Of a DNA stretch of 64,000 nt, positions 1 through 64,000 are shown one piece after another. A program made the translations under genes and the position numbers. The first letter of the stretch is position 1, and each line of letters opens with the position of its first letter. A model generated the notes under the pieces. It saw only the letters and a list, made by a program, of their open reading frames with translations, made no database searches and was not told the origin of the DNA. The DNA comes from Marsupella aquatica (taxonomy: Eukaryota > Plantae > Marchantiophyta). The stretch covers positions 15,778,330 through 15,842,329 of the forward strand of contig OZ316898.1 of NCBI GenBank assembly GCA_973895155.1. Direction: 5' to 3'.

Positions 1-201
1 AGACTGGTATCACAATAAGTACATCAAATTGCCCACTGGCTAAGGAGGATGAAGATACATGCCTTTTCATTTCCTAAGTCTAAACTAAGTGAAATAAAAG
101 TCAACTTTGACTAAAAGGTAGTCAAGAAGTCAAAACTAGAATAAGCTAAGTAAAAAGTCTACAAGACAAAGTACTAATCTCATAGTGTAATAGAAGGGGG
201 G

Positions 202-1475
202 TCAACTACATAAAGGAAGGCAAGCTACAAAACCAAGGGCTATTTTTCCTTTAGCCTTCTGTCCCTTAAAATATTGTCGACGAAAAAGGTCCTCACGATA
301 ACGAATAAGTCGTGGCTCACTGGTCTTCCAAATGGGATGTCCATCTGGTGTGATCCAAACAAAGTAATCTGATGGCCATGGAATGTCTGGGACTGGAAGA
401 GAAAAAGGTGCAATGACCTTTCTACAATGATAAACGCAACTCCACAAGTCAGGGGTCTCAATCTCTGGCAGTCGCAGCTTGTCGATAGGAAGCCATAGAA
501 TACCATGAGAAACCAGAACTGTGTCATAGTATGTGGAAAAGGAAAAGACTCACATCCAAACATAGGTGGAGGTGAGGGAGGTGCAAGAGGAATGCGTGCG
601 TCAATGAGTGACGTGATCATCTTAGCAAACTCGGAGGGAAAAACAAAAAATGGCTCAATATTGGCAATAGAAGAGACAATAGGAGGCTGAGACATTAGGG
701 GTGTAGGAGCTACAAATGGTACACTGGGAGGCTCTATAGTCTTAGGCTCAGGCTCGGAAATAGGCTCGGGAATGGGTTCATTTTCTTCCCCGGTAGGAGA
801 AGGAAATGAAACGTCAGGGAGTGGGTACTAGTGAAGGGGGTAAAGGCTCAAGGGTAGGAGATGGAGGGTGCTCAGGTGGTAGATGTAGGAGGGATAGGTG
901 AATCAACAATGGGAGAAGGAATGAGATTGGGTAAAAGGGGTGTAGGTGTGGATGGAAGAGGGAGTGAAGGGTCAACAATAGGTACCTCCGGCTCATCTAC
1001 ATCCATAGGGTGGTTAGGCTACGATGAAGGTGCAGGGGGTGAAACATGAAGAAGTGGGGTGGAACAAGACTTGGAAATCAAGCACGAATACAGTCAAGTA
1101 ACTGCATAGGAGTACTACTCGAAAGTCTAGTGACCTCATCTACCAAATGCTGGTTGAAACCAGCCACACTAGCTCGTTGCTCGACATCACCAACAAAATC
1201 AGTCTACGATGTGTAAGAGATGGAAGCAACAAAAGAGGGCTCCAAAGTCATCCCTGGCAGGCCTGGTGCTGTCATCTGTTCCATTGGAGGGGGTCTCGGT
1301 GAAATTGTGGGCAATGGAGTCAACTCTCTTGCTAACTCTGGTTGAGGAAGCTCAAAGTGTCTCACTCTCCTCCTCCAATTGCTCAGCTCCACTAGTAACA
1401 AGTAGCCTCTCGAAAGTGAATGTACGCCAAGTAGGGTGTCAAATAGGTATCACTGGTAGTAGTCACGACAACCAC
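202..1475 (-). pseudogene. 3' part of a decayed TE accessory ORF, interrupted by the Mutator-like element (continues from 12818-13400)
   Basis: On the minus strand the frame reads ...WALALLEMIAKQVVV at 12818 and resumes VTTTSDTYLTPYLAYIHF at 1475 once the element and one TSD copy are removed. It is followed by Pro-rich ORF fragments (1204-1401, 814-996, 240-695, 202-447). Confidence 0.55.
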
Positions 1476-3343
1476 CGGGGTATTTACAAAAGACAGGAAC
1501 TAGGAAACAATAACAAGAAACAGTTACTGTTACCAGGAGAATTGGAGGTAAAAACCAAAAACATCGGACCAAAAAAAGGATTCCAAACAATCAAAATTAA
1601 AGCCCATTTGAGTCATTTTCATTAAAACCGTCTCATTCTGGAGGAAATATCCCGTCGGGTAGTTCGACCCAAATTTGCGACGATTACCAGCGCCCAGCGC
1701 TGGTATCAATGAAACAAATGGAAAGGTTGTAGGGTTTCATAGAAGAAGGAAAGAGTCAACAAAAATCCGAGAAGACAATGAGCGGCTGAAAACAAGGCAA
1801 TTCAAATCAACAGAGGCAGGGTCATACAACAACAAAATCCGGATGTCGTTGCTAGCTTAAACCTCAAAATCCCAAAATCCATGTTTAACGCCATCGAAAG
1901 GAAAACCAGACATTGGAGATTGAGCCGATCCAAAATTCATTTACTTCAAAAATGGGCGGAAACATATCACCGAGATTACATGGGCGAAGGAAAGCAATGA
2001 GTATAAGTAGCGCCCGACGCTAGCTTAGGTAACGCTATGGAGAGGAAAATGGGTCTATCCAAAAAGCATTTCCTATCAAAATGGGCGAAAACATATTACC
2101 CAGATTACCAAATCCTAACAAAACATTCAGTACTGAAAAACGGAGATGGAAAGCATGCAGCTTTAGCAGCGCTCGGCACTAGCTTAAATATCGCTGCCTA
2201 GAAACCTAATCGCCGTAGGGTTGCACTCCAAAATAACCTAAGCGCCTGCGATTGGAACACCTTTAGCTCTGTGATTGACAGTCATCATCGACTCCCGCCC
2301 TCGCCCGCTTGTAGTTTTTCTTGAATCCTAAACTCTTGAGCCGAATATAATTGGAAGAGGGAACTCGATGCTCAACATGAGCTTGGCCGGGGCCTGGAAA
2401 ATTTGCATCAAGGAAGTCGACGCGCCCCAATCGCTCTTGCACCCGACGTTCAATTGGTTGCTGACTATCAGCAGGAACGACTTGATGAAACAAGAACCGA
2501 TCGTCAAATTCGCGTGGAGTCTGTCGGTCACCAGTCCATGGAATATTTCTCTCCCCAGGACTAATTTCCTCGTCGTAAGGAAGAGAATTACGGTTCTGGA
2601 AAGTTGATGTCTCGGTCTCAGTGTCGACACAAACTGATTTGAAGGAGCTGAAGTGGCTCTCCACCGGTCAAACTCGGGAAGGACTGAAGAAGGCAAGCAT
2701 CTCGTCCAACGACATTGGTTCCTTCCTCTCCATGTGGTCGCACCAAGCTCGACAACGTCCACATGCAGGTCGAAAACGTCCACACCTTGCCTTAAGGTCC
2801 GCACCCAGCTCGACAATGTTTGCACCTTGCCCCAACGTTCTCACCTTGCCCTAATGTCTACACCTTTATCGACAATGTCCGCACCTTTATCGACCTCGTG
2901 TCTCCAAAAGGTTGACATAGTGACTACCAAAGGATGGTGATCGGTGGACACCCGTAACATCCGAGCTTCAACGGGCAGAGGACCGTTGAGTAAACAGTCA
3001 AATTGCGACACGATTATTTTGAAACAAACTCGACTTAATTACGTAATGACAATATACGGATGGCGACAGAATGCATGAACAATATTATGATGTAAAGGTT
3101 CGAGGAAAAATGTGCACATTTGGGGAGCGCCCGACACTACTAAAGGAAGAGACCAATTTAAACCTTTTATATAAGAAATACATGTATCTCGATAATAGCG
3201 CCCGGTGCTACTGAAGACAACAAGTGGTTTTTAGATTTTTATTATGAGCATATGAAATGAAATACATGTCTTTTCATAACAGCACCCGGCGCTAGTAAAA
3301 GCTGGAAAAGAAAATTACATCAATTATAGGTTTTTGATTGAGA

Positions 3344-6300
3344 TTATGATCCAGAGCTCTGTGATCTGTCGGTAGAGACTGCTTCATCATCGACATACTT
3401 GCTCATAGAAACGTCATCTACATACGGGTTTCTAACAAACTTTCTGTCAACTCCTCTACGAAGGCGGAGACTTTTGTTTTCCCAGCAAAGAGTCCTTTGA
3501 CTATCCTCCTTTCTCGCAACATTCTCAGCGTAAGACGGAAAAACAAATGGTTTCTCCGGTGTATCCATTTCAAAACGTGCAACTTTTCTTCTGAGTTGGA
3601 AGCGCTTTCTGGTATTCCATTCAGACCTGGGTAGATAACCAAGTAAGACAACCGATTGAAACATACAATCAATAGCACAAAATGCATGAAGGAGCTGGAA
3701 AAGAGAAAGAAGCTTACGAGTTTCAGAACATTACTCGGAAGAGTCATCGCTATCACTCTCGCCAGCAGATTGCTCCTTACCCCCCCCCATGAGTTGTCCC
3801 CCCGTCCACTTCATCTGCTGTCCCCCCACTTGACTCATATCGGAGTCAAAATTAAGTACAGACCGGAGCTTGTCCCTCTTTTTCTTTTCCGGTGGTTGAA
3901 TTGGGGGAGGCAAGGTTTCTACTTCCTTAGAAGAGAGTAGATTTAAGAACACCTTGGAACCAGTTTCAACGAAATCCTTCCGATTCTCCAGTCCAATTAC
4001 AAACCTCCCAGAATAGTCTCCGGCTACAAAAGAGCTACCCAAACCAACTGTCCAATCTATGAAAATGTCCCGAGGCCGAGTGATGAGCTCTATCACAGAC
4101 TGCATGAATCCAACCGACAAACGGGCATTCCCTACGAATTCCATCTCAGGTGTTGGATCTATATTGAGAGTGGGAAGCCCAATTAAATTAGTGATGGAGG
4201 GATCTTCTATAACAGACAGAGGTCTAAACCTCGAGTCCTTGGGTACTTTCCCTTTTTGAGATACTCGGCAAAAGACGTCTAGCCTGAGCGTGAATATCTG
4301 CGAGATAAACCAAGAATGATATGTCATTCCATGCATTCATACACATTCTTGAGTGTAAAAAACAGAGATCATGACTTGGAATTTACCTGTCGGTCAGTCT
4401 TCGGCGCGTACATAGGAACTGACATAACAACATTGTGTGTGGAGATGCAATGAAACTTCTTCGATTCCTGACATGCGGATATAACCTGAGACATAGGATC
4501 GTACTCCCCATTATGCAAAATTGCTAGCATTCCATCATCTGATAAAAATGGGTCCATTCCACAAAAGAATGATGTTGCCAGTGTGTGGTCGGGGGTATTC
4601 CATTTCGGGACTTTTCTATCTAGCAGCGATGGTTTCAGACCCGTAGGAAGGTAAATGAATCCTGCATGTACTCCAAACGATCTTTCCTTCCCTCCACGGA
4701 CAATTCCCTTGTCTCGATATCCCAACTTCATGAGGTCCTTTGCCCATTTCTCTACACCATTTACCCAGTCAGGCTTCTCCTCTTTGTTGAACGTTGTGTC
4801 ATAGAATTCTGAGATGCTAGACTCAACCATGCAATGCCTTGAAAGAGTGTTTTTGAAGTCACCAACTTCTCGTTGAACACCCGTTGCAGCCGCACTTTCC
4901 CGAGCGGAGGATGATCCACCTTCAATTGCCCTTTTTCGCTTCTTTCTAGTACTGACCGCATCTACTGGAGCAATTGACTTCCCTTTCTCGACGGGTGTAA
5001 GTGGATCAGATGGAGGCCCTGTATTGGCTTCAGATGCCTCTAGGGTGGCATCTATCTTTGTATCGCCATTGCCGATGGCGTCTGACTTTCTCCCTGCTCA
5101 AATGGAAGGTGATGTTAGATTTTGAGCGCATGGAAAATGCAAAGTATACTAACGCCCGACGCTGGCCAAACTTTCTCCAAGAGATGGAAGCAAATATATA
5201 TATTTGTGGAACAAATGGGACAAATGCAATCTAACATATATTGAATGGCATAGCAGCGCCAGGCGCTAACCAAAGAACTACAAATTATACTTACGTTTTT
5301 TCCCGGACATTGTTGATTCACTTGGGACAGCAGTATCAGATTTCCCTTTCGCGCGAGGCTTTCGGCTTCGGTTAACGTGAACAACTGTGGTCTCACAGTT
5401 CATTTGCAATTCTATTGTGGACTTATCTACATCATTCGCTAGTCCCTGCTTCATGTCAGAAACAATATTGACTGGTATCTGGGACTTAGAGAGCTTGTGG
5501 AAAGCATCCTTTTCTCGGTGATCAAAGGGCGAGTCCCATCTGTCTGTATCTAGGTACCATGGACAGTGGGTTCTCTCCCATTCACTTAAAGGTCTCGTTG
5601 GGAAAATTCCCTCCGCGGGGTACATAGAGTACAAATCAGATAAATTGTCACCTTCTGATATTACTGTCCACTTCTGAAAAGCGGCGGGATATGCCTAGAA
5701 GTAATCAGGTCTAGTTACTTCCATGTGGATGTAAAATCGGTAGAGGTACCTTTTTGCTCGCTTCTGGTTCTTCAAAGAGTAGTCCTCTTTGTCCGGATAC
5801 TTCGAAGGCCACATTGTATTAAAAAACTTACCCTTCATCGAGTCTCCGTATCTCTTGAAATCATTAGTAACTATATCAATGAGAGCTTCAAAAGATTCAC
5901 ATGCCCAGGCTTGCAAGCGATTCTCGAGAATGATTTGTTGGACCTCTCTCAAAGCACACTATAACATCCCCACTGCAATCCCCTCTACATTGTTCCACGT
6001 AATCCAGGTATGACACCACTATTTTACTGGATCATCATTGACGCTGTTCGGATGGAAGAATTGCCTTTGGAGCTCAGGATTGCAATGGGCGACAAGCAAA
6101 GTACTCCTGAGCTTGGGGTCGAGTGCGGAAACAGCAGTAAAAAGCCTGGCTCGGTCCATCGTACACAAGACGGTATCAGGTTTCTTCTCTCGCTTATTTC
6201 TCTCCGTCATAGGATACATTTCAGCACACGTAGATAGAAAGTCCTCAAATTTTGGACTTAACAAAGGAGTGATTTTTGATGTTTTCACTGCCCACTCCTT

Positions 6301-7589
6301 GGTGGCCTCCTTCATCATTACGACATGTCTTGTGGAAACCTCCTCGGCCGACCAAGGGGTACCTAGGGCCGCAGCAGACTCCATGTCAAGCTTGAACTGG
6401 TTAGAATATGATTTAATCTTATTCTCACATAGAATATAGACAAGAGCCTCTTGAGGCATCTTTTTTGTGTACCGGGATCCTTTCCGCGTCTTCAACCTGA
6501 TCTGCTCAAACTTCTTATAATTCGCAAGGTCGATGAGCTTACTATAGTACTCCAGGTCGTGAATCAAAATCCTCTTGATTCGATCTGCGTCAAGGATCCA
6601 TGACGGTTCAACCACGGCTTGTCCAAGCCTGAAGGAAAAGAAAGCAATTAGAAAAACATTTAAGCAGCGTCGGGCGCTCATAAAACAATTCCTCTCCAAG
6701 ATATGCTATAAAGAAGAACTTACTGGTTCACGGTGTGCATCGCTGCTTCAATTTCAATCAGGGAACCCTTGTCCCCATTGAAGACAGTACAGAGCACTCG
6801 CGGGTGGTATTTCAGGTTTTCTGGATTCTCCTTATTGACAAGCGTGCAGGAGTACAACCGATGGTTCCCGTATAAAACTGAGAACATCTTATCCTTTAGA
6901 ACGAGAAAATTGGTGTCTACCGCACATTCTTCCTCAAACTTTTCATTTTTGGATATCCATATTGGATCCCAAGTATCACGAATTTCCTTTGTGCAAGTGA
7001 GCGTCACACCCTCAGCGTCCGCCGGCTGAACATAAAACCTCATTCCTATCGACAAATTGTATCCCATACTACGAAAAGAGTCTTTCAACTTGTCAATGGA
7101 GGAGCTATCTTTCTGCAAAGTGTGGATGACCTCCATGTGCACCAACCGATACAGCGGAATCCTAGGAGGCTCTTTGTTAAACCCTCAAAAATCCTTCCCA
7201 AAGAACATGACATGTTTTGAAATAAGGTCGGTCTCCGAGAACGAGACATCTTCGATAGCAAATGTGTCAACATTCTCCATCTTTTTTCGCGTCAGCTTCG
7301 AAAACGAATTACTTGAGACGGGAACAAGCGATGCGCTTGACCTCGTCACTCGACGTGTATACACCGAACCTGAAAATGAAAACTCAAAAGACTCGCAATA
7401 GCCACGATCACGATCCCCAACAACACTATACCCCCTCGACGAGGAGGGGATTGCATCCATCGTCTCCCGCGACGAGTGTTGTACGAACGGTTGTACACTA
7501 CAATTCTCACGATCGAGTACTGAATCCCCATACCAAATTAACGGTTGATGGAGTATTATACCCGATTGATCAGTGCTATCTCCCTCCAT
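3344..7589 (-). pseudogene. ParB/Srx-like domain + beta-class N4/N6 DNA-methyltransferase-like fusion gene, copy 1 (5 exons, with premature stops)
   Basis: Introns at 6629-6723, 5094-5294, 4298-4386 and 3627-3734 are GT-AG and at the same positions as in copy 2. Motifs: FSVLYGNHRLY (ParB GxxR-like), GFIYLPTGL...FLSDDGMLAIL (motifs IV/VI-like), IELITRPRDIFIDWTVGLGSSFVA...GRFVIGLEN (motifs X/I/II-like). The start codon is uncertain. Confidence 0.8.
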
Positions 7590-8520
7590 GTAATCTATTT
7601 AAGAGACGTTACAATGAAATTGGGTATTACTTATCGTTAAAACAAAGCGACAATCTAAGAACTGTGACAAATATTAATGCAGAATCCGCTAAACTGTTTT
7701 CGTGACGATCACGCTAACCGTAGTTACCGTTAAATATTACCGTTGACCAAACTACTAAAACTTGGTAATGCATTGCTAGCGTCGGGCGCTAGTAAAATTT
7801 TACCCACATTGGTCATAAAGTTTAATGTGTTCAATAGATAGCGCCCGACGCTACCCATTCCGTGGTCTATTCAAGGTTATGTTTTTGGTCCCAGTTTATG
7901 TGAATTTTTTTGAAAATGAAGAACTTTAGGACGTAGGAAGTTTAATTTTGTTCACATTTGGTCCTTAAATATGGTGTACCAATACTAGCGCCCGGCGCTA
8001 GTACATATATCCCTGAATAGTGCTTAAATTTGTACGATATTGCATTTTTAGATACAAAAAGTAGACTTATTGGTGTCCACTGTAATGCTAGCGCCCGACG
8101 CTAGTCTGGTGTGTGCCTGAATTAAAACCTTATAAATCCTGGAATTTTTGGTAGCGCCAGGCGTTGCTGAAATCATGTGATTTATCTTGGCCTATATGTG
8201 TTCATTTTGACACAATAAATATCCCTGACACCCGCACTTACTGGGGAAAAAAGGACAAACTCTACATTTATGATTTCAACGGACACAATTCTATGTCGTA
8301 TTGAAATGACTTTTATAACGGTCAGTCGTGTTCACGCATTAGTATAAGCATTCCATTTGGGGGGAATTTGCTTTGTTGATTCCTTCATTTTCTCCACAAT
8401 GTCTCGCTTAAATTGTAATTACACGTGCTTGTACTGGAGACGTCGTCAAGATCCCCGTGCAAGTTTCTGATGCTTACAAGCAAGTTAGTGAAATCTACCT
8501 TTGTGGGAGATTTGATTTGA

Positions 8521-11500
8521 GGATGAATGATATTGAGTCCATTCTCCCACAGGAATCGACGAGTGGAGAACTTCAACGGGCTGCGGCATTCGATGTAGAT
8601 GAGGGAGTACGCTTTTGGCATATGCATGTCGGGCTTAGTTACACGCTTAATGTCAGACGTGTCGCTCCAGAACCAGCAGTTGGGAACATTCCTGTTGTTG
8701 TTGTTGACATATCTGACAGTGAAGATGCTGATGTTGCACCCACTCCTCCGTCGCAGTACAAAGTTCCGGATTCCGCTTTTGTTAAGGATGAGCCGGTGGC
8801 TACCTCCGGAGTTGGTCATAAAGTTTACCGGAGGAGTGCGATGGATGCCTTACTCAAGGCCACGGGACATAGTGAACTATCAAGATTTATCTCGGCAGGG
8901 GACTTCCGACATGAGCAAGTTCCTTGTTTGCCAGACAAGTACAATGGAAATGTTGTATTTGAATTGCCTCCCATTGAGGGAACGCTCTCCAAGGGATCTA
9001 GACTTTGTGACATGGACCGTGCCAAAGATTGTTACATTTGGACCCAAATTTTTCCGACAACTGCGAACGTGCATCCAAAGAAACATTGGGAATTTGGTAA
9101 GGTTACGTGTACCAGGTTCATCGAGTGCAGGAACAAGTCCTGTGAGTACTTTCAACGAAAGAAGAGATGCAATGCAAAGGCCTAGCATGGTGCTCCTAAA
9201 CTCAGTGGCCAGCATGTGGTGGGTTCGTTGATTGAAGAGGGTGGTGTAGTCTATCACTATTGTGCGCAGATTCCTTTCTGTGTGAAGTCTTGCCCTGCTC
9301 ACTTGTTTTATATGTACCCTCAAGTCCTTCTTGATACAGAGACCTGTAGTCACATGTCTCGGCTTGCAGTTCATATAGGTGAGCATAACCATCCGAGTAG
9401 GAAAGTTTTCTCGAGGAGCGCTGAGAAGATAGCTGAGGATTTGATAAGAAAAAATCATGAAGCCAATCCTCTAGCAAAGCCGGCTGGTATTTTGAATTCC
9501 GCAACCGGTTTGCTCATGAAAGCTCTTTGCAAAAACGTCGATGACATAGTAGATATTGAAGAAACGGAGATTTGGAAGTCTCTCATGGTATTGTCTACCC
9601 CCCAAAAATTTGCATCGCTTTGTCAAAGCGTTCGAATGGACCAGGCTGGTCGTGGTGAGTTAGATTTCCTAGCTCGGATGCAAAGGTCAAATAACATTTC
9701 TTTCCTCCAAAGGTACCTCCTGCCGGGTCAGGGTTGTGTAGCAGATAGGCCCCATATATATTCAAAATGACAGTCAAGGGTCATGGATCTATTGTAGATC
9801 TTCTCCGGCAGATGCAACCCGGGGGAAGATTGGAAGGAGCTTGGGTGAGTTTTGATGTGATGAAGCGAGTGACAACCGACTGGTTTACTTTCAGTGTACA
9901 CGTTTACGATCACAACTTCCGAGCTCTTTGTACAATCTTCACATACGAACTAAAAGTTGAAGACACAGAGTCCTTTGAGAAAGCGTGGAGAATTATGATT
10001 GAGGTTTGTAAGGAAACTGGGTTACAGGACGTTGTCATTCAAGGTTTTATGGCTGACAATGCTAAGGCTGGATGGATCGCCGTTCGCAATGTCTTTTTTG
10101 GAGGGCACCCAGACCCTGAACGTGAGCGCTCTGATGCATTTCACTTTTACCAGTCTTTCCATCGACACTCTACAGAAGGAGTTTTGGAGGGTAAGCAACC
10201 AGAACATCGGCAACTATGGTAGAAACTTCAGAATGCTCCAACGTTCATTGCAGCGTATCGAGTTTCGAGGGAGATCGTGTTGTGGTGGCAAGTGGGAAAT
10301 TGTGTCCCAGGAAAGCTGATGATGTTGCAGAGTTGGATATCTTGGTGGGTTGTTTGATGGCGTCAGTGGGGGAAGTTCATTTGTGTGGTAAGTTTTCCTG
10401 ATGCGTTTATTAGTCAAACCTCAGTGTGTTTATACTAGCACCAGGCGCTGCTTTGATTTTCGCTCAGAAAACCTTCAAACATTACAGAAAATGAAACTTG
10501 TATCGATAAACCTTCTTTTATTATCTCCTACTCATTGCTAGCGCCTGGCGCTGCTTATACAAAAGAAGTAAATTTGTCTGGACGGGTTTTATTGCAGAGC
10601 AAAAGCGCAGAAGAAGGTGCGCTCATTCCAAACTGTACCGGGTCAGAGTCAAGGCACGCCTCCATGAAAGCATGGGCTACCAAAAAATGGTGGGTCTCTT
10701 TGAAGCATGCAAAGTTGATCAAAATTGAGCTCTGTCACAAGTTGCGGGTTACAACGCATATCGGAAGGGACTCAATAGAGGGAAGGGGCCAACTATCTGG
10801 GAATTAGCCTTCCAATCCGCAGACCAATCTGGTTCACCCAAGTTATTTGAAGAAGCAACCAACATGATTCTTTCCAACGCTGCTGATTTGGATCTGGATA
10901 GGAGCTCTCCTCTGAATGGAGATATTGTCACAAAGTTGGTTAAGAGGAAGGGACTCGCAACTGGGATTGTCTCGCCACAAGACTCCCATCGGCATGACAC
11001 CATTCTCATCACTACACCAAATACTCGAGGGTTAAAACGGAAGAATCTCAACAACACTGCCTTCACTTCCTTTCCCGCAAATATAACAGATCCCATAGTC
11101 GACCTCGGCGGGAGCGACACTTCAACGAATGGAAGTGATTCCCTCGCGAACACCCCTGAAGCCAGAGGAACAAAAACATCATCGCAACCCCCACTCAGTG
11201 CTCCGGCTGTTCTTCAACGTTTGCCGACAGAGTCAACTCCTTTGGAAATGGACGTTCCTAGAGGGACCTAGCATTTGCGGCGGACGGCCAAATATGGGGC
11301 AGGGCCTCAGTGCAATGGGACTTTGCATGGAAATTCTGAGAGGGATGAGTGTCAAAATTGTGTCAAAAAAGTCGGGTTCCATTCGGCAGCAGGTGTTGTC
11401 GGCATTGTTTTCAGTGGACATTGCATTTTCAGAGGCACACCCATTGCAAAAATGATATGGTTCTGCCCAAACAAAACATGCTACAAGAGCCGCCCACGTC

Positions 11501-12118
11501 GTGGTGTTGAACGCCTTCCTCTTGTGCCGGATATCTTGCCAGTTGTGAAAGGGACCAACCTGTCACCTGCCAAGGTAGAGTTCCTTGAAGCACAGGGAGT
11601 CTCGATGGTCCAAATAGCTGCGACGTCTCGCGTTGCACCTGTTCCATTCGACTTGAGAATTAATGTAAACGCATTTCCTGAAAGAATCAATTTTGCCGAC
11701 CCCAACGTACGCCTTTGGACCAGGAATGGGAGAAACTCCAGACCTCGATCAAATCTAACTTTGGCTCACAGTACACGAATGGAGTCGGCTCGGAAAGAAG
11801 CTATGACTCTGGATGGCAAGTGGGATGTGGGTATTGGAATTGCATTTGGGAAGCAATTCAAAATCCGGACCCACGAGAACCTTTGATCCCCAAACACATA
11901 CTTTGTCCAAATTTGCGTCTTCCCAACCTGTTCCTATGAGGATTTCTTCCATCGTCATTCTTGCGGCAAGCCATATATGCCTTGTAAACATTTGTATTGG
12001 GTGTTTATAAATGTCTTCAAGTTTCATGTAGAGGAGTCTACCCTGTGTAGCCAGCCCATTTTCACAGTTGCGGAAGTCAGACTCATGCTGGATAGGCAGA
12101 ACGGGAATGGTTTGTAGA
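8521..12118 (+). pseudogene. Mutator-family transposase with GCM/WRKY-type DNA-binding domain, DDE core and C-terminal SWIM finger (decayed)
   Basis: CPAHLF...HIGEHNHP (WRKY/GCM-like); SFDVMKRV, GFMADNAKAGWIAVRNVF...AFH (MULE core); after a GT-AG intron (10388-10597) NCTGSESRH (third acidic residue); YFVQICVFPTCSY...PCKHLYWVF (SWIM, C>Y mutated). Several stops and frameshifts. Confidence 0.85.
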
Positions 12119-12817
12119 GTAACACGACATTCTAGAGACTGTCATTTTTGTAACGGATACTATGGTTTTTGTCTGTAGTCAACGGATATTACACTTGTTT
12201 TTTCTTGCTTTTGGTTAGCGCCTGGCGTTGGTTCTAAAACATTAATATTGTTAAATTTTGAATTTTATCTGGTTATTGTCATGTTGTTGTCCCTTAACTT
12301 AAACTTTTGTCCCTGTTAAAGCTTTGTTAGCGCCTGGCGCTAGTTTTCACTCTGTCCGGATCCAATATTGAAAATGCCAGAACCATTCTTTGCCGATCGG
12401 TTGTTTAAGCCTATAACTGGATTTAGGGTGGGTCCCACCATAAATTACTCCATCCCTGCATGGATTTTATTTTTCCTTCTCATAGGCCAAACTGCGCTTT
12501 TTGAACTGGACTGTTCTGAAATGATGTTGTATCTAAATAGCAGGGATATTCAATGACGACATTATTCATGTAGAACAGATGGACACTCGGTTTGGAATCT
12601 CTCTTTGCAGCTGTGACCACACCCTTGGCTTATATCTGACCGCCTCACATTTGGCACTAACAAACATTCAACTTGATGATGTGGTGGAAAATGACGTTAA
12701 TTTTTGGGGAACTTAGCCAAAAAGTACACTTTTACCATAAGACTTTCCCGTTACCAGTTAAGAGTTACCTGATAACAGGAATTCTGTTACCTGTTTCCTG
12801 TCACCGCTGTTATACCC

Positions 12818-13400
12818 ACAACCACTTGCTTGGCAATCATCTCCAAAAGAGCTAGGGCCCAATTGATCTTCCTCTTGCCGGTCCATGAAGCAATGATGGA
12901 GCTAGCCAAGTAATCCATAGCAATGGTAGGCTTGGTCGGATGAAAGATAGATACAAGGAATCGGAGTAAATGGGCTAACTCCCGGTTCATGCACTGGTCA
13001 ATCTTCCAACCAGACCTCTGGTTCCTGGTACCTCTAAAGTAGGGGACAATCAAGTCTTGTCCAACAGAAATCAATCTCTCTCCAATTTGGCTCAATGTAC
13101 TGGTACACCTTAGAAGCATTGGCGGCGGTGCAAACATAAGCTGAACCTCTAGTAGAGATCCAAAAAAATGCCAATTTGGGGTGGACAAAGAAAATCAGCA
13201 ATGATGGATCCATGCACCATATCCCATGGAATAAAAAGTAAACTTAAGAACTCACTCCCATCTCTACCACGTTACTAAGAAGTCTAAAGTAAGCCTTGGG
13301 ACCTGAAGGCAAGGTCACCCTAATGGTCTTACTAACTGGTAAGCTTCTAGGAGCCATAGCTTCAAGAAATCTGAGAAAACTTGAGAGCTCTTCTCTAAAA
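12818..13400 (-). pseudogene. 5' part of the TE accessory ORF interrupted by the MULE
   Basis: ORF 12787-13188 GWKIDQCMNRELAHLLRFL...KINWALALLEMIAKQV resembles the accessory ORFs at 30744-31238 and 38207-38482. Confidence 0.55.
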
Positions 13401-14139
13401 AATGGCTAAGCATTGAGGTCTAAGAATTGGGTAGCGAGGATCATCAGTTATAAGTGGCGGATAACTGATATCAGTTATTAGCTTTTCCACCTTGAAATTT
13501 CTGAATCTCAGCTGAGCAGTTGAGATAGGGACTTTGCACTTTCACGCATCTCAGCTGGGGCAGTTGAGATTGGCTCAATCTCAGCTGACCTCGCCTAGAT
13601 CTGCGTAAGGACCAAAAAAACAAAAACAATAAGGCTCAATCTCAGCTGACCTTGCCGAGATCGGCGTAAGGACAAAAAAACAGAAAAAATCCAAAAAAAA
13701 ATCCAAAAACAATTCGACAAAATTCTGTGTCCGTACCTGACTATCTCGGCCACATTTTTGTTGGCGTCCTAACTTAGCGGCCTCTTTGAGATGATGTGGT
13801 GACTGATGTGACGCCAATGACATGGTCCTTATTTTGTAATCTGATTAAGTAGGTTGCTGTATGCAAGGAGTAGCTATTGATATTGCATAACAATTAGCAA
13901 GATGGCAAGAATAAGGGCAATCATGGCGTTAAGAGTAGGGAAATAAAAGCTATGTCACTGGTGGTCGACGACCATATCTCTTTCAATATGTCACCAAATC
14001 CGGATCTGTAAAGAGCATTGGAAAGATCTGGTCAAGGCGAGTAAAATCAATATAAAACACTCGAGAAACGGAGGTGTATTAAGAAAGATACGGCCTGATT
14101 AGTGTGACGGGTTAACTTGTGGTCGGAATTAGCGGATTC

Positions 14140-14530
14140 GGCTTCAGTTTCGGGTTAACCCAAGCTCGACCACGGCTTAGCTTATGTGAGCACGGCTTCA
14201 GCTTAGCTCAGGTCAGCACGGCTTCAGCTTAGCTCAGGTAAGAACGGCTTCAGCTTAGCTGAGGTCAGCGCGGCTTCAGCTTAGCTCAGGTCAGCACGGC
14301 TTCAGCTTAGCTCAGGTCAGCACAGCTTCAGCTTAGCTCAGGTCAGCGCGGCCTCAGGTTAGCATAGGTAAGCTCGGGTTCGGGCTCAGCTTAGGCTAGG
14401 TTAGCGGATAGCGGATAGCAGATAGCAGGTAGCGGCCTAACCCGAGACCACGGGTTAGCTCTACTCGATTTAGATAGGATAGCTAGGTTAGCCAAACTCG
14501 GGTTAGCTATGTAACTCGGGTTAGCGCAGC
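14140..14530 (+). repeat. Minisatellite: about seven 26-bp units CACGGCTTCAGCTTAGCTCAGGTCAG (14191-14375) within degenerate 5-mer repeats
   Basis: Units start at 14191, 14217, 14243, 14269, 14295, 14321 and 14347. Confidence 0.9.
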
Positions 14531-15446
14531 AGTGAGTACCCCCTCTCGGTTGCGGGGGCATAACTCTCTGTGTATTTGACCAAATCGGCTATAATTGACC
14601 TCGTTGGAAAGAGGAGCTCAAGCCGCTTCCAACGCCGCTATCCACGCAGCAAATGGTTGAATGGAGAAATCGGGAGAGGAGGCGCAAGCTCGCAAAAACC
14701 ATGGAGGAGGGCCGAATCCGAAGTACATAGCCAATTCGAGATAGAAATAAAGTTGCGAGTTAGGGTTCAGTAGTTAGAGATAGTGGCGGCTCTGTTAGGG
14801 CTGGGATGGGGCTCCAGCAGCGTAGTATCCACCCATTTGGGCTCAGTATGAGAGTATATAGAGCAGGCCCCGATAGAGGCAGGGGGGACACAGCAACGGG
14901 TTGCTAGGTTTGCGAGCTGGATTGTGGCTCTTTCTAGTGGGCAGCACAACTGGGTTCTTTTCCCCCGATACAGAGCCTTGGTGATAGGTGATGTATTGGT
15001 GATTGTAAACTGTGGGGAGGATTCCAATTCGATTTGTGGTGAGCACATTAGGGAGGCTGAGACATTGATTGAGGGGCAGCAGGAGGAGCATTTACAGTTC
15101 AGTCTGGCAAGACTACGTGATCCATGGGGAGTCTCGGCCTTTGTCTGGTAGAGAGCACTAAGGGATTTATGGCCAGAGCTGAGCTTGCAGGGCAAGCGTG
15201 AGGCCGGGCCTCATTGCAGTCTGGGATAGATCGTCGTTAGGCCTGGTACCAGCTTTGAAGTCGAGTCAACTATGCATGCGTAACTTGACGTTCTGAATTG
15301 GAGGTGTGAGATCTGTATGTGCCCCCAAGAATGAAGTGCAGTGAAGGAGGTTGAGTTTAGGATTGAGTTTGCAAGGCAAGTACGGGATTGGTTCGAGTCC
15401 AATCTGTCGTCGCAATCTGGAGTGAGTCGGGCTCAGGTTCAGGATT

Positions 15447-18400
15447 GAGCTTGCATGGCAAGCATGGGGCTTGCGGGGCAAGCACGTCACAATCTGGAGG
15501 AGACAGCATTCGGCCCTAGTGTTCGGATCAAGTGTTCTCAGTGAACTATTGTGCACATCTTTGAATCTAATTGAGTTTTCCTCTCAGGCCTCATTTCTCT
15601 CATGGATGTGTGTGTGTGTGAGGCAATCTGAGTGTATGATGGAACTAGCAGCGCCACTGAGAGGTGTACAGGGTGCATTGAAGCGGGTTGGGTGAGGACT
15701 GTCATAGCTCTGATTGCTGAGAGTGGAATGGCAGAGTGGTGGGGCAATGGCCTAGAAGTCCCTAAGCTGGGAATCAGTCAGGAGTCACTGGTTTATGGGT
15801 ACATTCCGGCGGCGGAATAGAAACATACCTATGACAGTAAGCATACGTACCTATGCGCACCGTAGCGCTAGGCCCTGTGTGTACGGGCCCGATATGAAGA
15901 CCCCTTCTCACCAGAACTATCATGAGCGCAGATCTGATCCCCAACCTTGGTTCCTTGGGATTGAACTTGGGTGATGTGTGATAGAGTCTTGCTATGATAG
16001 TCTGGTGTTAAGGGCATAAATTGGTGTTTACCAGCCTTCACAACATCCCTTCGTGATCCTCAGGTACAAGGAGATGGTTTTGGCACCCATAGTGACATTT
16101 TTGGTGTTAAGACCCATGTCAATCGCGTGACAACTGATATCAGGTCGACTGATGGAAAACACTGATAACTGATGATGTAGCTTTACTCTCTAAGAATGAA
16201 GTCTCAAGAATCTAAGATAGCTACGCTGTTGTGGAAGAAGAAAAGAACTGAAAAGAGATAGAAGTGAAGGAGTTCTGATCAGGCGAAGCTCTCAAATCTG
16301 CAATTTATTCAAATTCAAGAAATCAAAGAATTTGCTGATTCAATATGCCTTGATGCTTCAACTATTCTGGTTCAGATTTGGGCTACACCGTCCCTAAGCA
16401 GCTGCGCTCCTTTTGCAAGTGGAATGGAAGTAAATGGTGGCCTAATGAGTGAGCATTGATGCTCAAAGCTTGCACCTTCCTACCGGCCGCCATGGACGTC
16501 CTACCAAGAAAATTGAAGAAAAGGGCGTCGGGCCATCTTTAGGTGAGAAGGGTGGACATCCTGGACGTCCCTCACAAAGGGCTGTCCAAGCCGGTGTTGT
16601 CGGGGAAAATATTTGACGAATGAAGTGGAGTATGCTGGATCAGGTCGACTTGCTTTTAGTTCAGCTTGGAATGTATTAGTACTCTGGTTGAGAAGGGAAA
16701 GAAACAAAAACTGAGTTGGAGTTCAAAGTTAGTAAGACAAAAAAAGAATAAGGGTGAGGGATTTAGCTTAGGCTTAAAGGATTTACGGCAATTATTGTGG
16801 TTGCGACACATGGTGACCTGTGTGTGCCCGATTCATAAGGGGCAGTTTTCAAAGAGGAGGCACACGATGGAGGTTTGTGGGGAGATGAGAGTGAAACAGC
16901 CAAACGTTGGCAGAGTGTCGTGTGGTTATTGTGGGGATTTGGGAGTGAATGAAGAGGAGCGAGCTGCCGATCGTTGATACTGTTGGGGGAAGTGTTGGGG
17001 AGAGTAGAGCTCAAGGATATGGAGGTGGTGGAATTTGGGGAAATGACACTGGAAGAGAGGAGAGTTTTGATGAAGTTTGCGAGTGTGACTAGCCATAGTC
17101 GTCATTGGGGAATAGGGGGAGATTGATTGTGAAGATTTAGGGTCTATGGTGAAGGCAAAGAGAACCAGTGAGCAAGGCGAATAGACAAAGGCCAAGGAGC
17201 TCGGGACTTAGGAGACGGCCGTCGGATGTTCAAGTGAGGAGAGAGTTTAAGCAAGGTGAATGGAAAGGCAATATTGGGAGTTTCAGGAGGCTGAGTTCAG
17301 ACAGAGTTCTTCAAAGACTAAGAATTGAGACTGAGAAATTTAATGTGATAGAAGCAGGATGGGTATGGCTAGAAACGGAAGAGTGTGGGCATGAAATTTT
17401 GAATGAAGGGAGAAAAAGGAAAAAACAAAGTGTTGCTGAGTGTGGTTGTTTGGAATTGAAATTTTGGGTGAAACAAGGCGAATTGGCAGGAGACAAGGAC
17501 TGTAATGCAAGTTGAGATAACCAGAGATCAAAGCGAAGGAGGAGAAACAATGTCGATTCCCTGGGAAGATTGCGTGAAGGATTCTGAGCAAGAAAGAGAA
17601 AGAAAGGCTAAGAAACAAAGAGCGATAACAGCAAGGAGACGATCAATTGAAGTGAGAGCAAAAAGAAATGAGAAATTTTGTGTAGAAATGAAAGAAGATG
17701 ATGATTTTAGATGTGCGAAGCAGGAGCGAATGGAACGCAACTAGAGGCAAAGAATGATAAACCCTACACTGAAAGGAAATAAGGTGGAGCAGTATGAGCT
17801 TTGTGACTAATTTGAGTCTCAGAGTCTTTGATCGAGGATGCCGAGTTCATTTGGGTTGAGCAGCGGATCCGTCTGAGAAGTGAAAAATATGAGGTTTGAA
17901 CCTGAGAAATGGTGAACTGCTATTAGTGAAAATTGGATAAAGGAAGGCAAATTTTTTTGAGAAAGAGAGATAGAGTGAGATACTGAGAGTCGAGGAGTGG
18001 AGTCCGAAAGCTGTGTAAAAGAAGAGAAGTGACAAACTTTTCTTCAGAGGAAAACTATGGACTGATCATGAGAAGGAGCCTCGTTGAAGCCTAAACTTCT
18101 GTATGTGTGAGATTGAGGCTTACAAGAATCTGAGTTCTAAAGTTTTAAAGAAGAATTTGAGTGCTAAATAGATAAAGAGGATGGAGTTTTGAAAAGCTGG
18201 GCCGATAAGAAAGACAAAAGATTGATCCTGAAAAAGAGCTTGCATGGCAAGCATGGGGCTTGCGGGGCAAGCACGTCACAATCTGGAGGAGACAGCATTC
18301 GGCCCTAGTGTTCGGATCAAGTGTTCTCAGTGAACTATTGTGCACATCTTTGAATCTAATTGAGTTTTCCTCTCAGGCCTCATTTCTCTCATGGATGTGT

Positions 18401-21026
18401 GTGTGTGTGAGGCAATCTGAGTGTATGATGGAACTAGCAGCGCCACTGAGAGGTGTACAGGGTGCATTGAAGCGGGTTGGGTGAGGACTGTCATAGCTCT
18501 GATTGCTGAGAGTGGAATGGCAGAGTGGTGGGGCAATGGCCTAGAAGTCCCTAAGCTGGGAATCAGTCAGGAGTCACTGGTTTATGGGTACATTCCGGCG
18601 GCGGAATAGAAACATACCTATGACAGTAAGCATACGTACCTATGCGCACCGTAGCGCTAGGCCCTGTGTGTACGGGCCCGATATGAAGACCCCTTCTCAC
18701 CAGAACTATCATGAGCGCAGATCTGATCCCCAACCTTGGTTCCTTGGGATTGAGCTTGGGTGATGTGTGATAGAGTCTTGCTATGATAGTCTGGTGTTAA
18801 GGGCATAAATTGGTGTTTACCAGCCTTCACAACATCCCTTCGTGATCCTCAGGTACAAGGAGATGGTTTTGGCACCCGTAGTGACATTTTTGGTGTTAAG
18901 ACCCATGTCAATCGCGTGACAACTGATATCAGGTCGACTGATGGAAAACACTGATAACTGATGATGTAGCTTTACTCTCTAAGAATGAAGTCTCAAGAAT
19001 CTAAGATAGCTACGCTGTTGTGGAAGAAGAAAAGAACTGAAAAGAGATAGAAGTGAAGGAGTTCTGATCAGGCGAAGCTCTCAAATCTGCAATTTATTCA
19101 AATTCAAGAAATCAAAGAATTTGCTGATTCAATATGCCTTGATGCTTCAACTATTCTGGTTCAGATTTGGGCTACACCGTCCCTAAGCAGCTGCGCTCCT
19201 TTTGCAAGTGGAATGGAAGTAAATGGTGGCCTAATGAGTGAGCATTGATGCTCAAAGCTTGCACCTTCCTACCGGCCGCCATGGACGTCCTACCAAGAAA
19301 ATTGAAGAAAAGGGCGTCGGGCCATCTTTAGGTGAGAAGGGTGGACATCCTGGACGTCCCTCACAAAGGGCTGTCCAAGCCGGTGTTGTCGGGGAAAATA
19401 TTTGACGAATGAAGTGGAGTATGCTGGATCAGGTCGACTTGCTTTTAGTTCAGCTTGGAATGTATTAGTACTCTGGTTGAGAAGGGAAAGAAACAAAAAC
19501 TGAGTTGGAGTTCAAAGTTAGTAAGACAAAAAAAGAATAAGGGTGAGGGATTTAGCTTAGGCTTAAAGGATTTACGGCAATTATTGTGGTTGCGACACAT
19601 GGTGACCTGTGTGTGCCCGATTCATAAGGGGCAGTTTTCAAAGAGGAGGCACACGATGGAGGTTTGTGGGGAGATGAGAGTGAAACAGCCAAACGTTGGC
19701 AGAGTGTCGTGTGGTTATTGTGGGGATTTGGGAGTGAATGAAGAGGAGCGAGCTGCCGATCGTTGATACTGTTGGGGGAAGTGTTGGGGAGAGTAGAGCT
19801 CAAGGATATGGAGGTGGTGGAATTTGGGGAAATGACACTGGAAGAGAGGAGAGTTTTGATGAAGTTTGCGAGTGTGACTAGCCATAGTCGTCATTGGGGA
19901 ATAGGGGGAGATTGATTGTGAAGATTTAGGGTCTATGGTGAAGGCAAAGAGAACCAGTGAGCAAGGCGAATAGACAAAGGCCAAGGAGCTCGGGACTTAG
20001 GAGACGGCCGTCGGATGTTCAAGTGAGGAGAGAGTTTAAGCAAGGTGAATGGAAAGGCAATATTGGGAGTTTCAGGAGGCTGAGTTCAGACAGAGTTCTT
20101 CAAAGACTAAGAATTGAGACTGAGAAATTTAATGTGATAGAAGCAGGATGGGTATGGCTAGAAACGGAAGAGTGTGGGCATGAAATTTTGAATGAAGGGA
20201 GAAAAAGGAAAAAACAAAGTGTTGCTGAGTGTGGTTGTTTGGAATTGAAATTTTGGGTGAAACAAGGCGAATTGGCAGGAGACAAGGACTGTAATGCAAG
20301 TTGAGATAACCAGAGATCAAAGCGAAGGAGGAGAAACAATGTCGATTCCCTGGGAAGATTGCGTGAAGGATTCTGAGCAAGAAAGAGAAAGAAAGGCTAA
20401 GAAACAAAGAGCGATAACAGCAAGGAGACGATCAATTGAAGTGAGAGCAAAAAGAAATGAGAAATTTTGTGTAGAAATGAAAGAAGATGATGATTTTAGA
20501 TGTGCGAAGCAGGAGCGAATGGAACGCAACTAGAGGCAAAGAATGATAAACCCTACACTGAAAGGAAATAAGGTGGAGCAGTATGAGCTTTGTGACTAAT
20601 TTGAGTCTCAGAGTCTTTGATCGAGGATGCCGAGTTCATTTGGGTTGAGCAGCGGATCCGTCTGAGAAGTGAAAAATATGAGGTTTGAACCTGAGAAATG
20701 GTGAACTGCTATTAGTGAAAATTGGATAAAGGAAGGCAAATTTTTTTGAGAAAGAGAGATAGAGTGAGATACTGAGAGTCGAGGAGTGGAGTCCGAAAGC
20801 TGTGTAAAAGAAGAGAAGTGACAAACTTTTCTTCAGAGGAAAACTATGGACTGATCATGAGAAGGAGCCTCGTTGAAGCCTAAACTTCTGTATGTGTGAG
20901 ATTGAGGCTTACAAGAATCTGAGTTCTAAAGTTTTAAAGAAGAATTTGAGTGCTAAATAGATAAAGAGGATGGAGTTTTGAAAAGCTGGGCCGATAAGAA
21001 AGACAAAAGATTGATCCTGAAAAAGA
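15447..21026 (+). repeat. Near-identical 2789-bp tandem duplication (15447-18237 and 18236-21026)
   Basis: All ORFs repeat at an offset of 2789. The junction has 2-bp GA microhomology. I saw only about two substitutions (near 15964/18753 and 16089/18878). Confidence 0.95.
16595..18237 (+). mobile_element. 3'-truncated duplicate of the Ginger-like element, created by the tandem duplication
   Basis: CCGG|TGTTGTCGGGGAAAA start, same sequence as 19384 onward. Confidence 0.75.
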
Positions 21027-21919
21027 CTATGAGGTGTTGCAAAGAGGAGAAATGAGCCATTTATGAAGTTAATTAAGAGATTTCAGTTAGAAATATGGAT
21101 CACTCGGACCACTTTAGATTTGATGTTTTGGAGCTTTAGAAGTGAATTTGAAGTAAGAAAATTGTTTTCTTTTGATGAGTGAAACCCAGTGATTGGGTCA
21201 ATTTTTAGATTATGAACTGTTTGCTCCCATGGGATTTGAAGATTCTGGCCGTAGATTTTTCTTGTTGTGGGATTGAAAAGTTGAAACGAAGAGGAAAGGA
21301 GGGCTTGAAGAAGAGACCCGAGAAGTGAAGAAGAGAAATGAAGACGAAAGGGAGGCTCGTTGGCGAATGAGGCTCTGTAGCAAGTGTCTGGGCAAAACAA
21401 TTGATGACTGACCTGATGAAGTGAGACTGGCCTGAGCTGAAGTGATGTCAAACATCTAGAGTTTGAGTCCGCCAAAAGGCAATGTAACTTCAATCTTGAA
21501 AAAGAAATAAATGAATGACTTACCCATTAAAATTGATTGTAACTCTTGAATTTAAAAATGGGTTGGATGTTGAATTCAAAGTGAATGGATGAAAAGAATT
21601 AATTTTAAAAATGTTTTTCATTTGAACTAAGCATAAGGAAGTTCGTGTATTCGATTTAAAAAAACAAAGTATGAACTTAAGAAAATTCTAGAAACTTCCA
21701 ATTTAAATTATAGTAAAAATAGAGTGAAAGTAAAAGATTCTTAAAGGACCTTATGATTGGACTTTTGAAATGCTTAACTGTTAATAACTTAGATGAAACT
21801 AAGTGGCGAGGTTTGATGGAAGACAACGTGCTTGAAAGTGATTTAAACTTATGTTCAAATAAGTCCCTAAGATATTATAGAAACTAGTTTTCAGACCGCT
21901 TCAAACGGTTCCTCGGACA
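19384..21919 (+). mobile_element. Ginger-like (gypsy-integrase-related) non-autonomous DNA transposon
   Basis: Ends TGTTGTCGGGG...CCTCGGACA with a perfect 4-bp TSD CCGG (19380-19383 and 21920-21923). The 5' region is homologous to the integrase-bearing copy at 59169. Confidence 0.75.
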
Positions 21920-23099
21920 CCGGCGCTGTTGCCGTCCCGACCATCCCTTACTTGGAGCCATCCAGGCTGGCACTTTGTTGCCGTCTTGGCCATCTTTGCC
22001 TCAAGGCAGTCCAAGACGTCCCTCAATTTTTTTGAAAATGGCCTTATCTTGCTGTCGTCTTGACGTCTTGCCAATGGGTATCCAAGTCGTCCCATCTTCT
22101 AAGTTGTCTTAACTTGGAATAACTATCTTAAGAGGTCTTATAAATTCTAAAAGTTGAAAAATTTCATGAATTTGATACTTTAACTTGTTTTTAGAGATAA
22201 TCACCATTTCACAGCTGCAACCACAAAGAACTTGAACATATGTATGAGAGACTTGGCACATGACTTTGTATTGTAGAGTAAAGTTATATCATTAGTTACC
22301 AGTCATCTCCATCAGTCGACCTGATATTAGTCGTCAGGTCATCTTAGAGAGGCCGCCAAGTTGCGGAGCCGGAAAAAATGCAAAAAAAATATAATTGATT
22401 TTTCTCTCAAAATTTGATGGAGAAAAAAACTTTTTTTGAATTTTTTTCACTATGGGTGTCCGTACCATACGGATACCACATCTCGGCAAGACCAGCCAAA
22501 ATGGCCAGGTGTCTGTACGTTACGGACACCAAATTTTGATGGAATATTTTTTTGAGAATTTTTCAAAAAATAAAATAAAATAAATTCCGTTGTTTTTTGT
22601 CCGTATGCCAATCTCGGCAAGGTCAGTTGAGATGCGTGGAAGTGCAAAGGCCCCATCTCAGCTACTCAGTTGAGATTCAGAACTATCAAGGCGGAAAAAC
22701 TGGTAACTAATATCTACGGCTGATATCAGCTATCAACCACTGATAACTGATGATCCTTGCTACCCCAGTATTGCACAACACTGTGTGATGGAACCTTGGA
22801 TATAGTGAATGTATACATGTGCTATAATCCTGTTGATGAACTTAGAGGAAGTCTGCACGTGATTTTCTCATTCAACCTTTCCATATTAGCCAAGCTAATG
22901 TTGTGTGGCTATTTGTTCAGGGAGTTCATCACTGAAGGCTGCCCATCCCAGTACAGGAACAAATTTTCCAGGTTTCATGGAGTGGATCAAAGTGGCAATT
23001 AAAGAGCATCACAAGACCCATCACACATGGATACAGACCCTAAACCCTAAACCTTTACATCTTGTCTAATACGCCCCTAGCTTGAAAGTGAAGAGTTAC

Positions 23100-23520
23100 A
23101 AACGGATGAGAGCATATGGGAATCACTTTCGAGTGAAGGATGGTGAATAGTGCCTACAGGGTGCCAAATGACTATGGGCTCATCACTGTATTTCAGCAAC
23201 TGAGCCACAAGCACGGTAGGGCCTGGATGGAGATGGGATATGTGAGAGAATTAGTTGATATCTGGGCTCTGGACTATGGGGCGGTGTCCAGTCCTATGAT
23301 TCTTATGAAAGGTTCATGGGTGCGGCAGGATTGGCTTGGTAACAGGGCTACCATGAAGAGAGACAACGATGGTTTCTTGCTTGCAAATTTCATAGGAAAA
23401 TTTCCTGAATGGTTTGAGCCATTTGTCTTTCCCAGTCAGGTGGAGCAAGCTTTCTTCTTGGATGTGGAAGACTTCCCAAGTTGACATGTAAAGTATCATA
23501 ACAAGCCAAGCAATGTCGGA
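23100..23520 (+). pseudogene. CACTA/En-Spm transposase C-terminal (DUF4216-like) fragment
   Basis: GYVRELVDIWALDYG...ILMKGSWV...RDNDGFLLANF...EPFVFPSQVEQAFFLD resembles the DUF4216 consensus pattern. Confidence 0.7.
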
Positions 23521-25951
23521 TGGAAGGATCAAAACTTGAGTTTCATTTACGCTCTCATAAACTAGCTTTGATTGTCAGAGTTCAGACCAAGTGCCTGTAG
23601 TTCATGATAACGGGGACTTTATTCTTGTGACAAGGGTAAAGACATTTGCTGAAGGAGATGAATTTAGAGATGCAGATGCCGATAGTGTGCTTGTGCCCTG
23701 AGTAACGTGAATTGTTTGCATGGACAGTAGTGAGGGGAAGGATGTGTAATAAAGTAATTATCAAGCAACAAAGATATATGGATGGATGCATGGATGGATG
23801 GTGATTGTGGTTGCATTGTCTTATATAGGGTGACCATAGATGACATGTGTTTGTGGTCCAGTAGGATGGAAGAGAGTGACACAAAGATGTGCGAGTATGA
23901 AATGAAACCTATGGAACATCGAGCATACGTGAATGCCAAAGTTAGTAGCAAAACTGGAAGCCTCCCTAAAAAAGGATGTGGCTGAGTTGTAAGGGAACAA
24001 TTCTCCACAACTTGATGTTGAGTTTGTGTGACATATTATGTCTCATATTGGAATGTCGTAGATCCACAGAAAGTTCAAAGAAACAAAAGGAGTACTCAAG
24101 AAGGTGACGTACTAGCACTTTCTTTGGGCCTGTGCATCAGAGTGAAACTGGTTGAGCAAGAAGGTTGTACCTACAATGGCAAAATGTGGAGATGAGATGG
24201 ATCCTACACAGGTGGGTGCAGACACCAGACAAGAAAATTTTGATGATGAGTATTTTTCAGAGGAAATGAATGAGGATGGGGGTTATGAAGATGAACTAGC
24301 TAACATAAGGATAACTCTTAGTCTAAAGTTGCTAAAAATGATTGTTGACCTTAGATGTATCATAGTAATTGAGTGGTTTGGATTGGATTAAAGTGGAGGC
24401 CATAGAGCACCAACCATATAAAAGAGGAAGTGGAGGCTCATTTCCTCACTTGCTCATTAGTTTCTCACTTGTTTGCTTTCTTTGAGGGGTGTTACTGGTT
24501 GAGACTCAAGGAAGCAAAAGTGAGGATCAATGAGGAGTCAGAGTGTGTGGCACCTTGAGAATTATGAGTTAGTGTTTATGAAGAACTCTAGTATTGAAGA
24601 CCTTGGGTGGAGCCCAAACTTGTATTAAGTTTACTTGATATAAATCTATGTGACTTCCTTCCCTGGGCACTCTTATTCTAACTTTTGATAAAAACAATTA
24701 TGCTACTTTTTTGGAGGTTTTTATGACATGTTTTTTACAAAAAAAATTTAACAAATTTTTTACATTTTTTATAAATAGTACTTAGTGATAGAATTTTGCT
24801 TATCAAACAACGCTAGAATACATCACAAATATTTCTTGGAGAAGAAATGACGTGATTGTATGCTTTGTGGTTATTTGGCCAAGCATTAGCACACCAAGTG
24901 AAAACTTTATTTTTGTTTGAGGTTTTGAAACCAAACTTTGGTGATCAAGTGTTGTTTGATCAAGAAGGCACTGGTGTGTAGTATGGGCAAGGATTCCTAT
25001 GGCGAGTCTTGACATGAATATATGTACAAGAGACAATTGATCGATGTGGTGCGTCCCATGGCTCCCTAAACCCAAGAAACCCCTCTGCACAAGCCGATTC
25101 CCGTAGGTTTTGCTCTTGGCAAGGCCGATTTTGCGGCTTAGCGGCATGGGACGCTGCTAACTTCCTTCTACTACTATTTACTATTAACATTTTACTCACA
25201 TATACTGGATAGATCCTTCATCGGGTCATGAGATACGTAGCTGGCCTATTCTAGGCCTTCCCTTGTCCTCCTTTCTTGGTTTTCCTTTAGGTATGTTTGG
25301 ATTCCGCCGTCGGAATGATCCCCAACTGGCTTGGGTAAGCCGCTAAGACCTCTCTCAGCTCGACACATCCAACTCTTACTACCTTGCTTACTCCCTTCTT
25401 GGTTGATGTGGGCAATCTTCAAACAGGTTAATGCAACACACAAATAGCAAAATGACTCCTTCTGACTGAGTTATACCATGCACTTGCCATACAAACAGTA
25501 CTTCTCATATACAAGATCTGCGAACTAAGCCGTGAGGCCAACTCTATTCATCTCTTAGGTATGAAGAAACATGAATATACACAAGGGTCACAGTATAACT
25601 AACTAAGAACTTCTTTAACTACTTGATCCCAGCCCTGTTGGTGCACTAAAAACTTGCTAAGGAAGAAGGCCCTGAACTCCCCGCTGCCCAGGTACTTATC
25701 CTGGTAGTGGATCCGTCTAATTCCTTGCAGCGTAAGCCTAATCTACCTAACTGTAATCTACCTATGTACAGCAAGGCAGGAGCACAAGTGTTGCTCTTAC
25801 CAGTGGATCCGCAATCCCACTAAGCTAAGTGATAGGGCCGCCCCTTGGTCCTGATCCTAATTCTAAACTTGGAGATCTGAGCCCGCCCTGCCCACTCACG
25901 CCTCCTCCCTCCACGTCTGCCCTCCTTAAAAGAAGCGGCCCTCCACCACTG

Positions 25952-28900
25952 TCATGGCAGCGGTGTCTGGTCCTCAATGGACGCCCCCAATACTTCCTCC
26001 GCAGCCACTACCGTAGGTCCGTCCTCTGACAGATTACCTCCTCCGAACCGAGTCAACTCTCCATTGGCCTGACTGGGTCCACCCTCGGCTTTGGCCTCAG
26101 CATCGGTCACGGCCTCCCCGGCATGCTCTAGTGGTGGATCCGGTACCCTGGCTTCATCATCGAGTATCCTGGCCTCGGGTTTGCCATCGCCGCCTTCTAG
26201 GGCAGTTGGATCCTCTGCCGTGACCCTGCCTGAGGTTGGTACTGGGTTTACCTCCTTGGTCACGACGGCTTGAGGAGCCGTATTACTCCCTGACCCAGAA
26301 GCTTTCCGCTTCATCTTCTTTGGTTCGGCAGCTGGCCCCTTCCCCTTGCCACTTACCTCCGGCACCGGTGCGAGTGTCTCGGCTTGTCCTTTGGCCAGTA
26401 CTACTCCTGGCAACTTGGTTGCCCCAATTGGAGTTGGACCTGAGGAAGCCAAGCACTTAAATACTGCGGCCTATTTCTTCAGCCGCTCCGTTGTCCGGGG
26501 AACCGTTTAAAGCGGTCTGAAAAACTAGTTTTAACAATGTCTTAGGGACTTACATTTACTTTAATATCATGTATTTTTGTTTCTTAATATGTTTCAATTC
26601 GTGTTATGAGGCTCTACTTAACATTAATTCAGTTAATTTTATTTCTTCCTTTCATTCTTCCTTCCTTTTAAGATCTGATATAAAGTTCTTTAGAAAAATT
26701 TAAATAAATAGGTCATTTTAAACTGAAGGTTTTAGTAAATCATTCTCATTCATCCATTGATAACTTTTAAACAAAGCATAGCATGTTATAAGTGTGTTTA
26801 AGACCCATTCTTTATTTCCTTGTTGAAATTCACTCTTCAGCTTTAGGTTTCCATGTACTATTCATCTTTGCTTTCATACACATCTCGTTTTTCTGAATTC
26901 AAAATTTTGATACTCTTCTTTATTCAAAGATCTCTAAAGTTTAGAGATTACAAACAATAATTTTATGTCCTTTGCAGTTTGGTCATTCTTCAGCTGGGGT
27001 TTCAGCCTCAGTTCAGATCAACTCAGGTCATTCAATTGGGTCAGGTAACGTCAGTCGTGCTTTCAAGTTCCAATTCTAATCGGGTTGCCCATTGGACTTA
27101 GTTTCTTCCAGGATTCGGGGTTCATTCATGGTCACTTCCAGAATTCCTCAAACTCATCCTTGACTTTTTCTTTGAGTTAGGGATCTTTTTTTTTAATTTC
27201 ATGTCTTTAAGTTTTTCCATTTTTCACTTTCCCTATCCACTATAGTGCAATTCAGTTGTCCTTGACTGAATAATTTGGATCTTTCTTTTCCTGCTTCTTG
27301 TTCTCTGCTGCCGATTTCTCCTTGTGTTCTCGTGAATGAAATTAATTCCCGCTTCATATTCTCGCTCGGTGCTCACTACATTCGTTTTGCAATCTACTTC
27401 AATCCTTCTTCGTTCTTAATGTTCCCTTCTCTCTTTTCACCTTTTCACTTTAACATTTACCATTGCCCGTTTATTCCCTTTCTTCAGCCGAAATCCTTTA
27501 TTCACTCGAAAGCTCTGAACTCAGATTGCGCTTGAACAGTATGTTTCTATGAAGTTTTAAAATTCCCCGTCCACTACTCCCCCGAATTCGTCTCTCTCTT
27601 TTCCTCTGGACTCCCGAGCGCACGCCTCTTTTCTCTCTTATGAGCTCTCCATAACGCTCTTCCTCTCGACAACAACTTCTCGTGAACTCTTCCTCTCCAT
27701 CATCCTTATCCCCTTCTTCTCTTGACACTTATCGACTGCCTCCATTAATCCTGTGGTGATGCTTCCTTTCTTCTCATTCTTCTCCGCTGAAGCTCTTTTC
27801 CCTCGAAGGCTCTCTGTGATTATGCCTACTCACATTTCACTCTTCATGTCGCAGCCTGAATTTGACGTCGTCGCCGCCTCGTCAGCCAGCTTCAGCCGAT
27901 CGGCACAAGAAAACGAAGCTCCTCCAAATTCGATCCGAAAAGCCACCGAAGTCAGATCGCGCACACCCTTTTCACTCCCAGACCATCAATTTTTCACTTT
28001 CTCATCTGAATTCTTATCGAGAGCTTCCCTTCACAGACGCATCTCCTTTCTCCCACTCATTTCTTTCCAAGCATCTTCAGCATTTTCTCAGCTTAACGTT
28101 CATCTGACTTTACCTCAGCCATCGAAACTCGCTTCTGCATTTCATAATGTTTTCTCCGAAGACTCTCCATTTAATTGCGCAAGCTCACACATCTCAAGTT
28201 CTTTTTCTCCCTCGATCGCTTGAATTCAAATCATCTTCTCTTTTCCTTGTTCTCACAGGCGTAACTCTACAGGTTCCACATTCCACTCCTCTATAAGAAC
28301 GATCCGTGCCTGCTCACAAAGGTTCATCACTTCGACCTCTAACAATGGCTTGCACTCCAGAAACTGCTCTATCTGCTTATCCACATCCCACAGCTTCAAT
28401 TCCTCCCTGGATCACTTCAATTGCTTATCATCGTCCCTTTCCATTTCCCCTCCTCTGATGAAGTCCCCAATTCACTCGAATGCCCTGGACTCTGATCACG
28501 CGCGCCTCCTTCCCAGTTCATTGATTTCCACCTCTTTCCTGAACTCCTCTCGAAATTGCTTGTTATTCCACGATCGTCTCCTCGTTCCAAATCAAATCCC
28601 CTCTTGATCATCCCATCCGTTCCATCTTGCTCTGCAACCTACACCCCGCAGACACTCGGCCATTTTCCTTTTCCTCCCCTGAACCTTCATCGCGCGCGTC
28701 ACCGTTTCATCCTCATGACCCTTATGAATTCAAATCCTCCCAGGCCACCACATGTCACTTCCACAATAAAAGTCTCAATTTTCTTTAACCTAAGCTCCAA
28801 CTCCCACTTATTTATTCCTCTTTTGACTTATTATCCTTCAACTTAAACTCAGATTGTTTCTTTTGCACCACAACTAGAGATGCCTTCCAAACTGAACTAA

Positions 28901-31900
28901 AAACAAGTCACCCTATTCCGGCACTTCCCACTTCATCCGTCCAATATTTTCCCCGACGACACTGTTTGGTTGTCGGCTCACCGTTGTAAGTTCTCCATCT
29001 TCCGCGTGCTTTCCTCCAACTCCTCCTGCAATTCATCCAGGTCCTTGCGCGCCTCCTCCCGCTCCTTCTCGGCTTCCTCCAATTCCTTCTTTAAGGTAGC
29101 CCTCTCCTCTTGGGTTGCTCTCAGCTCCTCGTCGAGCTCCGTAACGACCTCAGACTCCATTTTATTCATCTTGGCATAAGTCTGGTCGAGCTGGTCGTCT
29201 TTCTCACGGAGGTCGGCCTTGAAGCTGGCCGTCATGGATGCAAGCTCCTGCCGTAGCACAATGATCTCCTGATAGGATTTTCCTAACTCAGCTTCCTTCT
29301 GCTCAAGGGCTTCGCGGATATCCTCGAGTTCCCCCTTCAGCGCCCTTTCCCTTCTCTGAGTTTCTGCCATGGCCCGATTGTTGGCTGCTATGTGGGCCTC
29401 CTCTGCATTTCTCAGCTCTCGCTTCCACTTCTCCTTCTCCTTGATCGAATCGGCCAGCTCATCTTGGGTCCAAGTCAGTTTATCCTTGATAATATGATTA
29501 TCAGAGTGCGCGGTATCCAATTGCCCCTGCATGATGTTGAGCTCATGCCGCTTAATCCGCAACTCATCTTGGGCTTTCTTGGCCGCCTTTAGGTCTTCTA
29601 CCTTGGCTTCCCTTGCCCTAAGCCAACGGATGACCTCATCCTTCTTGCTTCTCTCCAAAGCCACCGCTTCTTCTAATTGGCGCTTCTCCAACATTTCCCT
29701 CTGGAAAAGGGTCCCTGCTCCAACTCCTCCCCAAAGATGCCAAGCGCAAGTTCCCCACACATCTCCCCGTACTCCATGGCTTGTTCTTTAGCATAGGCAG
29801 AGTGAGTAGAAGTCATCGGCATCATCCACCGCGGCCTTTGTTCCCAAGACGCCTTGCCAATTTCTTCTATCGTGGCTGGAGGGCTGCTTTGTTTTTCTGC
29901 AAGCCGCCTTATGTCCTCTGGCCATTCTCCTCCTAGTAAATCTTTCTCCCTAGCCAGGGCTGCCACTTCTTCCTCCCTCAGTCTGTTTTATGTCGTCAAA
30001 GCTCGGGGAGCGACATCTGGTGGGGGAGACTCGGGGCTGCTCTGCTGGGTCGGGTCCCCTCGAACTACTCTTGGAAGGGTGGGGATGAACCTGCCACAGG
30101 TCCTTAATCTTGGAACATGATGGTCCGACCTGTAGCCGGGGTCATCATTGTCGTAGCCTTCTACCGCCTCCTCCTCGGTTTGGACTACTGGCTCCCCCCG
30201 CTGCTGTCCTGGTCTTGCCGTGAACACGGCCTCACAGATCACGGGTCCTGGTTCCTCCGGCTTCCACGTTGATCTCATCTTCTCCCTGTCGCGACCAGGA
30301 GCTTCGGGCTGCTTTTCCTCGGCTTCGGGACTTGAAGCTCCTACATACATTCGGACTCCCGGCTCGTGTTCCGGCCTCCTTCTCTCGTTGACCCCGGTAA
30401 AGGGGTTTTCCCTGGTAAGTTGGCTAAGGCCGACTTTGGGAGCAGTATTTTGTACCGTTGCCGTTGCCGTTGCCGTTCTCCTTTCCTTCTCCAGCAATTT
30501 CAGCAGATTTTGCATGCCTGGTTGCTGCATTGGCAAGTCCTCCTTCCTCGGCCTAAACACCTGCTCGATTGTAGGACTGTTGGGCTGGGTCGGTTTCTCT
30601 GTTGCCAGCCTCGGTTCCGGAACCCCAACTGGTGCTCTTGCCTGCAGGGGCAGTACCGGGGCGAATATCTGACTTTGGGCATACCGGCACAACAGCGGCA
30701 TATGATAACCAAGCCGGGACACGCTTCCCATGCCGATCACCAACTATTCCTCCTTCAAGATCTTCTTCAGTTGGGTGAGGAGGTACCCGTTGTAGTCTCG
30801 GCTTAGGTCTGGCCTCTCCACCAGATAGACCTGTGCCTTGCCGATCTCTGCCCTCGGCAATTTACAATGCATGGTCACCCGCAAGAAATTGATCATTTCT
30901 CCTATGTGCGGGTTGGTGCAGGTGTTTTGGAAGAAGCCATTCTTTGTTGATGGCCCTGGAAACAACCGGAACTCCTTGTCTGGCAAGGTCTTCCTGGTAT
31001 CTACTTTGGTCTTATTGCCCATTGGCAAGCCAAATACTTCGGCAATCACCAGGGGAGTGAGATAGAAATCCTTCCCATACACCCTTGTGGAATTGGTCTC
31101 GGGCTCCCATGATCCCACAAATTCTAGTAAGTCTGAATCCGGCACCTCCGGTTTTAGCCATGGTAACTTTACGAAGGCTTCCAAGCCGGATCCGGCCATG
31201 AGCCCTGGTATTTCCGGGTCTGCATAGCCGTAAAGCATGCATCCTCTTCCCGTGCAAAGTGTAATTGCACCTCCTCGGGGAGGGTTGCCGCCCAGCCTTT
31301 CCAGGTGTCATCTCTTGTTGGAACGGCATTGATGGGGTCGACCTCCTCCTCTTTGGCTTCCGCCTGCCTCCTGCTTCCCTGCTCTGCTGGTTTCCTGGGT
31401 GCCGCCGACCTCGTTCTTTTTGCAGGATTGGCTTCTTCATTGTTGTTCCCTTTCCTCTTCATAGCGGCTGTCGTGGATGTTTCTCCTAGCACGGTTGCCT
31501 TTGTCCACCCCTCCGTGCTACCCTTCAACTCCCAGTGTATGTAGTTGCAGCGGTTGATGGCCTCCCGGATGCCGACTTCTGTTCTCACAAAACAAAAGAT
31601 CGTCGAGTTTGTCGGCAGTAGGCATCCACAAGAATTCAGCCGTAATGAGTTCTCCTCCTAAGAAAGTAGACTTCTGTAGCTCCCACAGCCGAGCGAGCTC
31701 CTACCATTCTCGAGCCGCTCTCTCCGATTCTTTGTCCTCGTAGGTCCCAATGTACTTAGTTGCCCGTTCTAACAGGCATCCCCAAAAATGAGCAACTTGG
31801 TTGACGTTGCTCATACCCTTCTTGAGTTGATTGTCAGTATCTGCTTCCACCCCGAGTGCTTGCTTGAGCAACGGACAGTAGTTGGCCTCCCATAGTCGTC

Positions 31901-32078
31901 TGCTTGGCTCATGCTTGCAAATGAGCCGCCATTCCTTGCGATCGGTCCTTACCCCCCCTGGCTGGTCTTCCTTCCCGTTGGTTACCCATAGCCGTTGGTA
32001 CTTAGCGCGCCCTAACCCTAATCGTGTTCCCTCCCCCGACGTCCTTACTTTCGGCCTCGGCTCGGGTTCCATAGTCAC
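25952..32078 (-). pseudogene. Long TE accessory ORF (basic N-terminus, plant-mobile-like domain, coiled coil, low-complexity tail), split by a Ginger insertion
   Basis: Chain of ORFs 31701-32078, 31169-31588, 30744-31238, 29988-30743, 29673-29966, 28978-29760 and 25952-26452; strongly similar to 39693-42264. Confidence 0.75.
26492..28961 (-). mobile_element. Ginger-like non-autonomous element, copy 2
   Basis: Minus-strand start TGTCGTCGGGGAAAA and end ...GGTTCCCCGGACA. Flanks CCGT (26488-26491) and CTGT (28962-28965) fit a 4-bp TSD with one CpG transition. The host ORF resumes across it. Confidence 0.75.
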
Positions 32079-33699
32079 CCTTAATTGTTTATATTTCCCT
32101 ATTTTGTTACTATACTAAGGTGTTTCCTAGGGTACACTCCTGATTTTACTATTTAAACTGGCCTAATGATTCCTGGCTAGGCATCACAATCGATCACTAG
32201 CAAATTAAAGTGATGCTTCCATTTTTTGTGGTTAGACAATTAAAAGTTGTGTAGGCTAACTTGCTGGATGGTAGCTTGACATGACAACCCACGGTGGTGA
32301 TAGCCCATGGTGGTTTTGACAATGGTTAGTACAATTATGACCAAACATTGAGGTTGGAAGTTCCCTTTATGGATTTTTCTTCTAGTGGTGAAAGTAAAAT
32401 CACCTAGTGCAAGTTTGAATTTGAATAAAATTACTAATGTGGTGGCAATCAATAGTAGTATTGTAATTGATTAAAATACTAAAATCTGTGGTTTGCGTGT
32501 TAAAATTTAGTTTTTCTAAAGACAAATGTATTATGAGTACTAATTTCCAAGATTATATCCCTCGTGAGAACCCAAAATGATAAAGGACTATATTTTGTGA
32601 ATGAAATGAATTAAGTATGTGTTAAGTCTAAAACATAGGGCTAACATAGTGTCACACCGACTGGTTTATTCTGGTGCTGCTGCCAGTGACTCAAGAAGTA
32701 GTTGTATGCAAACAACTAATGGGGCCGGCCATGTACTTGGAAATAGTTTTCAGTAAAAGAAAACAAAAAACAGAGTTTAGTGATATTGTGTGTAAAATGG
32801 AGTTTCATTATATAGTACCCAAGTGTTTAGTGTGTGCTAGTAAAAGTATGAAATTCTAGTAGTATCTAGAACAAAACTAGTAATAGAGGATAAACATGAT
32901 CTTGTAAGTATGATAGTTGAAGAAAGGTTGAGAGGATTGATGTGCATGTGTCTAAGTAATATTATAGTTCATCACTCACACCAAATGAAAGGGGTTTTCA
33001 GTTGCATGTCTTAAGTATGAGTGGTTGTAGAGTGCACATAATGGAAGTGAGTTAAAAAAGCAACAATGGATTTAAATCAACCACCAACAGTCATACATAT
33101 GTTGCTTTCAAACCTAACCCTTCAGATTATGGTACAAAAAAAATGGATCATCGTGAAATGCTTGTGAGAAAGTTTGGAGAGGATGGATACAATGCTATCA
33201 TTGCTTCAAAGGAGCCTTTAATCCTCCAAGGATTCCACAAAATACTACATGTATCTGGATTTTTGTGTGAAAAATAAACCGTAAGAACTTTGTTATTTAG
33301 ACTAGTTGGTCAATTGACGTCATAAGTAGAAAAAATGAGTTACAAACTACTAGGGGTATTTTAGTGACAAGACGGAGCAGCACAACAATATGCAGTGTTG
33401 ATTTAGAGCTAACTCTTTAGATGTTTGTAATTATTGATAGCAAGATACTTGGCATTGTTAGCATGAGATAGTGCATAGTAGACCAAACCTTATTGCATTA
33501 AGGTTCTATCACACTAAAAGATTAGTCCTTACACGGATTTTGGCTTTGGATGACATAAACTTCATTAGTATTGAGGGTTCGGGCAAGGAGGGATGTGTCA
33601 TATGATCTCTTTCATTGTACAAATCAGGGCTTAATAATAGCGCCCAACTATACATACACACACATCATAGGTATCCTTTGTGTTCCGCCGATGGAGCAT

Positions 33700-36600
33700 A
33701 CCGTATGTCAATAGCTCGGACCGACCCCGGCCTAAGGACTTTTAAGCCTTTGTGTTGTCCGCCTCCAATCCGGATCCATTGATAGGGCTCTCAACCCGGG
33801 CTTGCAACCACTGTCCGCTATTGGCACCCCGTGCACGGCCCACACAATGCGTTTGGCCAAGCATCTCTGCACGTATACTAGACTGATGACTGTGACAGAT
33901 TTCACAACATACAATCCCGATTTACACAAAGGAAATAGTGGGGTAAAGACTTTACTTCAAAATCTGTTATACACATACACACAATTGACTTGACTTCTTT
34001 TGAACTAGCAAGCCCAATGGCGGTGAGATGGGGGTATTTACAAACAACAGGAAACAGGAAACAGTAACAGGAAACAGTTACTGGTAACAGAAAAGTGGGT
34101 GGTAATTTTTTTGGATTTTTTTTTGAAAATTTTTTTTTGGGGAAAAAAAGTTTTTTTTGTTTTGGTTTGTCATCATCATATTGCTAGCGCCCAGAGCTAA
34201 CAATAGCAGCGCTTGGCGCTCGCAAAAAAAACCCATGATTTTAATTATTTTGAAAAATAAGACTTTAAATGGTACATTTTTAGATCGTGTTTTTTACTGG
34301 TAACAATAAAATTTTCCTGGTAACAGGAAACTTTTTGCTAGTACCAGTAATCCTATTTTCCTGTTTCCTGTCTTGGTGGTGATGCTCGTGAGATGTACAC
34401 TACAACAGAGCCCGGCTTTGCTCTCGCCCAACAAGATTAGTCTTACACCCACCCCTTGGTGCCATGTAGTCCCAAAGGCCAGGATTCCCCACACATCATG
34501 CGACTACCCGGTTCTAAACCTAAAGTCCCCTCCCTTGCCTCTACCAGAGAGTGCACTAAATACCGGTCTAAGGGTTGTGACCTAGAACGGCCAACAACGC
34601 TGAATCTATCCTAACCTAAGCTTCCTCTAACTGTTAAAATGCAAAATGGCGTGTCCTATCCTAAGATTATGTGCTAAGTAAGGTCGGTCGGATAAGACAA
34701 TGCCACTAACTAGTTTTGGCGCTTGTCTCCAACAACCAACTTTCCTATCTAATCTTGACTTTACTCTAAACCTACCCCGGTGCTAATGTCTGGCATGTTT
34801 GCCACACCCACCTGAGATAGACCTCAAACAGCCATCCTGTTGCCTCCTCAAACGGTCTACGTCCTGCTTGAGTAGCTGGACTTGATCTTGGAGAGCTCGG
34901 TTCTCTCTCTTCGCTGCGTTTGTCTATTTTGCGGCATCTTGGCATGCCTCTTTTAGCTATTGGGCGTCATTTGTCAATTGTGCCACCAACTGGTCTTGCT
35001 TTGTGGCCTCTTGTAGAAGCTGCACCACCTCCGCTTTCATAGCGTCGACCTCCGTTGCATCTCTCTAAGCATGAGCTTTGGAGTGGTGGACCTTGCCACC
35101 CAGCGCCCTCACCAATCCCAATACCCACGCCTGAGTGCCCTTGGTGCCCAAACGCCTCCACGTAATACCTCGAGCAAGCAACCTAGTGCCCCTTGCACCA
35201 CCAGCGGCCCCTCCCATACAAAGTTGCACTTTCTCTCCAACACGATTGCTACTCAACAATCCTCACTGTCTGCACAAGCAACCAAGCATCACGGTAAGTA
35301 ACCCTTCAGGCTCTAGATCTCCCCCAAGTCTAGCATCGTAACTTAAGCTCAATAGACATTGGTAAGTACGTCAGCAATAGGTCCTCTCGATGCCATAAAC
35401 CGGCCGGAACCAGAATCGACACCCACAGTTTGTCTAGAACAACTCCTTCCTTGGGCGCAGCCCGGGTTCCCCCTTGTACTTATCCATCACCAATTGACCA
35501 CCCTGTCCCCAAGACATGCTCATGGCCCCAAATAGTGTAGCTTGTCCTAAGCTTGTCCCAACACGTCGGGACCAGAATGGCCCCGGCTTTAGCAACCACT
35601 TCCAGTTCTTGCCCCACCGATGGCCTAGGGGCCAAATGTTCTTGGAACTCAACCTCCATGCCTACTTGGCCTTGCCTCCCCAACGCAAGCTCCCTTGAGA
35701 GACGGAACGTGGCTTGGCTGCTATTTCGGCAGGATTTGGCAAGCGGGCAAAATAACACCCGAAAACCCTGAGTACCTACAACACCTCCAGACCCAGCTGA
35801 GATCAGGAAACATAACCCTCCTTGAGAGCTTTCCAACGAATCCAAGAAGTCCTCCAACGGACTTCCCGTTGGGAAGTTATGGCCGTTTCTGTTTGATATT
35901 TTCCCTTAGTGTCGCAACCACCGCGGCTCACGACTTCGGCTCGCCCCTTAGCCCCCAGGGAGATACCACTCCCCTCATATGGCCTCATTCACAATTGGGT
36001 GTACCTCGCAGGAATCACTTTCAGGACTCAAAAACATGTTTTTTTAGTGAAAAATGACTTTTGTAACGTGGAAAAAGCTTCACCATGATTTTATCTGAAG
36101 ACATTTAACTCTAATTTTTTCAAAGACTATTTTACATGGTGTAACCTACCTCACCATGTAGATAAATCAAGTTTTCAACTGTTTTAAGGGATCCTATTAT
36201 TGTTGGCCCTAAATAAGCCAAAATTACTGATTATTTTTGTCTTGTACATAAAGGTTTAGTGTGTGTCAGTATTTGAGTTTTGAAATATAAGATTATTCTA
36301 TTAGTATGCATGCTTTGGTAAAATTTCATTGTCTAAAATGCATTTTTTAGAGTCCTTTTGAGTCCTGAAATGATGTGACTTGTTGCGTGACAAGTCCTTT
36401 TATCAATCTTTGAAGGACATATAAGGAAATCTTCAAAGTCTCAAATGCTAGATAGTTTAATGAATGTTACCAACCTATAGGATGTTTATTAAGTATAGTA
36501 CATCAAATTTTCTATATCATCTCATTACACCCTACAAATGATATCCTAAAGCATAATAAACTATGGTCACTTTTGAGTGTGACGTTCCTTTTGGGTCCTC

Positions 36601-39200
36601 CAATTGTGAATGAGGCCATATATGCTTTTGGAGACCTGCCACCCCCGGACCAACTTTGGTCCTCAAACTTCTGGTCCCCAACCTGGACCCTATCTCGCAT
36701 GTCTGGGCGTGCCACCAACTGGCAACGCCCATAACTTCCTAGTTAGGCATCCGCAAGCGGAGTGCCTTAGCCCATTGTGATTGGGCCAACCTAGTGCTCA
36801 TGCCTAGGCCCTTAGATCTCATTTCAGCTCAAGACCCCCGATCGGCCAAACCCGGATCGGGCCATAACTCATGCCCCAAGCGTCCGTTGCCCATGGCATC
36901 AACTCCATTGGCCTTGGGCCCATAGAGGAGCTCGACCTCAAGCCCTTAGAACTCAAAGTCCGTCCGAGGGTCCGGACGGTCAACCTTGAGCCTGGCCCTT
37001 TTCCCCTTGATCCGACCAACTCTCAGCTAGTCTAAGTCCTTAGTGTGTGTCACTAGCTTGGCACCTTGCCTTTGCCAATGCCATGTCTCATTGCCCACAA
37101 GTCTCCCCATGCCAAGTCCTCCCTAGATGGCCTATCCAAGCCTGGACCATAAGGGAGCTTGGCGTTGGAGTCAGCAACGCCGGAGCTAAGTGTTAAGGTA
37201 GTCGAGTTCTGCAACTTTTGGCCTCCTCTAGGTCCTTTTGCCAAGTGACAACTTGTCCCTTAAAGCTATCAATTTGTGTCCGAAGCCGTGCAATCTCTGC
37301 ATGCTTTCCGGCTCCAGCTTGCATGGCCAAGGTTGTTTTGGCTTTGGTGACCAGGGCCAGGGCGGTTGCAAGTCGGGGCCAAAGAAGTTGTAGCTTGGTT
37401 TCTCGAGCTAAGGCTTTGTCAAATAGTTGGATTGCCTCAACCCAATGCTCCTCCATTCTCTTCACGGCCTCAGACTGGACATGACCTGTCTTCATTGCTG
37501 CAACTAGTTCTTGGTTGAAAAAGTAAGCTACCTTGCAGGCCATAAACTCTCCTAAATCTTGGTCAACTTCCATGGAGAAGCTGCCAAGTAACCCATGCAT
37601 TTAAATATGTACTTAGACTGAAGAATTCCGGGTTCACTAGGCCATGCCCGCTAGAGTTCGGGCACGGCTCTACCTTTGCTTGGTTCAGGGTAGGGGTGGA
37701 TAAGTCCCCGAGTAAGTCCAATGATGGGGTGACATGGACAGGGAGAGGTAGATCTGCTAAAGGGAGGGGGTCTGTTGGGGCTGGTGCAGGGGATGCGGGA
37801 TTCTCCTCCACAACAAGGGCTTTTGACTCAGGGTCAGCTACAAGGGGCTGTTCGAGGTGGTTGCCCAAGCTTGGTTCTATGCTTCCAAGGCCGTGATAAC
37901 TGCCGTATCCGGCAAGACAAAGGAAGCCCCATTAGTTGGCTTCAGGGTAGGATTGGGGATGGGGCCACAAGTGCTAAATTCCGGGTCTCGGGTTGGGCCC
38001 GCCTCTCCTAACTTGGGAAGACCCACCTGGACTGGATAAGCTCAGGCTCATTACACTGGGGAAGCATCCGATGATCAAAATGGGCGTACCACTCCATGAT
38101 GATTTCAATGTGGTTGGCTAAGTACGCCTTCCCCCCAAGGAACAAGGTCTTTCTTTGTCGCTCCATCTCCTCTTGAAACTTCTTGACAAAGAAAGAAGCC
38201 CACTTCCTAGGCTGGTAATTCTCTAATTGAATAACCTGGGCAATGGATATCTCTCCCCCTGGGTTCCATCATGTGGAGCACATAACACTGAAACTCTAGC
38301 TGCTCTGCTACCTTTGGGATGATGCACATCCATATAAGGAAGACGTTGTCGACCGACCCATCGGATGTGAAGCTAGACAAATGGTACTTGGCTCCCTTGC
38401 CCCCTGGAGCTTGTGACTGTACCCAATCCTTTCCTTTGGGTAGGCCAAAGGTGAGTTTGAGCCGTGCTTTGTTTAAGGACATCAGTCATCCTTGCGCACG
38501 GGTTTCTTGGCCGGCCTTGTTGAAGTTTTGGATAAACTTTGTCATGTCTTGCTTGTAGTACCTGCAAGTGTTCCAAAGAAGAGTGAAGAGGTGCTCAAAC
38601 CCTTGGGTCTTCAAGTAACATGCATGCTTTGGGTGGAGGATGTTTTTCTCAACATTCTCCCTCATCCGATACATGGTCAGCTTGGCCACCGCGATCATGG
38701 CTACGGGTAAGCCAGCCGTTGAGGCCGGCTCCTTCCTCTTTCTACCCCAAGAATGGTTTCCGGGGTGACTTGCCAAGGGTGACAACTCTCCATCTTCCCT
38801 CTCTAGTGGTGACTGTATTGCTACCGCCATCAATACGGGCGCCGGGGCCGCAACCGTGACCGTAGTGTCACCCGAGGCTGTATCCTGGGTTTGTGCTTGT
38901 TGGGGAAGTGGCATGGTACCCTCCAAGTAGTAGGTGGGTTGCGGACAAAGGGGATGACCTCCTCATCCTCTAAGCTTAGGTTGACCGCGTTTACCACAGA
39001 TCGCACCCAAGCAAGCGGTGCAACCAGTGGTGGAGAGCGGTTTGAGGGGGCTCGGGGTGGCATCTGAGCTGGCCTTGCCCAAGAGGGTTCATTGCCGGTG
39101 CCGCTGGAGGAGGTGCCATGGGAGCCAAAGTTCCAGACGCAAAGCCGAACGACAATGGAATTGATGAGGGTCCTCCAAAATTTGGGCTAGTGCCAAATCA
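33700..39200 (-). mobile_element. Decayed TE with accessory ORF(s), related to 57760-59168; ends not resolved
   Basis: ORFs 38486-38926, 38207-38482, 37563-37868 and 37193-37600 (KVAYFFNQELVAA...IARLRTQID) match 57831-58763. The segment 33770-34600 matches the reverse complement of ~58760-59168. Confidence 0.55.
34031..34387 (+). mobile_element. 357-bp MITE of the MULE family, retaining both ends and two palindrome copies
   Basis: Starts GGGGTATTTACAAACAACAGGAAACAG and ends CTGTTTCCTGTCTTGGTGGTGATGCTC. 8-bp TSD GTGAGATG (34023-34030 and 34388-34395). Palindromes at 34185 and 34207. An empty-site-like homolog is at ~58905-58960. Confidence 0.85.
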
Positions 39201-39577
39201 ACAGTCAAGGAATGCCTGCACCATGGCGGGTATGTTGTCAAAGTGATGTTGCTATAAGTCTACCATGCCAGGGATCTTGAAAACCTTATCCGGGAGTCAG
39301 AGGAGTGCTTCTCCAAAACCAAGGTACTTGGTTCCCTCGAAGAAGAACTCAAAAATCTTTGCGCCTTTGCAGTACTTGCTCTTGAATGGAAGGTTGAGGT
39401 TGTTGTTGTAATGAGAATGCCCGTTCAAATGAATAAGCCATTCGTAATACTTTTTGGCTTTGTACTTTTGTGGGTTGTGTTGTGCAAGTGAGGCCGCAAG
39501 ATGATTACCAATGGAGAGGAATTGATACCAGAAATGAATAGCAAAACTGGACATAATAGTGACAAACATGTGGTGGC

Positions 39578-42250
39578 TGTGATGCCTAGCCAGGAATCAC
39601 TCGGCCAGTTAAGTGGGTAAAGCAGGAGTGCACCCTAGAAACACCTTAGTATAGGGACAAAACAAGGAAAATATAAACAATTAGGGGCGACTATGGAACC
39701 CGAGCCAAGGCCGGAGGTAAGGATGCTGGGGGTGAAAACAAGATTAGGGTTAGGGCGCGCTAAGCATCGGCGGCTAGGAAGGATCAACGGGAGAAAGGAC
39801 CGGAAGAGGAGAGGGGTAAGGAGCGCTTGCAGGAGATGGTGGCTCATTTGCGAGCGCAAACTAGGCAGACGACTACGGGAGGCCAACTACTGTCAGCTGC
39901 TTAGGCAAGCACTCGGGGAGAGAGTAGATACCGACGATCGACCTAAGGAGGGTATGAGCAACGTCAATCAAGCGGCACATTTCTGGGGATGCCTGTTCGA
40001 ATGGGCAACTGAGTACATCAAGACTTACGAGGACGAAGAATCAGAAAGGGCAGCTCGAGAACGACAGGAGCTCGCTCGATTGTGGGAGCTGCAGAAGACG
40101 GCTTTCTTAGGAGGCAAACTCATCAAGGCTGAGTTCTTGTGGACTCCTACTTCCAATCAGCTCGACGATCTTCTGTTTTGCGAAGACAGAATCATCGGCA
40201 TTCGAGAGGCCATCAAGAACTGCAACGACATACACTGGGAATTGAAGGGTAGCACGGAAAGGTGGACCCAGGCAACGGTGCTAGGAGAAACCTCCACGGC
40301 AGCTGAGATGAAGAGGAAGGGAGCCGTCAATGATGAAGCCACCCCGGCAAAAAGAACGAGGTCGGCGGCACCAAAGAAGCCAGCCGAGCAGCAGAGCAGG
40401 AGGCAGGGAGAAGCCGAAGAGGTCGATCCCATCAATGCCATTCCAACCAGGGATGACACCTGGAAAGGTTGGGCGGCAACCCTACCAGCGGAGGTGCAAC
40501 TACATTTTGCACGGGAGGAGGATGCATGCTTTACAGCCATGCAGACCAAGAAGTACCAAGGCTTCATGGCCGGATCCGGCTTAGAGGCCTTTGTAAGATT
40601 ACCATGGCTGAAGCTGGAGGTACCGGATTCAAACCTATTAGAATTCGTGGGGTCATGGGAACCCGAGACCAATTGCACGAGGATATATGGGAAGGATTTC
40701 TATCTTTCCCAAGGTGATTGCCGAAGTGTTTGGCTTGCCGATAGGCAATAAGACCAAAGTTGATACCAGGAAGACCTTGCCTGACAAGGAGTTCCGGTCG
40801 TTCCCCGGGCCATCAACGAAGAATGGCTTCTTCCGGAACACCTGCACCAACCCGCACATAGGAGAGATGATCGACTTCTTGCGGGTGACCATGCATTGTA
40901 ACTTGCCGAGGGCAGAGATCGGCAAGGCACAGGTCTATCTGGCAGAGAGGCCAGACCCAAGCCGGGACTACAATGGGTACCTCCTCAACCAATTGAAGAA
41001 GATCTTAAAGGAGGAGCAGCAGGTAATCGGCATGGGGAGCGTGTCGCGGCTTGGCTATCACATGCCGCTGTTGTGCCGGTATGCCAGAGGTCAGACCTTT
41101 GCCCCAGTACTTCCCCTACAGGTAAGGGCACCCGAGGAAGCTCCAGCACCGAGGCCGGTAGCAGAGAAGCCTCAACCACCTGACAGTCCTACAATCGAGC
41201 AGGTGTTCAAGCCAAGGAAGGAAGACTTGCCGATGCAGCAACCAAGCATACAGAATCTGCTGAAAATGCTGGAGAAGGAAAAGACGGCACTGGACCCGGC
41301 TTCGGCAGCAGCACCAATACAGGACACTGCCCCAGAGGTCAACCTAAGCAGAATCAGGCCAGAATCCAAGCCGGGTGTTCGAATGTACGTGGGAGTCTCA
41401 AGCTCTGAATCTGAGGCATAATTGCCTGAAGCTCCTACCGACGAAGAGAGGGAGAAGCCGGAAGTCCAAGAAGTAGAGGAGGCAGTGGAGGACTGCAGCC
41501 ATGATAACTCCGGCTATGGGTCGGACCATCACGTTCCAGGAGTAAGGACCTGTGGCCGGTTTATCCCCACACTTCCAAGGGTAGTACGAGGGGACCCCAA
41601 CCAGCAGAGTAGCCCTGAGTCTCCCCCACCAGATGTTGGTCCCCCGAGCTTTGACGGCATAAAACAGACGGCACAGGAATTTCAGGAGCGAATCAGGCAG
41701 GAAGAGGAGGCAGCCCTGGCTAGGGAAAAGGATTTGCCAGGAGGAGATTGGCCGGAGGACATCAGACGACTAGCCGAAAAAGGAAGCAAACCTCTAGCCA
41801 CGATTGAAGAGATCTGCAAGACGGCTTGGGAGCAGAGGCCGCGATGGGCGATGCCGATCACTTCTACTTATTCCACCTACGCTAAGAATAGAGCCATGGA
41901 GTATGGTGAGATGTGTGGGGAACTTGCGCTTGGCATCTTTGGGGAGGAGTTGGAGGTAGGACCCTTTTTCCATAGGGAGCAGTTGGAGAAGCACCAATTA
42001 GAAGAAGCGGTGGCTTTAGAGAGAAGCAAGAAGGACGAGGTCATCCGGTGGCTTAGGAGGATGGAAGCCGAGATTGAAGATCTAAGGGCGGCCAAGAAAG
42101 CCCAAGATGAACTACGGATTAAGCGGCATGAGCTGAACATCATGCAGGGGCAGTTGGACAAAGCGCAGGCTGATAATCAGATTATCAAGGATAAACTGAC
42201 TCAGACCCAGGGAGAATTGGCCGACGCAATCAAGGACAGAGAATTATACT
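39578..42250 (+). mobile_element. Second, 3'-truncated copy of the 25045-32188 element, with ORFs 39693-40751, 40687-41421 and 41422-42264
   Basis: Starts TGTGATGCCTAGCCAGGAATCA, as on the minus strand at 32188. The proteins are clearly homologous. Confidence 0.8.
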
Positions 42251-43722
42251 GTCGACAACCATGACCAGGCGCAGATGGAGTGAAGGACGATAGATAGAGC
42301 AGAGGACCACAAAGAAAGAAGGCATACTTGACGTTTAGAGAGCACGAAGGGAACGCCTGCAGCTGACGAACAAATCTCGCAACAAAGAACTTCAAAACTT
42401 CGAGAAAACGTCGAGAACATACCGCTAAGTGCAAACCCTCCTTAATTGAAAAATCCGTCAAATAGATTTGCGTATACAAAGAACAATGTGCACTGAACCA
42501 GGGAAACACACATACTAAGAACGGGGACGAAATGGCATTAAAATGAAAGATATCTATTGGGAATATTACCATATAAGAATTGCCATTCACAAATTCAGGG
42601 GGAGAATTGTTTTTCCCAACGTGCCTACTGCACTTAAAAGTTAAGCTCCGTGCCTACTACACATGGAAACCAATGAGTGCCTACTGCACATGGAAGTAAA
42701 TGACAAATTGAGGGGGAGACCTCAAGTAAGACTTGACATCAAGCAATGTAACCCATGGGATGTGCCTATTGCACAAGTGCCTTTCGCACCAACGAATACC
42801 TAAAAATGGAACTCTATTCCATGCATATGGCAAATCATGAAATCTAAGGAATTTTTATAAATGATTGAACATGGTGTTAACACAATCACTTACCAATACT
42901 TGATGAGGTATACTGGATATTAAAGTACCATATGATAATATGAGGTACAGTACCAGGTCATAAGGTACCATAAGGTGAGACATGGCATGGTAAGGCACCA
43001 TAAGAGATGGTGCGCCATACCCCAATATGATAACCCTATGTTGTGGATATGGTACGTGATGTGGTGCAAATAGGTTATACCCACACCAAATCTAGGGTTG
43101 GACACCCAATCCAATTCCAAGGCCATGGATTACACCATCTCATCTTCATTTTGTACTAATACTTTGCTTTGTCATGGCATGTAATCGGTGACCATCAAGG
43201 AATCTCCATTTCCAGATTGGAAGATCTTCAACAAGCCTATAGTGCTGACAAGCACCTTAAGAGACTTTGTAGAAATTACACATACACTATATGCTTAAAC
43301 CCAATTATGTTACACCCATGGGGATGGTAATACTCTTTCCTCCCACAAAGAAAGTAGGGGAGGTTTTAATGAGGTTACATCCCCCACTTACACTTTACCA
43401 TACAACATGAATTATAAGACATCTATTAGGAGAAGCTTTTCATTTATAGTAGACTTGAGATGGCTACACCATTCATAAAATAGGCTAGACATCAACAAAA
43501 CCTATTGTATGTACCATTGAGTATACCCAAAATAGACTCTTGATTGTAACATTTCAACCCCAATGTTACAAAGGGGGAGTGTTGTAACTCATACTTGAGT
43601 TAAGTCTACCTTTGGGATAACTACCTATGTAACTACCCTAACTACTTAGGCCGTAGCCACATGTACATATCCTACCAAGAGTAAAGATGGAACCAACTCT
43701 TTGTCTCGTTTATCCTACAACA
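42250..43722 (+). mobile_element. 3' remnant of a Bianca-like copia element (3' UTR, PPT and 143-bp LTR 43580-43722)
   Basis: PPT AAAGGGGGAG, then TGTTGTA...TACAACA. The upstream block TACTCTTTCC...GGTTTTAATGAGGTTACAT resembles 54975-55020 of the intact copia. Confidence 0.65.
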
Positions 43723-43829
43723 GTTTCCGTGTTGTTCTTTTATTTATCAGTTTGGTGGTTTTGTTTTCTATTCTTGTACTTTCAAATGGAGATTTTGAGA
43801 CCTTTTTTTAAGATCACTGTTCACGACCA

Positions 43830-43924
43830 TCCAAACACTGTTCACTGGTAACAGCTCCTTTTAACTGGTACCAGAATCTGTTTCTTGTTACTGTTATCTG
43901 TTTGCTGTTGTTTGTAAATTCCCC
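43830..43924 (-). repeat. Orphan MULE-family terminus
   Basis: Reverse complement GGGGAATTTACAAACAACAGCAAACAGATAACAGTAACAAG..., homologous to 1477 and 34031. Confidence 0.75.
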
Positions 43925-46900
43925 GCAGGATTCGGGTTCATAGTTACTAGCGCCTGGCGCTACCTCTAAGTGTAAACAACTCTTGGGTGAGGACTATGAA
44001 TGCCAATAATAATAGCGCCTTGCGCTACCTCTGGGTGCAAACATTCTTGGGTGAGGAGTACGAAGGCAATTAATAATAGCGCCTGGCGCTACCTATTTCA
44101 ATGGACTTGAAAACATTCAATGGAAGGATAAGTACGATAACGCGATACAGTATGAGTCATTAAGTTGGCATGCTTGAAGATCTCCACTGGATCTTCGCGA
44201 ATCCGATCTGCCCGGGTCCAAATGTGTCAGAGAGGAAGCGTCCACGAAAGTTATATCAGAGGGTCCTCTTCGAAGTGGGTACCCAGGACCAAGTGCGAAC
44301 TCTCCTTATATCTAGTCGTTCTCCTCCGATGTCCTCATTGTCAAGCCATTCTTCACTGAGTCGCAGTTGTGGCTCATCTTTTGGGCACGTGGTTCCCGTT
44401 CTCGCTTTCGGGCCCAGTTGTTCTTTTTGGCTTTTGTGCGCATTCTTGTTCTCCTTCTCATCCTCGTTTCTCATTCTTGTCCTAGTTCATGCTGTTGTCC
44501 TCCTTCACGTTCTTGTTTGCGCTTCTTGTTCTCGTCCTCATCCTCACTTTCAATGGCACCTCCACGAGGGAAGGCAAAGGAGGAGGCACTTGTCCCGAGC
44601 GACACCGACCGGGAGACCCCCGCATCAAATAGCTTACCGCCTCGGCCAAATGCCGAGAGGACGACGGTTCCAATCTCGAAGAAGGGGAAACTCATCTCAA
44701 AGACGAAGAATGCCCCACCTGTGGGCCGCAGCGAAGGATCCAGTCGGCCAAATGCGAGCGGCCCAACTTCTGTTCCCGCTAGGGATATCGCCCCTACTTC
44801 AGTCGGCCGTCCAAGAGCTGACACTATCTGCACGGGGGTCTCCGAGCCTTCTTCATCCACTGAGAGTGATCGTTCTTCGAGTGGGGACTCATCACCGAGC
44901 AGGCGAGGATTTGCGTGGTATGGATCGAGCGACTCGAATGACGACTCTGATGCAAACAAGCCAAGTTGGTGGGAAGACTGATTTCCCGTTGTCAGAGCGT
45001 ATCGTTTGAGTTCTGGAGAAACTTGGAGGATCCATCGAGGTTGATAGGATCTGTTTCCACTCATTTTTTTCCGATAGAAAACCCATACCGTTCCTTCCTC
45101 GTATGCCGGATTTCTAGTGTACTGTAACATTTTGTATATGAACGGCACAGCCGTTCGTTTTTACCTCGGTGTCAATGGTTTTGAATTCAGAAGACCAAGC
45201 TTTAATTTCCGGTTCTACTCCCGTGTTTGCATTGTATTTTTGAATGCGAACCTGATCTATTTCTTTGAAATGGCCATAAACACTCGTTTGCTGTCAATGT
45301 TTTTACTAGCGTTCGGCGCTATTATGAGAAACAAAGTGTCCGTAACACTGTCGTGACATGTCTTATCTTTAAAGTGTTTTTGATAGCGTTGGGCGCTATG
45401 AATGAAAGGAATCACAAGTCAGACCCGTTCGGAGTTATTTTTACTTTTATTTCAACAAATTCTGTTCAATTGATGTGCATTTTATAATTCATTGGAATAT
45501 TCGTTGAATGAATGGGTTCATGTGGTCATGTTTGTTGTCATTGGACTCCGATTTCATCATTTATTTGAATACTAGCGTCAAGCGCTACTAAAGTTGGCTT
45601 GTCGACACCTGCACAAAATTGGAAAATTTATAGACAATTGTGTTGATAGTACTGCCCGTAGCTACATTAAGACGGTTTTTCAGATACATTTGAAAGTATG
45701 ATGTATAATAGCGCCTGGCGCTATCCACACTACCGACACTGATGTGGTTCCAATGGTCACTTTCCAACGGTAATATTATAGTAGACTGAGGTTCATGGAA
45801 CCCTTTTTGCTTTTGTCTAGGATGAAAGTCCAATCGGAGAATGCCATCTGTACTTGGGACCGTTGTAATCGAATGGCTGGTTCCATTGTATCGGTGTCTT
45901 AATACGAGGTGGACATCGCTCGTTTGGGATAATTTAGTCTGTCTACGCGCTCAGACCTCGGACTGTACAAGTTTGTCAAGTGCGTATGTGCATCCTTTAT
46001 TGGTCCTGTACATTTTGAGACGTGATCGTCACAAGAATTGCACGGCGCGTACGACAGTGCCGGGTGGTCGAGTCGCTCTCCATGGCAACTTTTGGCTGGG
46101 TGATACGAGAATGGGGGAGGCTGATGGTGGTCATTCTGAGTCCTCTCAGTCTTCATTCGCTGGTTCAGTATACACCCGTCGCGTCACTCGATCGACTGCA
46201 TCCCTGTCGACTTCCGAAGCTGAATCTGCACAGCCCTTCCCGAGGTTGAGGAGAGGGAGAATGGACCCTAAGGACGTCTCCATGGGTGAAGTTAGTGACA
46301 TAGGCTTATCGATGGACGAGGTAATATCAAAGCACGCATTGTCGTTCGGGAAGGATTTTCGAGGATTTGATAAGGAGCCACCTCAAATTCCTCTTTGTAG
46401 ATTGCTCCCCATGGAGGTTGTTTGAACCTTACAGAAAGAAAGTGCATCGATCGAGAAGTTGAAAGAATCATTCCGTGTCACCGGGTACAACTCGCGCATT
46501 GGGATGCCTTTCTACGTTCAGCCTGTGAATGCCGATGGGGTTTCTCAGATATGCACCAGCGAGATCCGGAACTCTTGGGATCCAATCTGGGTCGTAGAGA
46601 ATGACAAGTTTGAGGAAGAGTGTGATGCGGACCCAGCGTTCCATATTCTAAAAGATAAAATGTTTTGTGTGTTTGACGGAAATCATCGATTGTACTCGTG
46701 GTCAATCGTCACCAGGGAGAATCCAGACAACTTGAAGTATCATCCTCGTGTGATTTGTGTTATTTTCAATGGTGACAGAGGTTTGCTAGTTGAGCTCGAG
46801 GCGGCAATGCACACCGTGAACCAGTAAGTTCTATTCGTTAACTGTTGTTACCCCTGTCATTCATTTTGGACCAAACATGCTTTGCAAAAGTGTTCATTCC

Positions 46901-49410
46901 CCAATTTTTGCTAGCGCCCGAAGCTACTAATTCCTTTTCATTGCATCCAGGCTTGGACAAGCAGTCGTCGAGCCTTCCTGGATTCTTGACGCGAACAGAA
47001 TTTCCCAAATTTTGTCGCGTGATCTTGATCACTATAAGCCACTCATTGACAGCGCGAACATGGCAAAGTTTGAGGCAATCCAAAAGAAGACGAGAAAGGG
47101 GTCTTGGTTTACACATAAAATGCCACAGGATGCTCTCATCTACATTCTGTGTGTGGACAAAATCAAGTCTTACTCAAATCAATTTAAGTCTGATATGGCT
47201 TTAGCCAAAGCTCAAGGGGCTTCTTGGTCAGAAGAGGAGACCACAAAGAGGCATGAGGCAATGATGAAGGAGGCGACCAAAGATTGGTCGATCAAAGTGA
47301 CGAAGATCACCCCTTTACTTCATCCGGATTTTGGAGATTATTTGGGAACCTGTGCTGAGATGTATCCCGTAACTGAGAAGAACAAACGGGAGAAGAAGCC
47401 AGACATAGTTGTATGCACAATGGATCGAGCCAGGTTGTTTACTGCTGTTTCATACCTGGATCCAAAATTGAGGTGCACCCTTCTAGTAGCCCACTGCACT
47501 CTCAAGATTCGGAAATAGTTTTTCCATCCTGCAAGTGTCAACGACAAGCCTGTGAAGCAGTGGTGCCATACATGGCATACTTGGAATTCTGTGGAGGGAA
47601 TTGCAACTGGAATGCTTCACACTTCCTTCAAACAGATTTCTGACCGGATGTCGGCTGACCGTCTCACAAAGTCTAGGTGTGAGTCAATGGAGGCCATGCT
47701 TAAGATCATTCTCGATGAATTCAGAAACTTTGGGGATCTTGTCAAGGCAAAATTCTTCAACAACTTGTGGCCTTCCAAATATGCGGACAAGGAAGATTAC
47801 ATAGAGCGGAACCGGAAGAGAGCCAAACGATATCTATACCGGTTTTACATGTGGATGGAGCTTAGATCTCTTGACACTCTATGGGCATACCCGGCTGCAT
47901 TTCAGAAATGGGTGTCTATCGAAGAGGGAGACGCTCTTGCCGACCTTTATTCGATGTACCCAGCGGAGGGAAAGTTTCCACCACGTTCATTGTCGGAGTG
48001 GGAGAGACTTCACTGTCCGTGGTACCTCGACACAGACAAATGGGATTTACCGTTCGACAAAGCTGAGAAGGATGCCTTCATGAAGTTGCAAAAGTCCCAG
48101 ATCCCTGCCAACTATGTGTCTGCAATGAAGCAAGGTCTCCAGTCTGATGTTGACGAATCTGCATCTGAGTTACAGAAGAATTGTGAGTCTCTTGTCATGC
48201 ACATTGACCGAAGCCGTAAGCCAAGAGCAAAGGCAAAGAATGAGTCAGCTGCACCAAGTGACTCCACAAGGTCCTTCAAGAAAAGTGAGTAGTCTAAGCG
48301 CTTTTTGGTTACTTGTTGGCGTTGCTTATGCAGGAGTTTCATTTGGAAATTCCTTTGATTAATAGCACCTGGCGCTAGTCTGAAAGGTTGGACTCATTCA
48401 AGTTTTTGTGCCTAACAGGAGGTCGAAAGTCTGACACGGAGGTCCCGGCTGCCAAAGGGAAGAATGATGCAACTCCTCAGGCATCGGAGGCAAACACTGG
48501 AGCTCAAGAAACCCCGGATCAAGGGACCCCGGATGGTGCTGGAAAATCCATTGTCCCTGTTGACGCAACTAGCACGAAGAAAAAGAAAAAGAGAGGCGCC
48601 GGTGAGGACAGAGCAGCATCATCTACTCGAGACATTATTTCCTGTGGACTCCAGAGAGATGTCGGGAATTTTAAGCGAAGGTGTTCTAGACACTATTTTG
48701 TGGAGTCCAATTTAAACTAATTTTACGATTCGGTATTTAACAAGGGGATGAAGCCCATGTGGGTTACTAAAGTTGAGGCCTGGGGAAAGGAATTGGTAAA
48801 GTCAGGAGACAGAGAGAAGGGAGTAATGCGTGGCGGAAAAGAGAGGGGCTTTGGTGTGGATGTTGGTTTCATCTACATTCCCACTGGATTAAAACCAACA
48901 CTTCTTGATCGGAAGGTTCCCAAGTGGAACCTTCAGGATTACACTATTCCCAACTCTTTCTTCCGAGCCATGGAGCTGTTCCTTGCAGACGATGGCCTAC
49001 TTGCAATTTTACACAGAGGAGACTATGATCAGGTATCTGAAGTGATTGCGGCTTGCCAGGATTCTAAGTGTTTCTAGTGTATTTCAACCCACCATGTGGT
49101 CATGACTACACCAATGTATAGGCCCCGATCTGATACTCAGGTAACAATTCCTCTTGCACATACTAGCGCCCAACGCTACTATCAGCATTCGCAATATCTA
49201 CAATTCACTTATCTTTCGTAAGGATGAATGGTTGACTAGCGCCAAGCGCTAATATATGTGTCTATTTTCTTATACTGCCTTCATTGGGAAACTGTGTTGC
49301 AGATATTCACACTTACTCTTAATATATTTTGCCGCATTTTGACAAAGGGGAAGGGTCCCGAAAGACCCCAAGTTCCGGCCACTATCGAATGCAGAAGACC
49401 CTTTCGTCAC

Positions 49411-49597
49411 TGTTATGAATACACAAGATGATAGTAGTCAATAATCCCCACTCACTTCCATTATGCCAAGGACTTATATAGTCCAGAAGGGTTAACATGG
49501 TTGGGTTAATGTTAACCTATCCTATACTATATAAGTCCTTGGCATAATGGAAGTGAGTGGGGATTATTGACTACTATCATCTTGTGTATTCATAACA
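49411..49597. repeat. Aberrant fold-back 5' LTR (72-bp perfect arms, 43-nt loop)
   Basis: 49411-49529 is the reverse complement of 55125-55243; 49526-49597 is a direct copy of 55172-55243. Confidence 0.95.
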
Positions 49598-49612
49598 CGT
49601 TATCAGCGCGAC
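49598..49612 (+). promoter_or_regulatory. Primer-binding site complementary to the anticodon arm of tRNA-Ile (half-tRNA priming)
   Basis: CGTTATCAGCGCGAC pairs with recalled plant tRNA-Ile GTCGTGCT(I)ATAACG with one G-U pair. It lacks the TGG of canonical PBSs. Confidence 0.7.
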
Positions 49613-50143
49613 TTGCTCAATTACATTTTTTTTACATGTGCTCCCTCCCCAAAATCTGACAACTCAATAGATCGAGGTCCACACAAAGAAAACAACACAA
49701 TGTTGTGTGTTTTTTGCTCTAATGGCGAGAATAACCGCCTAACTACCTCCCAAGAATAGAGAAAACAAGCTTATGATCGAAGAACAAAGAACTGGCCATA
49801 GAGCGTCGAGCCTAATCACGAGCGAAGATTCTCAACCTTGAACGAAGGAGACAACGCGACGAGACGCGAAAAACAAAATAAAAGACATTGGCGAAAAGTG
49901 AAAACTTTGAGGACCGCACACAAGGACATACGAACGAACTCCATCGGGGACAATTTGGATGCGATTCAAGGGGCAGATGAGTCCCGTGCCTTGAGCGAAA
50001 GGATCGCAATCGTTTCTCTTTCTTTTGGTTAACTTGATCCATCACAACAGCCGATCGATCGGGCGGGACAAGGCAAAAGTCATAGGCATTTGATACAAAG
50101 GAACACCATATATTTATAAGGCCCAAAATCAGGCGAAATAGAC

Positions 50144-53100
50144 ATGGCGACATTGGAGAAGTTACATTTCCCAGCCCTACTAGTAGACGGCAGCAACTAC
50201 TTGACATGGGCCGTAGATGCGGAAACATACTTCGCATCGTTGGAGCTTGAAGATACATTAATCACAGACCAAAATCTGACTCTACAACAGAAGGCCAAGG
50301 CCGTGTTCCTTTTGCGCCAGCACTTGGTTCCCTCACTAAAATCCCAATACATGAACGAAGTCAATCCACGACTCCTGTGGGACAAGTTAAAGGCCCGATT
50401 CGACCATATGCGCGAAATATGGCTTCCTGAGGCTCGCCGCGATTGGTACAACCTACGAGTGATGGATCATACTTCCATTGCTAACTACAACAGCGCTCTA
50501 TTTAAAATTACCTCTCAACTAGAACTCTACGGCCATCCAGTCCCAGACGCAGATAAGATCGACAAGACACTGAGTACATTCCCCGAATCAAACATTGCAC
50601 TCGGTACACAGTACCGAAATATGCAATTCACCACATATTCAGATCTTATCGCACATTTACTTGTAGAAGAGAAGCAACAGGTGGTCGCCATGCAAAACGC
50701 CCGAAAAAGACCTGCGGGAACAGAACCACCACCACACAAACCAGAGATAAATTACTATCAGCGAGATAACATGGGACGAGGCCGACCAAGAGGCAGAGGC
50801 GGATACCAAGGCAGAGGTAGAAACCAATCCTACAGAGGTCGAGGATATCGACAATCATACAACACAAGAGGCAGGGGAGTAGGCGGTAGAGACAGGATGA
50901 GTGATAATGCATCGGACAACACCAAAGATGACAGGATGTGCTACCGATGCGGAAAAATAGGACACCTGAAGAAAAATTGTTGGGCATCGGACCAAACAGC
51001 CAGGAAACATACAGAATCAAGAGCTAGACTCAAACAAAACCCAGCAGGGAACTACATGGAGCTAGAAGAAGCAATAGCCACCTACAAAGACCCCGAACAA
51101 CCTCATGAAGTGGAGACCCACATAGTAACTCCAGCAAGAGGACCCTACACACTACAAGACCCCAATCTAGGCATAATTGACAGCAGTACGTCTCATACAA
51201 TACTAAAGGACAAGAAATATTTCCACTCAATTACCCCATCAGCCCGGCATATGACCACCATTTCAGGCACAAACCAGATTGAGGAGGGTAAAGGCACAGC
51301 CACGGTAATATTCCCAGGAGGCACTGCACTCGCCATCGAAGCAGCGATATTCGCCCCGCGAGCTACAAGGAACCTCATCAGCTTCCGAGACATAGTCGCA
51401 AATAAATATCAACTGCGCACAGTGAAAACAGACGAAGAAGATACCCTCCAAATCGTGGAGGTTACCGAACAAGGTATACATATTAAAGAAACCTTACCCC
51501 TTATACCACCAGGCCTCTACGCAACTCAAATTCAAGCTCACTATGTCACTGCAGACTTACCTGATATCACATACTTATGGCACTGTCGACTGGGACACCC
51601 CGGAGTAAATATGTACCGCAAAATTATTCATGACTCCCGTGGAATCCCCCAAGGAGTCAACCCATCAACAAAACAAAGGCAATGCCTGGCGTGCTCTCAG
51701 GGGAAGCTGATTACACGCCCACAAATACAGAAGACAATCTATGCCATCCCGAACTTCCTGGAACACCTGAACGCAGATGTATGCGGCCCGATCCACCCAC
51801 CAAGTGGACCGTTTAAGTATTTCCTGGCCATCATCGACTCTTCGACCAAATGGCTGCAAGTATCTCTACTCTCTACACGCAACTTGGTCTTCGCTAGGAT
51901 ACTGGCCAACATTCTAAAGCTTAAAGCACAATTCCCAGAACATCCAATTCGGAAACTGAGAGTGGATGGTGCAGGGGAATTCACCTCAAAAGCATTCGAT
52001 GAGTTTTGCTGGGCAGCGGGCATTGACACTGAATACTCAGTCCCATATGTCCATTTCCAAAATGGAATGGCAGAATCCGTTATCAAGCGTATACAGATGA
52101 TAACCAGACCCCTGTTAATGAATTCAAAGTTACCCCTATCCACATGGGGACACGCAGTCCTCCATGCTGCCACACTGCTTCAATACAGACCATCGGCGTT
52201 CAACACAAAGACTCCACACCACTTAGCGTTCGGACTACCTCCAGACCTGTCACACCTGCGGGTATTTGGATGCAAAGTCATGGTCCCAATACTGGGACCC
52301 AAGCGTACAAAAATCGGACCTCAAAGACAAGAAGGAATCTACATCGGAAATGACTCATCCTCGATCATTCGCTACCTGGAACCGACAACAGCCGATGTGT
52401 TTAAGGCCAGACATACAGATTGTCATTTTTACGAAGACACTTTTCCCACCCTAAGCATAGACAAACAAATGACAGGGGACTTGCACCCACACCAGATCAA
52501 CTGGAACAGCAGAAACTTACTCAACCAGGACCCGAGGACGAAACAAACGGATGCAGAAGTTAGACGATTACTCCACCTCCACGAGATGCTGGATAAGATC
52601 CCAGATGCATTTAATGATGCAGCAAATGTTACAAAATCCCACAACGAGGCAACCAATGTACCAGCCAGAGTACAAATGAATACTCCTCCAGCAACAGTAG
52701 CTGCCCCTAAGGCGAAAAGAGGTAGGCCACCAGGATCACATGATACCCAACCCCGCCAAAGACGCCCCAATCAGGTAATTCCTGAAACTACTTTTCACTT
52801 CATTAATAATGAATCCGAGACACCAGACATATCGGGTAATGAGGAGATGTCAATTCAGTATAAGCATACAGGACAAATTTACACGAGACAAAACACTACT
52901 GTCGACGAACAATTTGCTTACCATATAGCTCAAGAAATAACCAATGATACTTCGGACCCTTTAACAATCAAAGAAGCACAAACAAGGTCAGATTGGCCAC
53001 ACTGGAAAGAGGCCATTGACACAGAAATGGATGCACTAATCCGTCGACAAGTCTTCGGACCAGTCAAACAAGTTGATCCTAACAATGACTATACAGACAG

Positions 53101-54757
53101 CCGATTTACGTTCATTAAAAAGCGAAATGCAAAAGGTGATGTTATCAGATACAGAGCGCGGTTAGTAGCAAAAGGATACACCCAGATCCCAGGCAGGGAC
53201 TATGATCTAATATATTCACCAGTAATGGACGTGACGACATTCAGGTATTTAATTGCTTTCTCTCGCAAACACCAGTTATGCAATATCCTTATGGACGTAG
53301 TAACGGCATACCTATATGGAGTCTTAGACTCCGAAATTCATATGAAAGCACCAAAGGAATTACTCGAAAGAGTGGCAGAACACATTCAGGGGAAGCAATA
53401 CCCGAACCTGAGCAAGGATATGAAGTCGGGAATTGACCAGATTATCCCTAATGATGATTGTAAAGGCCTTGTGTTGAGCAGTGGCAACACACAGAAAGCA
53501 CCACTCCAGTACCCCGGAAAACGAAGGACTGGACAGCAGGCATTTGCTGTGCAAGTATTGAAATCCATAAACGGCCTGAAACAAAGCGGCCGTATATGGT
53601 ACCAGAAATTTAAAACCGAAATACAAGCACTCGGATTTATTACAGAAGACATAGCGCCCTGTATATTCATCAAAAGAGTAGACACAGAGTTCGTCGTGTT
53701 AGCGCTATATGTCGATGACATTAATCTCTTCGGTACACAACGACTATTACGACAAACAATCAACACAATGAAGGGCATTTTCGAGATGAAAGAACTGGGA
53801 GAACCGACTTACTGCCTCGGCCTTCAGTTCGATCACCTACAGACAGGCACATTCATTAGCCAGTCTACCTATACAAACAAAATCCTCCAACAATTCAATA
53901 TGCAAAAGGCATACCCGGTATCAACACCAATGGAGCTGAGATCCTTAGACACTGCGAAGGACATGTTCAGGCAAAGACAGGACAACGAACCAATACTAGA
54001 TTCAGATAAGCCATACTTATCGGCTATCGGAGCCCTCCTTTACCTGGCCAACAACACCCGACCGGATATATCCTTTGCAGTGAGCCTCCTCGCACGACAT
54101 AGCGCGCACCCGACAATACGCCACTGGAACGGCATAAAACGAGTATTCCGATACCTCCAAGGAACAATTGACATGGGACTATTCTTCCCCAACGAAAGCG
54201 AGGATGAACTTACAGGATACGCGGACGCTGGATACCTCTCAGACCCCCAAGATTCAAAGTCGCAGACAGGATACGTCTTCTTGCAGGGTAAAACCGCCAT
54301 ATCTTGGAGAAGCACGAAGCAGAGCCTAACCACAACGTCATCGAATCACGCCGAAGTAATTGCCCTCTATGAGGCATGCCGCGAAGCGATTTGGCTCCGT
54401 AGTATAATCACACATATACTCAAACAGACAGGAAAAACCTTACTCACAAATCCAACCACCATCTACGAGGACAATAGGGCATGCGTCGACCAGATAGTTA
54501 CAGGCTACATGAAGACCGATCGAACCAAGCACATAGACCCGAAATTTTTCTTTACGCACGAACACAGCGGAAAGCAAATACAAGTAAAGTGGATAAGCTC
54601 ACAAGACAATTGCGCCGACCTCTTCACCAAGCCGCTACCAGCGACTACACATCGAAAGCACGTCAGCGCCATTGGAATGCATCGTCTCTCCTCCCTAACC
54701 TCCTCGACTAACGACAACTCCCGACACGAACACACAGCCAACGCAAAATCGAAGTAG
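50144..54757 (+). CDS. Copia Gag-Pol polyprotein (1537 aa)
   Basis: Zinc knuckle CYRCGKIGHLKKNC; protease IIDSSTSHT; integrase WHCRLGH..CLAC with D-D-E (ADVCGP, VDGAGEF, NGMAES); RT YRARLVAKGY, GLKQSGRIWY, YVDD; RNase H GYADAGY..SSNHAE..YEDN..ADLFTK. Confidence 0.97.
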   Translation: MATLEKLHFPALLVDGSNYLTWAVDAETYFASLELEDTLITDQNLTLQQKAKAVFLLRQHLVPSLKSQYMNEVNPRLLWDKLKARFDHMREIWLPEARRDWYNLRVMDHTSIANYNSALFKITSQLELYGHPVPDADKIDKTLSTFPESNIALGTQYRNMQFTTYSDLIAHLLVEEKQQVVAMQNARKRPAGTEPPPHKPEINYYQRDNMGRGRPRGRGGYQGRGRNQSYRGRGYRQSYNTRGRGVGGRDRMSDNASDNTKDDRMCYRCGKIGHLKKNCWASDQTARKHTESRARLKQNPAGNYMELEEAIATYKDPEQPHEVETHIVTPARGPYTLQDPNLGIIDSSTSHTILKDKKYFHSITPSARHMTTISGTNQIEEGKGTATVIFPGGTALAIEAAIFAPRATRNLISFRDIVANKYQLRTVKTDEEDTLQIVEVTEQGIHIKETLPLIPPGLYATQIQAHYVTADLPDITYLWHCRLGHPGVNMYRKIIHDSRGIPQGVNPSTKQRQCLACSQGKLITRPQIQKTIYAIPNFLEHLNADVCGPIHPPSGPFKYFLAIIDSSTKWLQVSLLSTRNLVFARILANILKLKAQFPEHPIRKLRVDGAGEFTSKAFDEFCWAAGIDTEYSVPYVHFQNGMAESVIKRIQMITRPLLMNSKLPLSTWGHAVLHAATLLQYRPSAFNTKTPHHLAFGLPPDLSHLRVFGCKVMVPILGPKRTKIGPQRQEGIYIGNDSSSIIRYLEPTTADVFKARHTDCHFYEDTFPTLSIDKQMTGDLHPHQINWNSRNLLNQDPRTKQTDAEVRRLLHLHEMLDKIPDAFNDAANVTKSHNEATNVPARVQMNTPPATVAAPKAKRGRPPGSHDTQPRQRRPNQVIPETTFHFINNESETPDISGNEEMSIQYKHTGQIYTRQNTTVDEQFAYHIAQEITNDTSDPLTIKEAQTRSDWPHWKEAIDTEMDALIRRQVFGPVKQVDPNNDYTDSRFTFIKKRNAKGDVIRYRARLVAKGYTQIPGRDYDLIYSPVMDVTTFRYLIAFSRKHQLCNILMDVVTAYLYGVLDSEIHMKAPKELLERVAEHIQGKQYPNLSKDMKSGIDQIIPNDDCKGLVLSSGNTQKAPLQYPGKRRTGQQAFAVQVLKSINGLKQSGRIWYQKFKTEIQALGFITEDIAPCIFIKRVDTEFVVLALYVDDINLFGTQRLLRQTINTMKGIFEMKELGEPTYCLGLQFDHLQTGTFISQSTYTNKILQQFNMQKAYPVSTPMELRSLDTAKDMFRQRQDNEPILDSDKPYLSAIGALLYLANNTRPDISFAVSLLARHSAHPTIRHWNGIKRVFRYLQGTIDMGLFFPNESEDELTGYADAGYLSDPQDSKSQTGYVFLQGKTAISWRSTKQSLTTTSSNHAEVIALYEACREAIWLRSIITHILKQTGKTLLTNPTTIYEDNRACVDQIVTGYMKTDRTKHIDPKFFFTHEHSGKQIQVKWISSQDNCADLFTKPLPATTHRKHVSAIGMHRLSSLTSSTNDNSRHEHTANAKSK

Positions 54758-55096
54758 AACCTCGACAAACTACTAAATCGTAGTATCTAACGAACAGTTT
54801 ACAGAGAGACACATGTTCCCCCGTCATGAATACAATACTACCCCGACTAGAGTAACAAATAAACGCTTACTTACTCTTAGCCCACTGGCTTAGACAGTAA
54901 TAGGTTACTTTTAGACTTAGAGCATACACATTAGAGACTTTCTGAATTAGGGACCACAAATTGTAATGATGGTAGTACTCTTCCTTGAGAGGAAAGCAGC
55001 AAGGTTTGATGAGGCTACATCATAAGTGACTCCCACTTTTAAACTAGGGTTAAATGTGTGGTTCCTTGACACCCCGTCCAAGTAACCAAGGGGAAG

Positions 55097-55243
55097 TGTT
55101 ATAACCCATAATATGACTTAACCCTAGTATAGGATAGGTTAACATTAACCCAACCATGTTAACCCTTCTGGACTATATAAGTCCTTGGCATAATGGAAGT
55201 GAGTGGGGATTATTGACTACTATCATCTTGTGTATTCATAACA
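55097..55243 (+). repeat. Normal 147-bp 3' LTR with TATATAA box
   Basis: TGTTATAACC...TTCATAACA immediately after the PPT. Confidence 0.95.
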
Positions 55244-57759
55244 GTCACTAACATTATTGGGTTTTTGTTGCCGCGACATGACCCGACTCCTGAGCTCCAA
55301 TTTGCAGGAAATTCACGATTGCCTGTGGGTTTCATGCAAACTATTTTGGAATTGGTGACTCTTCCTAGAGATATCATTATGGACTGGACAGTAGGTTCCG
55401 GTAGTACGTTTGTGGCTGGAGATTATTCTGGTCACTTTGTTGTTGGGCTGGAAAATCGGCTAGAGTTTGTTGACACTTCCGATAAGGTCTTCCTCGATCT
55501 TTTACAGAACAAAGAAGTGGTTGCACCAACTCCTCCTAAGAAGATTCCTGGAAGTAAGAAGCAGGACAGGCTCCGTGCTATTCTAAATTTTGATTCGGAA
55601 GACGAGGATGAGGGTGGCTATGCTTCTCAGCAATCTAAAGATGATGAGGTGTCGAAGAATGTGGTGGACCTTGGATCTGGAGATGAGGACAGTGAAGAGT
55701 CAGAAGAGTAATTTTCTTTAGCTTTCTTTCTCTCATTGTATACTTTTTTCCAAAGAACTCCTCTACTCCCTTTTCTCTAGAAAATTTGCCCGATTTCCCA
55801 ACTTCGACGAAAGAACTCCACTTCAAATTCTCAGGTCAGAGTGGAATCTTCGGAGGCATTTTCAACTTTGAAGGAACGTCTCTAGGAACGTTGTACAGAC
55901 CCCGGAGAAGCCATTTGTTCTCCCCTCTTATGCTGAAAAGGCGGCACGACGGGCAGATTCAGTCAGGACGCTTACTTGGGAGAGTAAGGGTCTTAGACTC
56001 AGGAGAGGCTCAGATAGAAAGTTTGTGCAGAATCACTTTGTAGATGATATTGCAAAATCCAAGTATGTGGACGACAAAGCAGAGTCCACTGATAGATGAG
56101 AAAGTAGCGGTTTAGAATCAGGCTCAGAGTCGAGTGGTAGTTGTGGATCTGGTCTTTAGTTTTCCTTGTTTTATTTACCCGTTTATGGAGAATGACGACA
56201 CTCAATAAGAACGCCGTGACGTGTCGGATTAGAGTAGCGCCCGACGCTATTACTGTAGCCGGTAGTTCAAAGAGGTTTTTATTTGGTTGTTTTCCTTATA
56301 GCGCCCGGCGCTAGTATAAATGTACTCAATGGCCGCTTCACGTCCAATATATGTGACAATATTTTCATACCCTTCGGTGTCTTTTTTTGGGTGCACATTT
56401 GCTGGTATGAGTTTTGTTGTTTGTTGTTTGTTGTTTACTGTTTGCTGTTTGCTGTTTGCTGTCACGGAGAGATCCCCCTTATTGAATGAGGTGTGATTGT
56501 ATCAGACTATGAATGGCGAGGTTATTCTCCCCTCATAAGGTGGAATATCATGTTTGTAGTGGGGTGGTCTTTGTATGATTGCCCAAACCCTAAACCCTAG
56601 TTGGAAATGAAAAGTAGAACTCAAGACCGTTAGTAATTTTTGCCAACCAAACTGCTCGGCCATTTTTGGCTAGCGAGGCAAGTTATTACTAGCAAAGGGC
56701 CCATTTTGCCAAAAACAAACCTTCTTACAGCAAATAAAATCCTGTTACGAGCATTTTTTTCCTATTTCCTCGCATGGTAGTCATACCCTTTGCTGAGCAC
56801 TTTATCTCATAGTCTAGTTTCAGACTTTAGCATTACTTTTTACTTTTACACTTAGGTTAGGAATTGAAGAGGCATACCTCTTCAACTTTTGTTTAGAGGA
56901 AATTTGTCCCTAAGTATAAGAGGGAAAGTTTCCACCATTTTACTCAGACTTGCATTTCACTTTTGAAAGTCTCCTTCTTTGAAAAGAAGTAATAGATTCA
57001 CATTTATCTTTGGTAATCTATGACTTGTGTTTGGAATTTAGTGCGTGACCACACTTGCTAGAAACTGTTTGATGTGACTAGCAATGCCATACCAATATTC
57101 AGATTGATTGGAAGCGCATGCTTGAGTTCATGCAAAGATCTGAATTGACTTGAGTGTTTGAAATACTTATCAAGTATTTTTGGAAGATGCACCAGACGAG
57201 AACTCACAATTACCATAGATCCAGAAGAGCAATCTGGAGAGTGATTAAAAGAGGAAGCTTGTTCGGAGTGATGAGTACCGCCTTGCTTTGACTTGGCCAT
57301 AAAGTTAATACGGGCTTACTTCCATATATTTTTTACAAATTCTTAGATGGTTGGCTTTAAAGATTAGCTTTAGGCATCAGCCTAATTTAGTCAGACTCTC
57401 TGTTGACTCTTAATCGTGCCTAACTTAGTCATAGATTACTAAGTGGCGAGAGGAGATGAGACATTTAAGGCTCGCCTAATTCTATCTTTACGCCTCCGGC
57501 TTTTGGTTGTTTTCTTATATTTTTAGAATTTATTATTGCACTGTTGATGATACAAACATCACAATACCTAAGGATGTATTAAAAACTCCTTCCACTAGAC
57601 CTAAGCATGTCGGTAAAGGCTTAAAATATGAGATGGGTTAGCTTAACTATCTCAAAGTATGTTAATACAATCTTTTAGGTCTCACGAACTCTTAACGGGA
57701 ACAAATTCTGGTTGTTTAAGAGGAAAGTAGTTCATCTTTCCCTAAACCCTACTCTACAC

Positions 57760-59168
57760 ACATTGAAGTCATCATCGAGTGGTACGCCCGTTTTGACCGT
57801 TGAAGCCTCCCTCGTATCAACGAGCCCAAGTTGACCTCATCGCGATGGGTATTCCCGGCCCAGGAGAGGCGACCTCAGCCTAAGGCCCAAAGTCTGGCAG
57901 CCGTAAGACCTACTACCCCAGCCCCGCAACTAGCCGCTGCCACCCCTCTGAATGTACCCAAAGACATGGTTACTGCGACCCTGGACGCAATCAACCGGGT
58001 CACCGCGATTGAAGCTAGGCTAGCAGAGGCTGGACCCGAGCTTGAGACTATAGTGGCAGAGGAGATCCCACCACCCTCCACGGCTATTCAGGAGAACCGC
58101 CCAGCCTCAGTGAACCCAGCCCCCTCTACCGTTAAACTGCAAGGGCTGGATGTCTCCACTCCAACTCCCGCGCGGGCTGAGGTCTGTCCTTGCTTGAATT
58201 TGGAGGGGCATAGTCTGGACTACCCGGAACTCTTTGCACCGGGCACGTTTTTGAATGGGTTGCTGGGAGACTTCTCTCAACCAATTGCATGGGATATCGG
58301 GGAGTACATGGCACAAAAGGTGGCCTACTTCTTCAACCAGGAGTTGGTTGCGGCCGTGCAAGCAAGGCATGAGCAGGCTGAGGCTACACGAAGAATAGAG
58401 CGGTATCGGGTTGAGTTTGCCCACCTGAAAGACAAAGTGGCAGCCTGAGAGACCAAACTCCAAATGCTGCAACCTCAGGTCGTGGCCACTGAAGATCGGG
58501 TGGCCAAAGCTAGGGCCCAGGCATCCTTGGTAGAGCAGGCCGAAGTTGGGAAGGACACCAAGATTGCACGGCTCCGAACCCAGATTGACGGTTTGAAGGG
58601 ACAAGTCATCATCTGGCAAAAGAATGTAGAGGAGGCTAACGCTTGGGCTCAGCGAGACACAGCCGAGATAGACGCCTTGAAGGCAGAAGTGGCAGAGTTT
58701 AGAATCTGGGATAGCTTAGATTCAAGCACGTGGTCTGTCTGGACCCTGGCTCTTAGTATTTAGAGCACCCCTCGGTAGAGGCAGGGAGGATTTTGGTTTT
58801 AGAACCGGGTATCCACAGGGTGTGCAAGGAGTCCTGGCCTTTGTGAGTAAAAGAACACCACGGAGGGAGGGTACAACTAAGCTCACTAGGCAAGTGTAGA
58901 GTCGGCTCTGTTGTAGTGTACCCGCTTTGCCGTTGGGCCTATTTACTCAAGAGATGTCAAGTCAACCGTGTATATGCGTATGACGGATTCTGAAGTAAAG
59001 TCTTTTCCCACCATTTCCTTTGTGTAAACCGAGATTGTATGTGTGTGAGTTCAGTTGCCTGTATGAGTCTTGTATACGGGTAGAAAATGCTTGGCCAAAC
59101 GCATCATCCAAGCCGTGCACGGGGTGTAGGCTACGGATAGTGGTTGCAAACCCTGGTTGGACACCCAT
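57760..59168 (+). mobile_element. Fragment of the TE family at 33700-39200 (ORFs 57831-58448 and 58464-58763)
   Basis: IEVIIEWYARF, KVAYFFNQELVAAV and KIARLRTQIDGLKGQV match ~37050-38120 on the minus strand. Confidence 0.65.
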
Positions 59169-60172
59169 TGTCGTCGGGAAAAATGTTTGACGATTGAAGT
59201 GGAGTGTGTTGGATCTAGTCGACTTTCTTTTGTCCGGCTCGAAATGATAAAGTTCTCTGTTTGTGAAGGAGAAAAAATAGAGCAAACTGAACTTTAAAAG
59301 AAAAATAATGGGACAAAAGAGGAATAAAAGGGTGAAAGTTGGAGCTTAGGCATAAGGATTTTGAGGCATTTAATGTGGCGGTGACACGTGGTGGCCTGGG
59401 AGGATTCGAATTTGATAAGGACATAGTGTCATTGCGGTTGAGAGTGGAGGTTAGAGAGGGAATCAGAAGCCATGCGCGCGTTGTAGGTTCGAGTGGAGAA
59501 AAAGAGGAAGGAAGCCGAGTGGTCAAGCATCGAGATGGTCTTTGTCCAACTTATCCTTTAGCAATGAGGCTACAATGGGTCTTAGATGTTGTCTATATGC
59601 CGAGAGGGGTTAGAGATTTAAAGTTTTTGGTTTTGTCGAGAGAAGAGTTGTCATCTTATGTCGAGGGTCGAGCATTACCATCAAATAAGATTGAGTTTAT
59701 TTGTAGGTTTATTTTGGAGGATATGATAGCGAGGCACGGGTGTTTTGATCAGTTGAGAGCTGACAAAACTCAATACGGAGGAAGCCGATCTTTTTTTTAG
59801 GAAGTTCCATATTAGATTGAGTCTTACTTGTGCGTACAACCCGGAGGGAAACGGGAAGAGTGAGAGAGAGGGCACCCACCGATTGTTAATGCACTAGTCA
59901 AGTCATGTCGAGGGAGATTCAGAGAGTGGCCAGACTATTTACCACTCGCTTTGATGGTGGACAGACTGACGTGCAGTTTAGTCATAGGATATGCGCCAGC
60001 TGAGTTGATGATGGGACATCTGCCCTTGATGCCGATAGAGGAGGACGTGAAGAGCTGGAGAACGATTGGATGGAGGGACCATGTCAGCCGTGAAGAGTTG
60101 CTTGCTACCAGGATCGACCATTTGAATCAGACACCTGAGAAGATTCAAGAGGCGTTAGAGAAAATGAGGGTG
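59169..60172 (+). mobile_element. Ginger-like element copy 3 with gypsy-type integrase DDE remnant, truncated by a CACTA element
   Basis: Starts CCAT|TGTCGTCGGGAAAAA. WVLDVVYMP...REELSSYVEGRAL...LRADK...AYNPEGNGKSER.GHPPIVNALVK...WPDYLPLAL (frameshifted). Confidence 0.75.
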
Positions 60173-63100
60173 CACTAGTAGAAACCGGGGCAATTTAGAC
60201 CATACCTTATAGGACTAAGCCCACTAAGTCCTTTTTCCATACTTGAAACGACTCGCACCCATTGCACCGGTTTTGTTGAAGACTACAAAAGACTATTAGT
60301 GTTTTATGGTTCACTAAAAGACTATGAGAAGTAACCTTGCTACTTTGTGAACGGTGAATAGTCTAGCACATCATGGGTAATGTTCACTTATGTTGAGGAG
60401 GGGTAATTCTGTAAAGAGGGAGATAGCAAGGGGCATAACTCAATAAATGGCCTTATTTGTGACAAAAAAGGTTTTGGAGTGAGGTTCATGGAGGGTGGAC
60501 TACGGAGGGATCGATTACTAACTCCATCAATAAAAGGCCGAGATGCACAAAGGTAGATTTGTACCGGTCTCAAGGGGGTGTGGGTTTAGGGTTAGGGGGT
60601 TGTCCAGGCGAAGAACACTCGATTGAAATAGTGACGCAATGGTTTAGGGTAAAGGAACATGTTTAGGGACCCTAACTTGTTTGCTGCCTTGGGAGGATCT
60701 TGAGAGCCTGAGCTTGCAAGCGGCATGCACTCTAAAAATGGCCCTTGGCATTGCAAAGATAGTCTGGCCACAGTCGAGTTGTGAAGACGTTTAGGGGGTT
60801 TATATGTCAAGGCTAGGGGGTGGCTGGGTTTTCACTAAAGGGGGTTTAGGGGGGTTTGATGTCAAGGGTCGGGGGTTGCATGTTAAGGGGATGGGGGTTT
60901 AGGAACCATTGGATCGTTGGCATCATGTCCATTGACATCATGTTCCCCATCATGTCCATTGACATCATATATGTCGGGAAAGATAATTGACAAATTATTC
61001 ATGAGGGTAGGCAATTTGGACAATGTTCACTTGTGTTCAGGAGGGGTAATTGCATAAATTAAGAGGGTGATGACAAGGGGCATCACTCATTAAATGGCCT
61101 TATTTGTGACCAAAAGAGGTTTGGTTTAATGAAGTTTGATCACCACAGATATTTGCTAAGGCCAAAGTATTTGTTTAGCGACACTACACTAAGTTGTCAC
61201 TCACAACACTTGAGTGAATGGAGGGGGTTTATGGAGGGTCAGGATAATCTTGCCGTTACCATGTCGGCAACACCAGTGACTTTGGTAAGGGTATCCCAAG
61301 CTAGGGGCCTGTACCGCTTGCAGTACCGTTTGGACACCCGAGTCGCGCGACCGTTGGAAGGGAACAAGCCGGTTATGCAACTTTGCTTACACTTAGCAGG
61401 TTGTTGATGTGTTTAGGGATCCCGCCACATTCCCAACTTGCGGAGCAAGGTTTATTGTGTTCTCTTGGTGGGATCGGGAGTTTAGGGATTGGAGCAAGGT
61501 TTATCGTGTTCTCTCGATGGGATTGGGAGCTTAGGGATCGGAGCAAGGTTTTCCGTGTAATCTTGGTGGGAACGTCTCTATAGTGAGGTTTAGTGTTCCC
61601 ATTTTCTTGTGGTCGGCTCTGTGGAATCCGAGAAGAGGGATCGGGAGTTTAGGGATGCTGCAATGACCGGCTCTCGAAGGGTGAGGTGAGACAACCTATT
61701 CAACGCCCTTTTGCTGCACCCTTAAGCTGTTGAGCTGCCATTGAGCTGGTGAAGCTGCATGCAGGTTGCATCTGTTCTATGGGCGCACTATCTGCCTGGT
61801 TTATGGATTGTGGACTTTGTGGGGAGCGACAATCGGTAACAACGTGAAGGCCATCAGAGGCTGGGCAAAGCAGTTTAGGGTGCTGTGGTCGAGGAGGAGC
61901 TCACCACAAATTGGGGAGAAGACGCGGGTGACGAGCTGGGGGCGGGGAGGAGCTGCGGTCAGGGAGGATACAGACCGTCTACAGAACGACTGGTAGTCGG
62001 AGCGGCGCAGGAGCTTAGAGTGGGCCAACGCCAGCTGAATACAAGCCAGGAGTTGCATAAGGTGAGAGTCCAAGTTTTGTGTTGCTTTAGTGTTCGAGCA
62101 GCGTGCTGCCATTTCAGCCACAGTGCACCGCCTTTGAAGCTCCCATTGTCAGGGCTGGTAAGACATCACGGCTACATTGCTTTTCTTTGTTGTCCTCTGT
62201 CTTTTTGTGGGGACAACCTACTTGATTTGAGCTGCGCAAATCGTCATAAGTTAAGGCATGCGTCATGCCATCTGGATAGTGTGCCACCGAACTGTGGGAG
62301 GATGAGCAACGCGTGGCTGTAAGCAGGTATTCTGTCAGCACAGGCGAGATTTCATTGTTAAAATCCTATTGCCTGCAATGTGTCTTGTAATGTGTTTTTC
62401 CTCATTCAATCAGGAGCTGAGAAGGGTATTGTTAGGCTTCAATTACTCTGTGTTTTTCTCCAGCTCCATGGTACAGTTTGTGCTTTGTCTGGCGCCCATG
62501 CTCCGTCGATCGTAGAGCTAGGTCAACCGAGCTTTGAAGAGGGAGGCTGTGGGAGCTCCTTACTGTGCTGCAGCTGCTCTTCAATCAACGGTGTAGAGAT
62601 TGTAGCTACGATCAGTGTTTGCGGAGCTGCCAGCCGGGTGCTTCGATAGTAGAGAAGAGCAGCCACAGTGATTCAGTCCTTCTCCTACGTGCAACCAAGG
62701 ACCCCTTGTGCATCGTAAAGTGTGACCTCGGAGCTGAGCTGCGCACTATCTCTATTACATGCCTTGTTGTTCTCTATTACATGCCTTGTTCTCCCGTCCA
62801 CTATTTCCTGTGATTTTCTTTCTTCTAGAAGAGAATGGTGATTTCTTCTTCAATCAAACAAAACCCCACCCAACCACCACCCAAGAACGTGGGGTGCGCG
62901 CTTCTCAATCCTCCTCAAACTGGCCCCAAGTCTGCTGAAACCCCATATATTACCCACCGGCACCAAGGGTCCAGTCCCAACCCGTCTTCCGCTTGCCACC
63001 CTCCTCACTCTCTCGCGCATCTATCTCCCGATATTTCACGCGCAGCCGAGCCCACCAAAAGCTCTCTCCCTACAATCCCTCCTAAATCAACTTTCTCGTT

Positions 63101-64000
63101 TCCTGCTGCTGCTGATGTATGTTTGTTCTCCCCTATTTTTGTTTACTGATTGGTCTCTCCACACTTCCTGCTTGACATTACTGTTTTGCTCCTCCTGGAT
63201 CCAAACATGCCTTGTGCCCCGTGCTCCAACCTGCATCCTTTTCTTTACTGAGGGGGGGACCACAGCCTCCAGCCATACCTTGTGGCAGGCCTGGTCAAGA
63301 CGGTGGTCGGTAGCTCGTTTTTGCTTTTTTCTCTTTTGTTTCCCAAGCTTCTGGGCGAGGGCATTACCATTCTGGATTCTCCGCGAGGCGCCACTAGCTT
63401 TTTTTCTCGGTTGCCCGTGTGCCTGCCTTCTTAGTTTTGTTTTTTCCTCAAGTGACCGGGCCATCGCTGTATGCAGATTTTTCTTGTTGTATTCATGTAC
63501 AATATTTTATTGTTCTATCTAGGTTGTGGCAAGCCAACAAACTGTTGACAACCAACATGGAATAACAACTATGCAGTGCAATGGCAGAGGACACTGTCCA
63601 ATACAGGAATGACATGGTTATGTTTTCAATTCCCTGCTTGGATGAGGCGTGGTGTTGCTTGTAATCATGTATTTCTTCACACTAGAAAAGCAGTTTGTCA
63701 GATGAGGTTGTCGGGATTGTCTGTGGGTCAGTCATCTTACGGACACCTAGCAACGTCAAATGAATGGCGGAAACGGGCCATGTTGTCATTTTGAAATTTG
63801 TCTTTCCTTTTGCCATGCTACCCAATCATTTTGTTAGTCCATGAGTCATAGATTCATAGATTCTATGTTTTGTGCTTTGTCTAGAATGCTATGGCGCCCA
63901 TGCTACAATTTGTGGTTTTTGTCTAAGCACAAATCCTCTCTGTGCCTGGTCTCTATGTACCGTCATTTGGATTGATTGTGCAGACGTTTCCTCTTCTCCC
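60173..64000. mobile_element. Probable CACTA element end with subterminal repeats, running off the window
   Basis: CACTAGTAGAAACC begins exactly where integrase homology stops. A ~110-bp repeat pair lies at 60380 and 61022, and ~49-bp repeats at 61440-61570. The far end is not seen. Confidence 0.5.

Follow-up and report, generated by a model that had tools for sequence, protein, structure and literature searches.

A family-specific palindrome spread through the interior of a liverwort transposon lineage, a candidate self-recognition site

The 64,000-nt stretch of the Marsupella aquatica genome analysed here (the window) carries numerous copies of a palindrome, TAGCGCC-N-GGCGCTA, and the evidence supports its being a selected, family-specific cis element spread through the interior of one group of TIR transposons. 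Our favoured reading, to which we assign a probability of roughly 0.5, is that the dyad, about 25 bp in full, is the self-recognition site of a single transposon lineage, read by an element-encoded dimer, most likely of the accessory (cargo) protein specified beside the transposase, and that it works in the manner of the VANC system. The cargo protein as binder, the dimeric mode of binding and the effect on silencing are the parts of this reading that we infer.

We scanned the window for the dyad at successive mismatch cut-offs and took the expected counts from shuffled sequence. Six copies are exact, 27 lie within two mismatches (0.06 expected) and 35 within three (0.82 expected, the largest number in any shuffle being 3). 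All but two of the 35 fall within one TIR family, namely 18 in a two-gene copy (element 1), two in a MITE and 13 in another long copy (element 2), reproducing the approximately 33 copies that a preliminary description had assigned to one family, along with their outer coordinates (1688 and 56313). The two exceptions (15863 and 18652), both three-mismatch matches, are a single sequence duplicated in an LTR pair and are at chance level; in line with the same description, which had noticed none, the other elements of the window lack full copies, and a copia retrotransposon nested in element 2 has none. A de novo scan for repeated dyads recovered no second palindrome family in the window. Deviations from the consensus are C>T or G>A in 31 of 45 cases, the bias that had been noticed at the outset, and a further 12 of the 45 are T/C or A/G alternations at the two outermost positions. 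The symmetric signal exceeds 15 bp and reaches about 25 bp (W-W-T-R-n-TAGCGCC-n-GGCGCTA-n-Y-A-W-W).

No dyad occurs in the exon blocks conserved between elements 1 and 2 or with liverwort relatives. With such conserved coding sequence amounting to ~54% of element 1 and ~52% of element 2, a binomial estimate puts the chance that every dyad misses it at ~7e-7 for the 18 sites of element 1 and ~7e-5 for the 13 of element 2. Hence, both the enrichment and the exclusion from exons for which the preliminary description had proposed a scan are seen in the window, and its restriction of the motif to non-coding DNA holds. Introns and the central intergenic region account for most of the dyads, most of those in the window have unrelated flanks, and the terminal 150 bp are palindrome-free at every family end, the nearest dyad being at least 150 bp from any end. 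This distribution agrees with the interior spread, unlike that of ordinary subterminal sites, which had been proposed for the motif.

The features of the family are collected in Table 1. A perfect 8-bp duplication, ACAACCAC (1468-1475 and 12818-12825), borders element 1, whose two genes diverge: the transposase gene is read from the plus strand, the cargo gene from the minus. The right terminal region of this element (~12750-12817) is an imperfect inverted counterpart of the left one, and the same terminal 7-mers recur at all six family ends. The MITE has its own 8-bp duplication (GTGAGATG, 34023-34030 and 34388-34395). Element 2 has its right end at 56478, while its proper left end is missing; neither the window nor the related loci that we fetched contain a homologue of its region 43925-45840, and a transposase is absent from the element. 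The nested copia element, which stands outside the TIR family, splits a methylase-like exon of element 2. In element 1, the conserved cargo blocks contain five in-frame stops, so this copy is dead; those of element 2 contain six, and both long copies of the window are dead. The gap between conserved transposase blocks of element 1 that holds two of the dyads is presumably an intron.

Table 1. Features of the window and palindromes of the sister families
Feature	Position	Strand	Remarks
Element 1	1477-12817		two-gene copy; sequence reads, TIR match, tblastx to element 2 and liverwort loci
Left terminal region, element 1	1477-1540	+	short ACAGGAAAC/GTAACAG-type repeats, palindrome-free
6 palindromes, left end to cargo 3' end, element 1	1688-3294		1688, 2008, 2167, 3125, 3196, 3280
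Cargo (accessory) gene, element 1	3365-7433	-	exons from conservation with element 2
Element 1 cargo exons	7433-7341; 7289-6714; 6642-5296	-	7289-6714, ParB/Srx-like lead; 6642-5296, helical domain
Element 1 cargo exons, continued	5007-4930; 4881-4384 + 4288-3821; 3628-3365	-	4881-4384 + 4288-3821, methylase-like
2 palindromes, next cargo intron, element 1	5150-5268		5150, 5254; element 2 counterpart 48363-48377; alignment
Palindrome, 71-bp intron between ParB-like and helical-domain exons, element 1	6665-6679		element 2 orthologue 46912-46926
5 palindromes, divergent cargo-transposase intergenic region, element 1	7777-8166		7777, 7839, 7986, 8089, 8152; densest dyad cluster of element 1
Transposase gene, element 1, fragmented	8820-12096	+	tblastx
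2 palindromes, gap 10411-10589 between conserved transposase blocks	10436-10553		tblastx blocks
2 palindromes downstream of transposase	12216-12342		~480-600 bp inside element 1 right end
MITE, 357-bp non-autonomous derivative	34031-34387		family ends
2 degenerate palindromes in MITE	34185-34199, 34207-34221		
Element 2	43925-56478		opposite orientation to element 1; 13 dyads outside nested copia
3 palindromes, 64-65 bp spacing	43948-44091		inside tandem repeat (64-bp units)
4 palindromes upstream of element 2 cargo gene	45307-45723		counterpart of element 1 intergenic cluster
Element 2 cargo exons	46099-46191; 46258-46833; 46937-48283; 48517-48594	+	
Element 2 cargo exons, continued	48646-49143; 49313-49411 plus 55241-55618; 55833-56096	+	
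Intron palindromes, element 2 cargo gene	46912-49251		46912, 48363, 49164, 49237
Nested copia retrotransposon	49403-55251	+	Pfam RVT_2, rve, gag on 50144-54757; repeats
2 palindromes, cargo 3' end to right end of element 2	56235-56313		
L005/L007 palindrome			ATTGY-TAGCGAG/CTCGCTA-RCAAT; Calypogeia fissa
L004 palindrome			ATTA-CTAACGAY/RTCGTTAG-TAAT
L006 palindrome			CTAACGG-nn-CCGTTAG
L010/L011 palindrome			TTGY-TAACGG-nn-CCGTTA-RCAA
L001/L003 palindrome			GGCGGA-s-TCCGCC; Riccia sorocarpa
L002 palindrome			ATTC-CGGCGAG-n-CTCGCCG-GAAT; Riccia sorocarpa
L009 palindrome			ATCT-CGGAGAG-n-CTCTCCG-AGAT; Calypogeia fissa

Judging from their coding sequences, elements 1 and 2 are ancient relatives: their cargo proteins are 65% identical, with saturated synonymous sites (pS 0.87) and a dN of 0.27. 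Their non-coding DNA fails to align, and yet 13 dyads in element 1 and 12 in element 2 are kept at no more than two mismatches. At two cargo introns that otherwise barely align, the dyads are orthologous; in the shorter of these, which opens with GTAAGT, the dyad is a conserved island in the alignment with element 2, the remainder having diverged. These orthologous pairs, found despite the saturation of synonymous sites, lend substance to the earlier claim that the motif outlasts unalignable non-coding DNA. Since the dyad has been kept across saturated divergence while the surrounding non-coding DNA does not align, it is best understood as a selected cis element.

Through homologues of the cargo protein, we fetched 11 further loci (L001-L011) from Riccia sorocarpa, Calypogeia fissa and metagenomes. 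Ten of these carry a palindrome array of their own, in seven types beyond that of the window (eight in total), which bears positively on whether subfamilies carry different motifs, a check that the preliminary description had suggested. The remaining locus, the distant match L008, was rejected as an array holder: an unrelated dyad occurs there just three times, within a tandem repeat. For the first seven loci (L001-L007), the cross-table of motif by locus is block-diagonal, save for one R1-type match in L002, and each palindrome is missing from the remainder of its own locus and from the window's other 45 kb. Different palindromes are found within one host, both in R. sorocarpa (L001/L003 versus L002) and in C. 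fissa (L005/L007 versus L009). In the window copies, L004, L005, L006 and L007, a palindrome sits in the intron that separates the first and second large cargo exons, though its sequence differs, and L001, L002, L003, L005 and L007 have their largest array in the cargo-transposase intergenic region. Tandem units of ~95-105 bp carry sites in L001, L005 and L007. Every motif type contains CpG, and several are GC-rich. The seven further palindrome types accompanying the cargo gene, and the documented divergence across eight types, are new here. We also considered whether the cargo gene of L004 is hAT-borne and rejected this, as the ORF with DUF659 is situated past the last palindrome and probably belongs to a neighbour.

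The element 1 transposase shares 35-55% identity in tblastx with those of L001, L002, L003 and L005, homologous transposases adjoin the cargo gene in Riccia and Calypogeia, and the divergent cargo and transposase pair is kept in element 1, L001, L002, L003, L005 and L007. While the transposase has no Pfam match and no PDB sequence match, an Atlas feature search with the intact L005 ORF points to MULE (top score 0.93, with the ten best matches in agreement). MULE target-site duplications are 9-11 bp long; the two insertions here show perfect 8-bp duplications, or 9-bp ones in which the same end position is mismatched. By the feature search, the transposase looks Mutator-like. Cargo and transposase occur together at every locus long enough to judge, and co-variation therefore cannot separate the two as binder. 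No relatives with the transposase and without the cargo gene were found: the sole long contig (L007) has cargo and palindromes, and the others are contigs of 2-3 kb.

The cargo protein most likely combines an N-terminal ParB/Srx-like lead, a novel all-helical domain and a C-terminal amino-methyltransferase-like domain. It is conserved, with dN/dS well below 1, and belongs to a rare family: there are 57 matches among 1.84 billion representatives, traced just to liverwort, metagenome and public read-run assemblies, and a profile search of 5.8 billion proteins returned the same family only, without Pfam labels. A search of sequencing runs turned up four holders from two studies, and no record lists any of them as RNA. 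With the cargo exons searched singly rather than as a joined spliced protein model, Pfam N6_N4_Mtase (PF01555) is matched below its curated cut-off in three lineages (E 1.1e-5 in element 2 at 55265-55711, 0.012 in element 1 at 3731-4336, and 0.066), the alignment covering the motif-I end only. The SAM-loop motif is kept and the catalytic (D/N/S)PP(Y/F) tetrad is replaced by GFIxLPTxL in five lineages. Pfam searches with 30+ ORF pieces and seven longer homologues yielded this weak match, the copia domains and the DUF659 of the neighbouring ORF at L004, outside the stretch with palindromes, and nothing more.

The putative ParB exon, with its conserved V-x-D-G-N-H-R-L motif, drew a blank in Pfam and PDB profile searches; an Atlas language-model feature search returned DUF3723, ParB_N and DUF6551 at 0.90-0.94, which we treat as a lead only. 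Fold searches with the AF2 model of the central helical domain (pLDDT 82) gave nothing meaningful, the top Foldseek hit having an E of 0.7 and the top VIA hit a Z of 5.7 over 72 residues; the domain matches neither a ParB DNA-binding domain nor any other known fold, and in the full-length P0050 model confidence is limited to the central domain. The motif had been proposed to be either a parS-like or a VANC-target-like site: the latter comparison stands, with a pattern that is non-coding, tandem and family-specific, and the former is unsupported, given the blank profile searches and the lack of a ParB-type fold in the modelled domain.

Under the self-recognition reading that we favour, a dimeric protein encoded by the element, most likely the accessory cargo protein, would read the two half-sites, with occupancy expected in the divergent promoter region, introns and subterminal DNA. 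Occupied dyads, with their CpG, would label copies of the element itself, gene-less derivatives included, and might keep them transcribed and unmethylated through anti-silencing or self-activation, as VANC does in Arabidopsis VANDAL elements. Mutation of the inner half-site bases could give rise to new specificities, which tandem duplication would then spread. The termini, which have the ACAGGAAAC-type repeat and no palindrome, offer a separate candidate site for the transposase.

The transposase could itself be the reader, with the palindromes as its own internal sites for recruitment, for the transposition complex or for self-activation of the family. It lies beside the arrays in all six copies that keep the divergent pair, the MITE, necessarily moved in trans, retains two sites, and it is textbook knowledge that En/Spm and Ac have repeated subterminal sites. 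The palindromes, however, avoid the first 150 bp of every end, where a different repeat occurs, and lie deep in cargo introns and the central intergenic region, not just near the ends. Moreover, Mutator transposases usually have a monomeric zinc-finger N-terminal domain, to which a ~25-bp dyad is ill-suited. That a Mutator transposase can act as a sequence-specific activator is illustrated by AtMu1, whose transposase binds and activates cognate copies, but there the binding was at the TIRs (10.64898/2026.08.24.746577). Taking these points together, we consider the transposase an unlikely reader.

A host protein might also be envisaged at these sites, whether they act as a promoter or enhancer (e.g. 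for an E2F-like GC-box reader) or bind a silencing factor of the host from which the element has no escape. The densest clusters do lie in the divergent promoter region, and the CpG in all motif types and the GC-richness of several would suit such a factor. The differing palindromes of families sharing one host, two in Riccia sorocarpa and two in Calypogeia fissa, nevertheless argue against it, as does the absence of the palindromes from the remainder of the locus and the other 45 kb of the window, and we judge a host reader highly improbable. We give scarcely any credence to dyads without a protein reader, which would be neutral by-products of tandem amplification or structure-forming DNA or RNA (cruciforms, hairpins or small-RNA sources). 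Although some sites sit in tandem repeats (the 64-bp units at 43948-44091 and the ~95-105-bp units of the fetched loci), the flanks are unrelated at most window sites, the dyads outlast saturated divergence, sister families show concerted replacement by another palindrome, and a stem with a loop of 0-1 nt should be incapable of giving a normal RNA hairpin.

Going beyond the favoured self-recognition reading, we tentatively propose, while holding it to be somewhat doubtful in its full form, that a land-plant transposon lineage has built its self-recognition from a catalytically disabled bacterial-type DNA-methylase-like protein and long CpG-centred palindromes, with the inner two half-site bases re-tuned in each family. 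This module, serving for anti-silencing or self-marking, would be unrelated to VANC, and the hybrid half-site arrays of Riccia might represent a specificity switch in progress. Self-recognition by which a transposon escapes silencing without harm to its host is experimentally known for very few systems, VANC above all. If true, our reading would add a second protein, unrelated to VANC, whose target sites are exceptionally long and clean and can be mutated with ease, and for which a comparative series of eight related palindromes from at least three liverwort genomes is already at hand. How specificity is encoded and what part CpG methylation plays can be tested directly, Marchantia being a tractable liverwort host, and a naturally diversified, programmable protein that reads dyads of 23-25 bp would have practical value as a tool.

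Among known systems, Ac/Ds and En/Spm likewise have many short family-specific motif copies in a DNA transposon, some as inverted pairs; however, their repeats stay close to the ends (a few hundred bp at most), whereas the dyads described here occupy introns and the central intergenic region, with another repeat at the ends. The ParB-parS system shares a multi-copy palindromic site, and the N-terminus of the cargo protein may belong to the ParB/Srx superfamily. Yet there is no profile-level match to ParB, the V-x-D-G-N-H-R-L motif stands in place of the GERR box, the CTP-binding motif of ParB, and the modelled domain lacks a ParB-type helix-turn-helix; parS sites are ~16-bp palindromes at one locus, as against 23-25 bp dyads over 10 kb, the whole element, here. 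As for a ParA partner, no ParA-like ORF was noticed in the two-gene elements.

In Arabidopsis, VANC proteins of the Mutator-like VANDAL elements combine anti-silencing with target motifs (PMC5735166; Sasaki et al. 2023, PMC10398659), binding short motifs in the non-coding DNA of their own family, with targets that evolve via tandem repeats (Hosaka et al. 2017, PMC5735166). The elements studied here resemble them in having an accessory gene beside the transposase of an apparently Mutator-like element, and family-specific motifs in introns and intergenic DNA that are often tandemly amplified and differ between related families. They differ in that the cargo protein, judged from Pfam alone (the weak N6_N4_Mtase match), gives no sign of VANC homology, in having long perfect dyads with a CpG core (23-25 bp) where VANC motifs are short and asymmetric, and in their liverwort hosts.

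In algae, Ectocarpus Sola1-1 has a ParB-like/DNA-methyltransferase accessory gene (PMC12477816), and the red-algal Plavaka accessory genes PAG2/PAG3 adjoin inverted-repeat arrays (10.1101/2025.02.11.637652). These cases, from Sola, EnSpm/Plavaka and Zisupton elements, are described in passing, and it has been suggested that the ParB-like/methylase proteins bind the element that carries them (PMC12477816; 10.1101/2025.02.11.637652). The work cited there for such accessory genes is Iyer, Abhiman and Aravind 2011 (PMID 21507349). The liverwort elements share with them a transposon-borne gene opposite to the transposase, which appears to join a ParB-like N-terminus to a bacterial-type amino-methylase domain, along with inverted-repeat arrays that accompany the gene and are proposed as the protein's own targets. 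Compared by description, they are distinguished by a land-plant host, a transposase that looks Mutator-like and the loss of the methylase tetrad, and by palindromes that are also dispersed through introns.

Six exact copies of the palindrome TAGCGCC-N-GGCGCTA occur in the window, along with 27 sites at up to two mismatches and 35 at up to three; dinucleotide-preserving shuffles give expectations of 0.06 and 0.82 (maximum three per shuffle) for the latter two thresholds. Of the 35, 33 fall within a single terminal-inverted-repeat family that is present in three copies, with 18 sites in element 1, two in the miniature copy (MITE) and 13 in element 2, exactly the counts of the preliminary description, which had proposed a motif scan for such enrichment. 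The two remaining matches, at 15863 and 18652 with three mismatches apiece, represent a single sequence duplicated within an LTR pair and are at chance level; they share the spacing of a 300-nt direct repeat. When the window was scanned de novo for repeated dyads, this palindrome family was the only one recovered. As noticed earlier, most deviations from the consensus (31/45) are C>T or G>A, while 12/45 are T/C or A/G alternations at the outermost positions. A position matrix extends the symmetry outward to about 25 bp, in the form W-W-T-R-n-core-n-Y-A-W-W. Inside the dyad, the two GCGC CpGs show 0-3 changes per position versus 4-8 in the central CC-N-GG, the reverse of what plain CpG deamination predicts, though the numbers are small.

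A tblastx comparison of elements 1 and 2 recovers one long common gene in opposite orientations, the cargo gene. Its seven conserved blocks have short gaps between them, and the two gaps that were aligned begin with GTAAGT. Each cargo copy carries 5-6 in-frame stops, and both are therefore dead. In two liverwort genomes the cargo gene adjoins a homologue of the element 1 transposase (35-55% identity). The transposase of element 1 has no Pfam match; a feature-based Atlas search with the intact Calypogeia version returned MULE families (score 0.93), a lead that it may be Mutator-like. Element 2 lacks a transposase. Directly to its left lies a terminal fragment of the family with the polarity of the element's right end, so that the two "...CCCC" ends are direct rather than inverted; element 2 thus lacks both a proper left end and a matching target duplication, which may reflect aberrant transposition or truncation against a second copy.

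Features of the window (positions in nt) and private palindromes of related loci fetched elsewhere (L-numbers; a slash marks a dyad centre; site counts at up to two mismatches)
Feature	Position or locus	Details
Element 1	1477-12817	perfect 8-bp duplication ACAACCAC at both sides
Transposase of element 1	~8820-12096	divergent to cargo gene
MITE	34031-34387	357 bp; own 8-bp duplication GTGAGATG
Element 2	43925-56478	excluding nested copia
Terminal fragment left of element 2	43740-43924	best match left end of element 1 and MITE
Expected transposase place, element 2	43925-45840	279-aa ORF at 44170-45009; no homologue in element 1, rest of window or eleven loci
Nested copia	49403-55251	intact 1537-aa polyprotein ORF; in methylase-like exon of element 2
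Perfect fold-back, 5' side of copia	49411-49482, 49526-49597	72 nt
Dyads, divergent intergenic region	7777-8166; 45307-45723	five, element 1; four, element 2
Dyads, cargo introns	6665, 5150, 5254; 46912, 48363, 49164, 49237	element 1; element 2
Dyads, gap in transposase	10436, 10539	
Dyads, remaining		DNA between genes and element ends
Direct repeat	15447-15746, 18236-18535	300 nt, 100% identical, 2789 bp apart
Tandem array	14137-14396	26-bp unit, ~10 units
Large inverted duplication	29438-32105, 39660-42236	~2.7 kb/arm, 80-87% complementary; several 240-350-aa ORFs without Pfam matches; probably another long-TIR element
Palindrome	L005, L007	ATTGY-TAGCGAG/CTCGCTA-RCAAT; 23, 25 sites
Palindrome	L004	ATTA-CTAACGAY/RTCGTTAG-TAAT; 20 sites in 7.2 kb
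Palindrome	L006	AGG-CTAACGG-nn-CCGTTAG-CCT
Palindrome	L010, L011	TTGY-TAACGG-nn-CCGTTA-RCAA
Palindrome	L001, L003	CC-GGCGGA-s-TCCGCC-GG; 33, 27 sites
Palindrome	L002	ATTC-CGGCGAG-n-CTCGCCG-GAAT; 10 sites
Palindrome	L009	ATCT-CGGAGAG-n-CTCTCCG-AGAT

The preliminary description held the dyad to be non-coding and spread through the element interior, and its placement bears this out. Conserved coding blocks make up about 54% of element 1 and 52% of element 2 and contain no dyad, full avoidance having a chance of ~7e-7 and ~7e-5, respectively, by a binomial estimate. The first 150 bp of every family end in the window are likewise free of the palindrome, and all six ends share a distinct ACAGGAAAC/GTAACAG-type short repeat.

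The cargo proteins of the two elements are 65% identical (dN 0.27), with synonymous differences saturated (pS 0.87), and outside exons blastn aligns only 60 bp of terminus. The same dyad nevertheless recurs about a dozen times in each, and in the two orthologous introns that were aligned it stands out as a conserved island. Neutral persistence over such divergence is not credible; the dyad was maintained while both element lineages were active.

HMMER with one cargo exon matched just 57 proteins among 1.84 billion representatives. From these matches, a transposase search and a profile of the ParB-like exon (exons being searched individually, not as a joined spliced protein), we fetched eleven loci, among them three from Riccia sorocarpa (L001-L003; GCA_046195345.1, PMC11923412) and three from Calypogeia fissa (L005, L007, L009; GCA_965154635.1, named after the label on that assembly's proteins). 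These hosts make it probable that the window, too, comes from a liverwort. The blind dyad scan used on the window uncovered a private palindrome array at 10 of the 11, and a cross-table of motifs against the window and L001-L007 is block-diagonal except for one R1-type match in L002; subfamilies thus do differ in motif, a check suggested beforehand. The palindromes of different families are visibly related: the window and one Calypogeia family have ATTGY-TAGCG in common and differ at two inner bases, it is again at these two positions that the Riccia families diverge from each other (GA versus AG), and every half-site contains a CpG. In loci long enough to judge, the largest array occupies the stretch between the divergent genes for transposase and cargo, as in the window, and the intron following the ParB-like exon carries a palindrome, changed in sequence, in L004-L007 too. 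In a central-domain tree the motif-sharing pairs cluster (elements 1 and 2, L005/L007, L001/L003); L002 is about as distant from L001 as element 1 is from element 2, yet its motif has switched. The second Calypogeia family (L009, 19-7159) has its own 23-bp palindrome, closer to that of Riccia L002 than to that of the other Calypogeia family. Asymmetric sites make up intergenic tandem arrays in Riccia (L001 8545-9212, also 12369, 1545 and 1695; L003 8203-8604): GGCGGA, the half-site of the family itself, forms one half and, in L001, the sister-family half-site GGCGAG forms the other. These could be intermediates of a specificity switch or targets of a mixed dimer.

What reads the dyad is unlikely to be a host factor, given that two families within one host carry different palindromes, in Riccia sorocarpa and likewise in Calypogeia fissa; hence, the reader is most likely element-encoded. 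The transposase and the cargo protein are both candidates, and they occur together at every informative locus. We favor the cargo protein because the ends hold a separate repeat as a candidate site for the transposase, the dyads sit far from those ends, and the cargo protein is strongly conserved with a methylase-like C-terminus whose catalytic tetrad is replaced. In three lineages this C-terminus is similar to the SAM-loop end of N6/N4 DNA methylases, at E values of 1.1e-5, 0.012 and 0.066, none of which reaches the Pfam cut-off, and the tetrad position reads GFIxLPTxL in five—as would be expected of a methylase turned DNA reader. The central domain is modeled confidently (pLDDT 82, pTM 0.78) and matches no known fold, while the full-length model is poor outside it. 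A V-x-D-G-N-H-R-L-x-S-W ... K-Y-H-P-R-V signature is conserved in the ParB-like exon. No link to ParB emerged from Pfam or from profiles run against PDB and against 5.8 billion proteins, leaving the earlier "parS-like" label unsupported; the Atlas feature search alone listed DUF3723, ParB_N and DUF6551.

No land-plant paper came up when we searched full-text literature for ParB together with Mutator-like transposons and for ParB together with liverworts. An Ectocarpus Sola element has a ParB-like/DNA-methylase accessory gene, with reference to green and red algae (PMC12477816), and in a red alga inverted-repeat arrays reportedly adjoin a ParB-like accessory gene, for which self-binding was proposed (10.1101/2025.02.11.637652). 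In Arabidopsis, the VANC proteins of VANDAL elements bind motifs that are family-specific and lie in non-coding DNA, targets that evolve via tandem repeats (PMC5735166, PMC10398659). Given these precedents, the present work adds the comparative palindrome series and the evidence for selection. "VANC-target-like", as first suggested, describes the pattern well: the dyads resemble VANC targets in being family-specific and non-coding.
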